DNA of 46,235 bases. Origin: Candidatus Levyibacteriota bacterium (GTDB taxonomy: Bacteria > Patescibacteriota > Microgenomatia > Levybacterales > UBA12049). This document shows, piece after piece, positions 1 to 46,235 of this stretch. Position 1 is the first letter of the stretch; the number at the start of each line of letters is the position of its first letter. A program made the position numbers and the translations under genes. The notes below the pieces were generated by a model. That model searched no databases and was not told the DNA's origin. It saw only the letters and a list, made by a program, of their open reading frames with translations. The stretch is from positions 1-46,235 of the forward strand of contig CP066685.1 of the NCBI GenBank assembly GCA_016432345.1. The letters run 5' to 3'.

Positions 1-93
1 GATTTGTTTAAATTAAAAGCCAGAGCTGTAAAAGAGGGATTGCCATACCAAACCCTTGTCTCCTCTATTCTGCATAAATATACAAACGAATAA
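1..93 (+). CDS. 3' end of a CopG/BrnA-like antitoxin (partial, runs off the window edge)
   Basis: My translation of frame 1 is DLFKLKARAVKEGLPYQTLVSSILHKYTNE*. The 'GLPYQTLxxSILH' tail is typical of RHH-type antitoxins. Not in the ORF track. Confidence 0.7.
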   Translation, partial: DLFKLKARAVKEGLPYQTLVSSILHKYTNE

Positions 94-96
94 AAA

Positions 97-159
97 TTAT
101 TTTTCCAAACTCTGGAGGAAAAGTTTATAATCCTGCTCATCAACATCCCCATCTTTATC
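97..159 (-). pseudogene. Orphan 3' remnant of a gene ending in a dockerin/EF-hand-like motif
   Basis: Minus strand reads DKDGDVDEQDYKLFLQSLEK*. 18 consecutive residues are identical to the C-terminus of ORF 2694..3611. An in-frame stop lies 13 codons upstream, with no intervening ATG. Confidence 0.7.
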
Positions 160-181
160 ATGGGACTGTCGACGAATATAA

Positions 182-1084
182 TTAGCAGACAATCTTGATT
201 AAAAAACGGTAGTTATTCGAGAAAGTAGCCTCATAAGGCATCCTCATGTGAGACCGCCACCTGTCTAAATCGTAATTTTTGTTGGGATTATTGTTTTTTC
301 TGATAGTTCCGGGAGAACAGCCACTGGCTTTGATCTTCTGATCTGTCTTTTTGGTATCATAGAGTTTATCCATGAAAATATATCCTTGTTTGGGACAGAT
401 TTGTTCGACTACTTGGTAGTCCAACACGTTTGCAGGAGTAACCGTTGTTTTACTAATCAACCCATATCTCATATCAACAGCCGTGTGTCTTTTGTATCCA
501 AACCAGATATTCTTCTTTGATTTTGCTCTCCACCTGACCTCTTTATCAAAAGCATATTCTTTGATTACCAAATTGTTCAGTTTGTCATGACCATCTTTTA
601 TTGCACGATCCCGTTCTTCCCATAATGCAGTTTTGGTAATGATGGTTGAGGCATCCATAAAGTAAAAGATGTTACCAAACAGTCCTTCTTTTTGAAGTCT
701 GTCATTAATGGAGTTAAATATATCCGCCAAATGTTTTGTGCCAATTCTTTTTCTGAATTTACCAAAATATGAGTGATCCGGAGTTTTCTCTGTTAACCCA
801 AACCCACAGAACCATCGAATTGCAAAATTCTCACACACTGCTGCCTCCATTTGCCGATCTGAATAATCTTCCCAGAACTGTAAAAGCATTGCTTTGAGTC
901 CTCGAACTGCTGGGATACCTGGTTGTTCTAAATGACTATATGTTTTCTTAAGATCTCCTGCAATTTCATCAAAGTTGATTAACCGATTCAACTTTCGATA
1001 TGCGTGGTCTGGTTTAATCACCGAGGCAAATATCTGTTCTTCAACTAATGGATCAAGGGCGCCCTGGACAGTGGACATATACAA
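182..1084 (-). mobile_element. IS5-family (DUF772 + DDE) transposase, probably C-terminally truncated
   Basis: N-terminal 'LLQFWEDYSDRQME...RWFCGF...PDHSYFGKFRKR', acidic motifs 'MDAS', 'FMDKLYD' and 'RMPYEATFS'. The protein ends shortly after the last catalytic Glu. Confidence 0.85.
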
Positions 1085-1185
1085 ACTATATCATAAAAAC
1101 TATGAGGCTACAAGGCTAATTGGGCGACATGCCCAGCATAGCAAAAGTGTATGGAATGTCGTGGGATTCTACAGAGCAGCCTGCT

Positions 1186-2661
1186 TTACATTAATAAAAA
1201 ATATTCAAGTGGAACTGAAACGATTTTCTCATCTTCAGACAACTTCAAGGAAGATGTGGAAATAAGAATACTGTAATCTGTTGGTGTCCTTTTCATTGTT
1301 TGGATTAGCTGCTCAAATCCTTTTTGTCTATATCCTATCTCCATTGGAATCCTCTTTCTTCCTGCTTGAATAACAAAGTCAGCGCTGGCTGAAGCGCTAT
1401 CATACGTTAGTGATAAACCAATTTGTGGAGAGAGGAGACGATATAAATATAGTCCTACGACATCAACGAGCAAGGATCCTTTGTAGCTTTCATACTGTAC
1501 CTGACTACCAATAAGGTTAAAAAACATGCTTCTGTAGGCAGAAGATAAAAAGAGATATTTCGATGATTTCCTTACTTGAGCATAATGCGCGCCAAAAGGG
1601 TAGACACGAACTAGTAATTCAGCTTTGGCGCACGTGTCTAATATTTCAATCAACGTATTAATTGAAAGATCAAACATTTCAGAAAGTTTTTTTAAAGAAA
1701 CGACATCAGCACTGGCTATTGCATATAAAATGTTGGAGATTTTGTTAATAGTTGCGGTATCAAATTTTTTCAACTTTGCAATATCTGTTGTAACTATATT
1801 GGTTAACGTCTTTTGGATTGCCTCATAGATTGATGATTCGTTATTAAACCGTAGCGTAAAAGGGAGCGTGCCATAGCGAAGATACGTATCTATAGCAAGT
1901 CTGTCAATGGTAGTCCAATACGCAGATACTACCGGTGTTAATTTTTGCAGTTTTTGATAAACCTCTAAAGCGTTTTGTGAGTTAAAAAGTATGGTTTTGA
2001 GTTGTATACTGATATCTTGATTAAGTTGTTTCCCCTCGGAAATTAGCATAAATTCTTGAAATGACAGGGGGTAGAGCTTTTCCAGAGCCATCCGGCGGGA
2101 GATATCAGCATCTTTTTGCAGAAGTAAAGCAGCCGATCCTGTACAAATCATAAACACATTTTGGCTGCGGTCATAGATACTTTTAAGGGTTGCTGCCCAT
2201 GAATCCTGATTATGGATTTCATCGAAAAAGAGGTAGACAGGAGTGTCTAGTTTCTCAAAAACTACCCCGATTACCTCTTCATACGCAGAAAGTACATCGT
2301 GTATACTTGCTCCAAGTACTTTAACAACCTCATCAACAGAAATGTACAGCTTATGTGTTGACTTAACAGTAAGGCTGGTAAAGATCTGGGCTAAAAGGGT
2401 AGTTTTCCCCACCCCTCGGAGTCCCGCAACACCTACCCATCTGGGTTCGCTCTTTTGTGATTGGTAAAAGAGTAAATGTTTTTCAACTGTTTTGGTCTCC
2501 TCCCTTTTTAGATATGGTTTACCAGTTTTATCATCCATGGTATATGCAGATAAACGCTCCTTTGCTTGAGCAAGCTGATTTCTGACATAAGAGACTATTT
2601 TTTCATGAGTTTGTGCGTCCATACTGATTACTAAATTACCATACTGATATGAAAATGTCAA
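1186..2661 (-). CDS. AAA+ ATPase (AAA_14/DUF4143, COG1373-like)
   Basis: Walker A GLRGVGKT, Walker B LFFDEIH, 'TGSAA' sensor segment and C-terminal 'ADFVI...IPMEIG' segment. Confidence 0.85.
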   Translation of the reverse strand: MTFSYQYGNLVISMDAQTHEKIVSYVRNQLAQAKERLSAYTMDDKTGKPYLKREETKTVEKHLLFYQSQKSEPRWVGVAGLRGVGKTTLLAQIFTSLTVKSTHKLYISVDEVVKVLGASIHDVLSAYEEVIGVVFEKLDTPVYLFFDEIHNQDSWAATLKSIYDRSQNVFMICTGSAALLLQKDADISRRMALEKLYPLSFQEFMLISEGKQLNQDISIQLKTILFNSQNALEVYQKLQKLTPVVSAYWTTIDRLAIDTYLRYGTLPFTLRFNNESSIYEAIQKTLTNIVTTDIAKLKKFDTATINKISNILYAIASADVVSLKKLSEMFDLSINTLIEILDTCAKAELLVRVYPFGAHYAQVRKSSKYLFLSSAYRSMFFNLIGSQVQYESYKGSLLVDVVGLYLYRLLSPQIGLSLTYDSASASADFVIQAGRKRIPMEIGYRQKGFEQLIQTMKRTPTDYSILISTSSLKLSEDEKIVSVPLEYFLLM

Positions 2662-2693
2662 GTACTATATTATTCTATTGATACAGAGCCAAG

Positions 2694-3650
2694 CTATTGT
2701 CCGAGGCTTTGGAGAAACAGCTTATAATCCTGCTCGTCCACATCGCCATCCTTGTCATAATCCACAGCATTTTTATCTGGACAAGATGGCGTATTCGCCT
2801 TTTCTTTGAAGCACTTGGCAATCATTTGATAGATAGGATTGTTTTGATTTTGTGTGTCATTGAGAATGTTGGTTACTTGCGTTGATTGTTGAATATTTCG
2901 TTGACTACTCTGTATGATAATGGGTATATCTGTTTGAACTTCATAGACCGCTTCGTTGGTGAAGCCAGACCAATACGCTATATTAAAATCACTTACCTCC
3001 ATAAATTTATAGAAAATAATATCATTATAAAAAACTTCTAAGATAAATACGCTATTATTTCCACTCGGATAAATTTTTTTATTCCATGGCGCACCTAATG
3101 ATAGAGTGGTATTTCCAAATGGATTTGGCCCTACAGGAATTATTCCAAGAAAATCTGTAGTTCCTTCGAAGTCTGGAATATTATCGATAAGCTTTTCGCC
3201 ATATTTTGTTTTTTCCCCATTTGCAGGAATTGATTGAAATATTTTCACTTTTGCACCTTCTATTGGTTTTCCGTTTTTATCTAAAATTTTGAGAATGTTA
3301 TTTTCTGGGATATCATCTAAATAAATTCCAATATTATATGGAGCATTAAAATTACCAAATTCCTGTGCATTATGCTGATGAAGAATACGATTCAATGCTC
3401 CTGCTTGATGAGGTGCATAAAATGGACTATTGCCTACCATAAGATCTTGGGATTTATTATTGTACCAAACGTCCCACCATCCATCCTCTTTTATCATCTT
3501 CAAGTATTTTCCTACTACTAAATTTCCCTGTGGATCTTTTACTTCTATCTTGTCACGCTCAACTTGTACGTCAACCGTATATTCATCGACAAGATACCTT
3601 GCGTGACTCATTTCGTGAAGAAGAGCCCAATCAACACCAACTAATATAGT
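2694..3650 (-). pseudogene. C-terminal part of a surface zinc-metalloprotease-like protein (HExxH) with a dockerin/EF-hand-like tail
   Basis: The frame stays open from 3650 and reads TILVGVDWALLHEMSHARYLVDEY. The ORF-track start (3611) falls inside HEMSH. C-terminus is DYDKDGDVDEQDY. Confidence 0.65.
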
Positions 3651-3661
3651 TTACCCCAGAA

Positions 3662-4045
3662 TTAGGACAGTAAGCTAAGATAGAATCTGGCAGAAGTTAG
3701 GGGATAAAGTATATGGGAAGCATAGGCTTTCTTGATAAACCCATCTTTGTTTCTTGACTGAGGTGTTGGGAGTACCCAATCAGCAGGAAGCTTAATCTGG
3801 AGGTAAACATCTGTGTTTGAAGTTTGAGAGATAGGGCTCCCGTTTGGCGCATCGAGAATTTGTAAGTTATCATTGCCACTTGCTTGCTGACGAAGGTTCT
3901 GGACGGTAAGGACTGCACCGATGGTAAGTGGAAGAATCAAGATAAAAGCAAGTATGCCAAAAAAATGTTTGATGTTTGGGTTCTTGTTGAGGAAAAAATG
4001 GAGACGATAAAAGTAATGTTTTATTTTTGAAGAGATATCTTGCAC
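3662..4045 (-). pseudogene. N-terminal membrane-anchor fragment, probably of the same surface protein
   Basis: Single hydrophobic segment 'FFGILAFILILPLTIGAVLTV' followed by 'QNLRQQAS'. It stops 11 nt before the HExxH-containing frame begins, in a different frame. Confidence 0.55.
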
Positions 4046-4214
4046 ATTGTCAGTATCTAAAATTTAGGATAGGATGTCAAATCAAAACACTACTGGGGAC
4101 AAAAACCCATGCCCAAAAGGCCATAGAAACATGGAGGAGAATGGGAAAAATTCTTTCCCTGTCAAGGACAGAACACTATAGTAAAAACCTACTGTTATAT
4201 GCTATGATAAGTAT

Positions 4215-4505
4215 ATGAATATAACAGATTTAAAAAATAAATTATCCCCAATATTTCGTAATTATGGAATCAAGCAAGCCGCTGTGTTTGGATCGGTGTC
4301 TCGTGGGGAAGACCGTCCGAATAGTGATGTGGATTTACTTGTAAAACTTGGAGATCAACCAATGGGAATGTTTAAATATATGGGCTTGATAGAAGAAATA
4401 GAAGAAAAATTGGGGAAAAAAGTTGATTTATTAACAGAAGGCAGCGTTAATAAATTTTTAGAACCTTATATTACTCCAGATTTAAAAAATATATATGAAG
4501 GATGA
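4215..4505 (+). CDS. Minimal nucleotidyltransferase (MNT) antitoxin
   Basis: Motif FGSVSRGEDRPNSDVDLLV, 96 aa, overlaps the HEPN gene. Confidence 0.9.
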   Translation: MNITDLKNKLSPIFRNYGIKQAAVFGSVSRGEDRPNSDVDLLVKLGDQPMGMFKYMGLIEEIEEKLGKKVDLLTEGSVNKFLEPYITPDLKNIYEG

Positions 4506-4821
4506 TAATTTTTACATACGTCAAATATTTGATTCCATAGGAAAAATCGAATCTTTTGTGAATAAATTTGATAAGAATAAATTTTTAGCCAATCAAATGG
4601 CTCAAAGCGCCGTTATCATGCAGTTGACACTTATCGGAGAAATATCAAAGAAGATTTCAGAAGAAACAAAATCAAAAATAGATTTGCCTTGGAAAAAAAT
4701 AATCGGTTTTAGAGACAGAACCGTACATGATTATTTTGGCATCAATTTGAACGTGGTTTGGGACACAATTATTATTGATTTACCACAATTAAAAAAAGCG
4801 TTACAGAAAATTTCTGAGTAA
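4495..4821 (+). CDS. HEPN (DUF86) ribonuclease toxin
   Basis: 'LPWKKIIGFRDRTVHDYF' carries the R-x4-H HEPN motif; 'IGE' segment; paired with MNT. Confidence 0.9.
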   Translation: MKDDNFYIRQIFDSIGKIESFVNKFDKNKFLANQMAQSAVIMQLTLIGEISKKISEETKSKIDLPWKKIIGFRDRTVHDYFGINLNVVWDTIIIDLPQLKKALQKISE

Positions 4822-4856
4822 AAGCCCCAAAAACAAGAAAACAATAATAAATATCT

Positions 4857-7226
4857 ATGGAACAAGGACTTACCACAAAAGAGGCAGAAGAAAAACTGCA
4901 GCAGTTTGGCAAAAATGAAATCCAAACAGAGGAAAAAATTTCGGCCATTGGCATTTTTCTTTCGCAATTTCCCACCCTCTTAAACGCTATTTTAGCAACG
5001 GCAGGAGTTTTATCTATTATTATTCACGATATTCTTGATGGCGTATTTATTTTTACCATTCTACTTGTTAATGGCATTGTTGGATTTATTCAAGAATATA
5101 ATGCCGAAAAATCACTGCAAAAATTAAAAGATTTTCTTACTCCCACAGCCCGCGTTATTCGAGATGGGAAAGAAGTGCAAATTGCAACATTTGATATTGT
5201 TCCGGGTGACATTATCAAACTTTTCGAAGGCGAGCGCATCCCAGCCGATGGCATACTGGTAAGCGAAAAATATATCGAAGTTGATGAATCTATTTTAACA
5301 GGAGAATCACTTCCTGTTGAAAAAAAACACAACGACGACGTGTTAACAGGATCACTTGTTATCAAAGGTCGGGGAAACACGCTGGTAACCAAAACAGGCA
5401 TGCAAACAAGTTTGGGCAAAATTGCCCAGACACTTTCTTCTATAGAAACAGATAAAACACCCCTGCAAATAAGACTTGACACTTTAGGAAAAACGCTCTC
5501 GTTTATAGCAATTGGCATTTCACTACTGCTTATTCCTATTGGCTTATCCCAGGGAAAAATGCTGTTTCCTCTTATTCTTCTTGCCGCCAGCATTGCTATT
5601 GCCGCAATCCCGGAAAGCCTGCCGGCAATTATTACCATTGCCCTAGGCATTGGCACTAACCGCATGGCAAAAAAGCACGCCATTGTCAGACACATGCCGG
5701 CTGTGGAAACACTTGGCAGTGTCCAAATTATCCTAACCGATAAAACAGGCACGCTGACTCAAAACGCCATGATAGTAAAAAAGTGCTTTTTAGAAACTGG
5801 CGCCAAAAAAGAAGATATGCTCAAAGCGTGTCTTTTTGGCAACACTGCCTCACTAATTGAAAAAACCGATGGAAGCGTCAGTTGGGAAGTGGTTGGAGAT
5901 AAAACCGATGGAGCGCTCCTGCTATGGACAAAAGAACAAAAAGAAAATACATCTTCTCTTACTGCTGGAATAGTTGTTGATGAGTATGTCTTTGATCCAA
6001 TCACAAAAACAGTAACTACTGTTTTTAAGCAAACGAAGTCTGCAAAAGATCTAACCGTTTTTGTCCGAGGCGCTCCAGAATTTGTGTTAGCAAATTGCCG
6101 CATTAGCCCAGAAAAAAAAGACGCAACAACCCGCGCATTTAACCACTATGCGACAGAGGGGTTGAGGGTTATTGGATTTGCCGCAAAAACCATAACTACT
6201 CACACCAAAAAACGAAAAGAGTTAGAGCAAAACCTTACATTCCTTGGTTTTATTGGCATTTACGACCCGCCTCGAGAGGAAGCGCAAACTGCAATACTCA
6301 CCGCAAAACAAGCAGGAGTACAACCAATTATGGTTACCGGAGACAACGATCTTACCGCCCTGGCAATTGCCAAAGAGGTCGGACTTATCGAAGAAAAAGA
6401 AGAAATTATGACGGGTGATACTATGCAAAAATTATCTGATGATAAGCTTATAAAGCTATTGCCAAACATTCGTATTTTTGCCAGAGTCAAACCCGAAGAC
6501 AAACTTCGACTGGTCGAGCTTTACAAAAAACAGGGATTTGTGGTTGGGGTAACCGGGGATGGAGTTAATGATGCCCTCGCATTAAAACGGGCGGATGTTG
6601 GCATTGCCATGGGAGAAACAGGCACAGATGTAGCCAAAGAAGCTGCAGATATTGTACTTACCGATGATAATTTTTATACACTTGTTAAGGCAATCGAAGA
6701 GGGAAGAAAAATTTACGACAATATCTTAAAGGCTATTACCTACCTTCTCTCCGGCAATTTAGCCGAACTTTCCCTGGTATTTTTTGCGATACTCTTTGGA
6801 CTTCCCCAGCCGCTTTTGCCAACCCAAATCTTATGGATTAACTTAGTTACCGACGGGCTTCCGGCGCTTGCTCTAGCAGGAGACACAAAAGACAAAGATC
6901 TACTAAATCGAAAACCCAGGGATCCAAAAAGCGTTATCCTGACCAAAAATAGGATAATTTTTATTGCTGTTGTTGGATTTGGACTTTCTTTTTCTCTCTT
7001 ACTGCTTTACAAAATACTCTTGGGTAGTTTTTCGGAAACCTTTGCCCGAACTATTACCTTTAATGCTCTTATTATTTTCCATCTTTTCATCGCGCTGGTG
7101 GTAAGAAAAGGGTCATTTTTTCGGCCAAATAGACTTTTGGTTATTACCTTTATCTTAACACTTCTGCTACAGCTAATAATTACCACCATTCCCTTTTTCC
7201 AAAACATCTTCCATCTGGGATTTTAA
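4857..7226 (+). CDS. Cation-transporting P-type ATPase (type II, Ca2+-like)
   Basis: TGES, PESLP, DKTGTLT phosphorylation site, TGDN, TGDGVND, multiple TM helices. Confidence 0.95.
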
Positions 7227-8257
7227 ATGAGTTTTTGCTGATTTTTTGTTTCGTGAGGAAATAGAATTTTTAGATGTTCGTATGCGGCTTTGGTGACAAC
7301 TCTGCCACGAGGTGTCCGCTTGATAAACCCAAGCTGTAATAAATACGGCTCAACCACTTCTTCTATTGTCCCCACATCCTCTGTTATTATTGAAGCAATA
7401 GTTTCTATACCCACTGGCCCTCCTCCGTGCTTTTCTATAATTGACAAAAGAAGCCGTCTGTCTCCGCTATCAAGTCCGACCGAATCAACTTCCAAAAGCC
7501 GCAAAGACTCATCAACAAGCTCTTTGGTAATATGTCCTCCTCCTTTTACTTGAGCAAAATCTCGGCTGCGTTTTAACAATTTTAAAGCAATTCTGGGTGT
7601 GCCGCGCGCCCGCTTGGCCAGCTCATGCAAACTTTCTTTATCAATTTGTATTATTAGCTTTTTAGCCGCATTAACAATAATATGCTCTAAATCCAAAGGT
7701 TCATAAAAACTCAAACGGTGAACAACACCAAACCTATCCCGCAAGGGAGCTGATAAAAGACCAGCTCTAGTTGTGGCGCCAATAATAGTAAATTGCGGCA
7801 AATCAAGACGCAAAGTCCTGGCAGACGGGCCTTTCCCTAAAACTACATCCAAGGCATAATCCTCCATGGCAGGATACAGCGTTTCTTCAACCACCTTATT
7901 TAATCTATGAATCTCGTCAATAAATAAAATGTCTCCCTTTTCCAAATTAGTTAAAATTGCTGCCAAATCACCAGCCCGCTCAATGGCCGGACCAGAGGTA
8001 ACACGAATGTTACTACCCATTTCCTTGGCAATTAAATGAGAAAGAGTTGTTTTTCCAAGTCCTGGCGGGCCGTATAGTAGCACGTGCTCAACTGCCTCTT
8101 GTCTCTTTTTGGCAGCAGTAATGGCAATTTGCAAAGACTCCTTAACTCCTTTTTGACCAATAAACTCCTCCCACCCTTTTGCCCGAAGAGAGGTAAAAAT
8201 AACTTCTTCTTCCGGAGTAACTGCTTCAACCTCGCGCTCTACTTTTTGTTTAGTCAT
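7223..8257 (-). CDS. ruvB: Holliday junction branch migration helicase RuvB
   Basis: [32 protein letters not shown]. Confidence 0.98.
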
Positions 8258-8262
8258 AAAAT

Positions 8263-8838
8263 TTACTTCCCCAAATATTTAAGCGCCAACTTTATTTTCT
8301 CTTCTGCTGTTTGTCCGTCTTTTTGAATATTTCTAATGGCTTCCTGCGCTTCTTTTGCAGTAAATCCAAAATGCTGCAGTGCCGTAATCACCTCATTATT
8401 TTTTTTGCCAAACCCATCAGAATCTCCTATTTCTGCGTTTAAATCTAGCTTACCTTTAAGCTCTATTATTATTTTTTGAGCATTTTTTTTACCAAGTCGT
8501 GGGACACCTGTAAAAAAATCTACATCTCCTCGATAAATCGCATCAATAATTTCACTACCTGTCCCAATGGCAAAAATTCCCACAGCAGTTTTAGGCCCAA
8601 TGCCCGAAACGCTAATTAATTTTTCAAAAAGTTTTAAGTCGGATAAATTGGAAAATCCATAGAGCTCCAAAAGATCCTCCCGCACATGTGTATAAGTAAA
8701 AATCTTTATTGTTTGTCCCAAAGTTAATGAGGAAAGTAAATTATTTGAAACAAGCACCCTATATCCAACACCATTAACATCTAAAATTATATAAGGGGTA
8801 TCAATGGTATCTAAAATTCCCTTTAAGGCAGCAATCAT
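8263..8838 (-). CDS. ruvA: Holliday junction branch migration protein RuvA
   Basis: 'DVNGVGYRV', 'HVRED...LYGF', HhH motif 'VSGIGPKTA'; lies between ruvC and ruvB. Confidence 0.97.
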
Positions 8839-8852
8839 AAAAAGTACTGTGA

Positions 8853-9335
8853 TTATAACATACTCATTTTTGCAGAAAGGGCATGCGTTATGGCAACGGC
8901 GAGCGCATCTGCAGTATCATCAAGTTTTGGCACACTATCTAATTTGAGTAATATCTTTACCATCTGTCCAATCTGATTTTTTTCTGCCCTGCCATAACCG
9001 GTTAAAGCCATTTTTACTTGCAGCGGCGTATATACCGAAACTGGTAAATTATGCTGCCCTGCGCAAAGCAGTACCACTCCCCGCGCCTGGCCAACAACCA
9101 AGGCTGTTTTACTATTGGTGCCAAAAAATAATTCTTCGATTGCCAAAACATCAGGTTTGTATTTTTTTATAATGCTAGTAATTTCTTTATAAATCTGCAG
9201 CAATCTTTCTTCGTTTTTTTGCTTTGCATCCGTCTCGATACAACCATAACTGTGAACTGTGAACTGTGAACTGTGAACTTTTACGATCCCCCATCCCATT
9301 CTTCCTATTCCCGGATCAATTCCTAAAATAACCAT
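8853..9335 (-). CDS. ruvC: Crossover junction endodeoxyribonuclease RuvC
   Basis: ILGIDPG, AIEELFF, DDTADALAVA. Confidence 0.97.
   Translation of the reverse strand: MVILGIDPGIGRMGWGIVKVHSSQFTVHSYGCIETDAKQKNEERLLQIYKEITSIIKKYKPDVLAIEELFFGTNSKTALVVGQARGVVLLCAGQHNLPVSVYTPLQVKMALTGYGRAEKNQIGQMVKILLKLDSVPKLDDTADALAVAITHALSAKMSML
9248..9279 (+). repeat. (AACTGTG)4 heptamer tandem repeat inside ruvC
   Basis: Four exact copies plus AACT; encodes 'VHSSQFTVHS' in-frame. Confidence 0.95.
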
Positions 9336-9377
9336 AGCAGGTAGATTATACCATTCAATTATGGTATACTACTCTTT

Positions 9378-10106
9378 ATGTCAAAGAGACCAACACTCAA
9401 GGTAGAAAAACGAACTGTTTTAGGCGAAAACGTTAAAAAACTCCGAAAGACTGGGATTTTCCCCGCCAACATCTACGGCAAAGACATTAAATCTCTTGCT
9501 GTCCAAGTTCCCTACAAAGATTTTGAAGCCGTGTACAAAGACACAGGTGAAACAGGTCTTGTTGATCTGCAAGTAGACGGACAAATTCGCCCAGTCCTTA
9601 TTCATAACGTCCAAAAAGACCATCTTACAAAAACTCCCCTACATGCAGATTTTTACCAAGTAAACTTGAAAGAAAAAGTAAAAACCATGGTTGCTGTTGC
9701 CACTATTGGCGAACCAAAAGCAGTTACCGATAAACTTGGACTTTTAATGCAAACCCTTCATGAAATCGAAGTTGAAGCTCTTCCTGCCGATTTACCAGAA
9801 AAAATCGAAATCAACATCGAGCATTTGGCAAATGTTAATGATCAAATTACTATTGCTGACATTAAAACACCAACTGGTGTTACTATTTTAACCGATCCAG
9901 GACAAGTTATTGTAAAAATTGTAGAACTTGTTACTAAAGAAGCAGAGGCAGAAGCAAAAGCAGAAGCTGCTGCTGCAGAAGCTGCCAAGGCCGAGCTTGC
10001 TCCTGCCGAAGAAGGAGCGCCAGCCGAAGGTGCCGCCCCCGCTAAAAGCTCTGGCGAGCCAAAAGGAGAAAAACCCGCAGAAGCACCAAAAGAAGAATCA
10101 AAATAG
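9378..10106 (+). CDS. rplY: 50S ribosomal protein L25/Ctc
   Basis: 'LRKTGIFPANIYG', 'LHADFYQV', Ala/Glu-rich C-terminal tail. Confidence 0.95.
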   Translation: MSKRPTLKVEKRTVLGENVKKLRKTGIFPANIYGKDIKSLAVQVPYKDFEAVYKDTGETGLVDLQVDGQIRPVLIHNVQKDHLTKTPLHADFYQVNLKEKVKTMVAVATIGEPKAVTDKLGLLMQTLHEIEVEALPADLPEKIEINIEHLANVNDQITIADIKTPTGVTILTDPGQVIVKIVELVTKEAEAEAKAEAAAAEAAKAELAPAEEGAPAEGAAPAKSSGEPKGEKPAEAPKEESK

Positions 10107-10541
10107 TTTTTTAAGCCTTTGTCCCTCTTCAAAATTCGGATCAAGCAAAAACACCTTATCTAAATACATTTTTGCTTTTTCTTTATTACCTAATTGATAC
10201 TCTAAAACCGCTAACTGAAAATACCCATCCCGATAATTTTTGTATTTATTTATCACCTTTTCCCAATATTCAACCTTTAAAATTAACTCTTTCCGCTTGA
10301 CCTCTTCTAATTTCTTGTCCTGAAAATGCTTATATGTCTGTATGCTCGAAATCACAAACATTATAACCAACAATAAAGCTATAAATCCTCCTATAATCCA
10401 TTTCCAGAAAGTTTTATCAAAAAAAGATTTTGCGGGAATAAATCGGTAAATACTCGGGAAATTAACCTGGTTTTTCTTTTTTTCAGGCTCAACCTCTTTC
10501 TTTTTTCGTTTAAAAAATTTAAGCGGTTTTATTTTGGCCAT
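10098..10541 (-). CDS. Membrane-anchored TPR-like protein
   Basis: One TM segment 'WIIGGFIALLLVIMFVISSI' plus a TPR-like helix pair 'YFQLAVLEYQLGNKEKAKMYLDKVFLLDPN'. Confidence 0.7.
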   Translation of the reverse strand: MAKIKPLKFFKRKKKEVEPEKKKNQVNFPSIYRFIPAKSFFDKTFWKWIIGGFIALLLVIMFVISSIQTYKHFQDKKLEEVKRKELILKVEYWEKVINKYKNYRDGYFQLAVLEYQLGNKEKAKMYLDKVFLLDPNFEEGQRLKKLF

Positions 10542-12598
10542 GCAGATACCATTATAGACTCTTTAGCCCCAAGGCGCTTATATATCTCCTCTGTCACAAA
10601 TGGCATAAAAGGATGAAGCAACTGCAAAAGAATAGCGTATAGCGTATAGAGAATAGTATAAGAATTTTCGTCGAGGCGGTTTTTGACGTCTTCGATATAA
10701 ACATCGGCAAACTCGTGCCAGATAAATTCGTAGAGCCTCTCTGCGGCAAAATTAAACTGATAGTTATCAATATATTTTGTTATATCCCCTATTAGTTTTT
10801 CAATTTCTTGAATCATCTTTTTATCATTCTCATGCTTTTCATGTTTTAATAATTCCCCATTATTCACCTGCCGTTTCATTTCAATAAATCGTCCTATATT
10901 CCATAATTTATTAGTAAACTTTCTCGCAGCATCAAGTTTTGGATAAGAAAGACTCTGATCATTTCCCGTTGCGTTTCCATACACCAAAGCAAATCTTACT
11001 GCGTCCGCGCCATATTGCTCAACCAGTTCCAATGGATTTACTACATTCCCCTTAGATTTACTCATCTTCTTACCATATGGATCGTTAACAATCCCATGAA
11101 ATAGCACATTTTTAAATGGTATTTTCCCTGTTCTATACATACTCATCATAACCATTCTTGATACCCAAGCTTTTAAAATATCATAAGCAGTTTCCATAAC
11201 GCTTGTTGGATAAAACTTTTCAAAATCACCTGGTTTTGTCGTCTGTAATGTTACGTATGGCCATTGACTCGATGAAAACCAAGTATCAAATGTGTCTGTA
11301 TCCTGCTCCCATTCTTCTCCTTTTGGCGCCTCCCCTTCTGTTACCACCCATTCTCCTGTTTTTTTATTTTTCCAAGCAGGAATTCTAATCCCCCACACAA
11401 TTTGGCGAGAAATATTCCAATCGCGCAAATTCTCCAGCCATTGAAAATAGATGTTTTCAAAATTTTTGGGGAAAATGCGAATTTTACCTTCTTTTACAAC
11501 TTCTATTGCTTCTTTTTTTAACTTATCTACCCTCATAAACCATTGCTCTTTGGGTAATGGCTCAAGCACTGATTTACATTTGTAACAAAGGTTTAGGCGC
11601 GTCACGTAGTTTTCATCAATTTTCTCAATCAACTCTTTTTGCTGCATTTCCTCCACAATAGCTTTCCGCGCCTGTTTAACAAAGAGGCCCGCAAATTTTC
11701 CAGCATGCTGATTTAGCTTGCCATCAAAATCAATCACCTGCTTCATGGACAAATGATGCCTTTTTCCTGTTTCGAAATCGGCAAAATCATGGGCTGGTGT
11801 AATTTTTACTACTCCTGTCCCAAAATTTGGATCAACCGATTCATCGGCAATTACTTTTATTTTTGCTTTTCCTAAAACTGTTTCTATATCTATCTCTTGT
11901 CCAATATACTGTTTATACCGCTTGTCATCTGGATTAACTGCTACCGCAGTATCACCAAATTTTGTCTCGGGTCTGGTGGTGGCTAAAACCAACGAGCCAT
12001 ATTTTATGTAATACAAAGGCGCTTGACGTTCTTCATGCGCCACTTCCAAATCAGAAAAAGATGTGCCATCAACAGTGCAGTAATTTACCAAACGATAATC
12101 GCGGTAAATAAGACCTTCGTCAAACATTTTTTTAAATGTTTTATAAACCAATTTGGTAATATCTTTGTCAAGAGTATATTTTTCCCGACTCCAATCCAGA
12201 GAAAACCCAAGTTTTCGCAATTGATTTTGAATTCCTCCCCGATGATCTTCCACATATTCCCAAATCATTTTATAAAGCGTTTCCTGGTCGTAATCGAGTC
12301 TCGACTTACCTTCGAGCTTTAACTTTTTTTCAAACACAAACTGCGTTTCTATACCTGCGTGGTCAGTTCCAGGAAACCACAAAGCAGCATCACCAAGCAT
12401 CCTATGATAACGGATTAAAATATCCTCTACTGTAAACATGGCGTGGCCAAAATGAAGCGCGCCATTGGCATTTGGCGGTGGCAAAATTATGGTATATGGT
12501 TTGCCGTTTGGGTTGACTTCGGGCTTAAAATAACCTTTCTCTTCCCACTCTTTATAAATTTTTTCCTCAACGTCTTTGTGATTATAAACTTTATCCAT
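10529..12598 (-). CDS. valS: Valyl-tRNA synthetase (short form)
   Basis: PPPNANGALHFGH (HIGH-type), DWNISRQIVWG, DTFDTWFSS, KMSKSKGN; ends at 'SAWPK'. Confidence 0.97.
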   Translation of the reverse strand: MDKVYNHKDVEEKIYKEWEEKGYFKPEVNPNGKPYTIILPPPNANGALHFGHAMFTVEDILIRYHRMLGDAALWFPGTDHAGIETQFVFEKKLKLEGKSRLDYDQETLYKMIWEYVEDHRGGIQNQLRKLGFSLDWSREKYTLDKDITKLVYKTFKKMFDEGLIYRDYRLVNYCTVDGTSFSDLEVAHEERQAPLYYIKYGSLVLATTRPETKFGDTAVAVNPDDKRYKQYIGQEIDIETVLGKAKIKVIADESVDPNFGTGVVKITPAHDFADFETGKRHHLSMKQVIDFDGKLNQHAGKFAGLFVKQARKAIVEEMQQKELIEKIDENYVTRLNLCYKCKSVLEPLPKEQWFMRVDKLKKEAIEVVKEGKIRIFPKNFENIYFQWLENLRDWNISRQIVWGIRIPAWKNKKTGEWVVTEGEAPKGEEWEQDTDTFDTWFSSSQWPYVTLQTTKPGDFEKFYPTSVMETAYDILKAWVSRMVMMSMYRTGKIPFKNVLFHGIVNDPYGKKMSKSKGNVVNPLELVEQYGADAVRFALVYGNATGNDQSLSYPKLDAARKFTNKLWNIGRFIEMKRQVNNGELLKHEKHENDKKMIQEIEKLIGDITKYIDNYQFNFAAERLYEFIWHEFADVYIEDVKNRLDENSYTILYTLYAILLQLLHPFMPFVTEEIYKRLGAKESIMVSAWPK
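10633..10660 (+). repeat. TAG-heptad array inside valS (antisense strand)
   Basis: tagcgta|tagcgta|tagagaa|tagtata; the coding strand gives 'YTILYTLYA'. Confidence 0.8.
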
Positions 12599-12627
12599 AC
12601 AGTTATTTTAACATTTACCTTATCCTC

Positions 12628-12655
12628 TTGACAAATCATACAAAAACTGTATAAT
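12628..12655 (+). promoter_or_regulatory. Sigma70 promoter of the RelBE-like TA operon
   Basis: TTGACA (12628-33), 16-nt spacer, TATAAT (12650-55); inverted repeat ATACA-N5-TGTAT at 12638-52. Confidence 0.8.
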
Positions 12656-12664
12656 TGTATTACT

Positions 12665-12955
12665 ATGCAAAGAATCGTTGTGCAAGTTCCTATGAGCCGT
12701 GAATTAAAAGAAAAAGCAGAGATTGTATCTTCTGATTTAGGATTCTCTTCTATACAAGAAGCAATCCGTGTGCTTTTAACCAAGCTTTCTAAAAAAGAGT
12801 TTCGCTTAAAAGTAGAGGAGAATAATGAGCAGCCTAGTAAATATTTACTTTCTGCAATGAAACGGGCACGAAAAGACAGGCTTGCTGGAAAAGCATCTCC
12901 TGTTTTTGATAATGTTGAAGATAATCTTAAATACCTCGATGAGCAGGGTATATGA
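12665..12955 (+). CDS. Type II antitoxin (RelB/DinJ-like)
   Basis: N-terminal RHH-like segment, acidic C-terminus, ATGA overlap with the toxin gene. Confidence 0.75.
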   Translation: MQRIVVQVPMSRELKEKAEIVSSDLGFSSIQEAIRVLLTKLSKKEFRLKVEENNEQPSKYLLSAMKRARKDRLAGKASPVFDNVEDNLKYLDEQGI

Positions 12956-13239
12956 AAATTCAATACCACCCTGCTTTCCTTAAAAATCTTAAAAAACTAG
13001 ACGTAAAAATCCGCAAAAGCTTTAGAAAAAGAATCACAGTCTTTTTAAAAAATCCTTATGATTCCGAGCTGAATAATCACGAACTAAAAGATGAATATCA
13101 AGGATACCGAAGTATTGATATTACTGCTGACTATCGAGCAATATATGAGGAAATAAACGAAGACGGTAAATTTATTACCTATTTTTTCCTTATTGGAACC
13201 CATGAACAACTTTACGACAAGACGCTTAACAAGAATTAA
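12952..13239 (+). CDS. RelE/YafQ-family mRNA interferase toxin
   Basis: 'FLKNLKKL', 'LNNHELK..YQGYRSIDITADYRAIY', 'IGTHEQLY'. Confidence 0.9.
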   Translation: MKIQYHPAFLKNLKKLDVKIRKSFRKRITVFLKNPYDSELNNHELKDEYQGYRSIDITADYRAIYEEINEDGKFITYFFLIGTHEQLYDKTLNKN

Positions 13240-13313
13240 AAACATCTCTTTTCCCGAGTATTTCCCGATCTATTCCCGATCATTACTTCATTACTTACTG
13301 ATATAATACGTTT

Positions 13314-14549
13314 ATGCACAAACGGATTGCTATGTTTTCGGTTCATACCTGCCCTCTGGCATTTGAGGAAGGTAAAGAAACCGGCGGCATGAATGTATAC
13401 GTTATGGCTCTTGCTCAAGAACTGGTAAAAATCGGCTACATTGTTGACATCTTTACCCGCTCACAAAGCCAAAAGCATAAAAAAATTGTTAATGTTTCTC
13501 CCCGTCTTCGCGTTGTCCATCTTGTGGCAGGAAAAGAAAAACCTCTTCCTAAACAGCAGCTTCTACAATATATTGACGAATTTACAAATAGTTTTCTTGC
13601 TTTTACACAAAAAGAAAATCTTGAATTTAACCTTTTCCATGCACACTATTACCTTTCGGGAAAGGTCTGTCAAAAATTACGAGCAATTGGACTAAATATA
13701 CCTTTTATTATGACATTTCATACCCTGGCGTTAATGAAAAACCTTGTTGCAAGAGACGAGCTTGAACGTGAAGGAAAAGAACGTATTGATGCCGAAATTA
13801 CCCTTGCCAAAGAAGCAAATTATATCATCGCATCAAGTCAAACGGATGCCCAATACCTGCAATACCTATATAGCTGTGATAAAGATAAAATTACAGTTGT
13901 TTATCCAGGCGTGGACGCACACCTTTTTTTACCAATGGATAAACAAAAAGCCAAAAAACATGTTGGCGCAGACTTTAACCACAAACTTGTTTTGTATGTA
14001 GGCCGAATCGAACCGCTTAAAGGCATTGATATGCTGATTTATGCCCTAAAAATTATACTTGAACAACATCCAAACATTAAAGTTTGCCTATGGATAATTG
14101 GCGGCGATGTGTCGCAAAAAAAACATCTTTGGTCAAACGAACTCCAAAGACTAGAAAAATTACGGCAACTGCTCAATATAGAAACTATGGTCTATTTTGT
14201 GGGACAAAAACACCAGCACGAACTTCCCTATTACTATAATGCGGCAGAACTGGTAGTAATGCCATCGCACTACGAATCTTTTGGTATGGCGGCAATTGAA
14301 GCAATGAGTTGCGGTGTGCCAGTTATTACCACCAATGTTTCGGGCGTTACAGATATTTTGGATAAACGGCACCAGCAGTTAATTACTGCTGTCAATAATC
14401 CTCTTCTTCTCGCCTCGCAAATTATTAAACTTCTTACAAATGAAGAAGAATACAAAAAAATAAGTACACAGATCCAAAAACAGGTGCGGGATCTTTCCTG
14501 GCAACAAATCTCGCAGAAAATATCAAGAGTGTATAAAAAATTCTTATGA
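13314..14549 (+). CDS. GT4 (GT-B) glycosyltransferase, MshA-like
   Basis: 'HTCPLA...ETGGMNVYV', 'HAHYYLSG', 'FHTLA', 'VGRIEPLKG', 'PSHYESFGMAAIEAMSCG'. Confidence 0.9.
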   Translation: MHKRIAMFSVHTCPLAFEEGKETGGMNVYVMALAQELVKIGYIVDIFTRSQSQKHKKIVNVSPRLRVVHLVAGKEKPLPKQQLLQYIDEFTNSFLAFTQKENLEFNLFHAHYYLSGKVCQKLRAIGLNIPFIMTFHTLALMKNLVARDELEREGKERIDAEITLAKEANYIIASSQTDAQYLQYLYSCDKDKITVVYPGVDAHLFLPMDKQKAKKHVGADFNHKLVLYVGRIEPLKGIDMLIYALKIILEQHPNIKVCLWIIGGDVSQKKHLWSNELQRLEKLRQLLNIETMVYFVGQKHQHELPYYYNAAELVVMPSHYESFGMAAIEAMSCGVPVITTNVSGVTDILDKRHQQLITAVNNPLLLASQIIKLLTNEEEYKKISTQIQKQVRDLSWQQISQKISRVYKKFL

Positions 14550-15028
14550 ATAAGACATTTTATATCTTTCGCCATGGCCTATCCACAAAAAGCCTGTTTG
14601 GATATGGCGACAAAATAGTTACTGCAGAACTTCTTCCCGAAGGCAAACCGCCGATTAAAAAAATGGGTAAATATTTAAAAAATGTTTCTACAGATTTCTG
14701 TGTCCGCTCGGAATTTATTAGATGCCAGCAAACTTCAGATATTATCGCAAAAGCTACTAATAAAAAATTTATTAACGACAAAAGGCTTAATGAATATAAC
14801 GATGAAACCTTTGACAACTTGCGAGATCGGACAAAGGACTTTTTGGAAAATATTGAAAAATCAAACTATAAAGATATTCTTATTTGTACCCATGGCGCTG
14901 TAATTGCGGCTTTGAAAAATCTTATTTTAAAAAACAAATTTACCATATTTCAGTTATATGATTATCCAAAAACAGGAATGCTATTAATAATAAAAGAAGG
15001 AAAAATTGAAGAGATAGATTTTAACTAA
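14546..15028 (+). CDS. Histidine phosphatase family protein
   Basis: RHG motif, 'SEFIRCQQT', 'RLNE', 'CTHG'. Confidence 0.88.
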   Translation: MNKTFYIFRHGLSTKSLFGYGDKIVTAELLPEGKPPIKKMGKYLKNVSTDFCVRSEFIRCQQTSDIIAKATNKKFINDKRLNEYNDETFDNLRDRTKDFLENIEKSNYKDILICTHGAVIAALKNLILKNKFTIFQLYDYPKTGMLLIIKEGKIEEIDFN

Positions 15029-15031
15029 ATG

Positions 15032-16006
15032 CTAATTTCCCTTTTTGTTTTTATGCCACTGCCAGACAGACTCAATAATTGTTTGCAAATCTGAATATTT
15101 TGGAGAAAACCCAAGCTCTTTTTTTATGTTTGTGGGATCAGCAATAAGCGTTTGTGCATCTCCCGGTCGCCTCTGTGCTTCTTTAACTAAAAAATCAATC
15201 CCACTGACTTTTTTTACCATCTCAATTACTTCTTTGTTGGAATAACCATTTCCTGCTCCGACATTATAAAAATACCCACCATTCTCTTTTTGCAGTTTTT
15301 CAAGAGCTAAAAGATGCGCTTCCACCAAATCTACAACATGAATATAATCCCTAATGCAGCTGCCGTCTTTAGTGTTGTAATCTGTGCCATATAAAACAAA
15401 TTCTTTGTTGTCTATGGCCGCTTTAATAGCAAGCGGAATAATATGTGTTTCGGGACTGTGATCTTCGCCAAAACTGCCATCAAGCGATGCTCCTGCGGCG
15501 TTAAAGTAACGAAGAGAGACAAAAGACAATCCATAAATTTTTTGGTACCAGGACAGGATTTTCTCAACCATTAGCTTACTTTCTCCATACGGATTGGTTG
15601 GATGTTGTGGATGGTCTTCTGGAATCGGCACCTTAATTGGATTTCCATATACTCCGGCAGTTGAGGAAAAAATAAAATGTTTTACCTGGTGCTTTACTAC
15701 TTGTTCTATTAAAAGCTGAGAGGCAGTGGTATTTTTATAAAAATAGAGGCCCGGGTTTTGCATGGACTCCTCCATAGAAATATAGCCTGCAAAATGCATG
15801 ACACCATCAAAATTATACTTGCTAAATACTTCACTTAAACTTTTATCTAAAATATCTAGTTTAATAACCTCTGCTCGTTTATCAACTGTTTCTTTATGTC
15901 CTCTTTCAAAACTATCCAAAATAACAACCTCGTAACCTTTATCTAACAATCCATTAACGGCAAAACTGCCAATATAGCCTGCTCCCCCAGTCACCAGTAT
16001 TTTCAT
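15032..16006 (-). CDS. galE: UDP-glucose 4-epimerase
   Basis: TGGAGYIGS, FSSTAGVYG, YGESK, LRYFNAAGA, IRDYIHV. Confidence 0.95.
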   Translation of the reverse strand: MKILVTGGAGYIGSFAVNGLLDKGYEVVILDSFERGHKETVDKRAEVIKLDILDKSLSEVFSKYNFDGVMHFAGYISMEESMQNPGLYFYKNTTASQLLIEQVVKHQVKHFIFSSTAGVYGNPIKVPIPEDHPQHPTNPYGESKLMVEKILSWYQKIYGLSFVSLRYFNAAGASLDGSFGEDHSPETHIIPLAIKAAIDNKEFVLYGTDYNTKDGSCIRDYIHVVDLVEAHLLALEKLQKENGGYFYNVGAGNGYSNKEVIEMVKKVSGIDFLVKEAQRRPGDAQTLIADPTNIKKELGFSPKYSDLQTIIESVWQWHKNKKGN

Positions 16007-16066
16007 TCTTTTAGTCTAGCAAATAAGACTTGCATTATAAAGTACCCTTTATGTATAATCATTTTT

Positions 16067-17374
16067 ATGGCAACAGAAGACAATAATCCATGGAAAAGGT
16101 CTCAAGAAAAGCTGCGGGCTATTGCCAAAAAAATACATCTTGACCCACTGCTTTTAGCCGAGCTTGAAGAGCCAGACAGAATCATCACCACTTCTCTTCC
16201 TATTCGCCTCGATAACGGCAACATCCAAACATTTACCGGCTACCGCGTCCAACACAACAACGTCCTTGGCCCATACAAAGGCGGCATCCGTTACCACCCA
16301 CAGGTTTCGATGGACGAAGTAAAGGCATTGGCCTTTTGGATGACTGTAAAATGTGCTGTTATTAACGTGCCGTTTGGCGGTAGCAAGGGCGGTATTACGG
16401 TTGATCCAAAGTCGCTGTCTGAAAATGAATTACGAGAACTAACTTATGTATTTTCCAGAAAGCTAGCGCGTGCCATTGGGCCAGAAATAGACGTTCCGGC
16501 GCCAGATGTTAATACCAATCCAACAATTATGGGCTGGCTTGTTGAAGAATACGAAAAACAAGTCAAAAGTCAAAAGTCAAAAGTCAAAACTTCTTTAACA
16601 GATAATCAATTAAAAGCTGTTGTTACCGGCAAACAGGTCGACCAAGGCGGATCACTAGGCCGAACCGAAGCAACAGGACTTGGCGGATTCTACGCCCTAA
16701 TGCATGTCTTAAAAAAGCTTGGGTTAAATCCAAAAGATATGACTGTGGCTGTCCAGGGATTTGGCAATGTTGGCTACTATGCCGCAGAGTTTTTCTATAA
16801 AGAGGGTATAAAAGTTGTCGCAGTATCTGATTCCAAAGAGGGTATCTATGTAAAAGAAGGACTTAATCCAGATAAAACCTTAGCGTGCAAAAAAGAAAAA
16901 GGTATGCTTTCAGGCTGCTATTGTATTGGATCAGTCTGTGATGTAAAAAATGGCAAACAAATTACCAATAAAGACTTGCTTGAACTTCCGGTCGATATTT
17001 TAGTGCCGGCCGCCCTTGAAAATGTGATCACAGCAGAAAATGCAGCTAATACAAAAGCAAAAATTATTCTGGAACTTGCCAACGGACCAATAACAATCGA
17101 GGCCGATACAATTCTTGCACAAAAAGATACTATGGTAATTCCCGACATCCTTGCCAATTCCGGCGGGGTATGTGTTTCTTACTACGAATGGTATCAAAAT
17201 ATGCATAACGAAAAATGGACAAAAGAAGATGTATTTAAAAAACTCAAAAAACAGATGGAAGAAGCAACTAACGATGTATGGACAATAAGTAAAGAAAAAG
17301 GGGTATCACTTCGCGACGCAGCATATATAGTAGCGCTCCAAAGAATACAAAACGCATGGAAACATGAACATTGA
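16067..17374 (+). CDS. gdhA: Glu/Leu/Phe/Val dehydrogenase (glutamate dehydrogenase-like)
   Basis: GPYKGGIRYH, GGSKGG, DVPAPDV, QGFGNVG, ELANGP, PDILANSGGV. Confidence 0.92.
   Translation: MATEDNNPWKRSQEKLRAIAKKIHLDPLLLAELEEPDRIITTSLPIRLDNGNIQTFTGYRVQHNNVLGPYKGGIRYHPQVSMDEVKALAFWMTVKCAVINVPFGGSKGGITVDPKSLSENELRELTYVFSRKLARAIGPEIDVPAPDVNTNPTIMGWLVEEYEKQVKSQKSKVKTSLTDNQLKAVVTGKQVDQGGSLGRTEATGLGGFYALMHVLKKLGLNPKDMTVAVQGFGNVGYYAAEFFYKEGIKVVAVSDSKEGIYVKEGLNPDKTLACKKEKGMLSGCYCIGSVCDVKNGKQITNKDLLELPVDILVPAALENVITAENAANTKAKIILELANGPITIEADTILAQKDTMVIPDILANSGGVCVSYYEWYQNMHNEKWTKEDVFKKLKKQMEEATNDVWTISKEKGVSLRDAAYIVALQRIQNAWKHEH
16560..16589 (+). repeat. (AAGTCAA)4 heptamer tandem repeat inside gdhA
   Basis: Four exact copies; encodes 'VKSQKSKVK' in-frame just before 'AVVTGK'. 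Confidence 0.95.
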
Positions 17375-18596
17375 TCAACTAATCCACACTGCTCTATTTT
17401 CTGACTTTGAAGAGGAGAAAAAAACTGCACGTAATCGTATTCGTTCTCTTGCAAAGGAAAAGGGCATTATCTCCTCCTCTATCTATCCCTTTTATATGGC
17501 ACTAGGACAGGATGAAGCACCAACATCCTTTACCGTACCGGCAATAAATATTCGTACATTAACCTACCAAACAGCAACGATTATTTTTTTCCTTATGCAA
17601 AAACATCATATTGGCCCGGTGGTATTTGAAATCGCCCGGTCAGAAATCGACTACACTGACCAACGGCCGGATGAATACGCTATTGCCATCCTTGCTGGGG
17701 CAATAAAAGCTAACTACAAAGGCCCTGTTTTTATTCAAGGCGACCATTACCAATTAAGTAAGAAAAAATATACAGAAAATCCGGCTGCAGAAGTACAAAA
17801 GATAAAAGATTTAATTAAAGAATCAATAGAGGCAGACTTTTTGAATATCGACATTGATGCATCTACCTTAGTAGATCTCGAAAAACCTACGCAAAGCGAA
17901 CAACAACAAGATAACTACAATGTTACAGCCGAACTTACCGAATACATAAGGAATCTTGAGCCCAAAAATACTACTATCTCCATAGGCGCTGAAATAGGCC
18001 ATATTGGAGGAAAAAATTCTACACCGGACGAACTTAAGGCATTCATGGAAGGCTATCTTCCAAAAATCCAATCACTCAAAGGCATTAGTAAAATTAGCGT
18101 CCAAACAGGTACATCTCATGGCGGTATTCTCCTACCAGATGGCGGCATGGCAGACGTCAAACTGGATTTTAACGTGATAAAAGAAACCGGAGCTGCTGCG
18201 CGAAACACCTATCATCTTGGCGGCGTTGTCCAACATGGGGCATCAACTTTACCGAATGAACTTTTTGGAGAGTTTCCCAAAAACAAAACCCTCGAAATAC
18301 ACTTAGCAACCGGTTTCCAAAACATTGTCTATGACAATATACCAGTTGCTCTACGTGAAAAAATGTACGAATGGATTAAAAATAACTGTAAGAAAGAATG
18401 GGAAGAAGACTGGAACGAAGAACAATTTATTTACAAAACCCGTAAAAAAGCCCTGGGGCCATTTAAAAAACAGCTTTTTGAACTAGGAGGAAAAGATAAA
18501 CAAAAAATCCTGGCGGGACTCGAAAAACAACTGTCTTTTCTCTTCCAAAAACTCAATGTGATAGATACAAAAAAATTTATTGAGAAACTATACTAA
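17364..18596 (+). CDS. fba: Class II fructose-bisphosphate aldolase (long form)
   Basis: 'VPAINIR', 'FIQGDHYQ', 'DIDAS', 'GAEIGHIGG', 'TGTSHGG', 'VQHGAS'; context with fbp and pgk. Confidence 0.85.
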   Translation: MNIDQLIHTALFSDFEEEKKTARNRIRSLAKEKGIISSSIYPFYMALGQDEAPTSFTVPAINIRTLTYQTATIIFFLMQKHHIGPVVFEIARSEIDYTDQRPDEYAIAILAGAIKANYKGPVFIQGDHYQLSKKKYTENPAAEVQKIKDLIKESIEADFLNIDIDASTLVDLEKPTQSEQQQDNYNVTAELTEYIRNLEPKNTTISIGAEIGHIGGKNSTPDELKAFMEGYLPKIQSLKGISKISVQTGTSHGGILLPDGGMADVKLDFNVIKETGAAARNTYHLGGVVQHGASTLPNELFGEFPKNKTLEIHLATGFQNIVYDNIPVALREKMYEWIKNNCKKEWEEDWNEEQFIYKTRKKALGPFKKQLFELGGKDKQKILAGLEKQLSFLFQKLNVIDTKKFIEKLY

Positions 18597-18651
18597 CTAT
18601 ACCCCCACGTCAGTCAGACCTACTTACTGCTGTATGCTATACTAAAATAGT

Positions 18652-19492
18652 ATGGAAGAATATAAAAATTTCAACAAACGATTAAAAATACTAGTAAGTA
18701 AACGCAGAGATTTGATTGTAAATACTTTATCCAATATATTTACCATGAGATTAATTGGTAATAAAACCCACGAAGACTTAGCTGAAATAGGCATGGCCGA
18801 GTTTATTAACCAATTTATGTATGATTTTAAAAGTATTCATGTTGGAAAAGATTTTTTTCGGGCTAAGGAACGAGAAGAAGATATCGTGATTATTAACGAG
18901 GTTACTAAATCGCAATTTCCGTTGAGCCTAAAGGCTTATGGGGATGGTCCTTTACAACTCTCTACAGACTCCGATCAAAAGATGTTCCCCTATCTTGAAT
19001 CCCAAGGTAAAGAAATTACCAATAAAGACCAGATTGCGGTCATATTTGCAACACATGAATTCGCGGACTTTAATAATATAAACGTTATGCCGCTTATTTA
19101 CAATGAAAAAAATAAACAATGTAACATAATGGTTTTTGACCATGCAAAAGCAATTAAAAATACAGCGCGCATTTTATATATAGGAAAGGGAGAAAACTAC
19201 GGAAATAAAAAGACGGGCACACCCAATTTATATGTTTTTAGATGATAAGAATAATTATATTTGTGAAGTTCGTTATGGTGGCGCATCGGCAAATGCGCTT
19301 CAAAGAGGACTTTGGACAAATACAAAAAATGCCATTTTTTATTTTGACAGTATCACCAATGGCTGGATTGATTATTCACATAATCTAACGTTAGTCAGAT
19401 TATTTAGTCTTGCATTAAATAGCACCGAAGAAAGCCATAAACAAGCAAATGAAATTTTGCAAAAAGATATTGATAGATTAAAAAACTTATGA
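18652..19492 (+). pseudogene. Putative type II restriction endonuclease split by a frameshift (ORFs 18652..19245 and 19232..19492)
   Basis: Two overlapping ORFs that join if one A is removed at 19207-19211. Immediately upstream of an adenine MTase. Endonuclease identity is inferred from context. Confidence 0.65.
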
Positions 19493-20682
19493 TCAATCAA
19501 CAAATAAATATATTTGGCAAATCAGTTTTAACAACACCTAAAACAGAAGGGATAAAATACGCGGGGTCAAAGCTAAAAATTCTACCGTATATTGTTGAGA
19601 TACTGGCTGACTTAAGCGATGTTAAAAAAGTCTTGGATGGTTTTACGGGGACAACCCGTGTGGCGCAAGCTTTGGCACAGCTTGGATATGATGTAACCGC
19701 GAGTGATATTTCTGCTTGGTCTGAAGTTTTTGCCAACTGTTATCTAAAATCGAGTAAGCCAGATAAATTTTATCAGGATATTATTAATCACCTAAACAGT
19801 CTACAGGGTTATGATGGTTGGTATACAAAGCATTATGGAGGTGAATTAGCAAGTAGTAATAAAAGACCATTTCAAGCAAAGAATACACGTAAACTAGATT
19901 CAATAAGAGATGAGATTGAAAAATTGAATTTGGAATGGGTTGATAAATGTGTAATTTTGACCAGTTTAATTTATGCATTAGATTCTGTTGACAGCACGCT
20001 TGGTCATTATGTCGCATATCTTTCAGCATGGTCGCCACGATCAAACAATAATTTATTCTTAAAACTACCAAAAAGATTCAAAAGTGATGGCACGCATACA
20101 ACAATTCAAGGTGATATTTTTAAAACAATCGTTGACAGTGAATATGATTTAGCATATTTTGATCCACCTTATGGTTCTAATAACGAAAAGATGCCTCCAA
20201 GCAGGGTACGCTACGCGTCCTATTATCATATTTGGACAACTATTATAAAACATGATAAGCCAGTTGTTTTTGGAAAAGTAAATCGTCGGGAAGATAGCAG
20301 GGATTTAGTAGCAAGTTCGGTTTTTGAAGAATTTAGAAAAGATGAAAATGGTTCTTTTATCGCTATGCAGGCATTACGCAGGCTGGTGAAACAAACAAAA
20401 GCGCGCTATATTTTATTATCATATAGTTCTGGTGGTAGGGCCACAAAACAGGAACTGAATGATATAATCAATGAGTCTGGTAAATTATTAAAAGCAGTTG
20501 AAATTGATTACAAAAAGAATGTAATGGGAAATATGCGCTGGACAAATGAATGGATAAATAGCGACGGGAAATATCATGAATACTTGTTTTTAATGGAAAA
20601 ATCCACCAAAAAAGAATTACCAAAATATTTTCCCAATCTAACACAACCATCTATAAACTATGCACATCCCAACGCTTACTGA
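19489..20682 (+). CDS. DNA adenine-N6 methyltransferase (D12 class)
   Basis: 'KYAGSKLKILP', SAM-binding 'LDGFTGTTRV', catalytic DPPY. Confidence 0.9.
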   Translation: MINQQINIFGKSVLTTPKTEGIKYAGSKLKILPYIVEILADLSDVKKVLDGFTGTTRVAQALAQLGYDVTASDISAWSEVFANCYLKSSKPDKFYQDIINHLNSLQGYDGWYTKHYGGELASSNKRPFQAKNTRKLDSIRDEIEKLNLEWVDKCVILTSLIYALDSVDSTLGHYVAYLSAWSPRSNNNLFLKLPKRFKSDGTHTTIQGDIFKTIVDSEYDLAYFDPPYGSNNEKMPPSRVRYASYYHIWTTIIKHDKPVVFGKVNRREDSRDLVASSVFEEFRKDENGSFIAMQALRRLVKQTKARYILLSYSSGGRATKQELNDIINESGKLLKAVEIDYKKNVMGNMRWTNEWINSDGKYHEYLFLMEKSTKKELPKYFPNLTQPSINYAHPNAY

Positions 20683-21607
20683 TATCATTTTACAAGAACA
20701 ACAAAAAGCTCCAAACGCTAAAGGGAATCTAACCCTTATTTTAACCCAGATAGTCGACGCGGCAAAAATTATTGCCAGCCATGCCAACCGCACGGGATTG
20801 GTTGATATTTTAGGCAAAACCGGCAATAAAAATGCCTACGACGAAGAAGTCCAAAAACTCGATGAGTTTAGCAATAATTTGCTTGTCAAAACGCTTTTTG
20901 AAAGTAATCAAGTGTATGCAGTTGCTTCCGAAGAACTTCCCGACATTCTTTATTCCCCAACAAAAACAGGTGATTATATCGTCTTTTTCGATCCGCTTGA
21001 CGGGTCGTCTAACATAGACACTAACGGCCCCATTGGCACAATCTTTTCTATCTATCACAAAAACGATACAGTTTTACAAAAAGGAAATAAACAAATAGCA
21101 GCAGGCTATATTTTATACGGCCCAAGTACGATATTTGTGTATGCGTCACAATATTCTATTAACGGTTTTACTCTTGACCCGTCAATCGGCAGTTTTTTAC
21201 TTTCTTTTCCCAATATTAAAATCCCCAAAAAAGGAAACATTTATTCCATCAACGAAGGCAACTACGAGCTATTTGACGAGCACACAAAAAAGTATCTTGC
21301 TCACCTAAAAACAACTAAGTCATATAAAGCCCGTTACATTGGTTCTATGGTGGCCGATATGCACCGAACATTGTTAAAAGGCGGCATATTCCTCTACCCC
21401 AGTGATAGTAAAAATAAAGAAGGCAAACTACGATTATTATTTGAAGTGAATCCCATGGCTTTTTTAATTGAAAAAGCCGGCGGCATGGCTGTTAGCAATG
21501 GAAAAAATCCCCTGGATATTTTACCAATTGCAGTCAATCACAAAGTCCCAATTGCAATAGGCAGTAAAGAAAATGTGGAAGAGTTTCTCAAAATTACCAA
21601 TGACTAA
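20660..21607 (+). CDS. fbp: Fructose-1,6-bisphosphatase class 1
   Basis: 'VQKLDE', 'ASEE', 'FDPLDGSSNID', 'YSINEGN', 'RYIGSMVADMHR', 'GKLRLLFE'. Confidence 0.95.
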   Translation: MHIPTLTDIILQEQQKAPNAKGNLTLILTQIVDAAKIIASHANRTGLVDILGKTGNKNAYDEEVQKLDEFSNNLLVKTLFESNQVYAVASEELPDILYSPTKTGDYIVFFDPLDGSSNIDTNGPIGTIFSIYHKNDTVLQKGNKQIAAGYILYGPSTIFVYASQYSINGFTLDPSIGSFLLSFPNIKIPKKGNIYSINEGNYELFDEHTKKYLAHLKTTKSYKARYIGSMVADMHRTLLKGGIFLYPSDSKNKEGKLRLLFEVNPMAFLIEKAGGMAVSNGKNPLDILPIAVNHKVPIAIGSKENVEEFLKITND

Positions 21608-22691
21608 TCTTCTCAAAAACATCAAGCTACTTAGTCAAAACAAAATTGAAAACAAGAGAGTCCTCTTACGTGTTGATTTTAATGTTCCTCTCACCGATGA
21701 TTTACAGATTACCGATGATGTTCGGATTGTTAAATCAATCCAAACCATGCAATTACTCCTCAAAAATAACAACAAGATTATTCTTGTTTCTCATCTTGGA
21801 AGACCACAAGGCCGGGATGAAAAATTATCTCTAAAACCTGTTGCCGATTATCTAAAAAAGACCTTTACACAAAATTCCATAACACTTGTTACTGACTTTC
21901 TTACGCAATCACAAACACCAAACGATATCACTCTTTTAGAAAATATTCGGTATTATGAAGGTGAAGATAAAAACGATGATGCTTTTGCCAAGCAACTAGC
22001 AAGCATTGCTGACGTTTATATTAACGATGCTTTTGGCGTATCACATAGAAATGCAGCTTCTATTGTGGGAATCACCAAATTTCTCCCCTCTTATTGCGGC
22101 CTGCTTCTGGAAAAAGAAATTACCGCAGTAACAAAAATTATGGACAATCCAAAACGACCGCTTGTGGCCATTATTGGCGGCGCTAAAATTTCGACCAAAA
22201 TTGTTTTGCTTGAGAAATTACTTGATATTGTTGACTACCTTCTCTTGGGCGGCGGTATTGCCAATACATTTCTTCAAAACCAACAACCAGAAATAACTCA
22301 AAAGATATTAAATCTTGCCAAGGAAAAAAATGTTTTACTTCTATTACCCATAGATAAAGTTGGTATTGAAGACAAAATTCTTGACATCGGCCCAAAAACA
22401 GAAAAGCTGTTTAGTGAAACAATAAAAAAAGCCAATACTATTATCTGGAATGGGCCTGTAGGGCTTATTGAAGATAAACGATTTACCAAAGGCACCCAAA
22501 GCATTTTTACAGCCATTACCCAAAACGATCATGCTTTTTCTCTGGTTGGCGGTGGAGATACCCTGGCGTCTGTTTCGGGAAATAAAGACATTGATAAAAT
22601 CACCCATGTTTCAACAGGCGGTGGAGCCATGCTGGAGTTAATCGAAAAAGGCACCCTCCCAGGAATAGAAGCACTAAAACAGAAAAAATAG
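21600..22691 (+). CDS. pgk: Phosphoglycerate kinase
   Basis: LRVDFNVP, SHLGRP, LENIRY, INDAFG, GGAKISTK, WNGPVG, GGGDT, STGGGA. ATG at 21600 is preferred over the ORF-track start at 21573. Confidence 0.97.
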   Translation: MTNLLKNIKLLSQNKIENKRVLLRVDFNVPLTDDLQITDDVRIVKSIQTMQLLLKNNNKIILVSHLGRPQGRDEKLSLKPVADYLKKTFTQNSITLVTDFLTQSQTPNDITLLENIRYYEGEDKNDDAFAKQLASIADVYINDAFGVSHRNAASIVGITKFLPSYCGLLLEKEITAVTKIMDNPKRPLVAIIGGAKISTKIVLLEKLLDIVDYLLLGGGIANTFLQNQQPEITQKILNLAKEKNVLLLLPIDKVGIEDKILDIGPKTEKLFSETIKKANTIIWNGPVGLIEDKRFTKGTQSIFTAITQNDHAFSLVGGGDTLASVSGNKDIDKITHVSTGGGAMLELIEKGTLPGIEALKQKK

Positions 22692-22706
22692 TATATACTA
22701 TTTTCT

Positions 22707-23333
22707 ATGCTAGAGACACTTTCAACACTCATTACCCAATTTATTCACACCACCGGCTACTTTGGGATATTTTTACTAATGACGCTCGAGTCTGCGCTAA
22801 TTCCTATTCCATCCGAAGTTACCATGCCCTTTGCCGGGTTTTTAGCAAGTAAAGGCGACATGTCTTTGTGGATTGTTATTTTTATCGGCGCAATTGGCAA
22901 TCTAGTCGGCTCATGGATTGCCTATGGACTTGGTTATTTTCTGGAAGAAACAGTTATTGTTTCTTTAATCAAACGCTACGGCAAATTTATTTTAATAACC
23001 GAACACGAATATCAACAATCTCGACATTGGTTTAACAAATATGGAAATAGCATTGCATTTTTCAGCCGCGTGCTTCCAGCGGTCCGAACATTTATTTCTC
23101 TTCCAGCTGGCCTTTCGCAAATGAACATTTGGAAATTTTCTTTTTATACTTTTACAGGCTCTCTTATTTGGTCAACCTTTCTTACTTTTGTAGGATTTTA
23201 CTTAGGGGAAAACTGGCATAGCTTAGAACCTTATTATCGAAAGTTTGAATATGTTATTGCGGGGATATTTATTGCAGGAGGACTTTGGTATATCAACCGC
23301 AAGCTTAAAATAATTACTTTTTGGCGAACTTAA
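22707..23333 (+). CDS. DedA-family membrane protein
   Basis: 'LESALIPIPSEV', 'FFSRVLPAVRTFISLPAG'. Confidence 0.93.
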   Translation: MLETLSTLITQFIHTTGYFGIFLLMTLESALIPIPSEVTMPFAGFLASKGDMSLWIVIFIGAIGNLVGSWIAYGLGYFLEETVIVSLIKRYGKFILITEHEYQQSRHWFNKYGNSIAFFSRVLPAVRTFISLPAGLSQMNIWKFSFYTFTGSLIWSTFLTFVGFYLGENWHSLEPYYRKFEYVIAGIFIAGGLWYINRKLKIITFWRT

Positions 23334-25884
23334 TTTGTATATGTTCATCCTCTGATACTTGTTTTTCTAAAACTATTTTCCCTGTTTTCGCTTCCAATCC
23401 ATGCGACGAACTTAATAAACGTATTGTATCTGGATATGAAACAATCAATGTATATGGATACTCATCTATCCCCGGCTGTTTAAATAACCAAAGGTCGTAC
23501 CCCGCATTTTCTTCCATTTTTTGCGGCAATTCATAGGAAAAAGATATCTCTTTTTCTGCATTCGACGGCACGATTAGCAAAACGCCAAATACTGCTTTCT
23601 CTCCTTCTGTTTCTTGCTGTACCTCTATCCCCTTTGGGGGATTAAATCCTTTTTTTTCGTATACGCTTGGGTCTGCGATAGCAGGAGCAACTGTCTGCTC
23701 TTTTCCGTCGATGGCAATTGAGGATAACTTTGTCCCAAAAGGAAGAATAATACGTAAGTAATTTTTATAATCAAGACTTTTTGATTTATTATCATATGTA
23801 ATTGTTACTTTTTCCAAAACTTCTCCTTCTTTTCCAATATTTACTTGCTGATCCACTTTTCTTGTAACAAGAACATTTACTTTATTGACTCCCAGATTTG
23901 CCTCGATTATCCCAACAAAATCTGTGGTCTTAACAGGCCAAATCGCCGAAGACATATTATTAGCCGTAAATACATCTTGTAATTTTGAATCTGCAAAAGC
24001 AAAAAGAAGATGTTTTTCTCTTACCGCCTTTTCTATTAACTGAAAAAGCGCTAGATGGGTAATTTTACCATCGATAATCTTTGCTTGTATTGCTTTAAAA
24101 AGAGATATTAAAAAGTCTTTTTTCTGACTGCTTCCTGCAAAGCTATCTTCTTCTGCGTGCTTTTGCGTAAGTTGATATAAATTATCTGGAGTTATTGTCT
24201 CCTTATATTCCAAAACCTCCACATCACCTATTACTTTAAGAATGCTTTTGGCAAATGAAACATCAACTGCAACAACCCCATCTACGCTTGCGCCTGTTTC
24301 TTTTTGTAGAAAAAATGCAGAGGCAGAGGCGCTTTTTCTAAAATCAATGTCAAAATTACTGTCTCTTAAATACCAATGAGCGGATTTAAGATAACGCCTA
24401 ATGGCAAATGGCGGTTCTACATGGCCTTTTAGCTGTCCATCTGCGTCATAGACATCATGAATAGAAAAATCAGTAATTCTGCCTGCCTTTAATTTAACAA
24501 TGCCGTAGGAGCCAATAAACCCCCCTCCAGGACGAAGTTCCATATTGTTTTGAAAAAGAATAAGATATGTTTTTTCATCATAAAAACCTAAGGCTTTAGG
24601 AATAACATCAACAACCCCTGTGATTGCGCCTGTTTCAAAAAAATCACTTGGTAGTTTTTGGTTTTGGGTTTTAATTTCCTGACTTAAAAAAATTGCCTGC
24701 CGAAGAGAAGATATCCCTATTTTGCCTTGTAAAAAATTATTTATGCTGGCGGCAAAGGATGAGGCTATTAAAGAGGCCTTCTGTCCTGCATTAATTTTAC
24801 TTTGCATACTATTTCCAAAAGAAGATAAATAAAGTATATCTGCCTGAATAATAAGTACTCTACTTATATTTTCTGCGCCTTTAAAAAAGATGTAAGCGCT
24901 TTCTCCTTTTTTTTGCGCCTCCAAAATATTTCCTTTTTTAAATGCCTCTTTTACTAAATTAAGTTGTCTGTGTCCAAAAAAAGAAAAAGAAAATGTTGCA
25001 ATAAGCGGCAATAAAAGAAAAACAAGTAATGCATAAATAGTAAAAAAAACAAACTTTCCTCCCCTCTTCTTTTTTTCTTCATCTTCACTTTCTTTCACCA
25101 CGTCTATATCTTTTACTTCCATAACTCCATAGACATCACCTATTCTTTTTTCTAGCGGGTAAGACGCTGGTAAAAAAAAGTTTCCCTCTTTATTTGTATA
25201 TTCAACTTCTTGTTTTTCCTCACCTACAAAATCAACTCGTAAAATCGGATCTATTTTTTGAAACATCCTTGCCAAACTTAATTTTGTTGGTGGATGTTTG
25301 GGAAAGAAAAAAAACGTCTGATCCTTATTTGTGTTTTCAAAAAGAATTTCCAAAATTCCCAGTCCAACATCGTTAAGATGCACTGGATAAGTTTTTGTAA
25401 GCCCCATGCCCAAAACTGTTATACTGCCTTCTTTTTTTGCTTGATGGAAAAAACGTTGAATGTCTGAATTTTCTGGCAATGCTTTTTCATAAAATATGTC
25501 CCCGACATATACTATAATTGTCTCTTTATATAATTCTTTAATAAGATTAGTAATCTTACTTGTTTCAAAATTATGAGGAACAACAACAATTAACTTTCCT
25601 TTTGTTTCATGGGCTTTTTTGGCCAATAAATCTAATACGTCAAATATCTCTTGCTCTCCGTTATAAACAACAACTATATGGGAATACAAAGCATCTGGCA
25701 GCAAAGGTATTTTTCTTTTGAAGGAAACAATCAAAACATCTTTCACCTCTGTATCAAAAGAGGCTCCTGTAACAAAAACTGTTGGTATATTACTTTTGTG
25801 TTTTTGAAGAAGCGCAACAACAGTTTGCCCAATATATCCTTTTTTATCCAAAAACAAAAGCATGGACTTAGCAGCTTTTCCCAT
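23314..25884 (-). CDS. DUF4012-domain membrane protein with a degenerate N-terminal Rossmann/epimerase-like region
   Basis: 'YLILFQNNMELRPGGGFIGSYG', 'LRDSNFDIDF', 'VDGVVAVD', 'EANLGVNKVN'; one TM region near aa 275-300. Confidence 0.8.
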   Translation of the reverse strand: MGKAAKSMLLFLDKKGYIGQTVVALLQKHKSNIPTVFVTGASFDTEVKDVLIVSFKRKIPLLPDALYSHIVVVYNGEQEIFDVLDLLAKKAHETKGKLIVVVPHNFETSKITNLIKELYKETIIVYVGDIFYEKALPENSDIQRFFHQAKKEGSITVLGMGLTKTYPVHLNDVGLGILEILFENTNKDQTFFFFPKHPPTKLSLARMFQKIDPILRVDFVGEEKQEVEYTNKEGNFFLPASYPLEKRIGDVYGVMEVKDIDVVKESEDEEKKKRGGKFVFFTIYALLVFLLLPLIATFSFSFFGHRQLNLVKEAFKKGNILEAQKKGESAYIFFKGAENISRVLIIQADILYLSSFGNSMQSKINAGQKASLIASSFAASINNFLQGKIGISSLRQAIFLSQEIKTQNQKLPSDFFETGAITGVVDVIPKALGFYDEKTYLILFQNNMELRPGGGFIGSYGIVKLKAGRITDFSIHDVYDADGQLKGHVEPPFAIRRYLKSAHWYLRDSNFDIDFRKSASASAFFLQKETGASVDGVVAVDVSFAKSILKVIGDVEVLEYKETITPDNLYQLTQKHAEEDSFAGSSQKKDFLISLFKAIQAKIIDGKITHLALFQLIEKAVREKHLLFAFADSKLQDVFTANNMSSAIWPVKTTDFVGIIEANLGVNKVNVLVTRKVDQQVNIGKEGEVLEKVTITYDNKSKSLDYKNYLRIILPFGTKLSSIAIDGKEQTVAPAIADPSVYEKKGFNPPKGIEVQQETEGEKAVFGVLLIVPSNAEKEISFSYELPQKMEENAGYDLWLFKQPGIDEYPYTLIVSYPDTIRLLSSSHGLEAKTGKIVLEKQVSEDEHIQIKFAKK

Positions 25885-25888
25885 ACAA

Positions 25889-26308
25889 TTATTGTAACTT
25901 ATTATCCAATGCCAAATTTACCAGCGCATCTGCTTTTTTATTTTTTTCCCGTGGTATATGTGTATAGCTAACGGGACATAATAATTGTGATTCTTTTTCC
26001 CGAACACTAAAAAGAAGTTCTTGCAATTTAGGATTTTTGATCTTATATATTCTGTTTATCTGCGAAACAAGAAGAAGGGAGTCCAAAAAAAAATGTATTT
26101 TTGCATGACTTTTTAAAATATGTTTGTTATTTAACAACCATTCTAAAGCTTCATTTACTGCAGTATATTCAGCGATATTATTTGTCGTCTCGCCTATTGT
26201 TTTACCAAATCCATGTATTTGTTTCCCATTTTCGTCGCAAATAAAAACACCAATTGCCGCCGGCCCGGGATTACCTCTAGCCCCTCCGTCTGTATATACG
26301 TAAATCAT
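25889..26308 (-). CDS. rnhA: Ribonuclease HI family protein
   Basis: YTDGGARGNPGPAA, TNNIAEYTA, LDSLL, HIPREKNKKADALVN. ATG at 26308 is preferred. Confidence 0.92.
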   Translation of the reverse strand: MIYVYTDGGARGNPGPAAIGVFICDENGKQIHGFGKTIGETTNNIAEYTAVNEALEWLLNNKHILKSHAKIHFFLDSLLLVSQINRIYKIKNPKLQELLFSVREKESQLLCPVSYTHIPREKNKKADALVNLALDNKLQ

Positions 26309-26452
26309 ACTTTTATTTTTCCGATTTGACAAAATTGTTGGTTTTAGTCTATACAACAATCTATTTGTTGAATTATACTCGAACTCGCCGATTACAATTT
26401 TACTTCCCTTTATACCTTTTGACTAAAATTGATAAAGCGGAGTTTAAAAACA

Positions 26453-27802
26453 TTATACCAGGTCTTTGTTATTCCTGCTAAAACAGAGACTCAAAACAAC
26501 AGCAAATAATATTTGTCCTTGTTGCAATGTTAAAAAGTAATGATCAAACAAACCCAGAATTAGAATAGTAGTAAGTAGTATGTAGCATGTATTAAGGGGT
26601 AAATTATTTCTCGTCTTGATACTTAATACTGCCCTTAGAAGAAACCACAAAAACATTCCTAACCCCAGCAGGCCTGTTTCTGCTACAATAAGAAAAAAGA
26701 TATTGTGTACCGGTTGAAGCAATGTAAAAAGAGAACCTGTATTGTTTTTTTGATAATAGGGAAGTGTCGGTAAAAAATTATACAGGCCAACTCCAAAAAC
26801 AGGATGATCTTTTACCATTGTTATTGCAGTATTTGCAAGTTCAATTCTTCTAACAATCGCTTCGTCCATTGTTGAAATATTGAAAAAACGAGAAGACAAA
26901 AAAAACATAAAAATGCTACCAATAAATACCAATATTGCCGCGCTTATAATTTGAAATGAATTTTTAATGACATAATTTTTAATAAAAAGTGCCACCATCA
27001 GAAACCATAAAATAATAGCAACGCGACTCATTGTAAACAAAAGAGCAATAGAACCAATCAATAAAGAAGTAAAAAAATAAATTTTTTTAATTTTGATACT
27101 TGACTGGAAATTGAAAATTATTGTTGTCATCGCGATGATTAAATATCCAGCCAAAACATTTGGGTGAGGAAATGTAGCGTATGGCCGCAAAACAAGTTTT
27201 CCATCTAACGAGGCATTGGCAATTCCTGAAGTTTGTGATGTAAATGTTCTTTCTCCAAAAAAATAAAATATTCCTCCAATTGACCCTTGTTTAACAAACT
27301 GCAAAATTGCCAAACCCGACTCAAACAAAACTCCCATACAAAATATAAATGCAAGTATTTTGAAATCCTGAGCAGTCTTTATTGTTTTTGCGGCAACAAA
27401 TCCCAAAAAAACAAATTCTAATAATTTGAGCAATCCATAAAATCCTGCCATTGGGTTTTTGGAAAAAAGTATACCAAACAGAAGAACTAATAAAAATAAA
27501 ACAATTTGCAATTTGAAATTTGAAATTTGAAATGAATTTTTAATATTTAAATTTTTAAATTTTTTTTGTTTGATTGAAAATTGAAAATTGAAAATTGAAA
27601 ATTTAGAAACTTGAATAAAAATGTCAAAGACCCACAAAACCAATAAAATAATAATTAAAACATCAGTAAAATACAGGGTGGGGGAAAGATAATCAATTCT
27701 TAATCCCGAAACATAAGACCAAGACGGCCAAAAATGTTTACCAAGTTGAACGGGAAGAAAAAGAATAATTGTATAAAAAATAAACTTTTGAAGTGTTTTC
27801 AA
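26453..27802 (-). CDS. O-antigen ligase (Wzy_C/WaaL-like) membrane protein
   Basis: About 11 TM segments; 'RPYATFPHPNVLAGY', 'TMSR', 'HPVFGVG', 'PVHNIF', 'FDHY'. Confidence 0.88.
   Translation of the reverse strand: MKTLQKFIFYTIILFLPVQLGKHFWPSWSYVSGLRIDYLSPTLYFTDVLIIILLVLWVFDIFIQVSKFSIFNFQFSIKQKKFKNLNIKNSFQISNFKLQIVLFLLVLLFGILFSKNPMAGFYGLLKLLEFVFLGFVAAKTIKTAQDFKILAFIFCMGVLFESGLAILQFVKQGSIGGIFYFFGERTFTSQTSGIANASLDGKLVLRPYATFPHPNVLAGYLIIAMTTIIFNFQSSIKIKKIYFFTSLLIGSIALLFTMSRVAIILWFLMVALFIKNYVIKNSFQIISAAILVFIGSIFMFFLSSRFFNISTMDEAIVRRIELANTAITMVKDHPVFGVGLYNFLPTLPYYQKNNTGSLFTLLQPVHNIFFLIVAETGLLGLGMFLWFLLRAVLSIKTRNNLPLNTCYILLTTILILGLFDHYFLTLQQGQILFAVVLSLCFSRNNKDLV
26569..26596 (+). repeat. Four-heptad TAG unit inside the ligase gene (antisense)
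   Basis: tagtaag|tagtatg|tagcatg|tattaag. Confidence 0.7.
27504..27614 (+). repeat. Heptamer arrays (ATTTGAA)3 and (ATTGAAA)4 inside the ligase gene
   Basis: Exact copies at 27511-27531 and 27573-27600, with degenerate flanks; encode 'FQISNFKLQI' and 'FSIFNFQFSI'. Confidence 0.92.
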
Positions 27803-27813
27803 GGAATCAATAA

Positions 27814-28299
27814 CTATTCCCTCGGCCTAACAACGAGCGTTCTGTCTCTACCAACGCCTACTGATTCCGAAAGAACATCTGGATCCTCCTGAAGATAAAC
27901 ATGGACAATCCGCCGCTCCCAAGACCTTAAATTTGGAATAGCAATTTTTTTTCTTTCTAAAAGTACTTGCTGCTTTGTTTGTATAGCTAAATTCTCCAAC
28001 CAATCAGTTCTATTTTTTTTGTAATCTCCAACTTCAATAGATACCCGAATAAATTCTCCAATCTTTTTTGAAACCGCTAAAGAAAGAATCAATTGTAAGC
28101 TTTCCAAAATTTCCCCATGATATCCAATCACCATGCCGCTATCTTTTGTTTCAAGCGATACTTCAATAACATCTTCTTTAACCAAAATAGAAAATTCTCC
28201 CTCTATTTCCAGCGCTTTTAAAATATCAGATATTACTTTTTCTATTGTCTTTCCTTGCCTGCCGACAGGCTGGTCTTGTTTTGCCATAATTTCCTCCAA
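27814..28299 (-). CDS. jag: Jag/EloR-like KH + R3H RNA-binding protein (short form)
   Basis: 'MVIGYHGEILESLQ' (KH), 'RSWERRIVH' (R3H); canonical position after yidC. Confidence 0.9.
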   Translation of the reverse strand: MEEIMAKQDQPVGRQGKTIEKVISDILKALEIEGEFSILVKEDVIEVSLETKDSGMVIGYHGEILESLQLILSLAVSKKIGEFIRVSIEVGDYKKNRTDWLENLAIQTKQQVLLERKKIAIPNLRSWERRIVHVYLQEDPDVLSESVGVGRDRTLVVRPRE

Positions 28300-29090
28300 T
28301 CTTCAAGTCCGCCTAAACCCGTAATATGATATTGCTGCAGTATACCAAAAATCGAAAACGTATTCCAGTAGAGAGATAAACCAATCGGAAACGTGTAGGA
28401 AAAAAATCCAATCATCACTGGAAATATGTACATTGATTGCGACTGAAACATTGATGCAAAATCATCCTTGCCCGCCGTAGCCTTGGCGGAGGTGGGTTTG
28501 TTTTCTTGAGGTTTACTAAACATCATTTTAGACTGGATAAACTGCAATGCTCCTGTGCTTAATGGGATAAAAAGAGCAATAAGCGGCAATGTAGAAAAAA
28601 GATGCGATGGATTTTGTCCTAAAGGAATACCAAAAAATGTAGCATCCCAAGGATGAGTAAGTTTCAAAAAATCTGTATAAATAATTTTGCTATTTAACTC
28701 CGCCATGGCTCTTGTTGGATCAAGATTGATAACTTTGGTAAATGCAGGATATAATCCCCAAATAACAATACCCATCTGCACTATTGCAGACACACACCCT
28801 GATGCTGGGTTCACCCCATGCTCTTTATAAAGTTTCATTGTTTCTTGATGAATTCGGGTATTATCTCCCTTGTGTTTCTCTTTAAGATTTGAAATATGAG
28901 GATTAAGCTCTTGCATTTTCTTTGAGGCCCTAAGTTGAGAAGAAATCATTGGATACATAACAAGTCTTAAAAGAGCAGTCAGAATAACAATAGAAAAACC
29001 AAGAGCATAAGGAATATGCAAAAAAATCAGCGCGTGATAAATAGCAACAAGAATATTAAGCAATGGATAAACAAGTAATTGATCAAACAT
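28242..29090 (-). CDS. yidC: Membrane protein insertase YidC/Oxa1
   Basis: 'FSIVILTALLRLVMYP', 'LYKEHGVNPASGC', 'GLSLYW'. Confidence 0.95.
   Translation of the reverse strand: MFDQLLVYPLLNILVAIYHALIFLHIPYALGFSIVILTALLRLVMYPMISSQLRASKKMQELNPHISNLKEKHKGDNTRIHQETMKLYKEHGVNPASGCVSAIVQMGIVIWGLYPAFTKVINLDPTRAMAELNSKIIYTDFLKLTHPWDATFFGIPLGQNPSHLFSTLPLIALFIPLSTGALQFIQSKMMFSKPQENKPTSAKATAGKDDFASMFQSQSMYIFPVMIGFFSYTFPIGLSLYWNTFSIFGILQQYHITGLGGLEDWRKLWQNKTSLSAGKERQ
28253..28273. repeat. Short GC-rich palindrome within the jag/yidC overlap
   Basis: cc-tt-GCCTG-ccga-CAGGC-t-gg; encodes 'QPVGRQG' in Jag. Confidence 0.65.
28467..28496. repeat. GC-rich palindromic element in-frame in yidC
   Basis: cttg-cCCGCC-gtagcctt-GGCGG-aggtggg; encodes 'PTSAKATAGK'. 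Confidence 0.7.
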
Positions 29091-29298
29091 AACGCTTTGA
29101 AAAGGGTTGGCAGGATAAAATCCGCAGCAAAGATAAATATCCTCCTTTTATCATACCATAACGCGAGACTACGATTTTAGCATATTCAGAACAAGTAGGG
29201 GAGTACCGACATACAACAGGTGTTCCCAAAATCAAACGCGCTGGATATGAAATCACGCGTTGATACAAAACTATTCCAAAAATAAAAATGTGCTTCAT
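29083..29298 (-). CDS. yidD: Membrane protein insertion efficiency factor YidD
   Basis: 'CRYSPTCSEY', 'RILSCQPF'. Confidence 0.95.
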   Translation of the reverse strand: MKHIFIFGIVLYQRVISYPARLILGTPVVCRYSPTCSEYAKIVVSRYGMIKGGYLSLLRILSCQPFSKRYV

Positions 29299-29624
29299 GT
29301 CAACAACTTTTCTTTTCTAAAAATATTTTCCATATAATTAGATAGAGATGTAAAATCTTCGTTAATGGCGCTTTTTTTTAGACTAAAAAGCAGGTCGTAC
29401 CCTGACACTATTTTTTCGCGCATGTTTTCTACAAACAATCGCACCTTCCTTTTAACAGTATTTCTTACCACCGCTCTTTTATCGACTTTTTTGGAAACAA
29501 TAAACCCAAATCTGCTATAGAGAAGATTATTTTTAATATAACGCATGGTAAAAAATGGCGTATGAACAACAGAGGGATTTTGCAACCTACTTCTTGCGCT
29601 CAGACGGTATTTCCGTTTTAACAT
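29295..29624 (-). CDS. rnpA: Ribonuclease P protein component
   Basis: 'RFGFIVSKKVDKRAVVRNTVKRKVR'. Confidence 0.95.
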   Translation of the reverse strand: MLKRKYRLSARSRLQNPSVVHTPFFTMRYIKNNLLYSRFGFIVSKKVDKRAVVRNTVKRKVRLFVENMREKIVSGYDLLFSLKKSAINEDFTSLSNYMENIFRKEKLLT

Positions 29625-29625
29625 T

Positions 29626-29763
29626 CTATATTGTTAGTCTTTTTCGTTTTTTCTCTCGACGTCTTTTTAAAACCTTTTTTCCATCATGGGTTTTCATTCT
29701 GTTTCGAAAACCATGCTTTCTTTTTCGTTTGACCTTTTTAATCTTGGCTGTCATTTTCTCCAT
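29626..29763 (-). CDS. rpmH: 50S ribosomal protein L34
   Basis: Not in the ORF track. My translation is MEKMTAKIKKVKRKRKHGFRNRMKTHDGKKVLKRRREKKRKRLTI*, in the canonical position between rnpA and dnaA. Confidence 0.93.
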   Translation of the reverse strand: MEKMTAKIKKVKRKRKHGFRNRMKTHDGKKVLKRRREKKRKRLTI

Positions 29764-29836
29764 ATTTGGAGTATACCAAAAAAATCCTTACTTGTCATCC
29801 TGGAAAATTGATACATTCCTATCTACTTTATGCTTC

Positions 29837-29866
29837 TTGACAAAAAGTTATCCACATTATTATATT
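29837..29866 (+). promoter_or_regulatory. dnaA promoter containing a perfect DnaA box
   Basis: TTGACA at 29837-42, TTATCCACA at 29848-56, candidate -10 TATTAT/TATATT at 29858-66. Confidence 0.75.
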
Positions 29867-29883
29867 CCATATACATAAAACTT

Positions 29884-31251
29884 ATGGATAAAAATTTACC
29901 GGAGCTTTGGAAAATTGTACTTGGCGAGATAGAAACAGAAGCATCTCGTGCTCAGTTCTTAACTTTTTTTAAAAAAAGCTTACTAGTATCACTAGATGAC
30001 AAAATTGCAACTATAGCAATACAATCTTCGATTGGCATTGATCTTTTAAAAAAAAGATTTTCAGGCATTATTAAAAAAACATTATCAAAACATACAAGCA
30101 AAGACTACATACTCGCCTTTGTCGCAAAAACAATTCCAGATACCAAAATCAACACAGACGCGCCATTGTTTTCTCAAGAAGAAACTTCTCCTATTATTGC
30201 TCCAAAACCTCTTTCTAAGCCTCTCTTTCGTGTTAGAAGTGAATTTAGCTTTGCCACTATGGCTGTTTCATCAAGTAATCAACTGGCTTTTGTCTCTGCT
30301 CAAACTGTGGCTAAAAATTTAGGCCACTCATATAACCCGCTTTTTATCTATGGGCCTGTGGGGGTAGGCAAAACCCATCTGATGCAAGCCATTGCCAACG
30401 AGGTCTATGAAAAAGACTCTGAAAAAAAAATTATTTATATAACAAGTGAAGAATTTACCAACGAAGTTGTTGAGGCAATACGAGGCAACGATACCTCTCG
30501 GATGAAAAAACGTTTTCGAAGCGCAGATCTTTTAATTATTGATGATGTCCAGTTTATTGCAGGCAAGGATAGGGTACAAGAGGAGCTTTTTCATACCTTT
30601 AATATTCTTATTGATAAAACAGCCCAGGTTGTTTTATCTTCCGATCGGCCGCCACATGAAATTAAAAAATTAGAAACTCGGCTTTCTTCACGATTTGCCG
30701 CAGGACTGACTGTTGATATTGAAACACCTGATTTTGAACTTAGAACCGCTATTTTACTAATTAAAGCCAAAAAATATAATGTGGTTTTACCAATTAACGA
30801 AGCCAAACTTATTGCGGAGAAGACACTTGATGCCAGAAGTTTAGAAGGAGTACTGCTTCGGATTATTACCGAAGCCAAAACAAACGGGGAATTAATTTCA
30901 GAAAATCTTATCTCACGAGTTTTGAACGCCCACAAAAAAGAAGAACACCTCCATCTGCACCCAAACGACATTATTAACAAAGTGTGCGCTTATTACAATC
31001 TAAAACCAACCCAAATAAAAGGCCCCAAAAGAGATGCTGGTTTAGTTAGAGCACGACAAATTGCCATGCTACTTTTAAAACAAGAGCTTAGATTAACATT
31101 TTCAGAAATAGGTAATATCTTAGGCGGGAGAGATCACACTACAATTATGTATGGTGTGGAAAAACTTGAGAAGCTGTTATCCACCAAAGATGTAAGCCAA
31201 TCACCGCTTTCTATGGATATTATGGGGATAAAACAAATATCTCTTGGGTAA
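29884..31251 (+). CDS. dnaA: Chromosomal replication initiator DnaA
   Basis: YNPLFIYGPVGVGKTHL, LLIIDDVQF, SDRPP, LSSRF, GGRDHTTIMYG. ATG at 29884 is preferred. Confidence 0.98.
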   Translation: MDKNLPELWKIVLGEIETEASRAQFLTFFKKSLLVSLDDKIATIAIQSSIGIDLLKKRFSGIIKKTLSKHTSKDYILAFVAKTIPDTKINTDAPLFSQEETSPIIAPKPLSKPLFRVRSEFSFATMAVSSSNQLAFVSAQTVAKNLGHSYNPLFIYGPVGVGKTHLMQAIANEVYEKDSEKKIIYITSEEFTNEVVEAIRGNDTSRMKKRFRSADLLIIDDVQFIAGKDRVQEELFHTFNILIDKTAQVVLSSDRPPHEIKKLETRLSSRFAAGLTVDIETPDFELRTAILLIKAKKYNVVLPINEAKLIAEKTLDARSLEGVLLRIITEAKTNGELISENLISRVLNAHKKEEHLHLHPNDIINKVCAYYNLKPTQIKGPKRDAGLVRARQIAMLLLKQELRLTFSEIGNILGGRDHTTIMYGVEKLEKLLSTKDVSQSPLSMDIMGIKQISLG

Positions 31252-31388
31252 TTTTAGTAAGAAACAAGATATAAACAAGAAATACCCATTTTTATTAACA
31301 GGTTATCTACATTTTTTTAGGCATTCGTTCTTGCTTTTTTCCACTTTTCCTATTACACTACTAAAACTACAAAGAAATATATTGTTGT
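31155..31388. other. Probable oriC (end of dnaA and the dnaA-dnaN spacer)
   Basis: DnaA-box-like 9-mers: TGTGGAAAA 31155, TTATCCACC 31177, TTATTAACA 31292, TTATCTACA 31303, TTTTCCACT 31337. AT-rich spacer. By eye the + strand changes from C-rich to G-rich near here. Confidence 0.7.
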
Positions 31389-32507
31389 ATGAAACTGCAA
31401 GTTTTATCTGAATATCTACAAAAAAAACTTCCTTTTGTTTTTAAAGCAATATCATCTCGTACACAACTACCAGTATTGCAAAACATGTTGCTTCAGGCAA
31501 GAAATGGAAAATTACAAATAAGCGGTACAGATTTAGAAATAGGAATTACTGTTTATATAACAGCAAATATAGAGGAAGAAGGGGAAGTAACTATTCCAGC
31601 AAAATCATTTTTAGAGCTTGTTAATACATTACCGCTGGAAAAAGTAACACTTGAAACAAAAGATCAAACACTTATTATTGTAACTAAAAATACAAAAAGT
31701 GTATTTCAGACAATAACCGCTGATGAGTTCCCAAAACTCTACGAAGAAAAAGGGCAAGAAGTAGCAAAACTTAACAAAAAAGATTTGCAAAAAGCCTTAT
31801 CTTATGTTTTGTTTGCGGCAAGTATAGATACTACAAGAGCAGCGCTTTCTGGAATTTATGTTAAAAAAGACGAGGAAGATGAGAAGAAGTTTTTTTTCGT
31901 TACCACAGACGGATATAGGTTATCTTTAAAATATAACACTATCCCATTTCGTATAGAAAAACCACTACTTATTTCGGCCAGAGTCTTAAAAGAAGTGATG
32001 ATGTTAAAAAATGGGGAAGATGAGAATATAAAAATATTTATGATAGAAAAATCAAACCAGGTATTATTTGAAGACGGGGATACAATTATTGTTGGAAGAC
32101 TTATTGAAGCACAATTTCCTGTTTACGAAAAAATTATTCCCCAGGAGGTTTTAACAAAAGCCACATTTGACAGAGTTGATTTGGTAAAAGCTGTTAAGAT
32201 GTGTTCTATTTTTGCTAGGGAATCGGCCAATATTGTTAAGTTTTCTGTAACTCAAGACGCAATTATTGTGTCTGCCAATGCTCCTCAAACTGGAGAAAAC
32301 ACAGTTACTGTCGAGGCAAAAGTTACGGGAGATGATAATGAAATTGCCTTTAACGCCCGCTATCTTTTGGAACTTTTAGGAACTATCGAAGAAGAGGAAA
32401 TGGTAGTTGAGATGACCAATCCAACCAGTCCAGGAGTGTTTAAAATTAAAGGAGACCCCACATTTCTCCACCTCATAATGCCAATTCGAGTGCAGACAGA
32501 GGTATAA
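31389..32507 (+). CDS. dnaN: DNA polymerase III beta sliding clamp
   Basis: 'SGTDLEIG', 'TTDGYRLS', 'GRLIEAQFP', 'IAFNARYL', 'HLIMPIRV'. Confidence 0.97.
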   Translation: MKLQVLSEYLQKKLPFVFKAISSRTQLPVLQNMLLQARNGKLQISGTDLEIGITVYITANIEEEGEVTIPAKSFLELVNTLPLEKVTLETKDQTLIIVTKNTKSVFQTITADEFPKLYEEKGQEVAKLNKKDLQKALSYVLFAASIDTTRAALSGIYVKKDEEDEKKFFFVTTDGYRLSLKYNTIPFRIEKPLLISARVLKEVMMLKNGEDENIKIFMIEKSNQVLFEDGDTIIVGRLIEAQFPVYEKIIPQEVLTKATFDRVDLVKAVKMCSIFARESANIVKFSVTQDAIIVSANAPQTGENTVTVEAKVTGDDNEIAFNARYLLELLGTIEEEEMVVEMTNPTSPGVFKIKGDPTFLHLIMPIRVQTEV

Positions 32508-32511
32508 TTTT

Positions 32512-32967
32512 TCACTCGGGAGTAACAACCCAATTAAATTGATAAATGGTTGTATCTATTCCTAATTTTTTTAATTGGAATAAAATAACTTTTTTGTAAG
32601 CATCTACTTGTTGGTTTATAGATGTAGCGGTATCCTTTTTAGGATAGATTTTTCCAACAAATTTTTTTTCGTCTAGATCAAAATAAACAAAATAATTATC
32701 CTCTTGAAGAGGAAAATTGTTGTACCATGGATAATTTTTATTTATATCTTTTTGCCAATCAGAAAACTTTTTGTCGCCCTCTGTTTGAAGTTTTAATTGG
32801 TAGTCGATAGGGGGAGTTTTACTTATAGGAACAAAAAATGTAGGAGTTGGGTTTGGTACGGGAGATGATGGTTGACTAGTTGGTAATTTTATAAAATATA
32901 TTGAAATTAGGTATATAGAAAAAGGGACAATGATCAAAACAGTGATAATGGTTATTTTTTTAAACAT
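32512..32967 (-). CDS. Hypothetical membrane-anchored protein
   Basis: N-terminal TM segment, Pro-rich linker, small soluble domain; last gene of the virB4 operon. Confidence 0.6.
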   Translation of the reverse strand: MFKKITIITVLIIVPFSIYLISIYFIKLPTSQPSSPVPNPTPTFFVPISKTPPIDYQLKLQTEGDKKFSDWQKDINKNYPWYNNFPLQEDNYFVYFDLDEKKFVGKIYPKKDTATSINQQVDAYKKVILFQLKKLGIDTTIYQFNWVVTPE

Positions 32968-32974
32968 ATTATTT

Positions 32975-35242
32975 TTATTTTATTGTTCCAAAACCAACTA
33001 AAGTATAACGTTGATTTTTAACCTCCCAATCGACAATTGGGTAAAGTTGTATTTTTGCATTAGTATTAGCGTCGTATGTTTCTAAAAAACCGTTTCCTCT
33101 AGGGTCAATGCTTTTAAATTTAATTATAGCAACATGCTCATTACCTGTAAAAATACCTGGTTGTGATTCAGAAAAAATTGTAAAACCAGGGGTAATAGTT
33201 GACAAGATATTTTTGTGATCATCATTAAGATAATCAAGATGTGTATATCCGGGAGTGCTTTTCCAAAAATTCCTCATGGAAATTACTGCTTGGTGATCTA
33301 ATCCAAGACCAGTTTTACCAGCTAGATTAAAGGCATCAATAACAAGATTTGTACACCAATAAAGGCCACGTGGACTAGTATTTATAAATTCTCCTGTTCG
33401 TGTTGTAGCAGTATAGGAGCCATTAGTAATATTTGCGGTCATCTTATTAAAATCACCAATTGGTCCTTCTTCTAAAACATCATTTATTTTGCTTGTCCAG
33501 TCAAGTATGTTTTTCGCATCTCCAGTTACAGGTAGCTGCGCTGTTAAAGCTGGCTGTTTTTGCTGGCAGTTTTGAAAATCTTTCCATACCTCATCACAAT
33601 AATTAAAAGATCCATACTCACATCTGGTAAAATAGCTGGTAATAACATTAGTAATCTCGTCTTTTGTTGGTGATTGAGTTAATCCGTCAGTTTTGAGTTT
33701 TTGGGCTGCGATATCTAAATTTTCAGTGATACTACATAGATTTTCTCCTTCATGGTAAATGTCTAATAGTTGCATAAGTCCAATTGCTGTAGCATCTTTG
33801 CCACCAATTTTTTTCTCGTCATCGGTACATTTTGGATCTTCACCATTTTTCCTTTCCACTCTATTAGCATTTATTACACAGAAGGTTTCGCCACGATTAC
33901 AAAAAGAATTGTCTTTAATTTCAATATCAGTATCAGTTTTATTAGCGGCGAAGCTTTGATTTTCATGCATAGCAACGCTGGCAAGGACAGATGAAGGAAT
34001 TCCTGCTTTGTTTGCGGCATCAGTAATCCATCCTTGCAAAATAGAGCTTTTAATTGGTCTTAATGAATTAGATTTAGTAAATTGACAGCTTGTTACATTT
34101 GATGATCCGCCTGCTTCATTTGGGGAGGCTTCGAGAGTTGTTGCTTCTCCTCCAATCACTCCAAAGACAATAGCAAATGTAATAACAGAAATAATAAGAA
34201 TCGGTATAATGACTGCAGCAGCAGATTGTATTGCGGCATTTTTAGCAAGGTTAGTAAGCGGATTACCGCTTAATCCATTTCGTATGGCATTTCCAATACC
34301 TCCTCCTGGTATTGGAGGCCTTCTTATTGATAGTGGGTTAGGGGGTATGCCTCTGGAATTTGTCGGAGAAGATATGCGGGGAATGGGAGGTGAGATAATT
34401 AGTGATTGCTGTTGTAAAATTGGTTGTGGTGGTTTTGGGGATGGTTGTAGTACGACTCTTTCTTCAACCCGTGCAACCGCTACTTTTATTTCTTCGTGTT
34501 TTGTAGTATATGCTGTTGCTTTTTCTGGATGTTGTTCTGCAAATCGTTCCCAATGAGCAGTTTCTACCTGCTTTTTAATTTGTTCAACGGTGATTCCTGG
34601 ATTTTGTTTTGTGAGTAATTCATGGCGTACTTGTGTGTGTAATTCAATTTCCTCCTGGTGCCAAATAAATGTCGGGTCCTGACGAGGATCATCATAGACT
34701 TTTTTTCTTTCTTCACTATATTGCTTCCATAACGTTTCATGTTTTGTTTTAAATTCTTCTTCGGTATTGCTAAACAATGTCGGGGCGCTGGGGTTTTCTA
34801 AAGAGCCGTAGCGGTAATCAATCCACTCTTTGCTGCTTGTGTCTTTTTCAGGATGATCTTTAAGCCAGGCATTAGCTTTTTCATTAAGGATGCGTTTAAA
34901 GTGAGGGTCTTCTTCTAAGATTTTTGGATGTTCTCGAGAAAAAAGTCCTCCTAAAAATCCCAGCGCAGCAAGAACATCTGGAACATTATGGTTGTCAACA
35001 TGCCCTGTTTGTTTTATTTGTTTTTCTTCATGTTGTTGTCGGAGATAAAAATACGCATCTTGGATTTCTTTGCCAACCCAAATATCGGTATTAATATTTC
35101 CATGCGTGTTTGCCCAGGCGACGAATTCTTGTTTAAGTACGAAATGCGAAACATCTGGATGTTGACTTACAAACACAAACCACCTTTTTGCTAATTTATC
35201 AGCCTCCTGCGATTGTGTTTTAATATAATTTTCAATGTTCAT
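32975..35242 (-). CDS. Membrane-anchored peptidoglycan hydrolase-like protein (SLT-like plus CHAP/NlpC-like domains)
   Basis: Central TM helix; 'AGIPSSVLASVAMHEN...AIGLMQL' (lytic transglycosylase-like); 'YWCTNLV...EHVAII' (Cys/His pair). Confidence 0.65.
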   Translation of the reverse strand: MNIENYIKTQSQEADKLAKRWFVFVSQHPDVSHFVLKQEFVAWANTHGNINTDIWVGKEIQDAYFYLRQQHEEKQIKQTGHVDNHNVPDVLAALGFLGGLFSREHPKILEEDPHFKRILNEKANAWLKDHPEKDTSSKEWIDYRYGSLENPSAPTLFSNTEEEFKTKHETLWKQYSEERKKVYDDPRQDPTFIWHQEEIELHTQVRHELLTKQNPGITVEQIKKQVETAHWERFAEQHPEKATAYTTKHEEIKVAVARVEERVVLQPSPKPPQPILQQQSLIISPPIPRISSPTNSRGIPPNPLSIRRPPIPGGGIGNAIRNGLSGNPLTNLAKNAAIQSAAAVIIPILIISVITFAIVFGVIGGEATTLEASPNEAGGSSNVTSCQFTKSNSLRPIKSSILQGWITDAANKAGIPSSVLASVAMHENQSFAANKTDTDIEIKDNSFCNRGETFCVINANRVERKNGEDPKCTDDEKKIGGKDATAIGLMQLLDIYHEGENLCSITENLDIAAQKLKTDGLTQSPTKDEITNVITSYFTRCEYGSFNYCDEVWKDFQNCQQKQPALTAQLPVTGDAKNILDWTSKINDVLEEGPIGDFNKMTANITNGSYTATTRTGEFINTSPRGLYWCTNLVIDAFNLAGKTGLGLDHQAVISMRNFWKSTPGYTHLDYLNDDHKNILSTITPGFTIFSESQPGIFTGNEHVAIIKFKSIDPRGNGFLETYDANTNAKIQLYPIVDWEVKNQRYTLVGFGTIK

Positions 35243-35249
35243 CTTCTCC

Positions 35250-35277
35250 CTTAATACATACTACTTGCTACTAACTA
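35250..35277 (-). repeat. Four-heptad TAG unit providing the virB4 stop codon
   Basis: tagttag|tagcaag|tagtatg|tattaag. Confidence 0.85.
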
Positions 35278-37564
35278 CTTTTTCTTCCTGTTTTTGTAGA
35301 ATTTCTTGTGGGTTAGAGGTAATAAGTTCATGCTCAAAAGGGGCGGCGACAATTTTTATGGCCACATGATTTTGCCCGGCAAAAAAAAGCCCCTCTCCAA
35401 TATTTGAGGCCAAAAGCAATTGTCTTTCTCCTTGGGAAAGAAAAAAGGTTTTACTAACAATATCAATTTCCGATGCGCCTTGTTTAAGAAGAATTTGTAA
35501 TGAAGAATTAGACAAAACAGCTTTTCCATAATCGGTGGATAAGAAATCTTCCACATCTTGTGTGGCTGTTGTTAAACCTAAATAGTATTTTCGAGCCCTT
35601 TTGGCAATGCCATAGACAAAGGAGGCGCTGTCTTCGTATTTCATCATGTACCAGGCCTCGTCCAAAATAAGCAGGCGTTTTTTAAGATTTTTTCGAATGC
35701 GCGTCCAGACGAAATCCAAAATAATATGCATGGTAATTGGTCGAAGCTGGTCTTCAAGTGTTTTAAGAGAAAACACGGTTAACGGATTTGTGATATCTAT
35801 ATTTGATTGTTGGTTAAATATGCCAGCCAGACTTCCTTTAATAAATTTTTCCAGTCTTAGCGCTAGTTCTTTAGCGTTTTCATCTTCCATACCCAAAAGC
35901 ACTTTATACAAATCTTCCATCAAAGGCGGCTCTTTATTTTGAGTTTTAGGGTCTTGGGTAATACCTTTTTGTTGATATGTTTGTACTAAAGCCCTATCTA
36001 AAATTGCATCGTGTGAAGCGTCAAGGTTGCCCATAACAATTTTTAAAAGCGCGTGTAAGGAGAGAATTTTAAGCCCCAGTTCATTTTCGCCCTCTGTGTA
36101 AAGTCCAGACAAATCAAACGGATTTATTTTTATTGGAGAAGAGGGAGTAAAACTTAAATATTCACCTTGTAAGGCTTTAGTTAAATTTTCGTATTCTCCT
36201 TCTGGGTCAAGAATTATTACTTCTGTTCCCAACATAAATTGTCGCAACACCTCAAGTTTAATAAAGTACGATTTTCCAGATCCTGATTTTCCAAAAACCA
36301 CCTCGTTGGCATTTTCCAGAGAAAATCTGTCAAAAACAACTAAAGAGCTGTTTTGTAAATTAACACCATATAATATTCCTTTATCTTGGGTAAGCATGGC
36401 CGAGGTAAAAGGAAACATGGAGGCAAGAGATGTTGTGTCCATATTGCGGGTCATAAAAAGTTTATCCTGACCTAGGGGGATAGTTGTTTTAAGCCCTTCT
36501 TCTGTTTGCAGTGTAGTCGGCTTGGCAAGAACAAGCAAGCTGGCTAGAGTGGATAGAAGGCGTTTGACAGCGCTATCTAAGTCCTGTTCGTTTTCGGAAG
36601 TTAGAGTAACATAAAGACTAAAAAGAAAAAATCGCTCCAGTCCTTTGGCCAATTCTTCCTGCAGTCCCAGCGCGTCTTCCAGAGCTGCTGTTACTGTGGG
36701 ATCAACAACTTTACCTTTTTCTGCTTGGCTGGAGATGGTTACTTCCATTTCGGCGATTTTACGCCGAAGATCGGAAAGAATATCGGGAGATGAGGCAGGG
36801 TAAATAAACATCGCAATATCAAGTTCATGATCAAAATCAATTAAAGGCGAGAGCCAATTAGAAGAAACATAGCGTGGATAGCCGACAATAAAAAAAGTTC
36901 TGGCAATTTTTGTGCCAATCTTAATAGATTTAAAATCAACTTCAATAGAAGAAGGAGCAATAAGGTCAACAACAGAGTTTTTAGGATTTTGAGTGTTTAA
37001 GGCTGTGCTATGCTCATCGTTGTAAATGCTGTAGAAAATTTTCATAAGGCTTTCTTTTTCGGCAATTTTACTTCGAAGCCCCAAGCGTCCAAACTGCGAC
37101 AGCACAGATTCTGCTTTGGTATGCAAAGCCGCCTTGGCAGAAAGAAAAAAATCCTCTTTTTTAAGAGTAGTTCCGACAACACTTTTCTCCAGAGATGAGT
37201 AAGACAAGACAATGTAAAATGTTTTATCAAGTACTGTATTTATCTTAATAAGGTCTTGAACAAATAAGCGGTATTTTTTAAGATAATCAGTTTGTTTTTC
37301 TGCATCAAGACGTTTTATGTAAGATGAGACATCAACGCGTTTGTTGCGAATAACAATTTGGACCGGAAAAGAAAGCGAATTAAGAAACGAGGCAAAAGCA
37401 AAAATTTTTGCTTGTTTTTCCTCGGGGGAGAGAAGTGAAAAATTTGTGGCCTGTACTTCTATAAGCAAACAAGCATTGCCGTTTGTTAAAAGTACGATAT
37501 CCTCTTGAATATCTTTTATTTCAGTAAACTTTTGAGTGGACGCGCGAATTTTTTGGGCAGCCAT
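35261..37564 (-). CDS. virB4: VirB4/TraC-like secretion ATPase
   Basis: Walker A GKSGSGKS, 'ILDPEGEY', 'INPFD', Walker B 'LILDEAW', 'KRARKY'. Confidence 0.9.
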   Translation of the reverse strand: MAAQKIRASTQKFTEIKDIQEDIVLLTNGNACLLIEVQATNFSLLSPEEKQAKIFAFASFLNSLSFPVQIVIRNKRVDVSSYIKRLDAEKQTDYLKKYRLFVQDLIKINTVLDKTFYIVLSYSSLEKSVVGTTLKKEDFFLSAKAALHTKAESVLSQFGRLGLRSKIAEKESLMKIFYSIYNDEHSTALNTQNPKNSVVDLIAPSSIEVDFKSIKIGTKIARTFFIVGYPRYVSSNWLSPLIDFDHELDIAMFIYPASSPDILSDLRRKIAEMEVTISSQAEKGKVVDPTVTAALEDALGLQEELAKGLERFFLFSLYVTLTSENEQDLDSAVKRLLSTLASLLVLAKPTTLQTEEGLKTTIPLGQDKLFMTRNMDTTSLASMFPFTSAMLTQDKGILYGVNLQNSSLVVFDRFSLENANEVVFGKSGSGKSYFIKLEVLRQFMLGTEVIILDPEGEYENLTKALQGEYLSFTPSSPIKINPFDLSGLYTEGENELGLKILSLHALLKIVMGNLDASHDAILDRALVQTYQQKGITQDPKTQNKEPPLMEDLYKVLLGMEDENAKELALRLEKFIKGSLAGIFNQQSNIDITNPLTVFSLKTLEDQLRPITMHIILDFVWTRIRKNLKKRLLILDEAWYMMKYEDSASFVYGIAKRARKYYLGLTTATQDVEDFLSTDYGKAVLSNSSLQILLKQGASEIDIVSKTFFLSQGERQLLLASNIGEGLFFAGQNHVAIKIVAAPFEHELITSNPQEILQKQEEKVVSSK

Positions 37565-37569
37565 AAAAT

Positions 37570-38583
37570 TTAACTAAACAAAGCTTTACGCAGTTCTTCT
37601 CGGGCATCAATGCTTGTTGCTTCAATTGGCCCAATAATTTCGCCAGTCATGGTGAGTTCTAGGGCGTCAAATTTTTGCTTTCCGCTTGGATCATCAAATT
37701 CAATGGTATATACGCCGTTTAAAAGAGGAGTAGCCGAGGCAAATTGGCCGAGCTGATTTGTTTTAAACGCCCTAACAGGATTGTTGTCTTTGTCTTTTAC
37801 TTCAACTAGAATATTCGACAAAATATTGCCCCTGGCATTTTTAACAATTCCAATTAATACATTAGGCGAATCAGAAACAGGCAGTCCCACCGCATTTGTT
37901 AGGCTTTTTGCCGGCACTTTTTTAACAATAGCTTGCGTAACTTGTATTGGCGGAGCAGGCAGAGGTTCTGTTTTAACAGATGGTTGTTGGATTTGCGGCG
38001 GCGCAGTTTTTTGCTGCGCAAGCATTTGCTTAAGCGCAAGAAGCTCTTTTTCGATACGTTCTTTTTCCAAGCGGGTAGTTTGCAATTCTTGTAGAATAGA
38101 CTGATAGTTTGTTTGTTCTTTTTGTGGCTGCTGCTGGATAATTTGTTGGGTAGGCTGAGAGATAACATCGGCTTTTTTTGATTCTTCCGGCTGTTTTTTA
38201 GAAATTTGAAGAACAGGAGGTTTTGGTGTTGAGTTTGCTGGGGACGCAGTTGTTGCAATGGGTTTTAGCATGGCTTTTGTTTGTAATTGTGGAGAGTTAG
38301 ATAGCTGATATATATATTGGTTTGGAGTAAACAGCGCTTTAATAAAGTTAATAATCATAACATCCATTGGTCGTCCCTCAATTGGTAAAAAAGCTAAACC
38401 AAAGCCGAAAAAACCAAAAATAAAAGAAATCGGCAACTTAATAATTCCAGGCATGGGAGAAATATATACAACCCAGGCCATAACAACCCCGCTAATTAAA
38501 TAGGAAAATTGCTTAACAGTCATGTTGCCAATCAGTTTAAACTGAAAGCCGGTAACATCTTGTGGAATAGGATGATTTTCCAT
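37570..38583 (-). CDS. prgI: PrgI-family (VirB3-like) membrane protein with a C-terminal carboxypeptidase-regulatory-like domain
   Basis: 'HPIPQDVTGFQFKLIGNMTVKQF', two TM segments, 'GRP'; C-terminal 'KTNQLGQFASATPLLNGVY'. Confidence 0.85.
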   Translation of the reverse strand: MENHPIPQDVTGFQFKLIGNMTVKQFSYLISGVVMAWVVYISPMPGIIKLPISFIFGFFGFGLAFLPIEGRPMDVMIINFIKALFTPNQYIYQLSNSPQLQTKAMLKPIATTASPANSTPKPPVLQISKKQPEESKKADVISQPTQQIIQQQPQKEQTNYQSILQELQTTRLEKERIEKELLALKQMLAQQKTAPPQIQQPSVKTEPLPAPPIQVTQAIVKKVPAKSLTNAVGLPVSDSPNVLIGIVKNARGNILSNILVEVKDKDNNPVRAFKTNQLGQFASATPLLNGVYTIEFDDPSGKQKFDALELTMTGEIIGPIEATSIDAREELRKALFS

Positions 38584-38589
38584 ATACTT

Positions 38590-38624
38590 AAGCGTATAGC
38601 GTAAAGAAAATAGCGTATAGTTAG
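38590..38624 (+). repeat. TAGCGTA-type heptad array downstream of the four-helix-bundle gene
   Basis: aagcgta|tagcgta|aagaaaa|tagcgta|tagttag. Confidence 0.85.
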
Positions 38625-38626
38625 AA

Positions 38627-39004
38627 CTAAATGCTAGACGTTGTTACCTCCTTTCTTTTATAAACCATAACATATAGCATTTTTATAGCTTCATTTAATA
38701 ATGACTCAGCGTTTTTAAATTTTTCTTCAACTGTAAAATGAAGCTTTTTGGAGATAATTAATTGTGTTTCGAGTTCTAATGCTGATCCATATGCTATTGC
38801 GTAGAACTGTAGATATTCCTTGTGCGATCTCCTTCTGTATCCTTCTGCAATGTTTGATGGGATAGATATAGAAGATCTCCGAATTTGAGAAATGATTCCA
38901 TATATTTCCTCTTTTGGAAAAAGAGCAGTTAGTTGATATATGCACTTAACTAATTCAATAGATTTTTGCCAAACGATTAAATCTTTGTATGATGTTATTT
39001 TCAT
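38627..39004 (-). CDS. Four-helix-bundle protein (23S rRNA IVP / Avd-like family)
   Basis: 'SYKDLIVWQKS', 'FPKEEIYG..SQIRRS..SIPSNIAEG', 'AYGSALELETQL'. Confidence 0.93.
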   Translation of the reverse strand: MKITSYKDLIVWQKSIELVKCIYQLTALFPKEEIYGIISQIRRSSISIPSNIAEGYRRRSHKEYLQFYAIAYGSALELETQLIISKKLHFTVEEKFKNAESLLNEAIKMLYVMVYKRKEVTTSSI

Positions 39005-39011
39005 AATCTCA

Positions 39012-39088
39012 ATTAACTAAATACTATACGTTATGGACTATACGCTTGTAATAAAAACTATACGCTAAACGCTATTCTCTATACCCTA
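39012..39088 (-). repeat. TAGCGTA-type heptad array upstream of the four-helix-bundle gene (inverted relative to the downstream array)
   Basis: Minus strand: tagggta|tagagaa|tagcgtt|tagcgta|tagtttt|tattaca|agcgta|tagtcca|taacgta|tagtatt|tagttaa. Confidence 0.85.
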
Positions 39089-39140
39089 TGTTTATATAAT
39101 GTGAAAAATCTGATTTCAAGATTATCAAAGTAGGTCAAAA

Positions 39141-39170
39141 GGGGTACAAAATTGGGAATTTTTGTGAAAA
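39141..39170 (+). repeat. 30-bp direct repeat, left copy
   Basis: ggggtacaaaattgggaatttttgtgaaaa; 29/30 identical to 39893-39922. Confidence 0.95.
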
Positions 39171-39177
39171 GTCGATA

Positions 39178-39215
39178 TTGACAGAACAACAGCTTTGTTA
39201 TAATATAGTTATAAC
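39178..39215 (+). promoter_or_regulatory. Promoter and palindromic operator of the AbrB-Doc module
   Basis: TTGACA 39178-83, TATAAT 39199-204 (15-nt spacer, suboptimal); palindrome GTTATAA-tatag-TTATAAC 39197-39215. Confidence 0.65.
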
Positions 39216-39245
39216 CAAAATAACAAGGAGGGGGGGGTGATAGTT

Positions 39246-39494
39246 ATGTTACAAAAAATAATTCAAGTTGGTAATTCGTATGCTATAACTATACCGCGAA
39301 GATTTGCAGACGAGATAGGAATAAAACCAGGACAAAAAGTTAGAATAGATGAAGATTTTGATACCGAAACATTTACAGTGCAGCCAGTAAAATCTCAAGC
39401 AGCAAAAGGTTATCTTACGCCGGAATTCTTAAAATGGCTCAAAGGATTTAACGCGCGATATAAAGATGCGTTAAAAGAGTTAGCAAAAAAATGA
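39246..39494 (+). CDS. AbrB/MazE-type antitoxin
   Basis: 'IIQVGNSYAITIPRRFADEIGIKPGQKV'. ATG at 39246 or GTG at 39237. Confidence 0.88.
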   Translation: MLQKIIQVGNSYAITIPRRFADEIGIKPGQKVRIDEDFDTETFTVQPVKSQAAKGYLTPEFLKWLKGFNARYKDALKELAKK

Positions 39495-39886
39495 AAGGGA
39501 TTACTTATATCACTTTAGATGTTGTTTTAGCCATTCATGATGATATGGTAGAACGATATGGAGGGAGCCATGGCATAAAAGATTTAGGGTTGATTCAGTC
39601 AGCGCTTGCTCGACCACAGGCGTCATTTGGTGGAGAAGATCTTTATCCAACAATTCTTGATAAGGCTGCCGCTCTTTTTCATTCACTTATTTTCAATCAT
39701 GCTTTTACAGATGGAAACAAGCGTACGTCTATCACGACTACCGCTCGATTTCTTTACATAAATGGATATGAATTCAAAGTAGATAAAAAGGAGCTTATCG
39801 ATTTTCCGCTTCGTGTTGAGAATAAACATTTAACTATCGTAGAAATTGCCAAATGGCTTAAAACCCACGCCAGAAAAAAAAGGTAG
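39491..39886 (+). CDS. doc: Doc/Fic-family toxin
   Basis: Fic motif HAFTDGNKRT; 'GIKDLGLIQSALARP'. Confidence 0.93.
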   Translation: MKGITYITLDVVLAIHDDMVERYGGSHGIKDLGLIQSALARPQASFGGEDLYPTILDKAAALFHSLIFNHAFTDGNKRTSITTTARFLYINGYEFKVDKKELIDFPLRVENKHLTIVEIAKWLKTHARKKR

Positions 39887-39892
39887 TAAAAC

Positions 39893-39922
39893 GGGGTACA
39901 AAATTGGGAATTTTTGCGAAAA
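39893..39922 (+). repeat. 30-bp direct repeat, right copy
   Basis: ggggtacaaaattgggaatttttgcgaaaa. Confidence 0.95.
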
Positions 39923-39924
39923 TC

Positions 39925-41139
39925 CTATTTATATATTGCGTCAACATTTCCAATAGCAGAAATACCAAGCATAAAAAGCATTATTAAAAGACCCCCGCTG
40001 CCACCTTTCTTTCTTAGCGCATTAACACTCTCGGCAATTTTTCTCCTGTCTTCTTCAGACATTGACTCTGTGCCCGGAATTGCGGCAATTACAGATTCAA
40101 CATTGCCGCTTCTCACAGCCCTGATAAGCGTTTTTGCTGTTTCTAGGTCTCCAGCGCCTTGTTTTGTTTGTTCCATAAACTTTTGGAGCGGACCATCTTT
40201 TGCCAGCGCTTGCGCTGCGTATGATAATATTTTTGCTTGGGTTTCCGCCTGCGCTAATGCGTCAGTTGTCTCTTTGGTTGGATTTCTTTTAACTGCTTCT
40301 TTTGCTTGCTCTACCATTTCGTTTGCGGTTTGTTGGATAGTTTCTCCACTTACTCCTGCTTTGCTGAATGCTTCAACGACAGTTTCGAAATTAAGAAGAT
40401 TTCCTTGTTCGGCCGCACGGGTTATTACTTCCATAAAGGCTGTTTGTTGTTCTATGTCTTGAGGAGCAATAGATTTGTGAAGTTCTAAAAGATCGTTTAT
40501 GGTGAGCATGCCATTACTTTCTGCTCCTTTTATAATGACTGCGTCCATTGCTGCGCTTTCCGCAGTTCCTAAAGCAGGTATGGCATGGTCTGGGTCTTTG
40601 AGAATGTTAATTTGCATTTCCAAAACTGCTCTTTCGGGGGAATCTTTTGGAAACTGACTTAAAATAGCATCTGCTTCCGATAGTAGTTGAGCATCAAAAA
40701 CAGCAGATCTAGCAACGGTTTGTACATCATCCACCCCTTCAACACGACACGTAAAAGTTTCGTCGTCAGCGCTTTCGATATAGAGCAGTTTTCTTTGTTC
40801 GCCGTTTATTGTTAGCATTGCTGGATTGCCGTCGGTAAAATCAATGCCGTTTGGATCATTATTTGTTTTGTGATTTCCCGATGCTATGCTTCTGATAGCG
40901 TCTAAATTTTTAATTTGGTTTCTTGCGCGGATTGTTTCTGGGGTTTGCTGACTATTTCCAGTGTCAGCAGCCAATTCGTTTGCTTTTCTTCTTATGGTTG
41001 CATTGGTAACTTGTCGTAGTTCTGTTTGCTGCACGTCTTGTCTGGTTTTTTCTGGCATAGGGTTTGATTCTGGCGCTGCTTCTGGCGATGGCACAGACGG
41101 AGGTGGTTCTGGAGGTCTTATTTCTGTTGCTTCTGGCAT
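39925..41139 (-). CDS. Hypothetical acidic protein with a Pro/Glu-rich N-terminus and a C-terminal hydrophobic anchor
   Basis: 404-aa ORF with a good upstream promoter; no family recognised. Confidence 0.7.
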   Translation of the reverse strand: MPEATEIRPPEPPPSVPSPEAAPESNPMPEKTRQDVQQTELRQVTNATIRRKANELAADTGNSQQTPETIRARNQIKNLDAIRSIASGNHKTNNDPNGIDFTDGNPAMLTINGEQRKLLYIESADDETFTCRVEGVDDVQTVARSAVFDAQLLSEADAILSQFPKDSPERAVLEMQINILKDPDHAIPALGTAESAAMDAVIIKGAESNGMLTINDLLELHKSIAPQDIEQQTAFMEVITRAAEQGNLLNFETVVEAFSKAGVSGETIQQTANEMVEQAKEAVKRNPTKETTDALAQAETQAKILSYAAQALAKDGPLQKFMEQTKQGAGDLETAKTLIRAVRSGNVESVIAAIPGTESMSEEDRRKIAESVNALRKKGGSGGLLIMLFMLGISAIGNVDAIYK

Positions 41140-41145
41140 AATACG

Positions 41146-41173
41146 ATCATAGCACTTGATATTTATTTGTCAA
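41146..41173 (-). promoter_or_regulatory. Sigma70 promoter for 39925..41139
   Basis: Minus strand TTGACA (41173-68), 16-nt spacer, TATGAT (41151-46), then 6 nt to ATG. Confidence 0.75.
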
Positions 41174-41192
41174 TCAATTACTATTTTTCTAT

Positions 41193-44100
41193 ATGGCCGA
41201 TCTTAATGTTGCGCCGGAGCATTTGGTTCCTGCGGAAGGAGCGGTAAAACCCGCAGGTGCTACGGCGGTTGCGCCGGAGTCATCAAAAGGACGGGAATTT
41301 CTAAAAAGTGAATTTGTCAAGGAATTCAGCACAGGAACAACCTTAAATAAAGGAAAAGTCGAAGTGCCTGGAAAAATAGAAGGAAAAAGTGTATATATTA
41401 GTCCCGAAACAGAAGCAAAATACACAAACTTTTTAATGGATTATCTTCCTCATGTATATACTGCCTTACAGAGAAATCCGTCTTTGCGGGATAATCCGCT
41501 TTTTCAGTTGGATATTCCTCTTGTCGAAGCGCTAACAACAGACGGTAAAGCAGACCTGAAAAAAATAGATGAATTTTTTGATGACGCAAAAGGATGGATA
41601 CTTGCCACAGAAGTAATCACCCGTTTTGCCAGTCAGGCAAAAAGAGTTTCTGGGCTCGTATCAGAAATCAGTCCACAGGGAAGAAGAACTGCGACAACAG
41701 AAGGTTTGAGGGTGCGTATGGGAGACGCGAGATTCTTAAACAAACTTTGGCGCGATAGAATTGTTCCTGGTTTTATGAAGATTAGGGCAAATCCTGTTTT
41801 ACAGGTATTTGCAGGGTATAACATTAGTGGGGTATTGGGTATTGGAGCCGCAGCAGGATTTGGTGCGCCTCCTGAAGTAGTTATTGGAGGCGCAGCGGCT
41901 ATTGCCGGCGCAGAAGGGTTGGGTATGGTTGGCGCAGGAGCTGTAAGGTCTTTTAAAAACAGCGGTACAGAAATTGTGCTTAGCACAAACATTGGTGTTT
42001 TTAACAATATAAAAAATAATCCTGCGGAAAAAGCATATGTGCAGGCGCTTTTAGGTGTTGACATAGATCATTTAGAAGAGGATCCTGCAATGCCTGGAAG
42101 GCTTCGACAGATTCCAGAAATGACACCTGTAACCAACCGCGATGCAGACGATATACGCGATGAGGCATTAAGATTAATTTATGCCAGGAGAGATTTTTTT
42201 AAGGATATTGGCATCTCGGCAAAACGCGCAGATACACTTCCGGAAGAAACAATATGGAGAAATACTGTTGTAACAGAAGGGTTTGAACGGGTTGCCACAG
42301 TATGGGAAGAGGAAATGATAAAAGCATTTAAACCAGATAGTGGTGGAGTTTTGGATAAATGGAAAAGAAACGAAGAAGACCCTGATTTTTGCAGAGACAC
42401 AACTATTATTGGATCATCGCCGGATTATGTCAATAATCTTGATACAGCGGGAAACATAGAGAGATTTAACCGAGCTCGTCAGGAAGTTATGATGCGAATA
42501 ACCATGGAGCACGTAGGACAAACACTTAATGGACAGGCTATTAATCGTACAAAAACAGCATTGAAGGGGAAAATTAAAGCCATAGAAGATGGAGGAGACA
42601 AAGAAAAAAGAAAGGCAGAACTAACCAAGCAAAAAGCAGAACTGCAAAGAGAAAAAGATAGACTTACCCCGCAACAGTCTAAAATAGACGCATACAAAGA
42701 AAAAGCAGCAGTTGTTAATACTGGAGATCGGGATTTTAAAAGAGAGTTTCGTTCGGATGTCGCAGCTGGCCGGGATATAGAAGGGACGATAACAAGAATT
42801 GATGGAGAAATAGATGCGTATGAAATAACAATCCGTGATCGAAAAGACAATAATGATGCAAATATTAATGCGGCAATTACAGTAGAAATAGGGAAGTTGC
42901 CCCCCGTTGCCTTAACAGGTAATCCTAAAGAAGATCAGCCAATGCAACGAAGAAGGGAAGAACGAGAAACTAGCATTGGTAGAGAGATACGAAAGAATTA
43001 CGAGGAGCAAACAACACTTTTAACAGCGCAGCTTAATAGTAGACAGACGCAGGTAGAGAGGCTTCTTACTCTGCAACAACAGGATCAGGAATACAGACAG
43101 AATGTGAGAGCAAATGATGACGAGCTGTTAGCGGATGCAAAAGAAGATTTGGGCATAATGGAAGCAGCATACAAAGCATACAGTAAGTTTACTGCTGCGC
43201 CACCGGCAGGATGGAATATTTCTGAAGTAATACTTTTAAGTCAAAATCCCCAGGAATTAATGGTAACGCTCAATGGTTTTTACGCAAAAGACCTTGCTGC
43301 TGGAGTTGCGGCGGTTAACCGCCGAGGATGGCCAGTAGATCAAAACAATGTCGCGTCAAATAGAGAACGGGTAATTTTCGCCATTGCCGAAATAAAAGCT
43401 CGGAGGTTGGAAGCAGAAGATCCACAAACAAGCGTCCGCGGTCCTGACTACACACAGGTGACAGGATGGACAATTACAGAGGATCAGTTACGGATATTAT
43501 CAGAAAACGCATTGAATAGTCTTATCAATGATCGTTGGGCGGCAACAGGTGGAACAGAGGGTTGGCAGCCTGCAGATAATACTGATCCTGCCAATATAAC
43601 ACGACTCAGAAACGCAGTTGCTGAATCAAGAAACAGGCTTTTGGTTAGATACATTGCTGTTGTTGCCGAAAAGACAGCTGATTTCGATGCGCAAATAAAA
43701 GCGCTCGATGAGGCTTCTTTAGAAATAGATGCTGAAACAACAGAAGAACAGCTTAAGCCTTTTAGATTAACAGCTGCATTGTTAGACCGTCAAGCAGAAG
43801 TATTTACCAAATCTTCCGAGATAAAAACAGAAACAGCTAAATATATAGATTTGGCAAGAATAGGCGCCGCCGATACAACATATTCTCAAGCGGAAAGAGG
43901 GGCAAACCAGCCAAAAGGGTATTACGAAATTATGGATGTACTTTTTGATTTTCAAAAAAGGGAGAGCGGAGATCGAGGAGCATACTTTCAAGAGATTAGC
44001 AATTTTATCCCACCGCAAAAATTAGCAGAATTATTAAATTATGCTTTTGATCTTGGTCTTGTTTCTGGCGGTCCGGCTGCCGCGCGCGTTAATATTAACA

Positions 44101-44216
44101 ATGCCCTTAATCAATTGCGTGCTGGAATTGACAGTAATGACATTTCGTATTCCGGACTTTACGCTGGTTTTAGAAATATAATAAACAGATTGGGAGAAGA
44201 AGCAATAGCGGCATAA
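41193..44216 (+). CDS. Large hypothetical protein (Gly/Ala-rich hydrophobic hairpin, coiled coil, internal repeat)
   Basis: 1007-aa uninterrupted ORF; no family recognised. Confidence 0.75.
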   Translation: MADLNVAPEHLVPAEGAVKPAGATAVAPESSKGREFLKSEFVKEFSTGTTLNKGKVEVPGKIEGKSVYISPETEAKYTNFLMDYLPHVYTALQRNPSLRDNPLFQLDIPLVEALTTDGKADLKKIDEFFDDAKGWILATEVITRFASQAKRVSGLVSEISPQGRRTATTEGLRVRMGDARFLNKLWRDRIVPGFMKIRANPVLQVFAGYNISGVLGIGAAAGFGAPPEVVIGGAAAIAGAEGLGMVGAGAVRSFKNSGTEIVLSTNIGVFNNIKNNPAEKAYVQALLGVDIDHLEEDPAMPGRLRQIPEMTPVTNRDADDIRDEALRLIYARRDFFKDIGISAKRADTLPEETIWRNTVVTEGFERVATVWEEEMIKAFKPDSGGVLDKWKRNEEDPDFCRDTTIIGSSPDYVNNLDTAGNIERFNRARQEVMMRITMEHVGQTLNGQAINRTKTALKGKIKAIEDGGDKEKRKAELTKQKAELQREKDRLTPQQSKIDAYKEKAAVVNTGDRDFKREFRSDVAAGRDIEGTITRIDGEIDAYEITIRDRKDNNDANINAAITVEIGKLPPVALTGNPKEDQPMQRRREERETSIGREIRKNYEEQTTLLTAQLNSRQTQVERLLTLQQQDQEYRQNVRANDDELLADAKEDLGIMEAAYKAYSKFTAAPPAGWNISEVILLSQNPQELMVTLNGFYAKDLAAGVAAVNRRGWPVDQNNVASNRERVIFAIAEIKARRLEAEDPQTSVRGPDYTQVTGWTITEDQLRILSENALNSLINDRWAATGGTEGWQPADNTDPANITRLRNAVAESRNRLLVRYIAVVAEKTADFDAQIKALDEASLEIDAETTEEQLKPFRLTAALLDRQAEVFTKSSEIKTETAKYIDLARIGAADTTYSQAERGANQPKGYYEIMDVLFDFQKRESGDRGAYFQEISNFIPPQKLAELLNYAFDLGLVSGGPAAARVNINNALNQLRAGIDSNDISYSGLYAGFRNIINRLGEEAIAA

Positions 44217-44219
44217 AAT

Positions 44220-44579
44220 ATGAAAATTACAACAAAAAGTATTATTAAAGCGCTTCCCTTTGAAGAGCAATTTAGATTAGATTTAATAAATAAGCTTGAT
44301 TCTTTATCTGCTGATCAAAAATTTACCATCGAGCAGATTCTTTGGGATGCGTACTTTTCTTTGTATGATCTTAAGATGGATACAAATCTTAAACTGGCTT
44401 TGGAGCGTGCCAAAAACAACGAAGAGACACTAGATAAAGATTTCTATAAACGTGTGGAAGCGCAAACAGAGAAAGAGATGGAAAATCAGGCAGTTGAAGC
44501 AACGGAGAGGGTAGATTTGACTGCGGCGCGAAAGGCCATGGAGCTGATTGTTAAAGAAATTCAAGAAAGTAAAAAATAA
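44220..44579 (+). CDS. Hypothetical helical protein
   Basis: 119 aa; 3-nt gap from the upstream gene and 11-nt gap to the next (operonic). Confidence 0.7.
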   Translation: MKITTKSIIKALPFEEQFRLDLINKLDSLSADQKFTIEQILWDAYFSLYDLKMDTNLKLALERAKNNEETLDKDFYKRVEAQTEKEMENQAVEATERVDLTAARKAMELIVKEIQESKK

Positions 44580-44590
44580 AAACTAAGTGA

Positions 44591-45250
44591 ATGGGGTTTC
44601 TGATACTGTTATTTGCTGAAATTATTGTTCTTTTTTTCCTCTCTCGCATAGTTGCCCGATTGTTATTGCAGATGTTCTCTATTCGTCTGATCGCGCTTGT
44701 TTTTCTTCCCGGCATTGTAGTTCACGAATTGGCGCATTTGCTTGTTGCAAATTTACTTTTGGTAAAAACAGGCCACATCGAATTTGTGCCGCAAATTAAC
44801 AAGCATGGTGTAAAACTTGGCAGTGTTGAAATTATTAAAACCGATCCAATAAGAAGAATGATGATTGGTTTTGCGCCAGTTTTTGTTGGTATAGCAATGC
44901 TTTTTAGCATTCTTTACGCAATTATCCAAAAAGATGTGATTGCCAAAAACATTACTTCCCAGCCACTACAAGTAGTTTTTTATATTATGGCTTTTTATTT
45001 TCTTTTTGTAATTAGCAATACCATGTTTTCCAGTTCTAAAGATATGGAAGGAACAGCAGAAGTTTTACTGGTTGTTTTAGGAATTGCGGTGGCGTTATAT
45101 GCGGTTGGTGTTCGTGTTGATTATTCTTTGCTGCAGGGCATTCTGGTGAGTCAGGAAGGCATCCTGCAAAAGGCAGTCATGCTTTTATCTTTTCCTATTG
45201 TTATAGACCTGGGAGTGTGGGGAATAACAAAAGTAGTGAGTAGCAAGTAG
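44591..45250 (+). CDS. M50-like membrane zinc metalloprotease
   Basis: 'LPGIVVHELAH' in a TM context, 'MIGFAP', multiple TM segments. Confidence 0.8.
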   Translation: MGFLILLFAEIIVLFFLSRIVARLLLQMFSIRLIALVFLPGIVVHELAHLLVANLLLVKTGHIEFVPQINKHGVKLGSVEIIKTDPIRRMMIGFAPVFVGIAMLFSILYAIIQKDVIAKNITSQPLQVVFYIMAFYFLFVISNTMFSSSKDMEGTAEVLLVVLGIAVALYAVGVRVDYSLLQGILVSQEGILQKAVMLLSFPIVIDLGVWGITKVVSSK

Positions 45251-45261
45251 TATGTATTATG
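45234..45261 (+). repeat. Four-heptad TAG unit providing the M50 gene stop codon
   Basis: tagtgag|tagcaag|tagtatg|tattatg. Confidence 0.85.
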
Positions 45262-45266
45262 CAAAA

Positions 45267-45587
45267 TTATTTGCAGTTTTCAAAACCGGGGAACACACCA
45301 ATACAGGCAACACCGGTGATATAGGCTATGATGCTTACCACAAGAGCGGCGGTAAAGATAACAAAGAGGCCAATAATGGCGTAAGTTAAGGTGTGCCGCG
45401 CTCCTTCCATTTTTTTGGCGTCTCCTCCTGCTAATATAAGTTTGATGCCGGCATAGGCAATTAGAATAATGGCTGTGATGCCAGCCAGAGTAAATGCGGA
45501 TATCACAAAACGCTGAAAAATAAGAGGGAAACAATCAAGAGTTGCGATTTTATCTTTGCCAGAAACAACACAATCATCCCAAGTCAT
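45267..45587 (-). CDS. TrbC/VirB2-like pilin
   Basis: Two hydrophobic helices around 'YAGIKLILAGGDAKKMEGARHTLTYAIIGL'. Confidence 0.82.
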   Translation of the reverse strand: MTWDDCVVSGKDKIATLDCFPLIFQRFVISAFTLAGITAIILIAYAGIKLILAGGDAKKMEGARHTLTYAIIGLFVIFTAALVVSIIAYITGVACIGVFPGFENCK

Positions 45588-45631
45588 ACATTAAACGTAG
45601 CAAAAAAGGGGAAGAATAGCAATAAAAAGAT

Positions 45632-46036
45632 TTATGTTTTTGGCCCAATGGTTGGTATTTCTATCTGAAATAGGCTTTGACCTGTGAAGAAAAAGACAAT
45701 AAGATTAAGAATAAAGTAAGATAAAAAGACAATAATCAGTCCCACCACTGCGGCAATAACGTGATTGCGTGCTTCCTCAACCCCGGTTTTATCTCCTCCA
45801 GATGTAATCCATTTAATGCCGCCCCAAATAAGAAAGGCCAGAGCTATAATAATAGCAAGAACAAAAGCAAAAGTAATAAGCTGGCTGATGGTTTGCCCAA
45901 GTTTGCCTGCCGATAAATCACAAAGAGATTTAAATTGTTGAGTTTTGGTACAATCGATAATAGTTTCGGCGTAAGCAAATGGAGGGGATGCAAGAAGCGC
46001 TATGATGGTAGAGAAAAATGCAAAAATTTTCTTCAT
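45632..46036 (-). CDS. TrbC/VirB2-like pilin with a signal peptide
   Basis: Signal 'MKKIFAFF...AYA'; 'WGGIKWITSGGDKTGVEEARNHVIAAVVGL'. Confidence 0.85.
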   Translation of the reverse strand: MKKIFAFFSTIIALLASPPFAYAETIIDCTKTQQFKSLCDLSAGKLGQTISQLITFAFVLAIIIALAFLIWGGIKWITSGGDKTGVEEARNHVIAAVVGLIIVFLSYFILNLIVFFFTGQSLFQIEIPTIGPKT

Positions 46037-46075
46037 TAGTTTAATAATAAGCAGGTTTTTTTAGTTTGTCAAGCA

Positions 46076-46234
46076 TTACTTAATAAGCGGGACGCCAAAG
46101 AAGTTGGTAATTAAAAGTACAATAGCAAATGCTAGAAGGCTTATAATAAGTCCAAAAACAGAGTAAATAATTCTGTTTCTGGCTGATTGCAGTTTTGTTT
46201 TTTCTCCGCCAGATATAATCCACTCGACCCCGCC
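46076..46234 (-). CDS. TrbC/VirB2-like pilin (partial, 5' end outside the window)
   Basis: Not in the ORF track. My translation is GGVEWIISGGEKTKLQSARNRIIYSVFGLIISLLAFAIVLLITNFFGVPLIK*. Confidence 0.82.
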   Translation of the reverse strand, partial: GGVEWIISGGEKTKLQSARNRIIYSVFGLIISLLAFAIVLLITNFFGVPLIK

Positions 46235-46235
46235 C

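Follow-up and report, generated by a model that had tools for sequence, protein, structure and literature searches.

Intervening sequences (IVSs) in the 23S rRNA of Coxiella burnetii and Leptospira carry an S23p open reading frame, and tandem GACAGAT heptamers (three to four copies) lie in the IVS stem, their copy number varying among Coxiella strains (PMC4990558). Coupling of the S23p gene family with heptamer arrays at the genome level was not described in that work. Long simple sequence repeats (SSRs) of heptanucleotides have been reported for prokaryotes (Mrazek 2007, as cited in PMC4692102). They include GGGAATC in Xanthomonas, with 70-75 convergent inverted pairs, and GGGGA(C/T)T in Nostoc; a protein partner was not proposed for these repeats or for cyanobacterial STRR (PMC4692102). 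Xanthomonas also encodes an S23p protein (PDB 2gsc); a connection to the heptamer repeats was not made in PMC4692102.

The DNA analyzed here, referred to as the window, is a stretch of 46,235 nt from a focal Levybacteria (CPR) genome of 762 kb (G000), which was compared with its congener and sister species (G001) and with more distant relatives. Arrays in the window were called with Tandem Repeats Finder, and a sliding scan added two weak arrays at gene ends. Period 7 gave nine clusters in the scan, whereas periods 5, 6 and 8-12 gave 0-3. The period-7 arrays noted in a preliminary description of this DNA are real and far above chance. Pfam confirmed RuvC, tRNA-synt_1, Glu dehydrogenase, Wzy_C, TraG/VirB4-like and 23S_rRNA_IVP among the window genes. 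The features are as follows.

9248-9279 (-): array in ruvC, sense (GTTCACA) x4.6, identity 100% (Tandem Repeats Finder)
10632-10649: array in 'valS', 2.6 perfect copies; 10627-10660 (-) with two degenerate flanking units
16560-16589 (+): array in gdhA, (AAGTCAA) x4.3, identity 100%, encoding KSQKSKVK (Tandem Repeats Finder, Pfam)
26567-26596: array in the O-antigen ligase gene, 4.3 copies, identity 78% (Tandem Repeats Finder)
26567..26594 (+): copy 1 of a 28-nt heptad element, AGTAGTNAGTAGCAAGTAGTATGTATTA, antisense, in the 3' part of the O-antigen ligase gene
27503-27533 (-): array in the O-antigen ligase gene, 4.4 copies, identity 95%, sense unit TCAAATT
27573-27603 (-): array in the O-antigen ligase gene, 4.4 copies, identity 100%, sense unit TTTCAAT (AATTTTC family)
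35252..35279 (-): copy 2 of the 28-nt element, sense, at the 3' end of the VirB4/TraG-like gene; weak array (sliding scan)
38588..38622 (+): left arm of the cassette, AGCGTAT AGCGTAA AGAAAAT AGCGTAT AG, with TAG on the + strand
38591-38620 and 39058-39089: arrays flanking the four-helix-bundle gene, identity 65% and 76% (Tandem Repeats Finder)
38627..39004 (-): PF05635 gene, 125 aa, 23S rRNA intervening-sequence protein, four-helix bundle
39020..39090 (+): right arm, interrupted CTATACG / CTAAACG / CTATTCT units, inverted complement of the left arm
45232..45259 (+): copy 3 of the 28-nt element, sense, at the 3' end of ORF 44591-45250; weak array to 45261 (sliding scan)

The RuvC array is translated within a beta-hairpin (aa about 19-30), and the gdhA array forms an insertion of 9-12 aa in a surface loop of glutamate dehydrogenase relative to L037 and PDB 1euz. 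In 'valS', the sense units CTATTCT CTATACG CTATACG CTATTCT fall in the anticodon-binding domain of a class-I aminoacyl-tRNA synthetase; relatives have a TACTTAA/ATTCTTA-type array at this site instead, with length unchanged. The Wzy_C (O-antigen ligase) gene holds all three arrays from 26567 to 27603. Two of these (27503-27533 and 27573-27603) lie with an intervening period-8 stretch in its N-terminal part, and in G001 the site of one has another unit, while the second array is missing. The 28-nt heptad element is present in three copies with 0-3 mismatches, all within the window. At 35252-35279 the VirB4/TraG-like gene terminates at the first TAG of the element, which also occupies the spacer up to the next gene; this junction is an empty 17 nt in G001 and carries ACGCTAA-type arrays in other relatives. 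The copy at 45232..45259 provides the last four codons and the TAG stop of ORF 44591-45250, which matches no Pfam family; its earlier label of M50 is not supported.

The PF05635 protein matched its Pfam profile with E = 1.2e-38 (132.1 bits, cut-off 33.8; positions 1-105 of the 106 in the profile) and the pentameric Xanthomonas protein XCC0516 (PDB 2gsc) with E = 1.5e-22. Its gene is present in single copy in G000, and the last codons and TAG stop fall in heptamer units. In the predicted minimum-free-energy fold of a 521-nt transcript the cassette arms pair (z = -4.4), so that a long stem of inverted repeats encloses the ORF. This is comparable to the 23S rRNA IVS, where the gene for the pentameric PF05635/S23p four-helix bundle likewise occupies the loop of a long stem (PMC4990558). 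In contrast to the IVS, which interrupts a 23S rRNA helix and is cut out by RNase III, the cassette has protein-coding neighbours, a PrgI-like gene and a MazE/Fic pair. Other members of its arm family form hairpins without a gene or single arrays that are translated within genes. At least six other ACGCTAT hairpins, all gene-less, are found between genes in G000. Predicted folding z values of the cassette arms and gene-less hairpins ranged from -2.5 to -6.7.

Genome-wide, 84 period-7 arrays were found in the 762 kb of G000, mostly of ~4.5 units and mostly in genes, with 66 of 83 being single and inside ORFs. Perfect runs of at least three units numbered 31 at period 7, compared to none at periods 8-15 and none in a shuffled genome. 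Perfect arrays measured 30-36 nt in 27 cases and almost never 21-29 nt. In G001, copy number was bimodal, with values of about 4.5 and 7.5, whether the arrays lay in ORFs, in hairpin arms or elsewhere. Reading frame alone was considered as the cause of these quantised sizes and rejected, because intergenic hairpin arms show the two sizes too. More than 40 unit families are present in G000, many of them with perfect arrays. The arrays resemble prokaryotic heptanucleotide SSRs and STRR in their period-7-specific tandem excess, small number of units and arrangement as single arrays or convergent inverted pairs, and, like the Xanthomonas and Nostoc repeats, are gained and lost between close species (PMC4692102). 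Head-to-tail 7-nt units exceed other periods in G000 as in long SSRs, but neither the broad, slippage-type distribution of copy number nor the mainly intergenic location of long SSRs and STRR was found. Most arrays here are translated in genes, essential ones included, whereas the Xanthomonas and Nostoc repeats were reported as intergenic (PMC4692102). A further difference from SSRs and STRR is the coexistence of many unit families.

In-gene arrays recur at identical protein positions across genera, often without length change. The RuvC site has the same length in 12 relatives, with single-base unit differences that are common to all copies; four species have GTTCACA, GTTCAAA, ATTCAAA or ATTCAAG as the unit, without variation inside an array or in protein length. 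One ValS loop holds three different perfect arrays in three relatives, and site 548048 carries CTATACG x4.6 in G000 compared to TTAATAC x4.3 in G001. Of the 47 G000 in-gene arrays alignable with G001, 19 have an array at the same site (mostly of another unit), 15 have sequence of the same length and no array, and 13 are absent. Besides RuvC, tRNA synthetases and glutamate dehydrogenase, arrays were present in TIM, methionine aminopeptidase and glycosyltransferases. Gain, loss and rewriting of arrays between species are therefore rapid. Their evolution is concerted, since each array remains internally uniform even as its unit changes.

A stop triplet was present on the antisense unit in 45 of 51 in-gene arrays (88%, against 31% expected; p = 5e-17), and (NNNNTAG)n hairpin arms likewise carry one. 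In-gene arrays always take the orientation in which none of the seven cyclic codons is a stop, and copies were in frame in every case (12 or more species). The earlier rule that the TAG strand is antisense within coding sequences and sense at gene ends held at every site checked. It is, however, a necessary consequence of stop codons, since translation passes through every phase of the unit within three units of 7 nt. The preliminary description had further proposed that in-gene arrays are scars of excised cassettes. This is not supported: about 275 orthologous comparisons gave no cassette at an in-gene array site, and many arrays replace sequence at unchanged protein length and evolve in concert. 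The predicted alternation of scar and cassette was seen at one orthologous intergenic site in relatives, where L229 has a full cassette and L195 an arm pair with the same arms, by internal deletion, but at none of the in-gene array sites. A search of metagenome contigs for strain-level relatives returned only loci of 38-60% protein identity.

The arms of the sole PF05635 gene belong to the largest heptamer family of G000, ACGCTAT, with 17 of its 84 arrays. Pattern hits for this family number 35 in G000 and do not exceed 10 in any one of 40 relatives. A different cassette occupies the same site in G001, and its arm family, AAAACTC/AAAGCTC, is the dominant one there, with 35 of the 126 arrays of that genome. 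In both congeners, the genome's own expanded family is therefore the family flanking its PF05635 gene. The AAAACTC/AAAGCTC copies in G001 have a common internal order of variant units, indicating that they are copies of one element. Thirteen of the arm-family copies lie in ORFs, in frame, and add 5-16 aa relative to insert-free G000; two of these inserts are absent from outgroups. Arm copies are thus inserted in frame into ordinary genes. An AAAACTC array in the Map gene was also found in the distant genome G025, so some of these 'insertions' may be of older date or have arisen in parallel. Junction 67818 is occupied by an ACGCTAT hairpin in G000 and by an AAAACTC array in G001, and is an empty gap of 11 nt in the PF05635-less G015. 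The suggestion of one paralog per heptad family does not hold for G000, with its >40 unit families, and matching paralogs to families is impossible there because only one PF05635 gene is present.

Rickettsia palindromic elements (RPEs) similarly form short in-frame inserts in genes, even essential ones, where their translation yields additional loops. At 100-150 bp, RPEs are palindromic and have neither tandem substructure nor an associated protein gene, whereas the inserts here are arrays of 30-55 nt with concerted unit evolution. REP/RAYT (REPIN) systems are also comparable, in that a genome-specific family of hairpin repeats has expanded, matches the flanks of a single-copy gene and has gene-less copies that far outnumber the gene-bearing one. 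In contrast to REP/RAYT, the flanked gene here encodes a small, non-enzymatic four-helix bundle instead of a Y1 transposase, tandem heptamers make up the arms, and single arms are inserted in frame into genes.

The association of arrays with PF05635 was assessed on samples of about 100 kb from each of 17 genomes, giving a Spearman rho of 0.77. Six of the eight PF05635-less genomes had 0-1 arrays per 100 kb, and perfect arrays were absent from all eight. At class level a proxy was used (AATTTTC and CTTTTAA units, both strands, any context). Among 301 class genomes, proxy arrays were found in 113 of 204 with PF05635 (55%) and 12 of 97 without (12%), an odds ratio of 8.8. All 17 informative taxonomic families showed the same direction (within-family permutation p <= 5e-5), these strata serving as a rough control for phylogeny. 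Conversely, 90% of array-positive genomes (113/125) carry PF05635, for a base rate of 68%. Arrays are thus almost restricted to PF05635-bearing genomes. Strong periodicity at sites orthologous to G000 arrays was seen in 20 of 147 cases with PF05635 and 0 of 59 without (p = 0.0012). A generic 'mobile-gene load' was rejected as confounder, Fic copy number being weakly related to arrays (rho 0.21, within-family p = 0.06). PF05635-less genomes with arrays do occur (G015 and G011; 12/97 at class level), and no dose-response was seen, G039 and G031 having eight and five PF05635 genes and 2-3 arrays per 100 kb. The correlation anticipated in the preliminary description was clearly positive in both genome sets and specific relative to Fic. 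Together with the arm-family match in two congeners, it bears out the proposed link between arrays and the four-helix-bundle gene. The association across ~300 related genomes points to an undescribed repeat-plus-protein system.

We give a probability of roughly 0.5 to the reading that the window arrays represent one class of heptamer-array element, Microgenomatia-wide and coupled to PF05635 four-helix-bundle genes. The arrays occur in two settings, as inverted pairs (hairpins) between genes and as single translated arrays of ~4.5 units, occasionally ~7.5, inside genes. A copying process with a 7-nt register, which could be templated patch synthesis or slippage, would write and homogenise stretches of ~30-50 nt, with the PF05635 pentamer as its putative trans-acting partner. 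By binding arrays or hairpin arms, the protein may favour realignment or copying in the 7-nt register; five protomers at 7 nt each would cover ~35 nt, near the modal array size. Selection would retain only stop-free, in-frame products in tolerant loops. In-gene arrays would thus be products of the system that also makes the cassette arms, and they are not scars of cassette excision.

More specifically, PF05635 'S23p/IVS' proteins might be the trans-acting part of a heptamer-array writing system, in which the pentamer recognises 7-nt units and promotes copying, insertion and homogenisation. We propose this tentatively, as a possibility that we would not yet call probable. The sequence-specific action of one PF05635 protein cannot explain all arrays, because G000 has one gene and >40 families. 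We know of no enzymatic activity of PF05635, and no polymerase or nuclease partner was identified in this analysis. The GxxExxY (PF13366) nuclease, known from heptamer-armed cassettes, was tried as a candidate driver and rejected, with no match in G000, G001, G009, G010, G015 or G011.

Heptanucleotide repeats are over-represented in many bacteria, and PF05635/S23p is a very large family, among the commonest of bacterial proteins; to our knowledge there is no established mechanism for the former, function for the latter or origin for rRNA intervening sequences. A role for PF05635 in array writing would join the three. Such a system would create both intergenic hairpin cassettes and in-frame arrays of 7-aa periodicity, even in essential genes, and would provide one cause for the bacterial heptanucleotide excess, cyanobacterial STRR, Xanthomonas heptamer pairs and rRNA intervening sequences. 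The data offer a concrete, testable handle, since gene presence predicts repeats (odds ratio about 9, in one class) and the expanding family is that of the gene's flanks. In essential proteins such as RuvC, tRNA synthetases, glutamate dehydrogenase, TIM and methionine aminopeptidase, short segments are rewritten while their DNA is kept internally uniform. Proteins do not usually evolve in this way, and neither gene finders nor alignment methods take account of it.

Several other explanations were weighed against a PF05635-coupled element. Ordinary contingency loci, that is phase-variable microsatellites in which gain or loss of one unit switches genes on and off, would suit a unit length that is not a multiple of three and the presence of several arrays in surface-glycan genes (O-antigen ligase, glycosyltransferases); heptanucleotide phase variation is described for H. 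influenzae HMW promoters and E. coli neuO (PMC2651432, PMC13001214). We consider this very improbable, as arrays also lie in RuvC, tRNA synthetases, glutamate dehydrogenase, TIM and methionine aminopeptidase, no out-of-frame copy was seen in 12 or more species, and sizes are quantised at ~4.5 and ~7.5 units rather than spread, including in intergenic hairpin arms where frame is irrelevant. Diversity-generating retroelements (DGRs) invite comparison through Avd, a pentameric, basic four-helix bundle that binds nucleic acid, and through their localised rewriting of coding sequence. The PF05635 protein has a related fold, with a weak Pfam match to PF22296 (bAvd), and ~30-nt stretches are rewritten in place at unchanged length. 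That an Avd-like bundle and a reverse transcriptase rewrite targets from a template repeat is nevertheless scarcely credible here: RVT_1 (PF00078) is absent from the array-rich G000, G001, G009, G010 and G025, no template/variable repeat pair was found, and whole units change, without the adenine-specific pattern of DGR mutagenesis. The absence of a reverse transcriptase refutes a DGR for G000, unless a very divergent enzyme exists. Arrays could instead arise independently of PF05635, through some special feature of the host's replication or repair such as slippage or templated patch repair in a 7-nt register. The cassettes would then be passengers that settle or persist only at existing heptamer hairpins, so that the correlation would run from arrays to gene. 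This would account for >40 unit families beside one PF05635 gene, for conserved protein sites with site-specific units (e.g. GTTCAAA in RuvC) and not cassette arms, for arrays without PF05635 in G015 and G011, and for few arrays despite PF05635 in G039 and G031; arms that differ between genomes could be drawn from the locally abundant family. We nonetheless regard it as rather unlikely, given the excess of PF05635 among array-positive genomes (113/125 against 68%), the lack of perfect arrays in 8/8 sampled PF05635-less genomes, and dispersed copies that share the variant-unit order of the cassette arm, a pattern not generated by local slippage. We also know of no candidate host factor.

Y1 (HUH) enzymes act on single-stranded hairpins (IS200/IS605, REP/RAYT), and an IS200/RAYT-type Y1 transposase might mobilise heptamer hairpins as REP-like elements, with PF05635 as cargo or accessory. 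Co-variation of this family with both arrays (class-level rho 0.36) and PF05635 (rho 0.50) counts against the PF05635-coupled reading. PF01797 genes occur in 5/5 array-rich genomes tested, and among PF05635-positive genomes arrays are present in 61% with Y1 compared to 41% without. However, the sole PF01797 gene of G000 (735415-736092) is flanked by its own CCACCTNNNAGGTGG palindromes and not by heptamer arrays, a departure from REP/RAYT organization. Y1 also predicts arrays less well than PF05635, and we judge it an improbable driver. By the class-level measure, arrays occur in 24 of the 58 genomes with PF05635 and without Y1 (41%), compared to 21% of the 29 genomes with Y1 and without PF05635. 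The Y1 effect was absent within PF05635-less genomes (p = 0.88), and a joint logistic fit gave odds ratios of 6.6 for PF05635 and 2.3 for Y1.

Period-7 arrays, the basic observation of the preliminary description, were confirmed in the window by two methods. Tandem Repeats Finder gave ten period-7 rows and four perfect or near-perfect arrays at 4.3–4.6 copies, in ruvC, gdhA and, twice, the O-antigen ligase gene. A sliding scan found 9 clusters at period 7 versus 0–3 at periods 5, 6 and 8–12.

Period-7 features in the window
9248–9279: ruvC array, perfect or nearly so, 4.3–4.6 copies
10627–10660: array in the class-I tRNA synthetase gene ('valS'), just 2.6 perfect units plus two degenerate flanking units
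16560–16589: gdhA array, perfect or nearly so, 4.3–4.6 copies
27503–27533 and 27573–27603: two O-antigen ligase arrays, perfect or nearly so, 4.3–4.6 copies
26567–26594, 35252–35279 and 45232–45259: copies of a 28-nt heptad element
35252–35279 and 45232–45261: two weak gene-end arrays (sliding scan)
38627–39004, minus strand: four-helix-bundle gene (23S_rRNA_IVP, PF05635)

Pfam confirmed the array genes RuvC, class-I tRNA synthetase, glutamate dehydrogenase, Wzy_C and TraG/VirB4-like ATPase, as well as the PF05635 gene (E = 1.2e-38); the ORF previously labelled 'M50' has no Pfam match. The 28-nt element, AGTAGTNAGTAGCAAGTAGTATGTATTA, occurs as three near-identical copies (0–3 mismatches), which are the weak arrays at 26567, 35252 and 45232. 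It is confined to the window, in one 20-kb stretch of the genome, and its TAG is the stop codon at two gene ends. The arms of PF05635 cassettes (the gene between inverted heptamer arms) in two other genomes, at loci L010 and L013, resemble this element. A period-8 array, (AATTTTTA) x3.9, lies at 27535–27564 between the two period-7 arrays of the ligase gene.

The single 762,565-bp contig that begins with the window holds 84 period-7 arrays at a threshold of ≥3.5 copies. Perfect runs of ≥3 units numbered 31 at period 7 and 0 at periods 8–15, with 0 in a shuffled genome. Perfect-array lengths were bimodal, with a background at 14–20 nt, a nearly empty class at 21–29 nt and 27 arrays at 30–36 nt. 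Single in-ORF positions accounted for 66 of 83 arrays and inverted pairs for 12. The units fall into more than 40 families, of which ACGCTAT (CTATACG/CTAAACG/CTAGACG; 17 Tandem Repeats Finder arrays) is the largest, followed by AATTTTC with 8. The earlier proposal of one paralog per heptad family fails on these figures, as only a single PF05635 gene is present in the genome.

The main suspicion, of a link between heptamer arrays and the four-helix-bundle gene, passed every test run. PF05635 counts ranged from 0 to 20 per genome in 40 relatives. Array density was sampled over ~100 kb from each of 16 relatives plus the whole genome studied here. The eight genomes lacking PF05635 had 0, 0, 0, 1, 0, 9, 0 and 11 arrays per 100 kb, and the nine carrying it had 37, 17, 3, 2, 41, 31, 8, 16 and 11 (Spearman rho 0.77, p = 3e-4, 17 genomes). 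The pattern persisted with the count restricted to single in-ORF arrays, and synthetase neighbourhoods carried 0–1 arrays per 20 kb in 6 of 6 PF05635-less genomes. At class level (301 genomes; PF05635 at E ≤ 1e-5), (AATTTTC)3 and its reverse with ≤1 mismatch served as array proxy. Proxy arrays were present in 113 of 204 genomes with PF05635 and 12 of 97 without (odds ratio 8.8, p = 2e-13), with mean hits of 3.27 versus 0.31. PF05635-positive genomes were the richer in all 17 informative taxonomic families (within-family permutation, p ≤ 5e-5). The cross-genome correlation proposed in the preliminary description is thus positive. Strong periodicity at sites orthologous to our in-gene arrays was likewise seen in 20 of 147 cases with PF05635 and 0 of 59 without (p = 0.0012). 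Copy number of the control family Fic gave rho 0.21 (within-family p = 0.06), compared with rho 0.50 (p = 2e-4) for PF05635. In several array-rich genomes the listed arrays lay mostly off the contigs of the listed PF05635 genes, and are therefore mostly not cassette arms.

The PF05635 protein matches the pentameric XCC0516 of Xanthomonas (PDB 2gsc, E = 1.5e-22). Its gene is flanked by inverted ACGCTAT-family arrays that are degenerate (65–76% identity), with its TAG stop inside one unit, and the two arms are predicted to base-pair with each other as RNA (z = -4.4). Inverted heptamer arrays also usually bracket the best PF05635 gene in 30 relatives, the unit varying by genome. At least six ACGCTAT-family hairpins without a gene occupy intergenic spacers (54336, 67818, 210989, 242246, 733304 and 744696; fold z from -2.5 to -6.7); that at 733304 sits exactly between pheS and pheT, filling the whole intercistronic spacer. 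Four gene-less hairpins have the common variant-unit order CTAWACG CTAATTT CTAGACG CTAAACG, indicating that they are copies of one element. These gene-less hairpins wholly occupy the intercistronic spacer at 211007, 242309, 733384 and 744714, where the right arms stop 3–8 nt upstream of the next ATG and no Shine-Dalgarno is visible. Near the cassette, an eight-G run that may be a slippage-prone homopolymer lies within the ribosome-binding region (AAGGAGGGGGGGGTGATAGTTATG; 39226–39238) of a MazE-like antitoxin gene that precedes a Fic/Doc gene.

The congener G001 (852 kb compared) has 126 period-7 arrays, led by AAAACTC/AAAGCTC with 35, and just 3 of ACGCTAT. Its PF05635 cassette occupies the same intergenic site, upstream of a PrgI-like gene, is unalignable with ours and has CTCAAAA arrays as arms. 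In both genomes, therefore, the heptamer family that has expanded also forms the flanks of the resident PF05635 gene. The G001 AAAACTC-family copies have a common internal order (CTCAAAA CTCAAAT GTCAAAA CTCAAAA CTAyAaC TCAAAAC ...), which identifies them as dispersed copies of one ~55-nt arm. Thirteen are inside ORFs, where they are read in the stop-free direction and encode KLKTQNS-type peptides. Inserts relative to our genome add 16 residues to a 571-aa protein, 14 to a 336-aa protein, 11 to a protein aligning with triose-phosphate isomerases, 6 to methionine aminopeptidase and 5 to each of two others; two of the inserts are missing in outgroups. The aminopeptidase array (AACTCAA, QNSKLKTQN; G001 C1:46469) recurs at the same position in the distant G025 (locus L129, 11768), a genome of a different family, and is missing in G000, the genome studied here, and G010; either this array is old and was subsequently lost in places, or it was inserted in parallel. 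Intergenic junction 67818 carries the ACGCTAT hairpin in our genome, an AAAACTC-family array in G001 and an empty 11-nt gap in the PF05635-less G015. The G001 arrays peak at two copy numbers, ~4.5 and ~7.5, whether they lie within ORFs, in hairpin arms or elsewhere, so the quantisation is not a reading-frame effect only.

The site upstream of the PrgI-like gene was compared across 58 related metagenome loci. It was empty in 41 of them, while 13 had a PF05635 gene there and 4 a period-7 array without a gene. In those 13 the PF05635 gene lies directly upstream of the PrgI-like gene and shares its orientation. The PrgI-like gene belongs to a type-IV-secretion-like cluster (window 32975–38583 and 45267–45587; loci L166–L245) with a TraG/VirB4-like ATPase and a T4SS pilin. 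Locus L229 has a full cassette, and L195, L194 and L199 have its arms around a gene remnant with a ~270-nt internal deletion, showing that arm pairs can arise from cassettes. The hairpin adjoining the L229/L195 site keeps its loop, with arms AGATACT in L229 versus AGCGTAT in L195.

The preliminary description took the in-gene arrays for in-frame scars of cassette excision. We reject this reading, since no cassette was found among the orthologous sites examined and sites of equal length carry rewritten units. The RuvC array lies within a beta-hairpin of equal length in 12 Levybacteria. Its unit is GTTCACA in our genome, GTTCAAA in L033, ATTCAAA in L047 and ATTCAAG in G001, uniform across 4.6–5 copies each; such uniform but species-specific units are concerted evolution. 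Three relatives without PF05635 have decayed periodicity alone at this site. Synthetase residues 650–660 are of the same length in all relatives and vary in unit alone. A second, hypervariable synthetase loop (after K-R, aa ~578–600, L031–L059), empty in our genome, gains 0 to 30 residues across relatives, and three of them carry perfect arrays of differing unit (ATTTACG, GAAATTC, AAGTCAA). The GdhA array is a 9–12 aa loop insertion relative to L037 and the Thermococcus structure 1euz. Of 47 in-gene arrays alignable with G001, 19 have an array at the site (with the same unit in 4–5 and another unit otherwise), 13 are missing there, and at 15 the length is equal but there is no array.

The proposed orientation rule, with the TAG strand antisense inside genes, holds but is explained by stop codons. 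As 7 and 3 have no common factor, translation of three units runs through all seven codon phases, which excludes a stop-bearing unit as sense strand inside a gene. The sense unit was stop-free in 29 of 30 near-perfect in-gene arrays, and all arrays with a stop in the consensus unit are imperfect, the imperfection being what avoids it; the rule is therefore forced by selection. Unlike the rule, the excess of stop triplets on the antisense unit (45 of 51 in-gene arrays versus 31% expected for coding heptamers, p = 5e-17) is not so forced. It indicates an intrinsic 'stop strand', as in (NNNNTAG)n hairpin arms, and links in-gene arrays with the hairpin-arm class.

For the PF05635–array association, causality, its direction and the biochemical mechanism are inferred; in the main rival reading the arrays are produced by a quirk of host copying, and the cassettes simply depend on those arrays. 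In Coxiella, the stem of an IVS encloses an S23p ORF and includes tandem GACAGAT units, three or four depending on the strain; the element is discussed as possibly mobile (PMC4990558). Rehm et al. (PMC4692102) reported that bacteria over-represent heptameric repeats, noting no detailed literature on them, and counted 70–75 inverted heptamer pairs in Xanthomonas with no protein partner named. We found no paper that connects PF05635 with in-gene arrays, or with heptamer arrays on a genome-wide scale. Of other candidate drivers, no reverse transcriptase was found in G000, G001, G009, G010 or G025, and no GxxExxY nuclease in G000, G001, G009, G010, G015 or G011. The Y1 (HUH, PF01797) transposase family was present in 5 of 5 array-rich genomes tested and co-varied with arrays (rho 0.36) and PF05635 (rho 0.50). 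Arrays occurred in 9% of genomes with neither family, 21% with Y1 alone, 41% with PF05635 alone and 61% with both, giving joint odds ratios of 6.6 for PF05635 and 2.3 for Y1. The Y1 gene of our genome is flanked by CCACCTNNNAGGTGG palindromes, not heptamers, and with them looks like a separate REP/RAYT-type system. This gene (~225 aa, 735358–736133, outside the window) directly follows pheT and is bracketed by CCACCTTAGAGGTGG / CCACCTCTAAGGTGG palindromes; such palindromes and Y1 genes number 5 and 1 in our genome, and 24 and 6 in G001.

Follow-up and report, generated by a model that had tools for sequence, protein, structure and literature searches.

Near-identical heptad arrays form the last codons and stop of two unrelated genes in a Levybacterales genome

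In Coxiella burnetii, the intervening sequence (IVS) of the 23S rRNA comprises an S23p ORF whose ATG is preceded by tandem heptamers, and its inverted termini pair into a 28-bp stem; the copy number of the heptamers differs among strains (PMC4990558). A second kind of heptamer is the TAACTGA direct repeat, which is intergenic and occurs in marine Beggiatoaceae, Cyanobacteria and Bacteroidetes (MacGregor 2015, PMC4679880). These repeats reach no more than about 18 nt into ORF ends, are reversed inside ORFs and often finish just before a start (PMC4679880).

The window analysed here (46,235 nt of contig CP066685.1, from a Candidatus Levyibacteriota bacterium) contains two units of tandem heptads, each at the end of a gene, together with related arrays and a PF05635 gene bounded by arms of another type (Table 1).

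Table 1. Arrays, arms and genes of the window discussed in the text
Feature	Position	Strand	Details
GTA-type array, copy 1	35252..35282	-	AAA followed by AGTAGTT, AGTAGCA, AGTAGTA and TGTATTA; forms the final 6 codons and the TAG stop of VirB4
GTA-type array, copy 2	45229..45259	+	First unit AGTAGTG; forms the final 6 codons and the TAG stop of the HExxH protein
VirB4-like type IV secretion ATPase	35261..37564	-	767 aa; C-terminus KVVSSK, then stop; NF045971, 428 bits
HExxH membrane protein	44591..45250	+	219 aa; C-terminus KVVSSK, then stop; conserved adjoining the pilin gene
Gene directly 3' of VirB4	32975..35242	-	755 aa; native N-terminus MNIEN retained (G001: MDIEN)
T4SS pilin gene (PF18895)	45267..45587	-	Convergent with the HExxH gene
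Wzy_C (O-antigen-ligase-like) gene	26453..27802	-	Houses the antisense array and three more heptad arrays (27502-27615)
Third GTA-type array	26564..26596	+	Antisense, in frame within the Wzy_C gene; encodes NTCYILLTT
PF05635 / TIGR02436 four-helix-bundle (23S rRNA IVS protein) gene	38627..39004	-	The only one in the genome; between the two units
Left arm of PF05635 cassette	38591..38622	+	AGCGTAT-type heptads
Right arm of PF05635 cassette	39056..39087	-	AGCGTAT-type; inverted relative to the left arm, with 75% complementarity

Two 31-nt units at the ends of unrelated genes

The units, AAAAGTAGTTAGTAGCAAGTAGTATGTATTA on the minus strand and AAAAGTAGTGAGTAGCAAGTAGTATGTATTA on the plus strand, are identical at 30 of 31 positions, and outside these 31 nt their likeness drops off abruptly on either side. 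Both ORFs terminate in KVVSSK followed by TAG; since the same 31-base heptad run caps each of them, the VirB4 and HExxH genes have their last six codons and stop in common. This confirms the identity and the twin ends described in the original prediction, and the pair is the only one of its kind, as no further copy of the unit at up to four mismatches was found in the whole 762-kb genome. For the 21-mer core of the units, at up to three mismatches, the shuffle expectation is 0.00 occurrences, which, together with the lack of another genomic copy, excludes chance. Misassembly at the 31-mer is also rejected because the gene order of the relative G001 is kept at both junctions (VirB4 and then the MxIEN gene; HExxH and pilin genes convergent).

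Each unit comprises 4.4 copies of an NGTAKNW heptad, a size that falls within the 4-5 heptads or so (28-35 nt) of a cassette arm, and the order of the variant heptads is the same in both copies. A match of 27/28 is attained by 0.5% of unrelated family pairs. From these sequences, a recent common origin of the two units appears likely, although it is not proven. On the other hand, the third copy claimed inside a ligase gene is real and lies antisense within that gene, but it is not a specific copy (26/31; 24/28 in register), since the 24/28 level is attained by 23% of unrelated array pairs and corresponds to ordinary family resemblance. The host gene codes for a Wzy_C protein, and is a ligase only in being O-antigen-ligase-like; its orthologues carry different heptad arrays at the equivalent protein position. 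Regarding the other gene labels, virB4 is supported by its NF045971 match, and M50 protease is unsupported (Pfam M50 E 0.81), the HExxH motif alone being present.

The nearest VirB4 orthologues end in ...QKQEASKQT or ...QKQQNIPPAG, and the nearest orthologue of the HExxH protein ends in ...GTIKIFT. These tails differ from the KVVSSK tails in sequence and are of the same length, and none of the orthologues compared ends in KVVSSK. The comparison shows tails that were swapped and not shortened; hence, the idea that the unit truncates its host gene is not supported, as the last codons are replaced. Also, the spacer downstream of VirB4 holds arrays of other arm types in three relatives (G018, G028 and G004).

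The sole difference between the units, a T/G change, is synonymous in both ORFs, and both proteins belong to one T4SS cluster, which would fit KVVSSK being a selected C-terminal peptide signal of two secretion-system proteins. However, the DNA identity runs 9 nt beyond the stop codon, the tail is found in no orthologue, the heptad array belongs to a known DNA family and a ...SSK tail with its stop also caps five further unrelated ORFs, including ORFs of other phyla. A peptide signal is, on this evidence, extremely improbable.

The two sites differ in their surroundings. In copy 1, the array meets the following gene's SD (AAGGGAG) 9 bases past the VirB4 stop, in an intra-operon position, and copy 2 lies within the 16-nt gap ahead of the convergent pilin gene. 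RNA structure is absent at the unit (fold z +1.9), with no self-pairing. An intrinsic terminator was rejected because neither unit has a stable fold and one of them is intra-operon, just before an SD. Near either unit there is no partner arm, so they are solo arms at best, with no hairpin, and no PF05635 remnant is present there. Neither site yielded a readable insertion footprint in the comparison with G001 and G008, because the unit junctions are too diverged from both.

Moreover, the units form a 97% inverted repeat, divergent and 9.9 kb apart, around positions 35283-45228 with T4SS genes inside. A functional T4SS cis-element could have this layout, either as the 31-bp inverted repeat of an invertible 9.9-kb segment, where the outward-pointing end genes would retain intact tails after inversion, or as a common site for protein or RNA binding where each of two divergent operons has its outer end; the synonymous nature of the lone difference would suit it as well. 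Nonetheless, the VirB4(-)...HExxH(+) layout is conserved in many repeat-less relatives, the array type also caps unrelated genes elsewhere, no recombinase adjoining the units was noted and the downstream contexts differ (SD and ATG versus a convergent gene), all of which makes such an element improbable.

Stops, orientation and distribution of the arrays

The sense strand of the unit carries a TAG or TGA stop in every frame, and its antisense strand leaves one or two frames open. In the whole genome, 84 arrays of at least four heptads are present, nearly all of 30-32 nt, most of them in frame within genes and with highly varied heptad units. The stop-bearing arrays within ORFs comprise 0 in sense and 12 in antisense, counts that hinge on a gene map made with a crude codon-usage caller, and this agrees with the predicted pattern of sense copies at gene ends and antisense copies inside. 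Given stops in all frames, purifying selection alone would largely yield the same pattern, and this selection point on stop-bearing heptamers has already been published for the TAACTGA repeats (PMC4679880).

Matches to the NGTAKNW array (up to three mismatches) are distributed order-wide, in 94 of 245 genomes, with almost none for a reversed-pattern control. Exact copies of the 21-mer were also found in Daviesbacteria and Gracilibacteria, in another MAG and in seven metagenome contigs; the 28-mer with K wobble gave 0 matches in metagenome contigs. A phage origin was rejected, as exact matches in viral contigs are 0.

Among the relatives, arrays were taken from sampled loci picked by similarity to the query (50 loci, 76 arrays), not from whole genomes, and in this sample a sense-strand ORF stop coincides with 41 of the 76 arrays versus 7% of random positions. 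Orientation is likewise non-random, as had been expected, with 15 solo arrays sense-at-stop and 3 antisense-at-stop. An inverted partner, which gives a long hairpin, accompanies 34 of the 76, and these paired arrays have fold z values from -2.1 to -7.1.

Association with PF05635 cassettes

PF05635 genes are present in 19 of 20 relatives tested, with a maximum of 12 copies, and heptad arrays abut them at 17 of 20 loci. For example, GTA-type arms surround a PF05635 ORF at G106:C17, G032:C22 and G053:C7 (21-mer, 1-3 mismatches), and arms of this type are likewise found on both sides of the PF05635 gene of G007:C13. The GTA-armed proteins share 65-72% identity with one another versus a mean of 39% to others and form one clade (0/500 shuffles equally clustered).

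A comparison of the thyA-NUDIX junction reveals filled, empty and relic sites, that is, cassette gain or loss, and at the relic sites the arms remain after the cassette. The arms of this cassette provide terminal codons of the neighbours, the right arm giving an ATG and 'MIHNT'. The notion of a mobile unit therefore holds in so far as gain and loss occur at one fixed junction, but not as a free-standing 31-mer, which in the relatives is the arm of a cassette or hairpin. In the genome studied here the cognate GTA-type PF05635 gene is absent; because its only PF05635 gene is flanked by AGCGTAT arms and belongs to a different clade, the cognate GTA cassette must be assumed lost. The AGCGTAT arm family, with about 21 copies in this genome, behaves like the GTA-type arms.

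To our knowledge, no transposition enzyme is known for heptad-armed PF05635 cassettes. RAYT-driven REP elements were rejected, as counts of the Y1 transposase (PF01797) do not track array abundance, being 0 in genomes with 9-12 array matches and five each in the array-less G001 and G008, and the units are not palindromic. A diversity-generating retroelement VR/TR pair was also discarded, given that the genome has no RVT_1, the difference is T/G and not at adenine, and the repeat is just 31 nt long.

Based on these data, each 31-nt unit is probably an orphan ('solo') arm from the family of heptad-armed cassettes, although the missing partner arms and PF05635 remnants and the need to assume a lost cognate cassette count against this. 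In CPR bacteria, Levybacteria included, NGTAKNW arrays of 4-5 heptads occur as convergent inverted pairs, each pair either bounding a PF05635 four-helix-bundle (Avd-like) ORF base-for-base or making a gene-less hairpin, and these elements occupy very short gene-boundary spacers. The outward-facing arm strand carries TAG/TAA in all three frames, so that a host gene entering the arm is closed in at most six codons and gains a ...SSK tail with its stop, and the gene on the opposite side can receive its ATG and opening codons from the complementary arm. In the window, two such arms, probably of recent common origin, have taken the place of the final codons of VirB4 and the HExxH protein, which are poorly conserved, the remaining element being absent. 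The units would then derive from a hairpin or cassette lost at a later stage and would presumably lack a function at present; how arms are copied we can only infer.

The arrays could instead have a local origin at each gene end, in which a lineage-wide process writes heptad patches of about 30 nt or microsatellite slippage produces them, followed by gene conversion or templating from the same donor, with no cassette. The 84 genomic arrays, mostly in frame and diverse, the coincidence of the 31-nt common segment with the standard array size and the different units held by orthologous positions in different genomes would agree with this. However, the GTA unit set is conserved order-wide and beyond, GTA arrays accompany one PF05635 clade, the order of variant units is common to both copies and cassette relic sites keep their arms; a local origin is thus unlikely, if less so than a cis-element. 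Going beyond the solo-arm reading, it is tempting, although doubtful, to regard PF05635 genes with inverted heptad arms as an undescribed class of mobile cassettes, abundant in CPR, that colonise spacers and routinely rewrite N- and C-terminal codons of their hosts. The protein of such a cassette would be specific for its own type of arm, as suggested by the joint occurrence of arm types and protein clades. Such cassettes would leave solo arms behind, the two KVVSSK units among them, and perhaps seed in-frame heptad arrays.

Implications and comparison with known systems

The units are a concrete case of a short repeat becoming a protein end, where unrelated genes gain identical last codons and stop, and in relatives a protein can likewise obtain its N-terminal residues, start codon included, from cassette arms. 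This connects heptanucleotide excess, stop-bearing heptamers at gene ends and ORF-containing 23S IVS, which are separate in the literature found. It also calls for caution in CPR annotation, since terminal residues of many genes would be repeat-derived and without functional signal. Moreover, if PF05635 cassettes were indeed a mobile class, the 'heptamer repeats' of bacteria would share their origin with the intervening sequences of 23S rRNA.

Like the TAACTGA repeats, the units are tandem heptamers with forward stops in three of three frames, placed forward at ORF ends and with internal copies reversed. However, the heptad is different, and the study of the TAACTGA repeats did not tie them to a cassette gene and reported a single inverted repeat (PMC4679880). 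The arrays also resemble REP/REPIN-RAYT systems, whose short repeats are likewise dispersed over gene 3' ends, either alone or in inverted doublets that form long hairpins, whereas the heptad units are non-palindromic with an internal 7-nt periodicity. Rickettsia palindromic elements, reportedly described by Ogata et al. in 2000, are said to be selfish short repeats that stand in frame within genes and are incorporated into protein. Heptad arrays share with them the in-frame tolerance inside protein-coding genes, although the Rickettsia elements are palindromes of 100-150 bp with neither heptad periodicity nor a cassette gene.

Finally, the Coxiella burnetii 23S rRNA IVS has the same build as the cassettes, with an ORF of the PF05635 family, about 120 aa long, bounded by terminal inverted repeats of about 28 bp that pair into a stem, and with the tandem heptamers immediately ahead of the ATG. 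On the other hand, the cassettes described here lie between or on protein-coding genes and not in rRNA, reach up to 12 copies per genome with many gene-less forms or solo arms, and, in the two units of the window, are represented by solo arms that have turned into coding sequence.

Two GTA-type units and the genes they end

Comparison of the two 31-nt units of the GTA type (arrays of NGTAKNW heptads) confirms the 30/31 identity read from the sequence by the original prediction, the single mismatch being a T/G difference in a synonymous Val codon, and their likeness breaks off abruptly at both edges. Also as predicted, the VirB4-like ORF and the HExxH ORF both translate to a common KVVSSK C-terminus followed by TAG. 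However, the M50 protease label given to the second protein is unsupported, its Pfam M50 match having an E value of 0.81. A search of the whole 762,565-bp genome at up to four mismatches gives no further copies of the unit, and for its 21-nt core at up to three mismatches shuffles give an expectation of 0.00.

Coordinates of the arrays and genes considered (AGCGTAT-type denotes a different arm family of the same genome)
Feature	Position	Strand	Remark
GTA-type unit 1	35252-35282	-	ends VirB4-like ORF
GTA-type unit 2	45229-45259	+	ends HExxH ORF
Third GTA-type array	26564-26596	+	antisense and in frame within Wzy_C gene
VirB4-like ATPase	35261..37564	-	NF045971, 428 bits
HExxH membrane protein	44591..45250	+	219 aa, adjoins T4SS pilin gene
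PF05635 gene	38627-39004	-	the only one in the genome; between the two units
AGCGTAT-type arms	38591-38622 and 39056-39087		arms of the PF05635 gene

In register, the two units are 27/28 identical and carry a common AAA prefix. This suggests a recent common origin, because only 0.5% of unrelated family pairs match as closely; that local array writing followed by gene conversion made the pair seems improbable. A reading of the two units as a 31-bp inverted repeat bounding an invertible segment is argued against by relatives that lack the repeat and yet keep the gene order. RAYT, DGR and terminator readings of the units were rejected, as was a peptide-signal reading of KVVSSK. The VirB4 unit, unstructured when folded as RNA (z +1.9), extends into the Shine-Dalgarno sequence of the following gene, and the other points at the pilin gene, which runs convergently.

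Read in sense, the unit has a stop codon in every frame, as predicted; in antisense, one or two frames remain open. The reasoning built on this, that a sense copy terminates a gene and an antisense copy is tolerated, is sound and was previously set out for TAACTGA repeats (PMC4679880). The proposed third, diverged copy is a real array lying antisense inside a gene, but its similarity to the units (24/28) is at the ordinary level for the family. The same Wzy_C site holds other heptad arrays in two relatives (G001 and G028). Elsewhere in this gene (27502-27615), a composite of four AATTTGA units, a short AT-rich stretch and four ATTGAAA units translates to ...FSIFNFQFSIKQKKFKNLNIKNSFQISNFKLQ..., with a near-identical second occurrence in another membrane-protein gene (genome positions 149956-150052).

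Heptad arrays in the genome and the order

Period-7 arrays of at least four units number 84 in this genome, against 0-21 at lags 5, 6 and 8-12, and are mostly 30-32 nt long; on a crude gene map, 73 are internal to ORFs in the stop-free orientation and five lie across a stop codon. The AGCGTAT family, with about 21 genome copies including several hairpin pairs, behaves like the GTA type: four copies are sense and one antisense at stops, and within ORFs ten are antisense and none sense.

Across the order, AGTAGCAAGTAGTATGTATTA at up to three mismatches has matches in 94 of 245 genomes, often many per genome, whereas the reversed-pattern control gives almost none. These GTA-type arrays mix units such as AGTATTA, AGTAGTA, TGTATTA and AGTAGCA. 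Further exact matches to the 21-mer come from seven metagenome contigs and from three MAGs, one of Daviesbacteria, one of Gracilibacteria and one labelled Gammaproteobacteria, and none from viral contigs. In 50 loci of relatives, chosen for similarity to the query and with ORFs defined stop-to-stop, 41 of 76 arrays lie on the stop of an ORF (80 aa or longer) in the sense orientation, compared with 7% of random positions, and in about half of these the stop is the array's own TAG or TAA. An inverted partner is found within 80 nt for 34/76; all seven inverted pairs folded as RNA form long imperfect hairpins (z -2.1 to -7.1). Partnerless arrays at stops are sense in 15 cases versus antisense in three. 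Five more unrelated ORFs, in other genomes, end in ...SSK* encoded by AGT AGY AAG TAG.

PF05635 cassettes and their arms

Of 20 relatives tested, 19 have PF05635, in as many as 12 copies. Heptad arrays abut the ORF at 17/20 PF05635 loci, being on both sides and inverted at 9/20. The ORF begins inside the final left-arm unit (...AGT ATG A...), and its TAA coincides with the opening triplet of the complementary right arm. The four PF05635 proteins encoded between GTA-type arms (G106, G032, G053 and G007) have 65-72% mutual identity, compared with 39% on average to the remaining proteins, and form one group on the tree (0/500 label shuffles as clustered), with weak branch support. Arm type thus travels with the protein. 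At one host site, between a short ORF (MFHGKIIV...) and a stretch conserved in both loci, two relatives (L108 in G119 and L118 in G114) have cassettes with quite different arm units, which would point to fast arm turnover or cassette replacement.

The window's own PF05635 protein belongs to a clade other than the GTA-armed group, and no partner arm or PF05635 remnant was found beside either GTA unit. With the genome's sole PF05635 gene belonging to this other clade and having AGCGTAT-type arms, the two GTA units are best taken as orphan solo arms, without a partner. The AGCGTAT cassette is complete (38591-39087), with inverted arms, and stands at the head of the VirB4 operon on the minus strand; in G001, too, a PF05635 gene occupies the equivalent T4SS-cluster position (C5:19353-19646). 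Nearby, two plus-strand cluster genes are preceded by an exact 24-nt direct repeat, GGGGTACAAAATTGGGAATTTTTG, at 39141-39164 and 39893-39916, a possible promoter or operator common to both. Also, at 39226-39240, an eight-G run follows directly on the AAGGAG Shine-Dalgarno sequence of a gene starting near 39237-39247, where length changes by slippage could alter translation.

Host gene ends, junctions and known systems

None of the VirB4 and HExxH orthologues, whose C-termini were compared as the original prediction proposed, ends in KVVSSK. The closest VirB4 orthologues end in ...QKQEASKQT* (same genus) and ...QKQQNIPPAG*, and the same-genus HExxH orthologue in ...GTIKIFT*. The predicted truncation is thus not borne out: judged from these tails, length is conserved and the unit has replaced the last codons of both proteins. 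Different arm types occupy the spacer 3' of VirB4 in G018 (GCAACTA), G028 (TTTGCTA) and G004 (GTATTA-like), which makes this junction a recurrent landing site. In this genome, as in G001, G008 and G026, VirB4 itself matches without a break; in most relatives (L031-L057) the match is split over two separate ORFs, of about 190-250 aa (the N-terminal part) and 570+ aa; many relatives have additional long Pro/Gln/Thr-rich C-terminal tails.

Gain and loss can be followed at the thyA-NUDIX junction, compared within one genus (g29), plus G027 of another genus (L150-L159). The junction is empty in G054, G057 and G056 (stop, 3 nt, ATG), filled by a GTA-armed cassette in G032, G053 and G027, reduced to a few arm-derived heptads in G030 and G033, and occupied by a different element in G055. 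Where the junction is filled, the downstream gene takes a new ATG and MIHNT or MILNT from the right arm in place of the native MTPQ, so the arms come to encode gene termini on both sides of the cassette. At this thyA-NUDIX/DHFR junction, the start codon and MIHNT are given to whichever gene follows; in G032 (L113), a DHFR gene farther downstream also starts MIQNT.

Outside the window, a Y1 transposase gene (PF01797; genome positions 735598-735867) lies between copies of the palindrome TTCCACCTTAGAGGTGGAA (735354-736137), also present at about 567.1, 570.0 and 726.4 kb, a set resembling IS200/IS605 or REP-RAYT. The literature found contains no description of dispersed heptad arrays as gene-terminus-rewriting arms of PF05635 cassettes. 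The anatomy of the heptad-armed cassette does have a published instance in the Coxiella IVS, where an S23p ORF is accompanied by a terminal inverted stem of 28 bp and, ahead of the ATG, by tandem heptamers (PMC4990558).

Follow-up and report, generated by a model that had tools for sequence, protein, structure and literature searches.

What is a small gene of a four-helix-bundle family, bracketed by inverted arrays of 7-base repeats, doing between a promoter and a secretion operon? The window analyzed here is a 46,235-nucleotide stretch of contig CP066685.1 (assembly GCA_016432345.1, Candidatus Levyibacteriota bacterium). A sequence-only reading of it had proposed that the gene and its repeats form a minimal mobile or regulatory cassette, in which a stem closes around the open reading frame (ORF), and that this cassette could be excised or processed from the transcript or could gate translation of the secretion operon. 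The ORF lies on the minus strand at 38627..39004 and encodes 125 amino acids. Directly 3' of the cassette is the gene for a PrgI-family membrane protein (37570..38583, minus strand), and the next gene in the operon after prgI encodes a VirB4/TraG-P-loop type ATPase (35261..37564, minus strand). On the 5' side, the cassette is preceded by a promoter-like block (39091..39145, minus strand) that is kept in relatives (..TTGACCTACTTTGATAATCTTGAAATCAGATTTTTCACATTATATAAA), and a MazE/AbrB-type antitoxin and Fic/Doc toxin pair is encoded divergently on the plus strand (39237..39886).

Both flanks of the ORF are built of heptads. On the minus strand, which is the mRNA strand, the 84-nt leader directly 5' of the ATG (39088-39005) contains 12 heptad slots, eight of which start with TAG. 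The units are, in order, TAGGGTA, TAGAGAA, TAGCGTT, TAGCGTA, TAGTTTT, TATTACA, AGCGTA (6 nt), TAGTCCA, TAACGTA, TAGTATT, TAGTTAA and TTGAGATT, followed by the ATG. This G-rich arm (39005..39090, minus strand) ends 0 nt before the ATG and holds both TAGCGTATAGTT and an outer 25-nt arm (39089-39065); Tandem Repeats Finder (TRF) detected period 7 at 39058-39089. The C-rich arm is the trailer (38584..38645, minus strand), which reads ..AACTATACGCTATTTTCTTTACGCTATACGCTT AAGTAT ATG 3' of the stop codon, the ATG being that of prgI. Its five CTA-phased units (38623-38590; TRF 38591-38620) are inverse to those of the leader and end 6 nt 5' of the prgI ATG. Heptad sequence also reaches into the ORF: a degenerate stretch in its 3' end (38659..38682, minus strand) codes for KMLYVMVY, and a short TAG-phase stretch over the ORF end and stop codon (38645-38624, minus strand) is a direct repeat of 39033-39012. 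A 20-nt direct repeat, AACGTnTAGnATTTAGTT, is found on both sides of the ORF core and itself consists of heptad sequence. Allowing at most one mismatch, TAGCGTATAG occurs 12 times in the window compared to an expectation of 1.4.

The two arms are complementary. Leader sequence TAGCGTATAGTT (39067-39056) is a perfect 12-bp complement of trailer sequence AACTATACGCTA (38622-38611), and register-shifted pairings were found between 38596-38620 and 39065-39089 (25 nt, 84%), between 38591-38622 and 39056-39087 (32 nt, 75%) and, into the 3' end of the ORF, between 38659-38682 and 39019-39042 (24 nt, 83%). The arms pair only imperfectly (75-84%), and many registers are open to the repeats. The leader-trailer duplex has a calculated energy of -30.0 kcal/mol compared to -21.6 ± 3.5 kcal/mol for dinucleotide-shuffled trailers, and only 8 of 500 shuffles reach that value. 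Folding of the RNA, which had been suggested as a check, gave a predicted structure for 521 nt in which the ends are paired (z = -4.4). The degenerate heptad stretch at the ORF 3' end makes up the inner portion of the long predicted stem and would form a duplex of -52.9 kcal/mol with the extended trailer. Altogether, the earlier description of the locus was confirmed: it had counted about 11 leader and about 5 trailer heptads in opposite orientation, and the perfect 12-bp complement, the register-shifted pairings and the position directly 5' of prgI-virB4, 6 nt before the prgI ATG, are as it gave them.

The protein was also assigned to the family named at the outset. The ORF product, which has a pI of 9.4, matched PF05635 (23S_rRNA_IVP) at 132.1 bits (cut-off 33.8, E 1.2e-38), TIGR02436 at 123.1 bits (cut-off 24) and NF008911 at 141.6 bits (cut-off 137), and this agrees with the claimed TIGR02436-type four-helix-bundle protein. 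The PF05635 gene is present in a single copy in the 762,565-bp genome. Relatives of the protein in the PDB are 2gsc (E 1.5e-22) and 2rld, with five chains each, and S23p of Xanthomonas campestris is a homopentamer (PMC4990558). By analogy with these proteins, the ORF product is probably an Avd-like four-helix bundle that assembles as a homopentamer. The likeness to DGR Avd lies in the fold family, in the basic, pentameric and nucleic-acid-associated character of the proteins, and in a weak match to the bAvd profile (E 6e-4). The ORF differs from DGR systems in that no template or variable repeats are present here. An identity with DGR Avd was rejected, since the equivalog NF033474 gave 19.2 bits against a cut-off of 80 and no match to reverse transcriptase (PF00078) was found in the whole genome.

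Is the cassette a fixed part of the operon? An empty-site orthologue was one of the checks set beforehand, and a relative, G008, provides one. In G008 only 7 nt (GAAAGTA) separate the promoter block from the prgI ATG, compared to 507 nt in the window (39090-38584, minus strand), which constitute the complete insertion. PrgI is 56-62% identical and the promoter block about 90% identical between G008 and the window, and the divergent MazE/Fic neighbors are the same. Because this synteny is conserved, the orthology of the G008 site is fixed. The ORF and both arrays are missing together in G008. Since the promoter block adjoins prgI directly where the cassette is absent, the cassette appears to be located towards the 5' end of the prgI-virB4 transcription unit. 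No intrinsic terminator (GC-rich hairpin plus T run) was found in 38400-39300, a sigma-70 scan gave promoter-like sites no more numerous than in shuffles, and no rRNA or other Rfam family was detected in 37500-40000. The comparison of the filled site in the window with the empty site in G008 gave no clear target-site duplication, and the insert holds no transposase or known mobility enzyme.

The same slot has been filled in other genomes. A PF05635 ORF is found in exactly this position before prgI in 6-7 relatives (G001, G009, G019, G023, G027, G034), and these ORFs belong to at least four protein lineages with 28-62% identity and are each bracketed by units of their own. About 29 of the 36 relatives with prgI have no cassette in the slot. 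Judged from these alignments, the slot before prgI is a hot spot of gain, loss or replacement and not a site at which a prgI regulator was vertically inherited.

These data bear on the possibility that the cassette is a dedicated riboregulator of prgI-virB4, in which the trailer would have two alternative pairing partners, the leader and the TAG-phase stretch at the end of the ORF, and would thereby gate prgI translation. Such a device would fit the trailer ending 6 nt before a prgI ATG that has no Shine-Dalgarno sequence, the existence of both local and long-range pairings, and the recurrence of cassettes in the slot. However, most relatives with prgI do without a cassette there, the G008 site is cleanly empty, and the cassettes that do fill the slot are of unrelated lineages. 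Cassettes of the same type are also found at unrelated junctions, many in number; for example, at 12 Bacteroidota loci they lie at the sdhA/sdhB junction, between the genes for the flavoprotein and the iron-sulfur subunit of succinate dehydrogenase/fumarate reductase. In addition, the local 3' hairpin that could serve as one of the alternative structures is weak; at only -8.5 kcal/mol it was rejected as a stable element. Gating of the secretion operon, as originally suggested, is therefore unlikely as a dedicated function, and a riboregulator devoted to prgI-virB4 seems highly improbable to us. A secretion-specific regulator was rejected as the main function on the basis of the empty site in G008, the unrelated slot lineages and the sdhA/sdhB junctions.

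Next to the empty site, complementarity of the flanks in other family members was another of the checks set beforehand. We collected 80 loci of homologues with 45-66% identity from CPR groups, Bacteroidota, Acidobacteriota, Planctomycetota, Omnitrophota, Nitrospinota, Firmicutes and others, and 79 of these were compared with 180 control ORFs from the same loci. In nearly all the surveyed loci, the leader contains a short-period array that returns as its reverse complement in the trailer, and the units vary between genomes. With homologue start codons set by rule, the best autocorrelation lag of the leader was 7 in 51 of the 79 loci (8 in 16 and 9 in 5), compared to a lag of 7 in 29 of the 180 controls. 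Complementarity turned out to be the rule: a score of at least 14 for the leader against the reverse complement of the trailer was reached by 47% of the 79 homologue loci but by only 1% of the control genes. The leader's best partner was its own trailer in 33/79 loci, and in 9/12 of the loci at the sdhA/sdhB junction. One relative with a genome of about 1 Mb, G010, has 20 family matches, including 17 intact cassettes, and each of these has a different unit. The survey showed that inverted heptad arrays around the ORF are the normal state of the PF05635 family in many phyla, with a unit that is private to each cassette. Together with the G008 site, these flanks support the proposal of a minimal cassette whose inverted arrays close around the ORF and which is gained and lost as a unit.

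Several further regularities were seen across the homologues. The G-rich, TAG-type arm is the 5' one on the sense strand, as the leader, in 55 of 61 loci. The order of units in the trailer weakly mirrors that in the leader (Wilcoxon p 0.006), and proteins of higher identity tend to have more similar units (Mantel r 0.37, p 0.001). Both here and in homologues, the arrays stop a few nucleotides before start codons. Mismatches between the arms showed no wobble bias when scored on the sense strand (81 G.U compared to 87 A.C). Consequently, the mismatches do not demonstrate selection for a stem in the sense RNA, and the complementarity could exist at the DNA level alone, arising from two arrays of one unit.

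The heptads had been presented as a feature of the cassette. This holds insofar as arrays frame the ORF, but the same heptads are dispersed elsewhere in the genome. The exact 10-mer TAGCGTATAG has 50 occurrences at 26 loci genome-wide, compared to 0 for the control, so that the heptad arrays are a genome-wide repeat family and not private to ORF 38627-39004. Many of the array loci are gene-less hairpins between genes, with the pattern [TAGCGTN]n-TAGTT-loop-AACTA-[NACGCTA]n. At other loci the units run in tandem within reading frames, e.g. those of pilin leader peptides and membrane protein N-termini. When TRF was applied to the whole genome, period 7 (and 14) was dominant among strong tandem repeats, with many different units. 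The near-perfect period-7 arrays fall into two classes, one of 14-21 nt, which is at chance level, and one of 30-36 nt (n = 30 arrays); none of 22-29 nt or of more than 36 nt are present in the genome. At periods 5, 6, 8 and 9, the 30-36-nt class is absent from the genome. Besides arrays of the cassette type, the genome has perfect arrays with other, unrelated units, such as AATTTTC, AAATCTC, CAAATAC and others, and because of this, a simple model of one protein for one unit is insufficient.

With so many copies of the repeat at gene junctions, the ORF could merely lie between two of them by coincidence, with no functional or evolutionary link. The abundance of arrays of this unit, at 26 loci and many gene junctions, is what such a chance arrangement would draw on. 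However, the leader and trailer match each other in a cassette-specific manner across phyla, at a frequency far from the 1% seen in control genes, and G008 lacks the ORF together with both arrays. The distribution of genes and arrays among genomes also speaks against it. Among 41 relatives, at least 10 arrays were present in 25 of the 31 genomes with PF05635 and in 1 of the 10 without it (Fisher p 1e-4), where the census in other genomes counted TAG- and GAT-phased period-7 arrays of four units. In 201 genomes across the class, PF05635 copy number and the number of period-7 arrays were correlated (Spearman rho 0.72, p 8e-33, with kinship handled by within-family contrasts only), and the median number of arrays was 0, 3, 16, 23 and 38 at 0, 1, 2-3, 4-6 and at least 7 PF05635 copies, respectively. 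More arrays were found in the genomes with PF05635 in 16 of the 18 taxonomic families that contain both states. The flanks of a cassette contribute only 0.2-0.7 pattern matches each; the association of gene and arrays is therefore not trivial, and an artefact of the cassettes' own flanks was rejected as its source. Heptad arrays are essentially confined to PF05635-carrying genomes. The exceptions, with arrays and no gene, are G015 (58 TAG- plus GAT-phased matches), G064, G148 and G170, and some genomes have a PF05635 gene but no TAG- or GAT-phased arrays. We consider the coincidence to be already contradicted by these data and give it next to no probability.

Another possible explanation is a DNA-level system like REPIN/RAYT. 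In such a system, the arrays would be hairpins, cruciforms or recombination substrates that the PF05635 protein spreads, homogenizes or maintains, and processing of the RNA would play no part. One would expect from it what is seen here, namely a single-copy gene whose flanking repeat recurs at 26 loci, often as gene-less hairpins. The dose-response of gene copies and arrays in the 201 genomes, the arms without G.U bias and the quantization of arrays at 30-36 nt, or about five units, which matches a pentameric protein, also point in this direction. Units that are private to each cassette would result from homogenization within the element. On the other hand, no nuclease or recombinase fold or motif is known for PF05635, and no target-site duplications were seen between the window and G008. 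The fixed polarity, with the G-rich arm upstream, points to a constraint at the transcript level, and the genome also contains arrays whose units are unrelated to that of the cassette. Finally, the Coxiella prototype of the intervening sequence (IVS) is processed at the RNA level. This explanation is the main rival of the IVS-type one that we favor, and we regard it as rather unlikely.

The arrays could also be autoregulatory operators. They would bind the PF05635 oligomer, which would repress or stabilize its own mRNA and also act on other junctions that bear arrays, forming a post-transcriptional regulon. MacGregor proposed a post-transcriptional regulon for the TAACTGA repeats (PMC4679880). 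The arrays end a few nucleotides before start codons, as TAACTGA repeats do (PMC4679880), the protein is basic, protein identity correlates with unit similarity, and inverted TAACTGA arrays flank PF05635 ORFs, as described below. Nevertheless, a single protein lineage cannot recognize all the unrelated units that occur in the same genome, and arrays are also found in frame within coding regions. An operator of this kind is decidedly unlikely in our view.

We think it probable, with some reservation, that the locus is a selfish cassette of the IVS type that resides outside rRNA and whose arms pair in the transcript as a substrate for RNase III. The cassette would be co-transcribed with prgI, and the leader and trailer would then pair in the transcript to give a long stem. 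RNase III, for which an rnc gene is present in the genome, would cut this stem so that the ORF RNA is released while the flanking host RNA stays functional. If the insert is cut from the host RNA, its presence at tight gene junctions, within 5' UTRs or in rRNA would be tolerated. The protein, which is basic, may bind the heptad arrays and perhaps also create or preserve them, in which case gene and dispersed arrays would be a single system and not a secretion regulator.

A more tentative idea concerns the way in which the protein might act on the arrays. PF05635 pentamers could possibly be the missing factor behind bacterial heptamer repeats: if each subunit held about 7 nt, a ring would span about 35 nt of DNA or RNA in single-stranded form, and the protein would then generate, homogenize or preserve arrays of about five units. 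This could account for the quantization at 30-36 nt whatever the unit, for the matched arms of each cassette, for the scaling of array number with gene copies and for the near-zero array numbers in genomes without the gene. If this were true, rRNA IVSs, TAACTGA repeats and STRR repeats would be facets of one gene-plus-repeat system.

These findings link two long-unexplained features, the IVS-type four-helix-bundle gene and 7-base repeats. To our knowledge, the IVS protein family PF05635/TIGR02436 is very widespread and has been without a known function since IVSs were first described, and we know of no mechanism described so far for bacterial heptamer repeats such as STRR and TAACTGA. Gene and inverted heptad arrays behave as one unit in many phyla, a unit that is gained, lost and replaced at fixed junctions, and in the genomes studied here the PF05635 family reaches 20 copies in about 1 Mb. 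Both old questions, what the protein does and how the repeats arise, are now open to direct experiments. The results are also relevant for annotation because, in reduced CPR genomes, cassettes and arrays are found in operons, 5' UTRs and rRNA operons and even within reading frames.

How does the element compare with known systems? In the REP/REPIN-RAYT system, reportedly described by Bertels and Rainey in 2011, a single-copy gene is said to be flanked by inverted short repeats that are also dispersed as gene-less hairpin doublets. The locus resembles this in that inverted copies of one repeat lie on either side of the ORF and hairpin doublets of this repeat are scattered over the genome. However, the ORF product is no HUH/Y1 (IS200/IS605-like) transposase and matches only PF05635 and, weakly, bAvd. 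A REPIN is also a fixed palindrome of about 20-25 nt, in contrast to the tandem heptads with a cassette-specific unit found here.

The second system is that of the heptamer repeats, among which the cyanobacterial STRR are intergenic heptamer direct repeats. The TAACTGA repeats of Beggiatoaceae, Cyanobacteria and Bacteroidetes are tandem 7-nt units in 2-6 copies (MacGregor 2015, PMC4679880). They are mostly intergenic and oriented, end just before start codons, provide stop codons in three frames and have a patchy phylogenetic distribution that suggests transfer (PMC4679880). The arrays here share with the TAACTGA/STRR class that they are tandem and of 7 nt, mostly intergenic, oriented and close to start codons. 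They differ from the TAACTGA repeats as inverted pairs around a four-helix-bundle gene. The text and supplement of MacGregor 2015 (PMC4679880) do not mention IVSs or the four-helix-bundle gene family, and our literature search found no paper that joins the IVS protein or PF05635 with heptamer repeats and nothing relevant for STRR. Among eight metagenome contigs with inverted TAACTGA arrays 380-410 nt apart, two have PF05635 ORFs enclosed by the arrays (E ~1e-29). On the remaining contigs, the arrays enclose 5S rRNA plus tRNA, or tRNAs. 5S rRNA and tRNAs are RNAs that are cut from precursors.

The closest likeness is to the ORF-bearing rRNA IVSs. With those of Coxiella and Leptospira the cassette shares the PF05635/S23p family and a size of about 430-500 nt. 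RNase III cleavage has also been shown for the Leptospira and Salmonella rRNA IVSs. The Coxiella IVS, 428 nt long and located in helix 45 of 23S rRNA, contains the S23p ORF, whose product has a size of about 14 kDa (PMC4990558). It has a 28-bp terminal inverted-repeat stem that is cut in vitro by RNase III, and 2-3 tandem GACAGAT heptamers, strain-variable in copy number, are found just 5' of its ORF (PMC4990558). ORF-bearing 23S rRNA IVSs are regarded as selfish and horizontally moving (PMC4990558). In the present element, terminal inverted repeats likewise enclose the ORF and are predicted to form a stem (25-nt arms at 84%, a 12-bp core and -30 kcal/mol), and tandem heptamers lie directly 5' of the ORF (12 slots, 39088-39005). 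The differences concern context and composition. The known 23S rRNA IVSs are in helix 9, 25 or 45, whereas this cassette lies between a promoter and a protein-coding operon. Its arms, unlike those of rRNA IVSs, are built wholly of heptad arrays (12 and 5 units), whose unit also recurs across the genome in places without the ORF. For rRNA IVSs, cleavage by RNase III is known, and the stem here is a predicted substrate. By this comparison, the element would have all the features of the Coxiella IVS but its rRNA context, with RNase III cleavage as a feature expected by analogy.

A block containing TTTGATAATCTTGCAnTCAGATTTTTCACnTT lies upstream of prgI (window 39091-39145, minus strand) and was found to be strongly conserved in all the relatives (loci L083-L089 and L149-L154). 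In the relatives without a cassette, that is, a PF05635 four-helix-bundle ORF between inverted heptad arrays, a -10-like TACGCT or TATAAA is located 7 nt upstream of the prgI ATG, and this position suggests that the prgI mRNA is leaderless in these genomes. In the window, the TACGCT-N7-ATG spacing before prgI is recreated by the last unit of the cassette. A MazE/AbrB-type antitoxin and Fic/Doc toxin pair, whose genes overlap by 4 nt, is divergent from the cassette (window 39237-39886, plus strand), and the pair is kept beside the empty site in the relative G008.

The heptad unit of the cassette arrays, TAGCGTA, was also found in frame within genes of the same genome, both in pilin leader peptides (genome positions 751770-751799 and 755580-755609) and at membrane-protein N-termini (369113, 409278 and 548048). 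Another TAGCGTA array, AGAATAGCGTATAGCGTATAGAGAATAG, apparently lies within the terminal part of a coding region on the minus strand (window 10629-10656). At genome positions 743987-744379 and 744641-744690, the RNase III gene has directly 3' of it a TAGCGTA/TACGCTA hairpin that contains no gene, and the hairpin ends just 5' of the ATG of the next gene.

Across the whole genome, 30 near-perfect period-7 arrays, with many unrelated units, fall into a length class of 30-36 nt. Examples in the window are those at 9248-9279 (AACTGTG x4.6), 16560-16589 (AAGTCAA x4.3), 27503-27533 and 27573-27603. No near-perfect period-7 arrays of 22-29 nt or above 36 nt were found in the whole genome, and periods 5, 6, 8 and 9 gave no comparable class there. 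A distribution of lengths like this is not what simple slippage would produce.

PF05635 cassettes were also seen in other genomes. Twelve Bacteroidota genomes carry one at the junction between the flavoprotein and iron-sulfur subunit genes of succinate dehydrogenase/fumarate reductase (L013, L015, L022, L025, L033, L051, L055, L062, L068, L070, L073 and L077). The units of these junction cassettes vary, with a period of 7 or 8, but each cassette has arms that match one another. The genomes of the relatives G010, G059 and G175 hold 19-20 PF05635 copies each, which is an unusually high load at a genome size of ~1 Mb.

On metagenome contigs, inverted arrays of the heptad TAACTGA enclose 5S rRNA and tRNA in rRNA operon spacers, and others enclose tRNA pairs (L157 1565-2468, L161 726-1149 and L158 504-932). 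These arrays around 5S rRNA and tRNAs have the geometry of processing stems.

Follow-up and report, generated by a model that had tools for sequence, protein, structure and literature searches.

An AbrB-Doc cassette between two copies of a prgI-operon control segment in a Levybacteria genome: probable insertion with long target duplication

To our knowledge, the movement of toxin-antitoxin (TA) modules between chromosomes without a transposase or an integrase is still poorly explained. CPR bacteria have few classical mobile elements. The locus studied here, from a Candidatus Levyibacteriota bacterium, raises this question directly, as a small AbrB-Doc module lies exactly between two near-identical direct repeats and no recombinase gene adjoins it. 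How did the module arrive there, and what are the repeats? The window (the whole stretch of DNA that was analysed, 46,235 nt) belongs to a genome consisting of a single contig of 762,565 bp, here called G000. The main genome for comparison, G008, is a Levybacteria MAG of another genus (JACPGP010000016.1). A sequence-only reading had interpreted the module as a site-specifically integrated or excisable gene cassette, a 752-bp circle mobilised in trans. This was partly right, in that the cassette is an inserted mobile unit with empty sites elsewhere; the mechanism proposed is probably wrong. The features of the locus are listed in window coordinates.

35261..38583, minus strand: operon under the control element, comprising a PrgI-family gene (37570-38583) and a VirB4/TraG-like ATPase gene (35261-37564), from domain search
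38584..39090, minus strand: separate indel between the control element and the prgI ATG, missing in G008
38627-39004, minus strand: four-helix-bundle '23S rRNA IVS protein' gene, inside this indel
39095..39126, minus strand: proximal conserved half of the control element, TATAATGTGAAAAAT-N8-TTCAAGATTATC, from comparison of upstream DNA in 30 relatives
39127..39170, no strand assigned: left one of the two 44-nt copies, reading AAAGTAGGTCAAA - 24-nt variable spacer - GTGAAAA; this is the control element's own distal half
39141..39164, no strand assigned: identical 24-nt core (right counterpart 39893-39916), holding the weak palindrome ACAAAATT-GGG-AATTTTTGT
39171..39245, plus strand: cassette left end with promoter, putative operator and SD
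39178-39183, plus strand: sigma-70-like -35 TTGACA, from promoter scan
39185-39199: AACAA/TTGTT inverted repeat of the cassette left end
39197-39203 and 39208-39214: GTTATAA direct repeats, likely the operator, conserved across cassettes
39199-39206, plus strand: -10 TATAAT/TAATAT, from promoter scan
39230-39237: SD and G8 tract of the cassette left end
39246..39494, plus strand: antitoxin with an AbrB/MazE (SpoVT) N-terminal domain and a Doc-partner C-terminus (PF04014, 1.7e-11, 44.3 bits)
39491..39886, plus strand: Doc (Fic-fold) toxin, 131 aa (PF02661, 6.6e-19, 69 bits; TIGR01550 DOC_P1, 70.7 bits)
39879..39922, no strand assigned: right copy of the 44-nt duplication, with degraded motifs (AAAGGTAGTAAAA; GCGAAAA) and the core of the left copy
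39925..41139, minus strand: uncharacterised 404-aa gene, convergent with doc, stop CTA (plus strand) at 39925-39927

The repeats and the cassette between them

The two 30-mers at 39141-39170 and 39893-39922 were re-measured and found to be 29/30 identical at a spacing of 752 nt, as previously described; in shuffled sequence no chance match is expected for such a pair. Both read GGGGTACAAAATTGGGAATTTTTG[T/C]GAAAA. Ungapped extension to the left lengthened them to 44 nt (39127-39170 and 39879-39922) with 38/44 identical positions, and inside them a core of 24 nt is perfect (39141-39164 and 39893-39916). The core 23-mer occurs exactly twice in the whole genome when up to 3 mismatches are allowed, the repeat being unique there and neither a dispersed repeat nor an IS end. 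At the same tolerance no further copy of the 30-mer was detected in 60 relatives. We concluded that there is no family of cassettes sharing the 30-mer, which had been suggested as a possibility.

An assembly duplication could be ruled out. In Logan contigs from at least four other runs both repeat-cassette junctions were present and 100% identical to the window, and the same repeat-TA-repeat architecture was found in the independent G008 MAG of another genus.

The ORF list, domain search and promoter scan bore out that the repeats enclose only a promoter, an operator, an antitoxin and a toxin. Between the two copies we found the promoter, the GTTATAA direct repeats, the antitoxin gene, the Doc gene and nothing else, giving an insert of ~708 bp (~0.71 kb) from promoter to stop. 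The Doc protein exceeded the TIGR01550 cut-off of 38.65 bits, and its ORF retains an intact HAFTDGNKR motif, which we take, from P1 Doc, to be the catalytic motif. The antitoxin matched TIGR02609 (doc_partner) at 1.2e-8, under the family cut-off. The doc ATG overlaps the antitoxin stop (ATGA), and the doc TAG stop falls within the extended right copy. With a toxin above its family cut-off, an intact motif and an overlapping upstream antitoxin that has a DNA-binding domain and a putative operator, the pair has the predicted make-up of a type II TA module. The GTTATAAYATNGTTATAAC motif of the cassette left end was kept in related cassettes with unrelated surroundings. As the GC content of the cassette equals that of the genome (0.363), composition carries no signal. 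No relative of the Doc was found in viral contigs, and a phage- or plasmid-like carrier was rejected.

The native control element and its empty sites

In the window, positions 39095-39170 form a conserved element upstream of prgI, whose distal half coincides exactly with the left repeat (39127-39170). The element is ~80 nt long and reads, in window orientation, TATAAYGTGAAAAAT - 8 nt - TTSCAAGATTATCAAAGTRGGTCAAA - ~24 nt variable - GTGAAAA, or in short form TATAAYGTGAAAAAT...TCAAAGTAGGTCAAA-~24 nt variable-GTGAAAA. In the extracted upstream DNA of 30 relatives of the same order, a single element was present upstream of prgI in at least 27, most of them without the TA; the prgI/virB4 synteny was kept in 36 of 41 relatives. 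GGTCAAA and GTGAAAA are separated by 22-26 nt in 23 of 25 genomes, and the sequence of this spacer can scarcely be aligned (median pairwise identity 46%). For G000 the spacer identity was 72% with G008, 68% with the TA-less G013 and 48% with G001, which belongs to the same genus. GTSAAAA motifs stand ~30-34 nt apart in the element. Since the prgI ATG lies 11-17 nt from the element in most of the 30 relatives, we infer a regulatory meaning for it: it most likely contains the operon promoter, reading leftwards, together with upstream control sites. A putative leftward promoter (TTGAAA-17-TATAAA, minus strand) is seen in 39095..39126, uncalled by the promoter scanner. From these alignments the repeat appears to be a native part of the prgI-operon control region and not a private attachment site.

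Readings at the RNA level were also considered. The folding of the repeats was no better than that of shuffled sequences (z -0.8 and -0.4) and the scan called no terminator, so that a hairpin or terminator reading was rejected. Rfam gave nothing relevant for 38400-40200, and an RNA family reading was dropped.

At least 25 TA-less relatives have one homologous element at the same position; they belong to other genera, and only the flanking motifs align, not the 24-nt spacer. Many of the relatives with a single element have no Doc homologue whatsoever, and their sites are thus empty of the TA. Site-specific integration had been said to be in doubt if relatives lacking the TA also lacked a single copy of the repeat; they do carry a single homologous copy in place, the literal 30-mer being absent there. 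No same-species empty-site allele was found, all contigs that match the identical neighbour proteins being TA-bearing. The expected empty-site join is ...GGTCAAAAGGGGTACAAAATTGGGAATTTTTGCGAAAATCC... and the expected circle or tandem join is ...AAAAGGTAGTAAAACGGGGTACAAAATTGGGAATTTTTGTGAAAAGTCGATATTGACA....

The ancestral junctions could be read on both sides of the cassette. In the window the right copy is followed, 2 nt on, by the stop of the 404-aa gene. In the TA-less G037 the homologue of this gene lies directly upstream of prgI and its stop (CTA on this strand) abuts GTGAAAA. A divergent 117-aa gene lies ~60 nt beyond the right copy of G008, and a homologue of it (41.5% identity, E 5e-34) comes after the single element of the TA-less G041 in the same manner. 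These comparisons showed that the native element survives as the left copy, in its original connection with the prgI side, and that the right copy is the same segment still attached to its ancestral right-hand neighbour. With each copy attached to its own original flank and the TA in between, the arrangement is the footprint of an insertion that duplicated its target. We concluded that the TA was inserted with a target duplication of ~44 bp.

The same spot holds cassettes in other genomes. G038 and four metagenome contigs (L067-L070) have Doc relatives with 76-81% identity immediately to the right of the prgI element, and a distant Doc with 54% identity is placed likewise in L085. In the Doc tree, which is poorly resolved, the prgI-adjacent cassettes were not monophyletic and had at least two origins; a single origin was thus not supported, and the spot is either an insertion hot spot or a site of allelic replacement. 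This re-use by at least two Doc lineages agrees with the earlier suggestion that more than one cassette could use the site. No clear right copy was seen in L068-L070 and L085, which show at most a AAAGTAGGTCA-like vestige at the Doc stop. In G038 and L067 the left copy is truncated after GGTCAAA, and on the right side the G038 contig ends inside the right copy, with no continuing contig found. With lineages that have no right copy and others with truncated left copies, the history is more complex than one clean event.

Away from prgI, flanking repeats were absent around equally close cassettes in unrelated contexts (L018-L020, L022, L064, L066 and others). In L078/L080, also an unrelated context, the cassette lies between the copies of a 32-nt direct repeat (30/32 identical) that has no relation to the present one and abuts the -35. 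Among the more than 40 related cassettes, flanking repeats were found only in the window, G008 and L078/L080. The cassette ends therefore have no common site, and the repeats are local target sequence. A scan of the genome for direct repeats returned the studied pair, stubs at the pilin locus and one perfect 35-nt duplication, in which the opening codons of an aminoacyl-tRNA-synthetase-like gene are repeated on either side of a ~1-kb insert.

Exchange between genera and the competing explanations

In G008 the repeat-TA-repeat unit occupies the same spot upstream of prgI. Its DNA is 88% identical to the window over 39091-39922, ending exactly at 39922; beyond the right copy the genes of the two genomes are unrelated. 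Between the window and G008, dS was 0.27 for the antitoxin and 0.23 for doc, compared with 2.5 for prgI and 2.3 for virB4, both of the latter values being saturated. By this contrast the cassette, repeats included, is roughly ten-fold younger than the split between the hosts. A TA dS some ten-fold under that of the flanking genes points to horizontal exchange, and by the measure of synonymous divergence it showed that the repeat-TA-repeat unit has moved between genera. The part of the sequence-only reading that saw an integrated, movable unit is therefore upheld by the dS values and the empty sites; the dedicated recombination site that went with it is not.

To compare the repeats we aligned the left and right copies of the window and of G008 four ways. 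Both copies of the window have TTGGGAA in the variable core, and both of those in G008 have TCAGAGT. Left and right differ at 0 positions of the 24-nt core in the window and at 1 in G008. A duplication older than the separation of the cassettes should have left ~6 differences per genome at neutral sites, as computed from dS. A core shared within a genome and differing between genomes is the result of gene conversion or re-duplication, and showed that the two copies evolve in concert within each genome. GTGAAAA is kept in both left copies and its T is lost in both right copies (GCGAAAA in the window, GGGAAAA in G008); GGTCAAA is also degraded in the right copy of the window. This asymmetry of the motifs fits a functional left copy and a decaying right copy. 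The copies are also mosaic, as the left copy of the window begins like those of the TA-less G013 and G017 (...GGTCAAAAG; ...AAAAG) and the right copy begins like that of the G008 cassette (...AAAC), a pattern which suggests crossovers within the repeated segment. The Logan contigs obtained through the neighbour proteins are interrupted at 39188 and 39796. At both positions a 31-mer common to the window and the G008-type cassette ends, a hint of a second cassette variant in the same samples.

The explanation that we consider probable is an insertion with long target duplication (ILTD), by which the AbrB-Doc addiction cassette would have entered the control element of the T4SS-like prgI-virB4 operon in its distal half, duplicating ~44 bp. 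The insertion would have taken place without a dedicated recombinase, and the duplication would let both sides retain the upstream control sequence. Spread may then have proceeded by homologous recombination of the host, probably after DNA uptake, the conserved element supplying homology on the left and the right copy acting as a portable arm on the right. Such a portable arm would explain why the homology between the genomes reaches precisely to the last position of the right copy, although the right-hand genes differ. Occasional gene conversion between the copies would keep the core identical, and loss of the cassette by recombination between them would be disfavoured because Doc outlasts the antitoxin (addiction). 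An arm of 44 bp is short for RecA-driven exchange or conversion, which counts against this explanation.

The best-surviving alternative, although an unlikely one, is that the 30-mer is an att-like site from which a recombinase acting in trans, Xer-like or other, excises the 752-bp circle and re-inserts it, strand exchange in the core keeping the copies identical. An identical core between diverged arms agrees with it, and the identical core, the diverged arms and the mosaic (the right copy has a left arm like that of the G008 cassette, the left copy a right arm belonging to the cassette) would also fit a reciprocal crossover inside the core. The occupation of one site by at least two Doc lineages and the joint change of both copies between genomes can be counted on the same side, as can the presence of a tyrosine recombinase in the genome. 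However, that gene is the only one with PF00589 and is located at 94.6 kb, 55 kb away, and the neighbouring ORFs contain no recombinase domain, as the sequence-only reading had itself observed, so that a cognate recombinase next to the site is missing. The anatomy of the site is no better. Sites of tyrosine recombinases have inverted arms around an overlap of 6-8 bp, which a 3-nt spacer does not fit, and no conserved site of this form is shared by related cassettes. The inverted repeat AAAATT-GGG-AATTTT noted earlier does exist, but it folds weakly, sits in the variable spacer of the element and is altered in the orthologous G008 repeats; in the relatives no counterpart was found, the best stems being 2-4 bp in most. 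What was taken for a dedicated recombination site is half of a native promoter segment, the distal one, and none of the conserved parts of that segment falls in the identical core. Also against the model are the copy number (two in the genome, none in the 60 relatives), the unrelated repeats or lack of repeats in related cassettes and the viral contigs without a relative of the Doc. We rejected an integron or Xer model both for the anatomy of the site and for the recombinase content of the genome.

With still lower probability, the TA could be an old, vertically inherited neighbour and the second copy a functional regulator-binding duplicate, serving looping, insulation or control of the right-hand gene, rather than an insertion scar. 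The TA does adjoin the element in several lineages of the order, the spacing of the GTSAAAA motifs would suit protein binding, and the right copy of G008 lies upstream of a divergent gene like the single element of G041. Long residence is contradicted by the ten-fold lower dS of the TA relative to the flanking genes and by most relatives having no TA at the site. A functional duplicate is hard to reconcile with the loss of the conserved T of GTGAAAA in both right copies, together with that of GGTCAAA in G000, and with the position of the G000 right copy, which abuts the end of a convergent gene and has no promoter next to it that would need it.

Least probable are separate entries into G000 and G008, each duplicating the half-element of its host through a ruler-like machinery with a fixed stagger of ~44 nt: young duplications would explain copies near-identical within a genome and different between genomes, the G000 spacer is about equally like those of the TA-less G013 and of G008, ILTD lengths cluster at 44-47 bp in several bacteria (PMC2853133) and other long duplications exist in the same genome, but the cassette-repeat junctions are identical in G000 and G008, including the Doc stop inside the repeat, for which common descent is simplest, and the spacer of the same-genus G001 is very different.

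Known systems and significance

Nobusato and colleagues reportedly described, in 2000 (Gene 259:99), ILTD of restriction-modification (R-M) gene complexes. The criteria for ILTD, and duplications of typically 45-47 bp in H. influenzae, T. thermophilus and X. fastidiosa, were given by Furuta, Abe and Kobayashi 2010 (PMC2853133). The present locus shares with these cases a small addiction-type unit without mobility genes, well under the limit of 20 kb, though its cargo is a TA rather than R-M genes. Its flanking direct repeats are longer than 30 bp (38/44 identical here, 42/45 aligned columns in G008) and unique in the genome. The published cases also align to a single copy in insert-free genomes; here the single elements of TA-less relatives, all of other genera, align at the flanking motifs only. 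The length of 44 bp compares with the 45-47 bp reported. The ILTD literature concerns R-M genes, with most reported cases in naturally competent species, and this competence fits the spread by DNA uptake that we propose. The TA reviews searched cited ILTD only for R-M genes.

There are four differences from the ILTD cases. The cargo is a type II TA and not a set of R-M genes, and as Doc is a kinase, a DNA break made by the cargo, which the ILTD authors suggested, cannot apply. A conserved promoter element serves as target, and does so in more than one genus. The unit, both repeats included, appears to have been exchanged between genera, and the empty sites come from other genera and not from the same species.

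The nearest mechanistic relatives, by analogy, appear to be homology-facilitated illegitimate recombination and the minimal mobile elements of Neisseria. The former is known from the 'sequential displacement' arrays of V. cholerae T6SS effector-immunity modules and Rhs/CDI orphans (PMC5361080, PMC3240628). In these arrays, as here, a conserved upstream stretch of a secretion locus anchors incoming toxin modules, and duplicated stubs remain, with no need for a recombinase. Unlike in the arrays, the anchor here is a non-coding promoter segment, nothing is displaced, and two near-identical flanking copies are present with no orphan gene remnants. For the Neisseria elements (Saunders and Snyder 2002, cited in PMC1797815), the account given in the citing source is of alternative small cassettes at a syntenic site, exchanged by transformation and homologous recombination, which resembles the present case. 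As described there, they use conserved genes on both sides and no target duplication, whereas at the present locus the genomes have different right flanks, and the role of right arm may fall to the duplicated segment itself. Integron attC cassettes and Xer-exploiting elements (IMEX) at dif likewise consist of a small cassette, with or without a promoter and often a TA, between similar, imperfectly palindromic repeats, with the recombinase encoded elsewhere. The locus differs from integrons in having no attC-like structure of 55-140 bp, no IntI and no array, and from both systems in its palindrome, which is non-conserved and has a spacer of 3 nt, and in that the repeated sequence belongs to a native promoter.

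A bolder view is that recombinase-less TA cassettes in Levybacteria and related CPR bacteria are true mobile units that home to the ~44-nt T4SS-like control segment and to comparable promoter or gene-end segments by an undescribed ~40-47-nt ruler, cycling often enough to keep their copies identical. We regard this as a long shot; if it were true, the secretion-system promoter would be a dedicated capture platform for addiction and defence cassettes.

The locus is unusually readable, as the landing element is a recognisable conserved promoter with many empty sites and the contrast in synonymous divergence shows that the repeat-cassette-repeat unit has passed from one genus to another. That the copies evolve in concert shows continuing recombination between them. 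For annotation it carries a warning, as such repeats are duplicated promoter parts and not att sites. The finding would extend the 'long target duplication' mode beyond restriction-modification genes, with a duplicated target that could itself act as a portable homology arm, and it suggests a testable route of gene flow in CPR bacteria.

The prgI control element and its downstream indel

Upstream of prgI lies a control element of about 80 nt that is conserved order-wide (window 39095-39170 and the homologous loci L034-L063) and for which nothing was matched in Rfam. It contains three GTSAAA(A) motifs spaced about 30-34 nt apart, and its spacer is held at a length of 22-26 nt while being variable in sequence. 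In most genomes the prgI ATG is only 11-17 nt from the element, and the prgI mRNA is therefore predicted to be nearly leaderless in these. In the window the control element is separated from the prgI ATG by an indel:

38584-39090, four-helix-bundle "23S rRNA IVS protein" gene with its flanks (PF05635/TIGR02436)

This indel was found in the relative G023 (63%, tblastn) and is missing from G008, a Levybacteria MAG of another genus, and from most relatives. Four further genomes (G001, G039, G019 and G009) carry different inserts of approx. 450 nt at the same spot.

Other repeat-bounded inserts

A further AbrB-Doc cassette, with a Doc 67% identical, was found in peat/wetland metagenome contigs (L078/L080), where it lies beside genes for a Fic-domain protein and an AAA ATPase. 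The repeat bounding it is unrelated to that of the window, and the -35 of the cassette directly adjoins the left copy. Two more loci were found in the genome contig of the organism itself (G000:C1).

L078 2183-2214 and 2972-3003 (also in L080), 32-nt direct repeat CTCCCGCGTCGCAAAGCGTAGATTTGTGAGAC, 30/32
G000:C1 529008-529042 and 530073-530107 (L132), perfect 35-nt direct repeat
G000:C1 47463-50621 (L136), three to four diverged stubs of about 46 nt, TTTTTTCAC..CATCGTAGA..TTTTGCAAG

At the 35-nt repeat an aminoacyl-tRNA-synthetase-like gene has its first codons (..INKIFEKSVAKE..) duplicated, and the two copies enclose an insert of about 1 kb coding for a 209-aa membrane protein. This insertion is a further long-target-duplication-like case within the genome. 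Beside a tRNA-Ser gene, the L136 stubs, which also contain the motif TTTTCAC (= GTGAAAA), separate several small cassettes, among them an MNT/HEPN-like pair.

Variation within the cassette unit

The left repeat copy of G008 holds a 20-nt insertion CCAGCTCAGCTGGGTCAAAC (L017, about 2626-2645), composed of a 12-nt palindrome and an 8-nt duplication of GGTCAAAC, which the right copy does not have. Similar CCGCGTCAGACGCGGTCA hairpin inserts were detected at the matching point in G037 and in two metagenome contigs with Doc beside the prgI element (L067, L069).

In the window the antitoxin ATG is preceded by a G8 homopolymer (39230-39237), with the Shine-Dalgarno sequence lying upstream of it; the G008 cassette lacks this tract. 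Slippage could alter the length of the tract and, with it, antitoxin translation.

In several runs, Logan contigs that belong to the same organism (L127-L131) stop at window 39188 and 39796, exactly where 31-mers are common with the G008-type cassette. Contig ends at such shared 31-mers suggest that these samples also contain a second variant of the cassette, or a second carrier.
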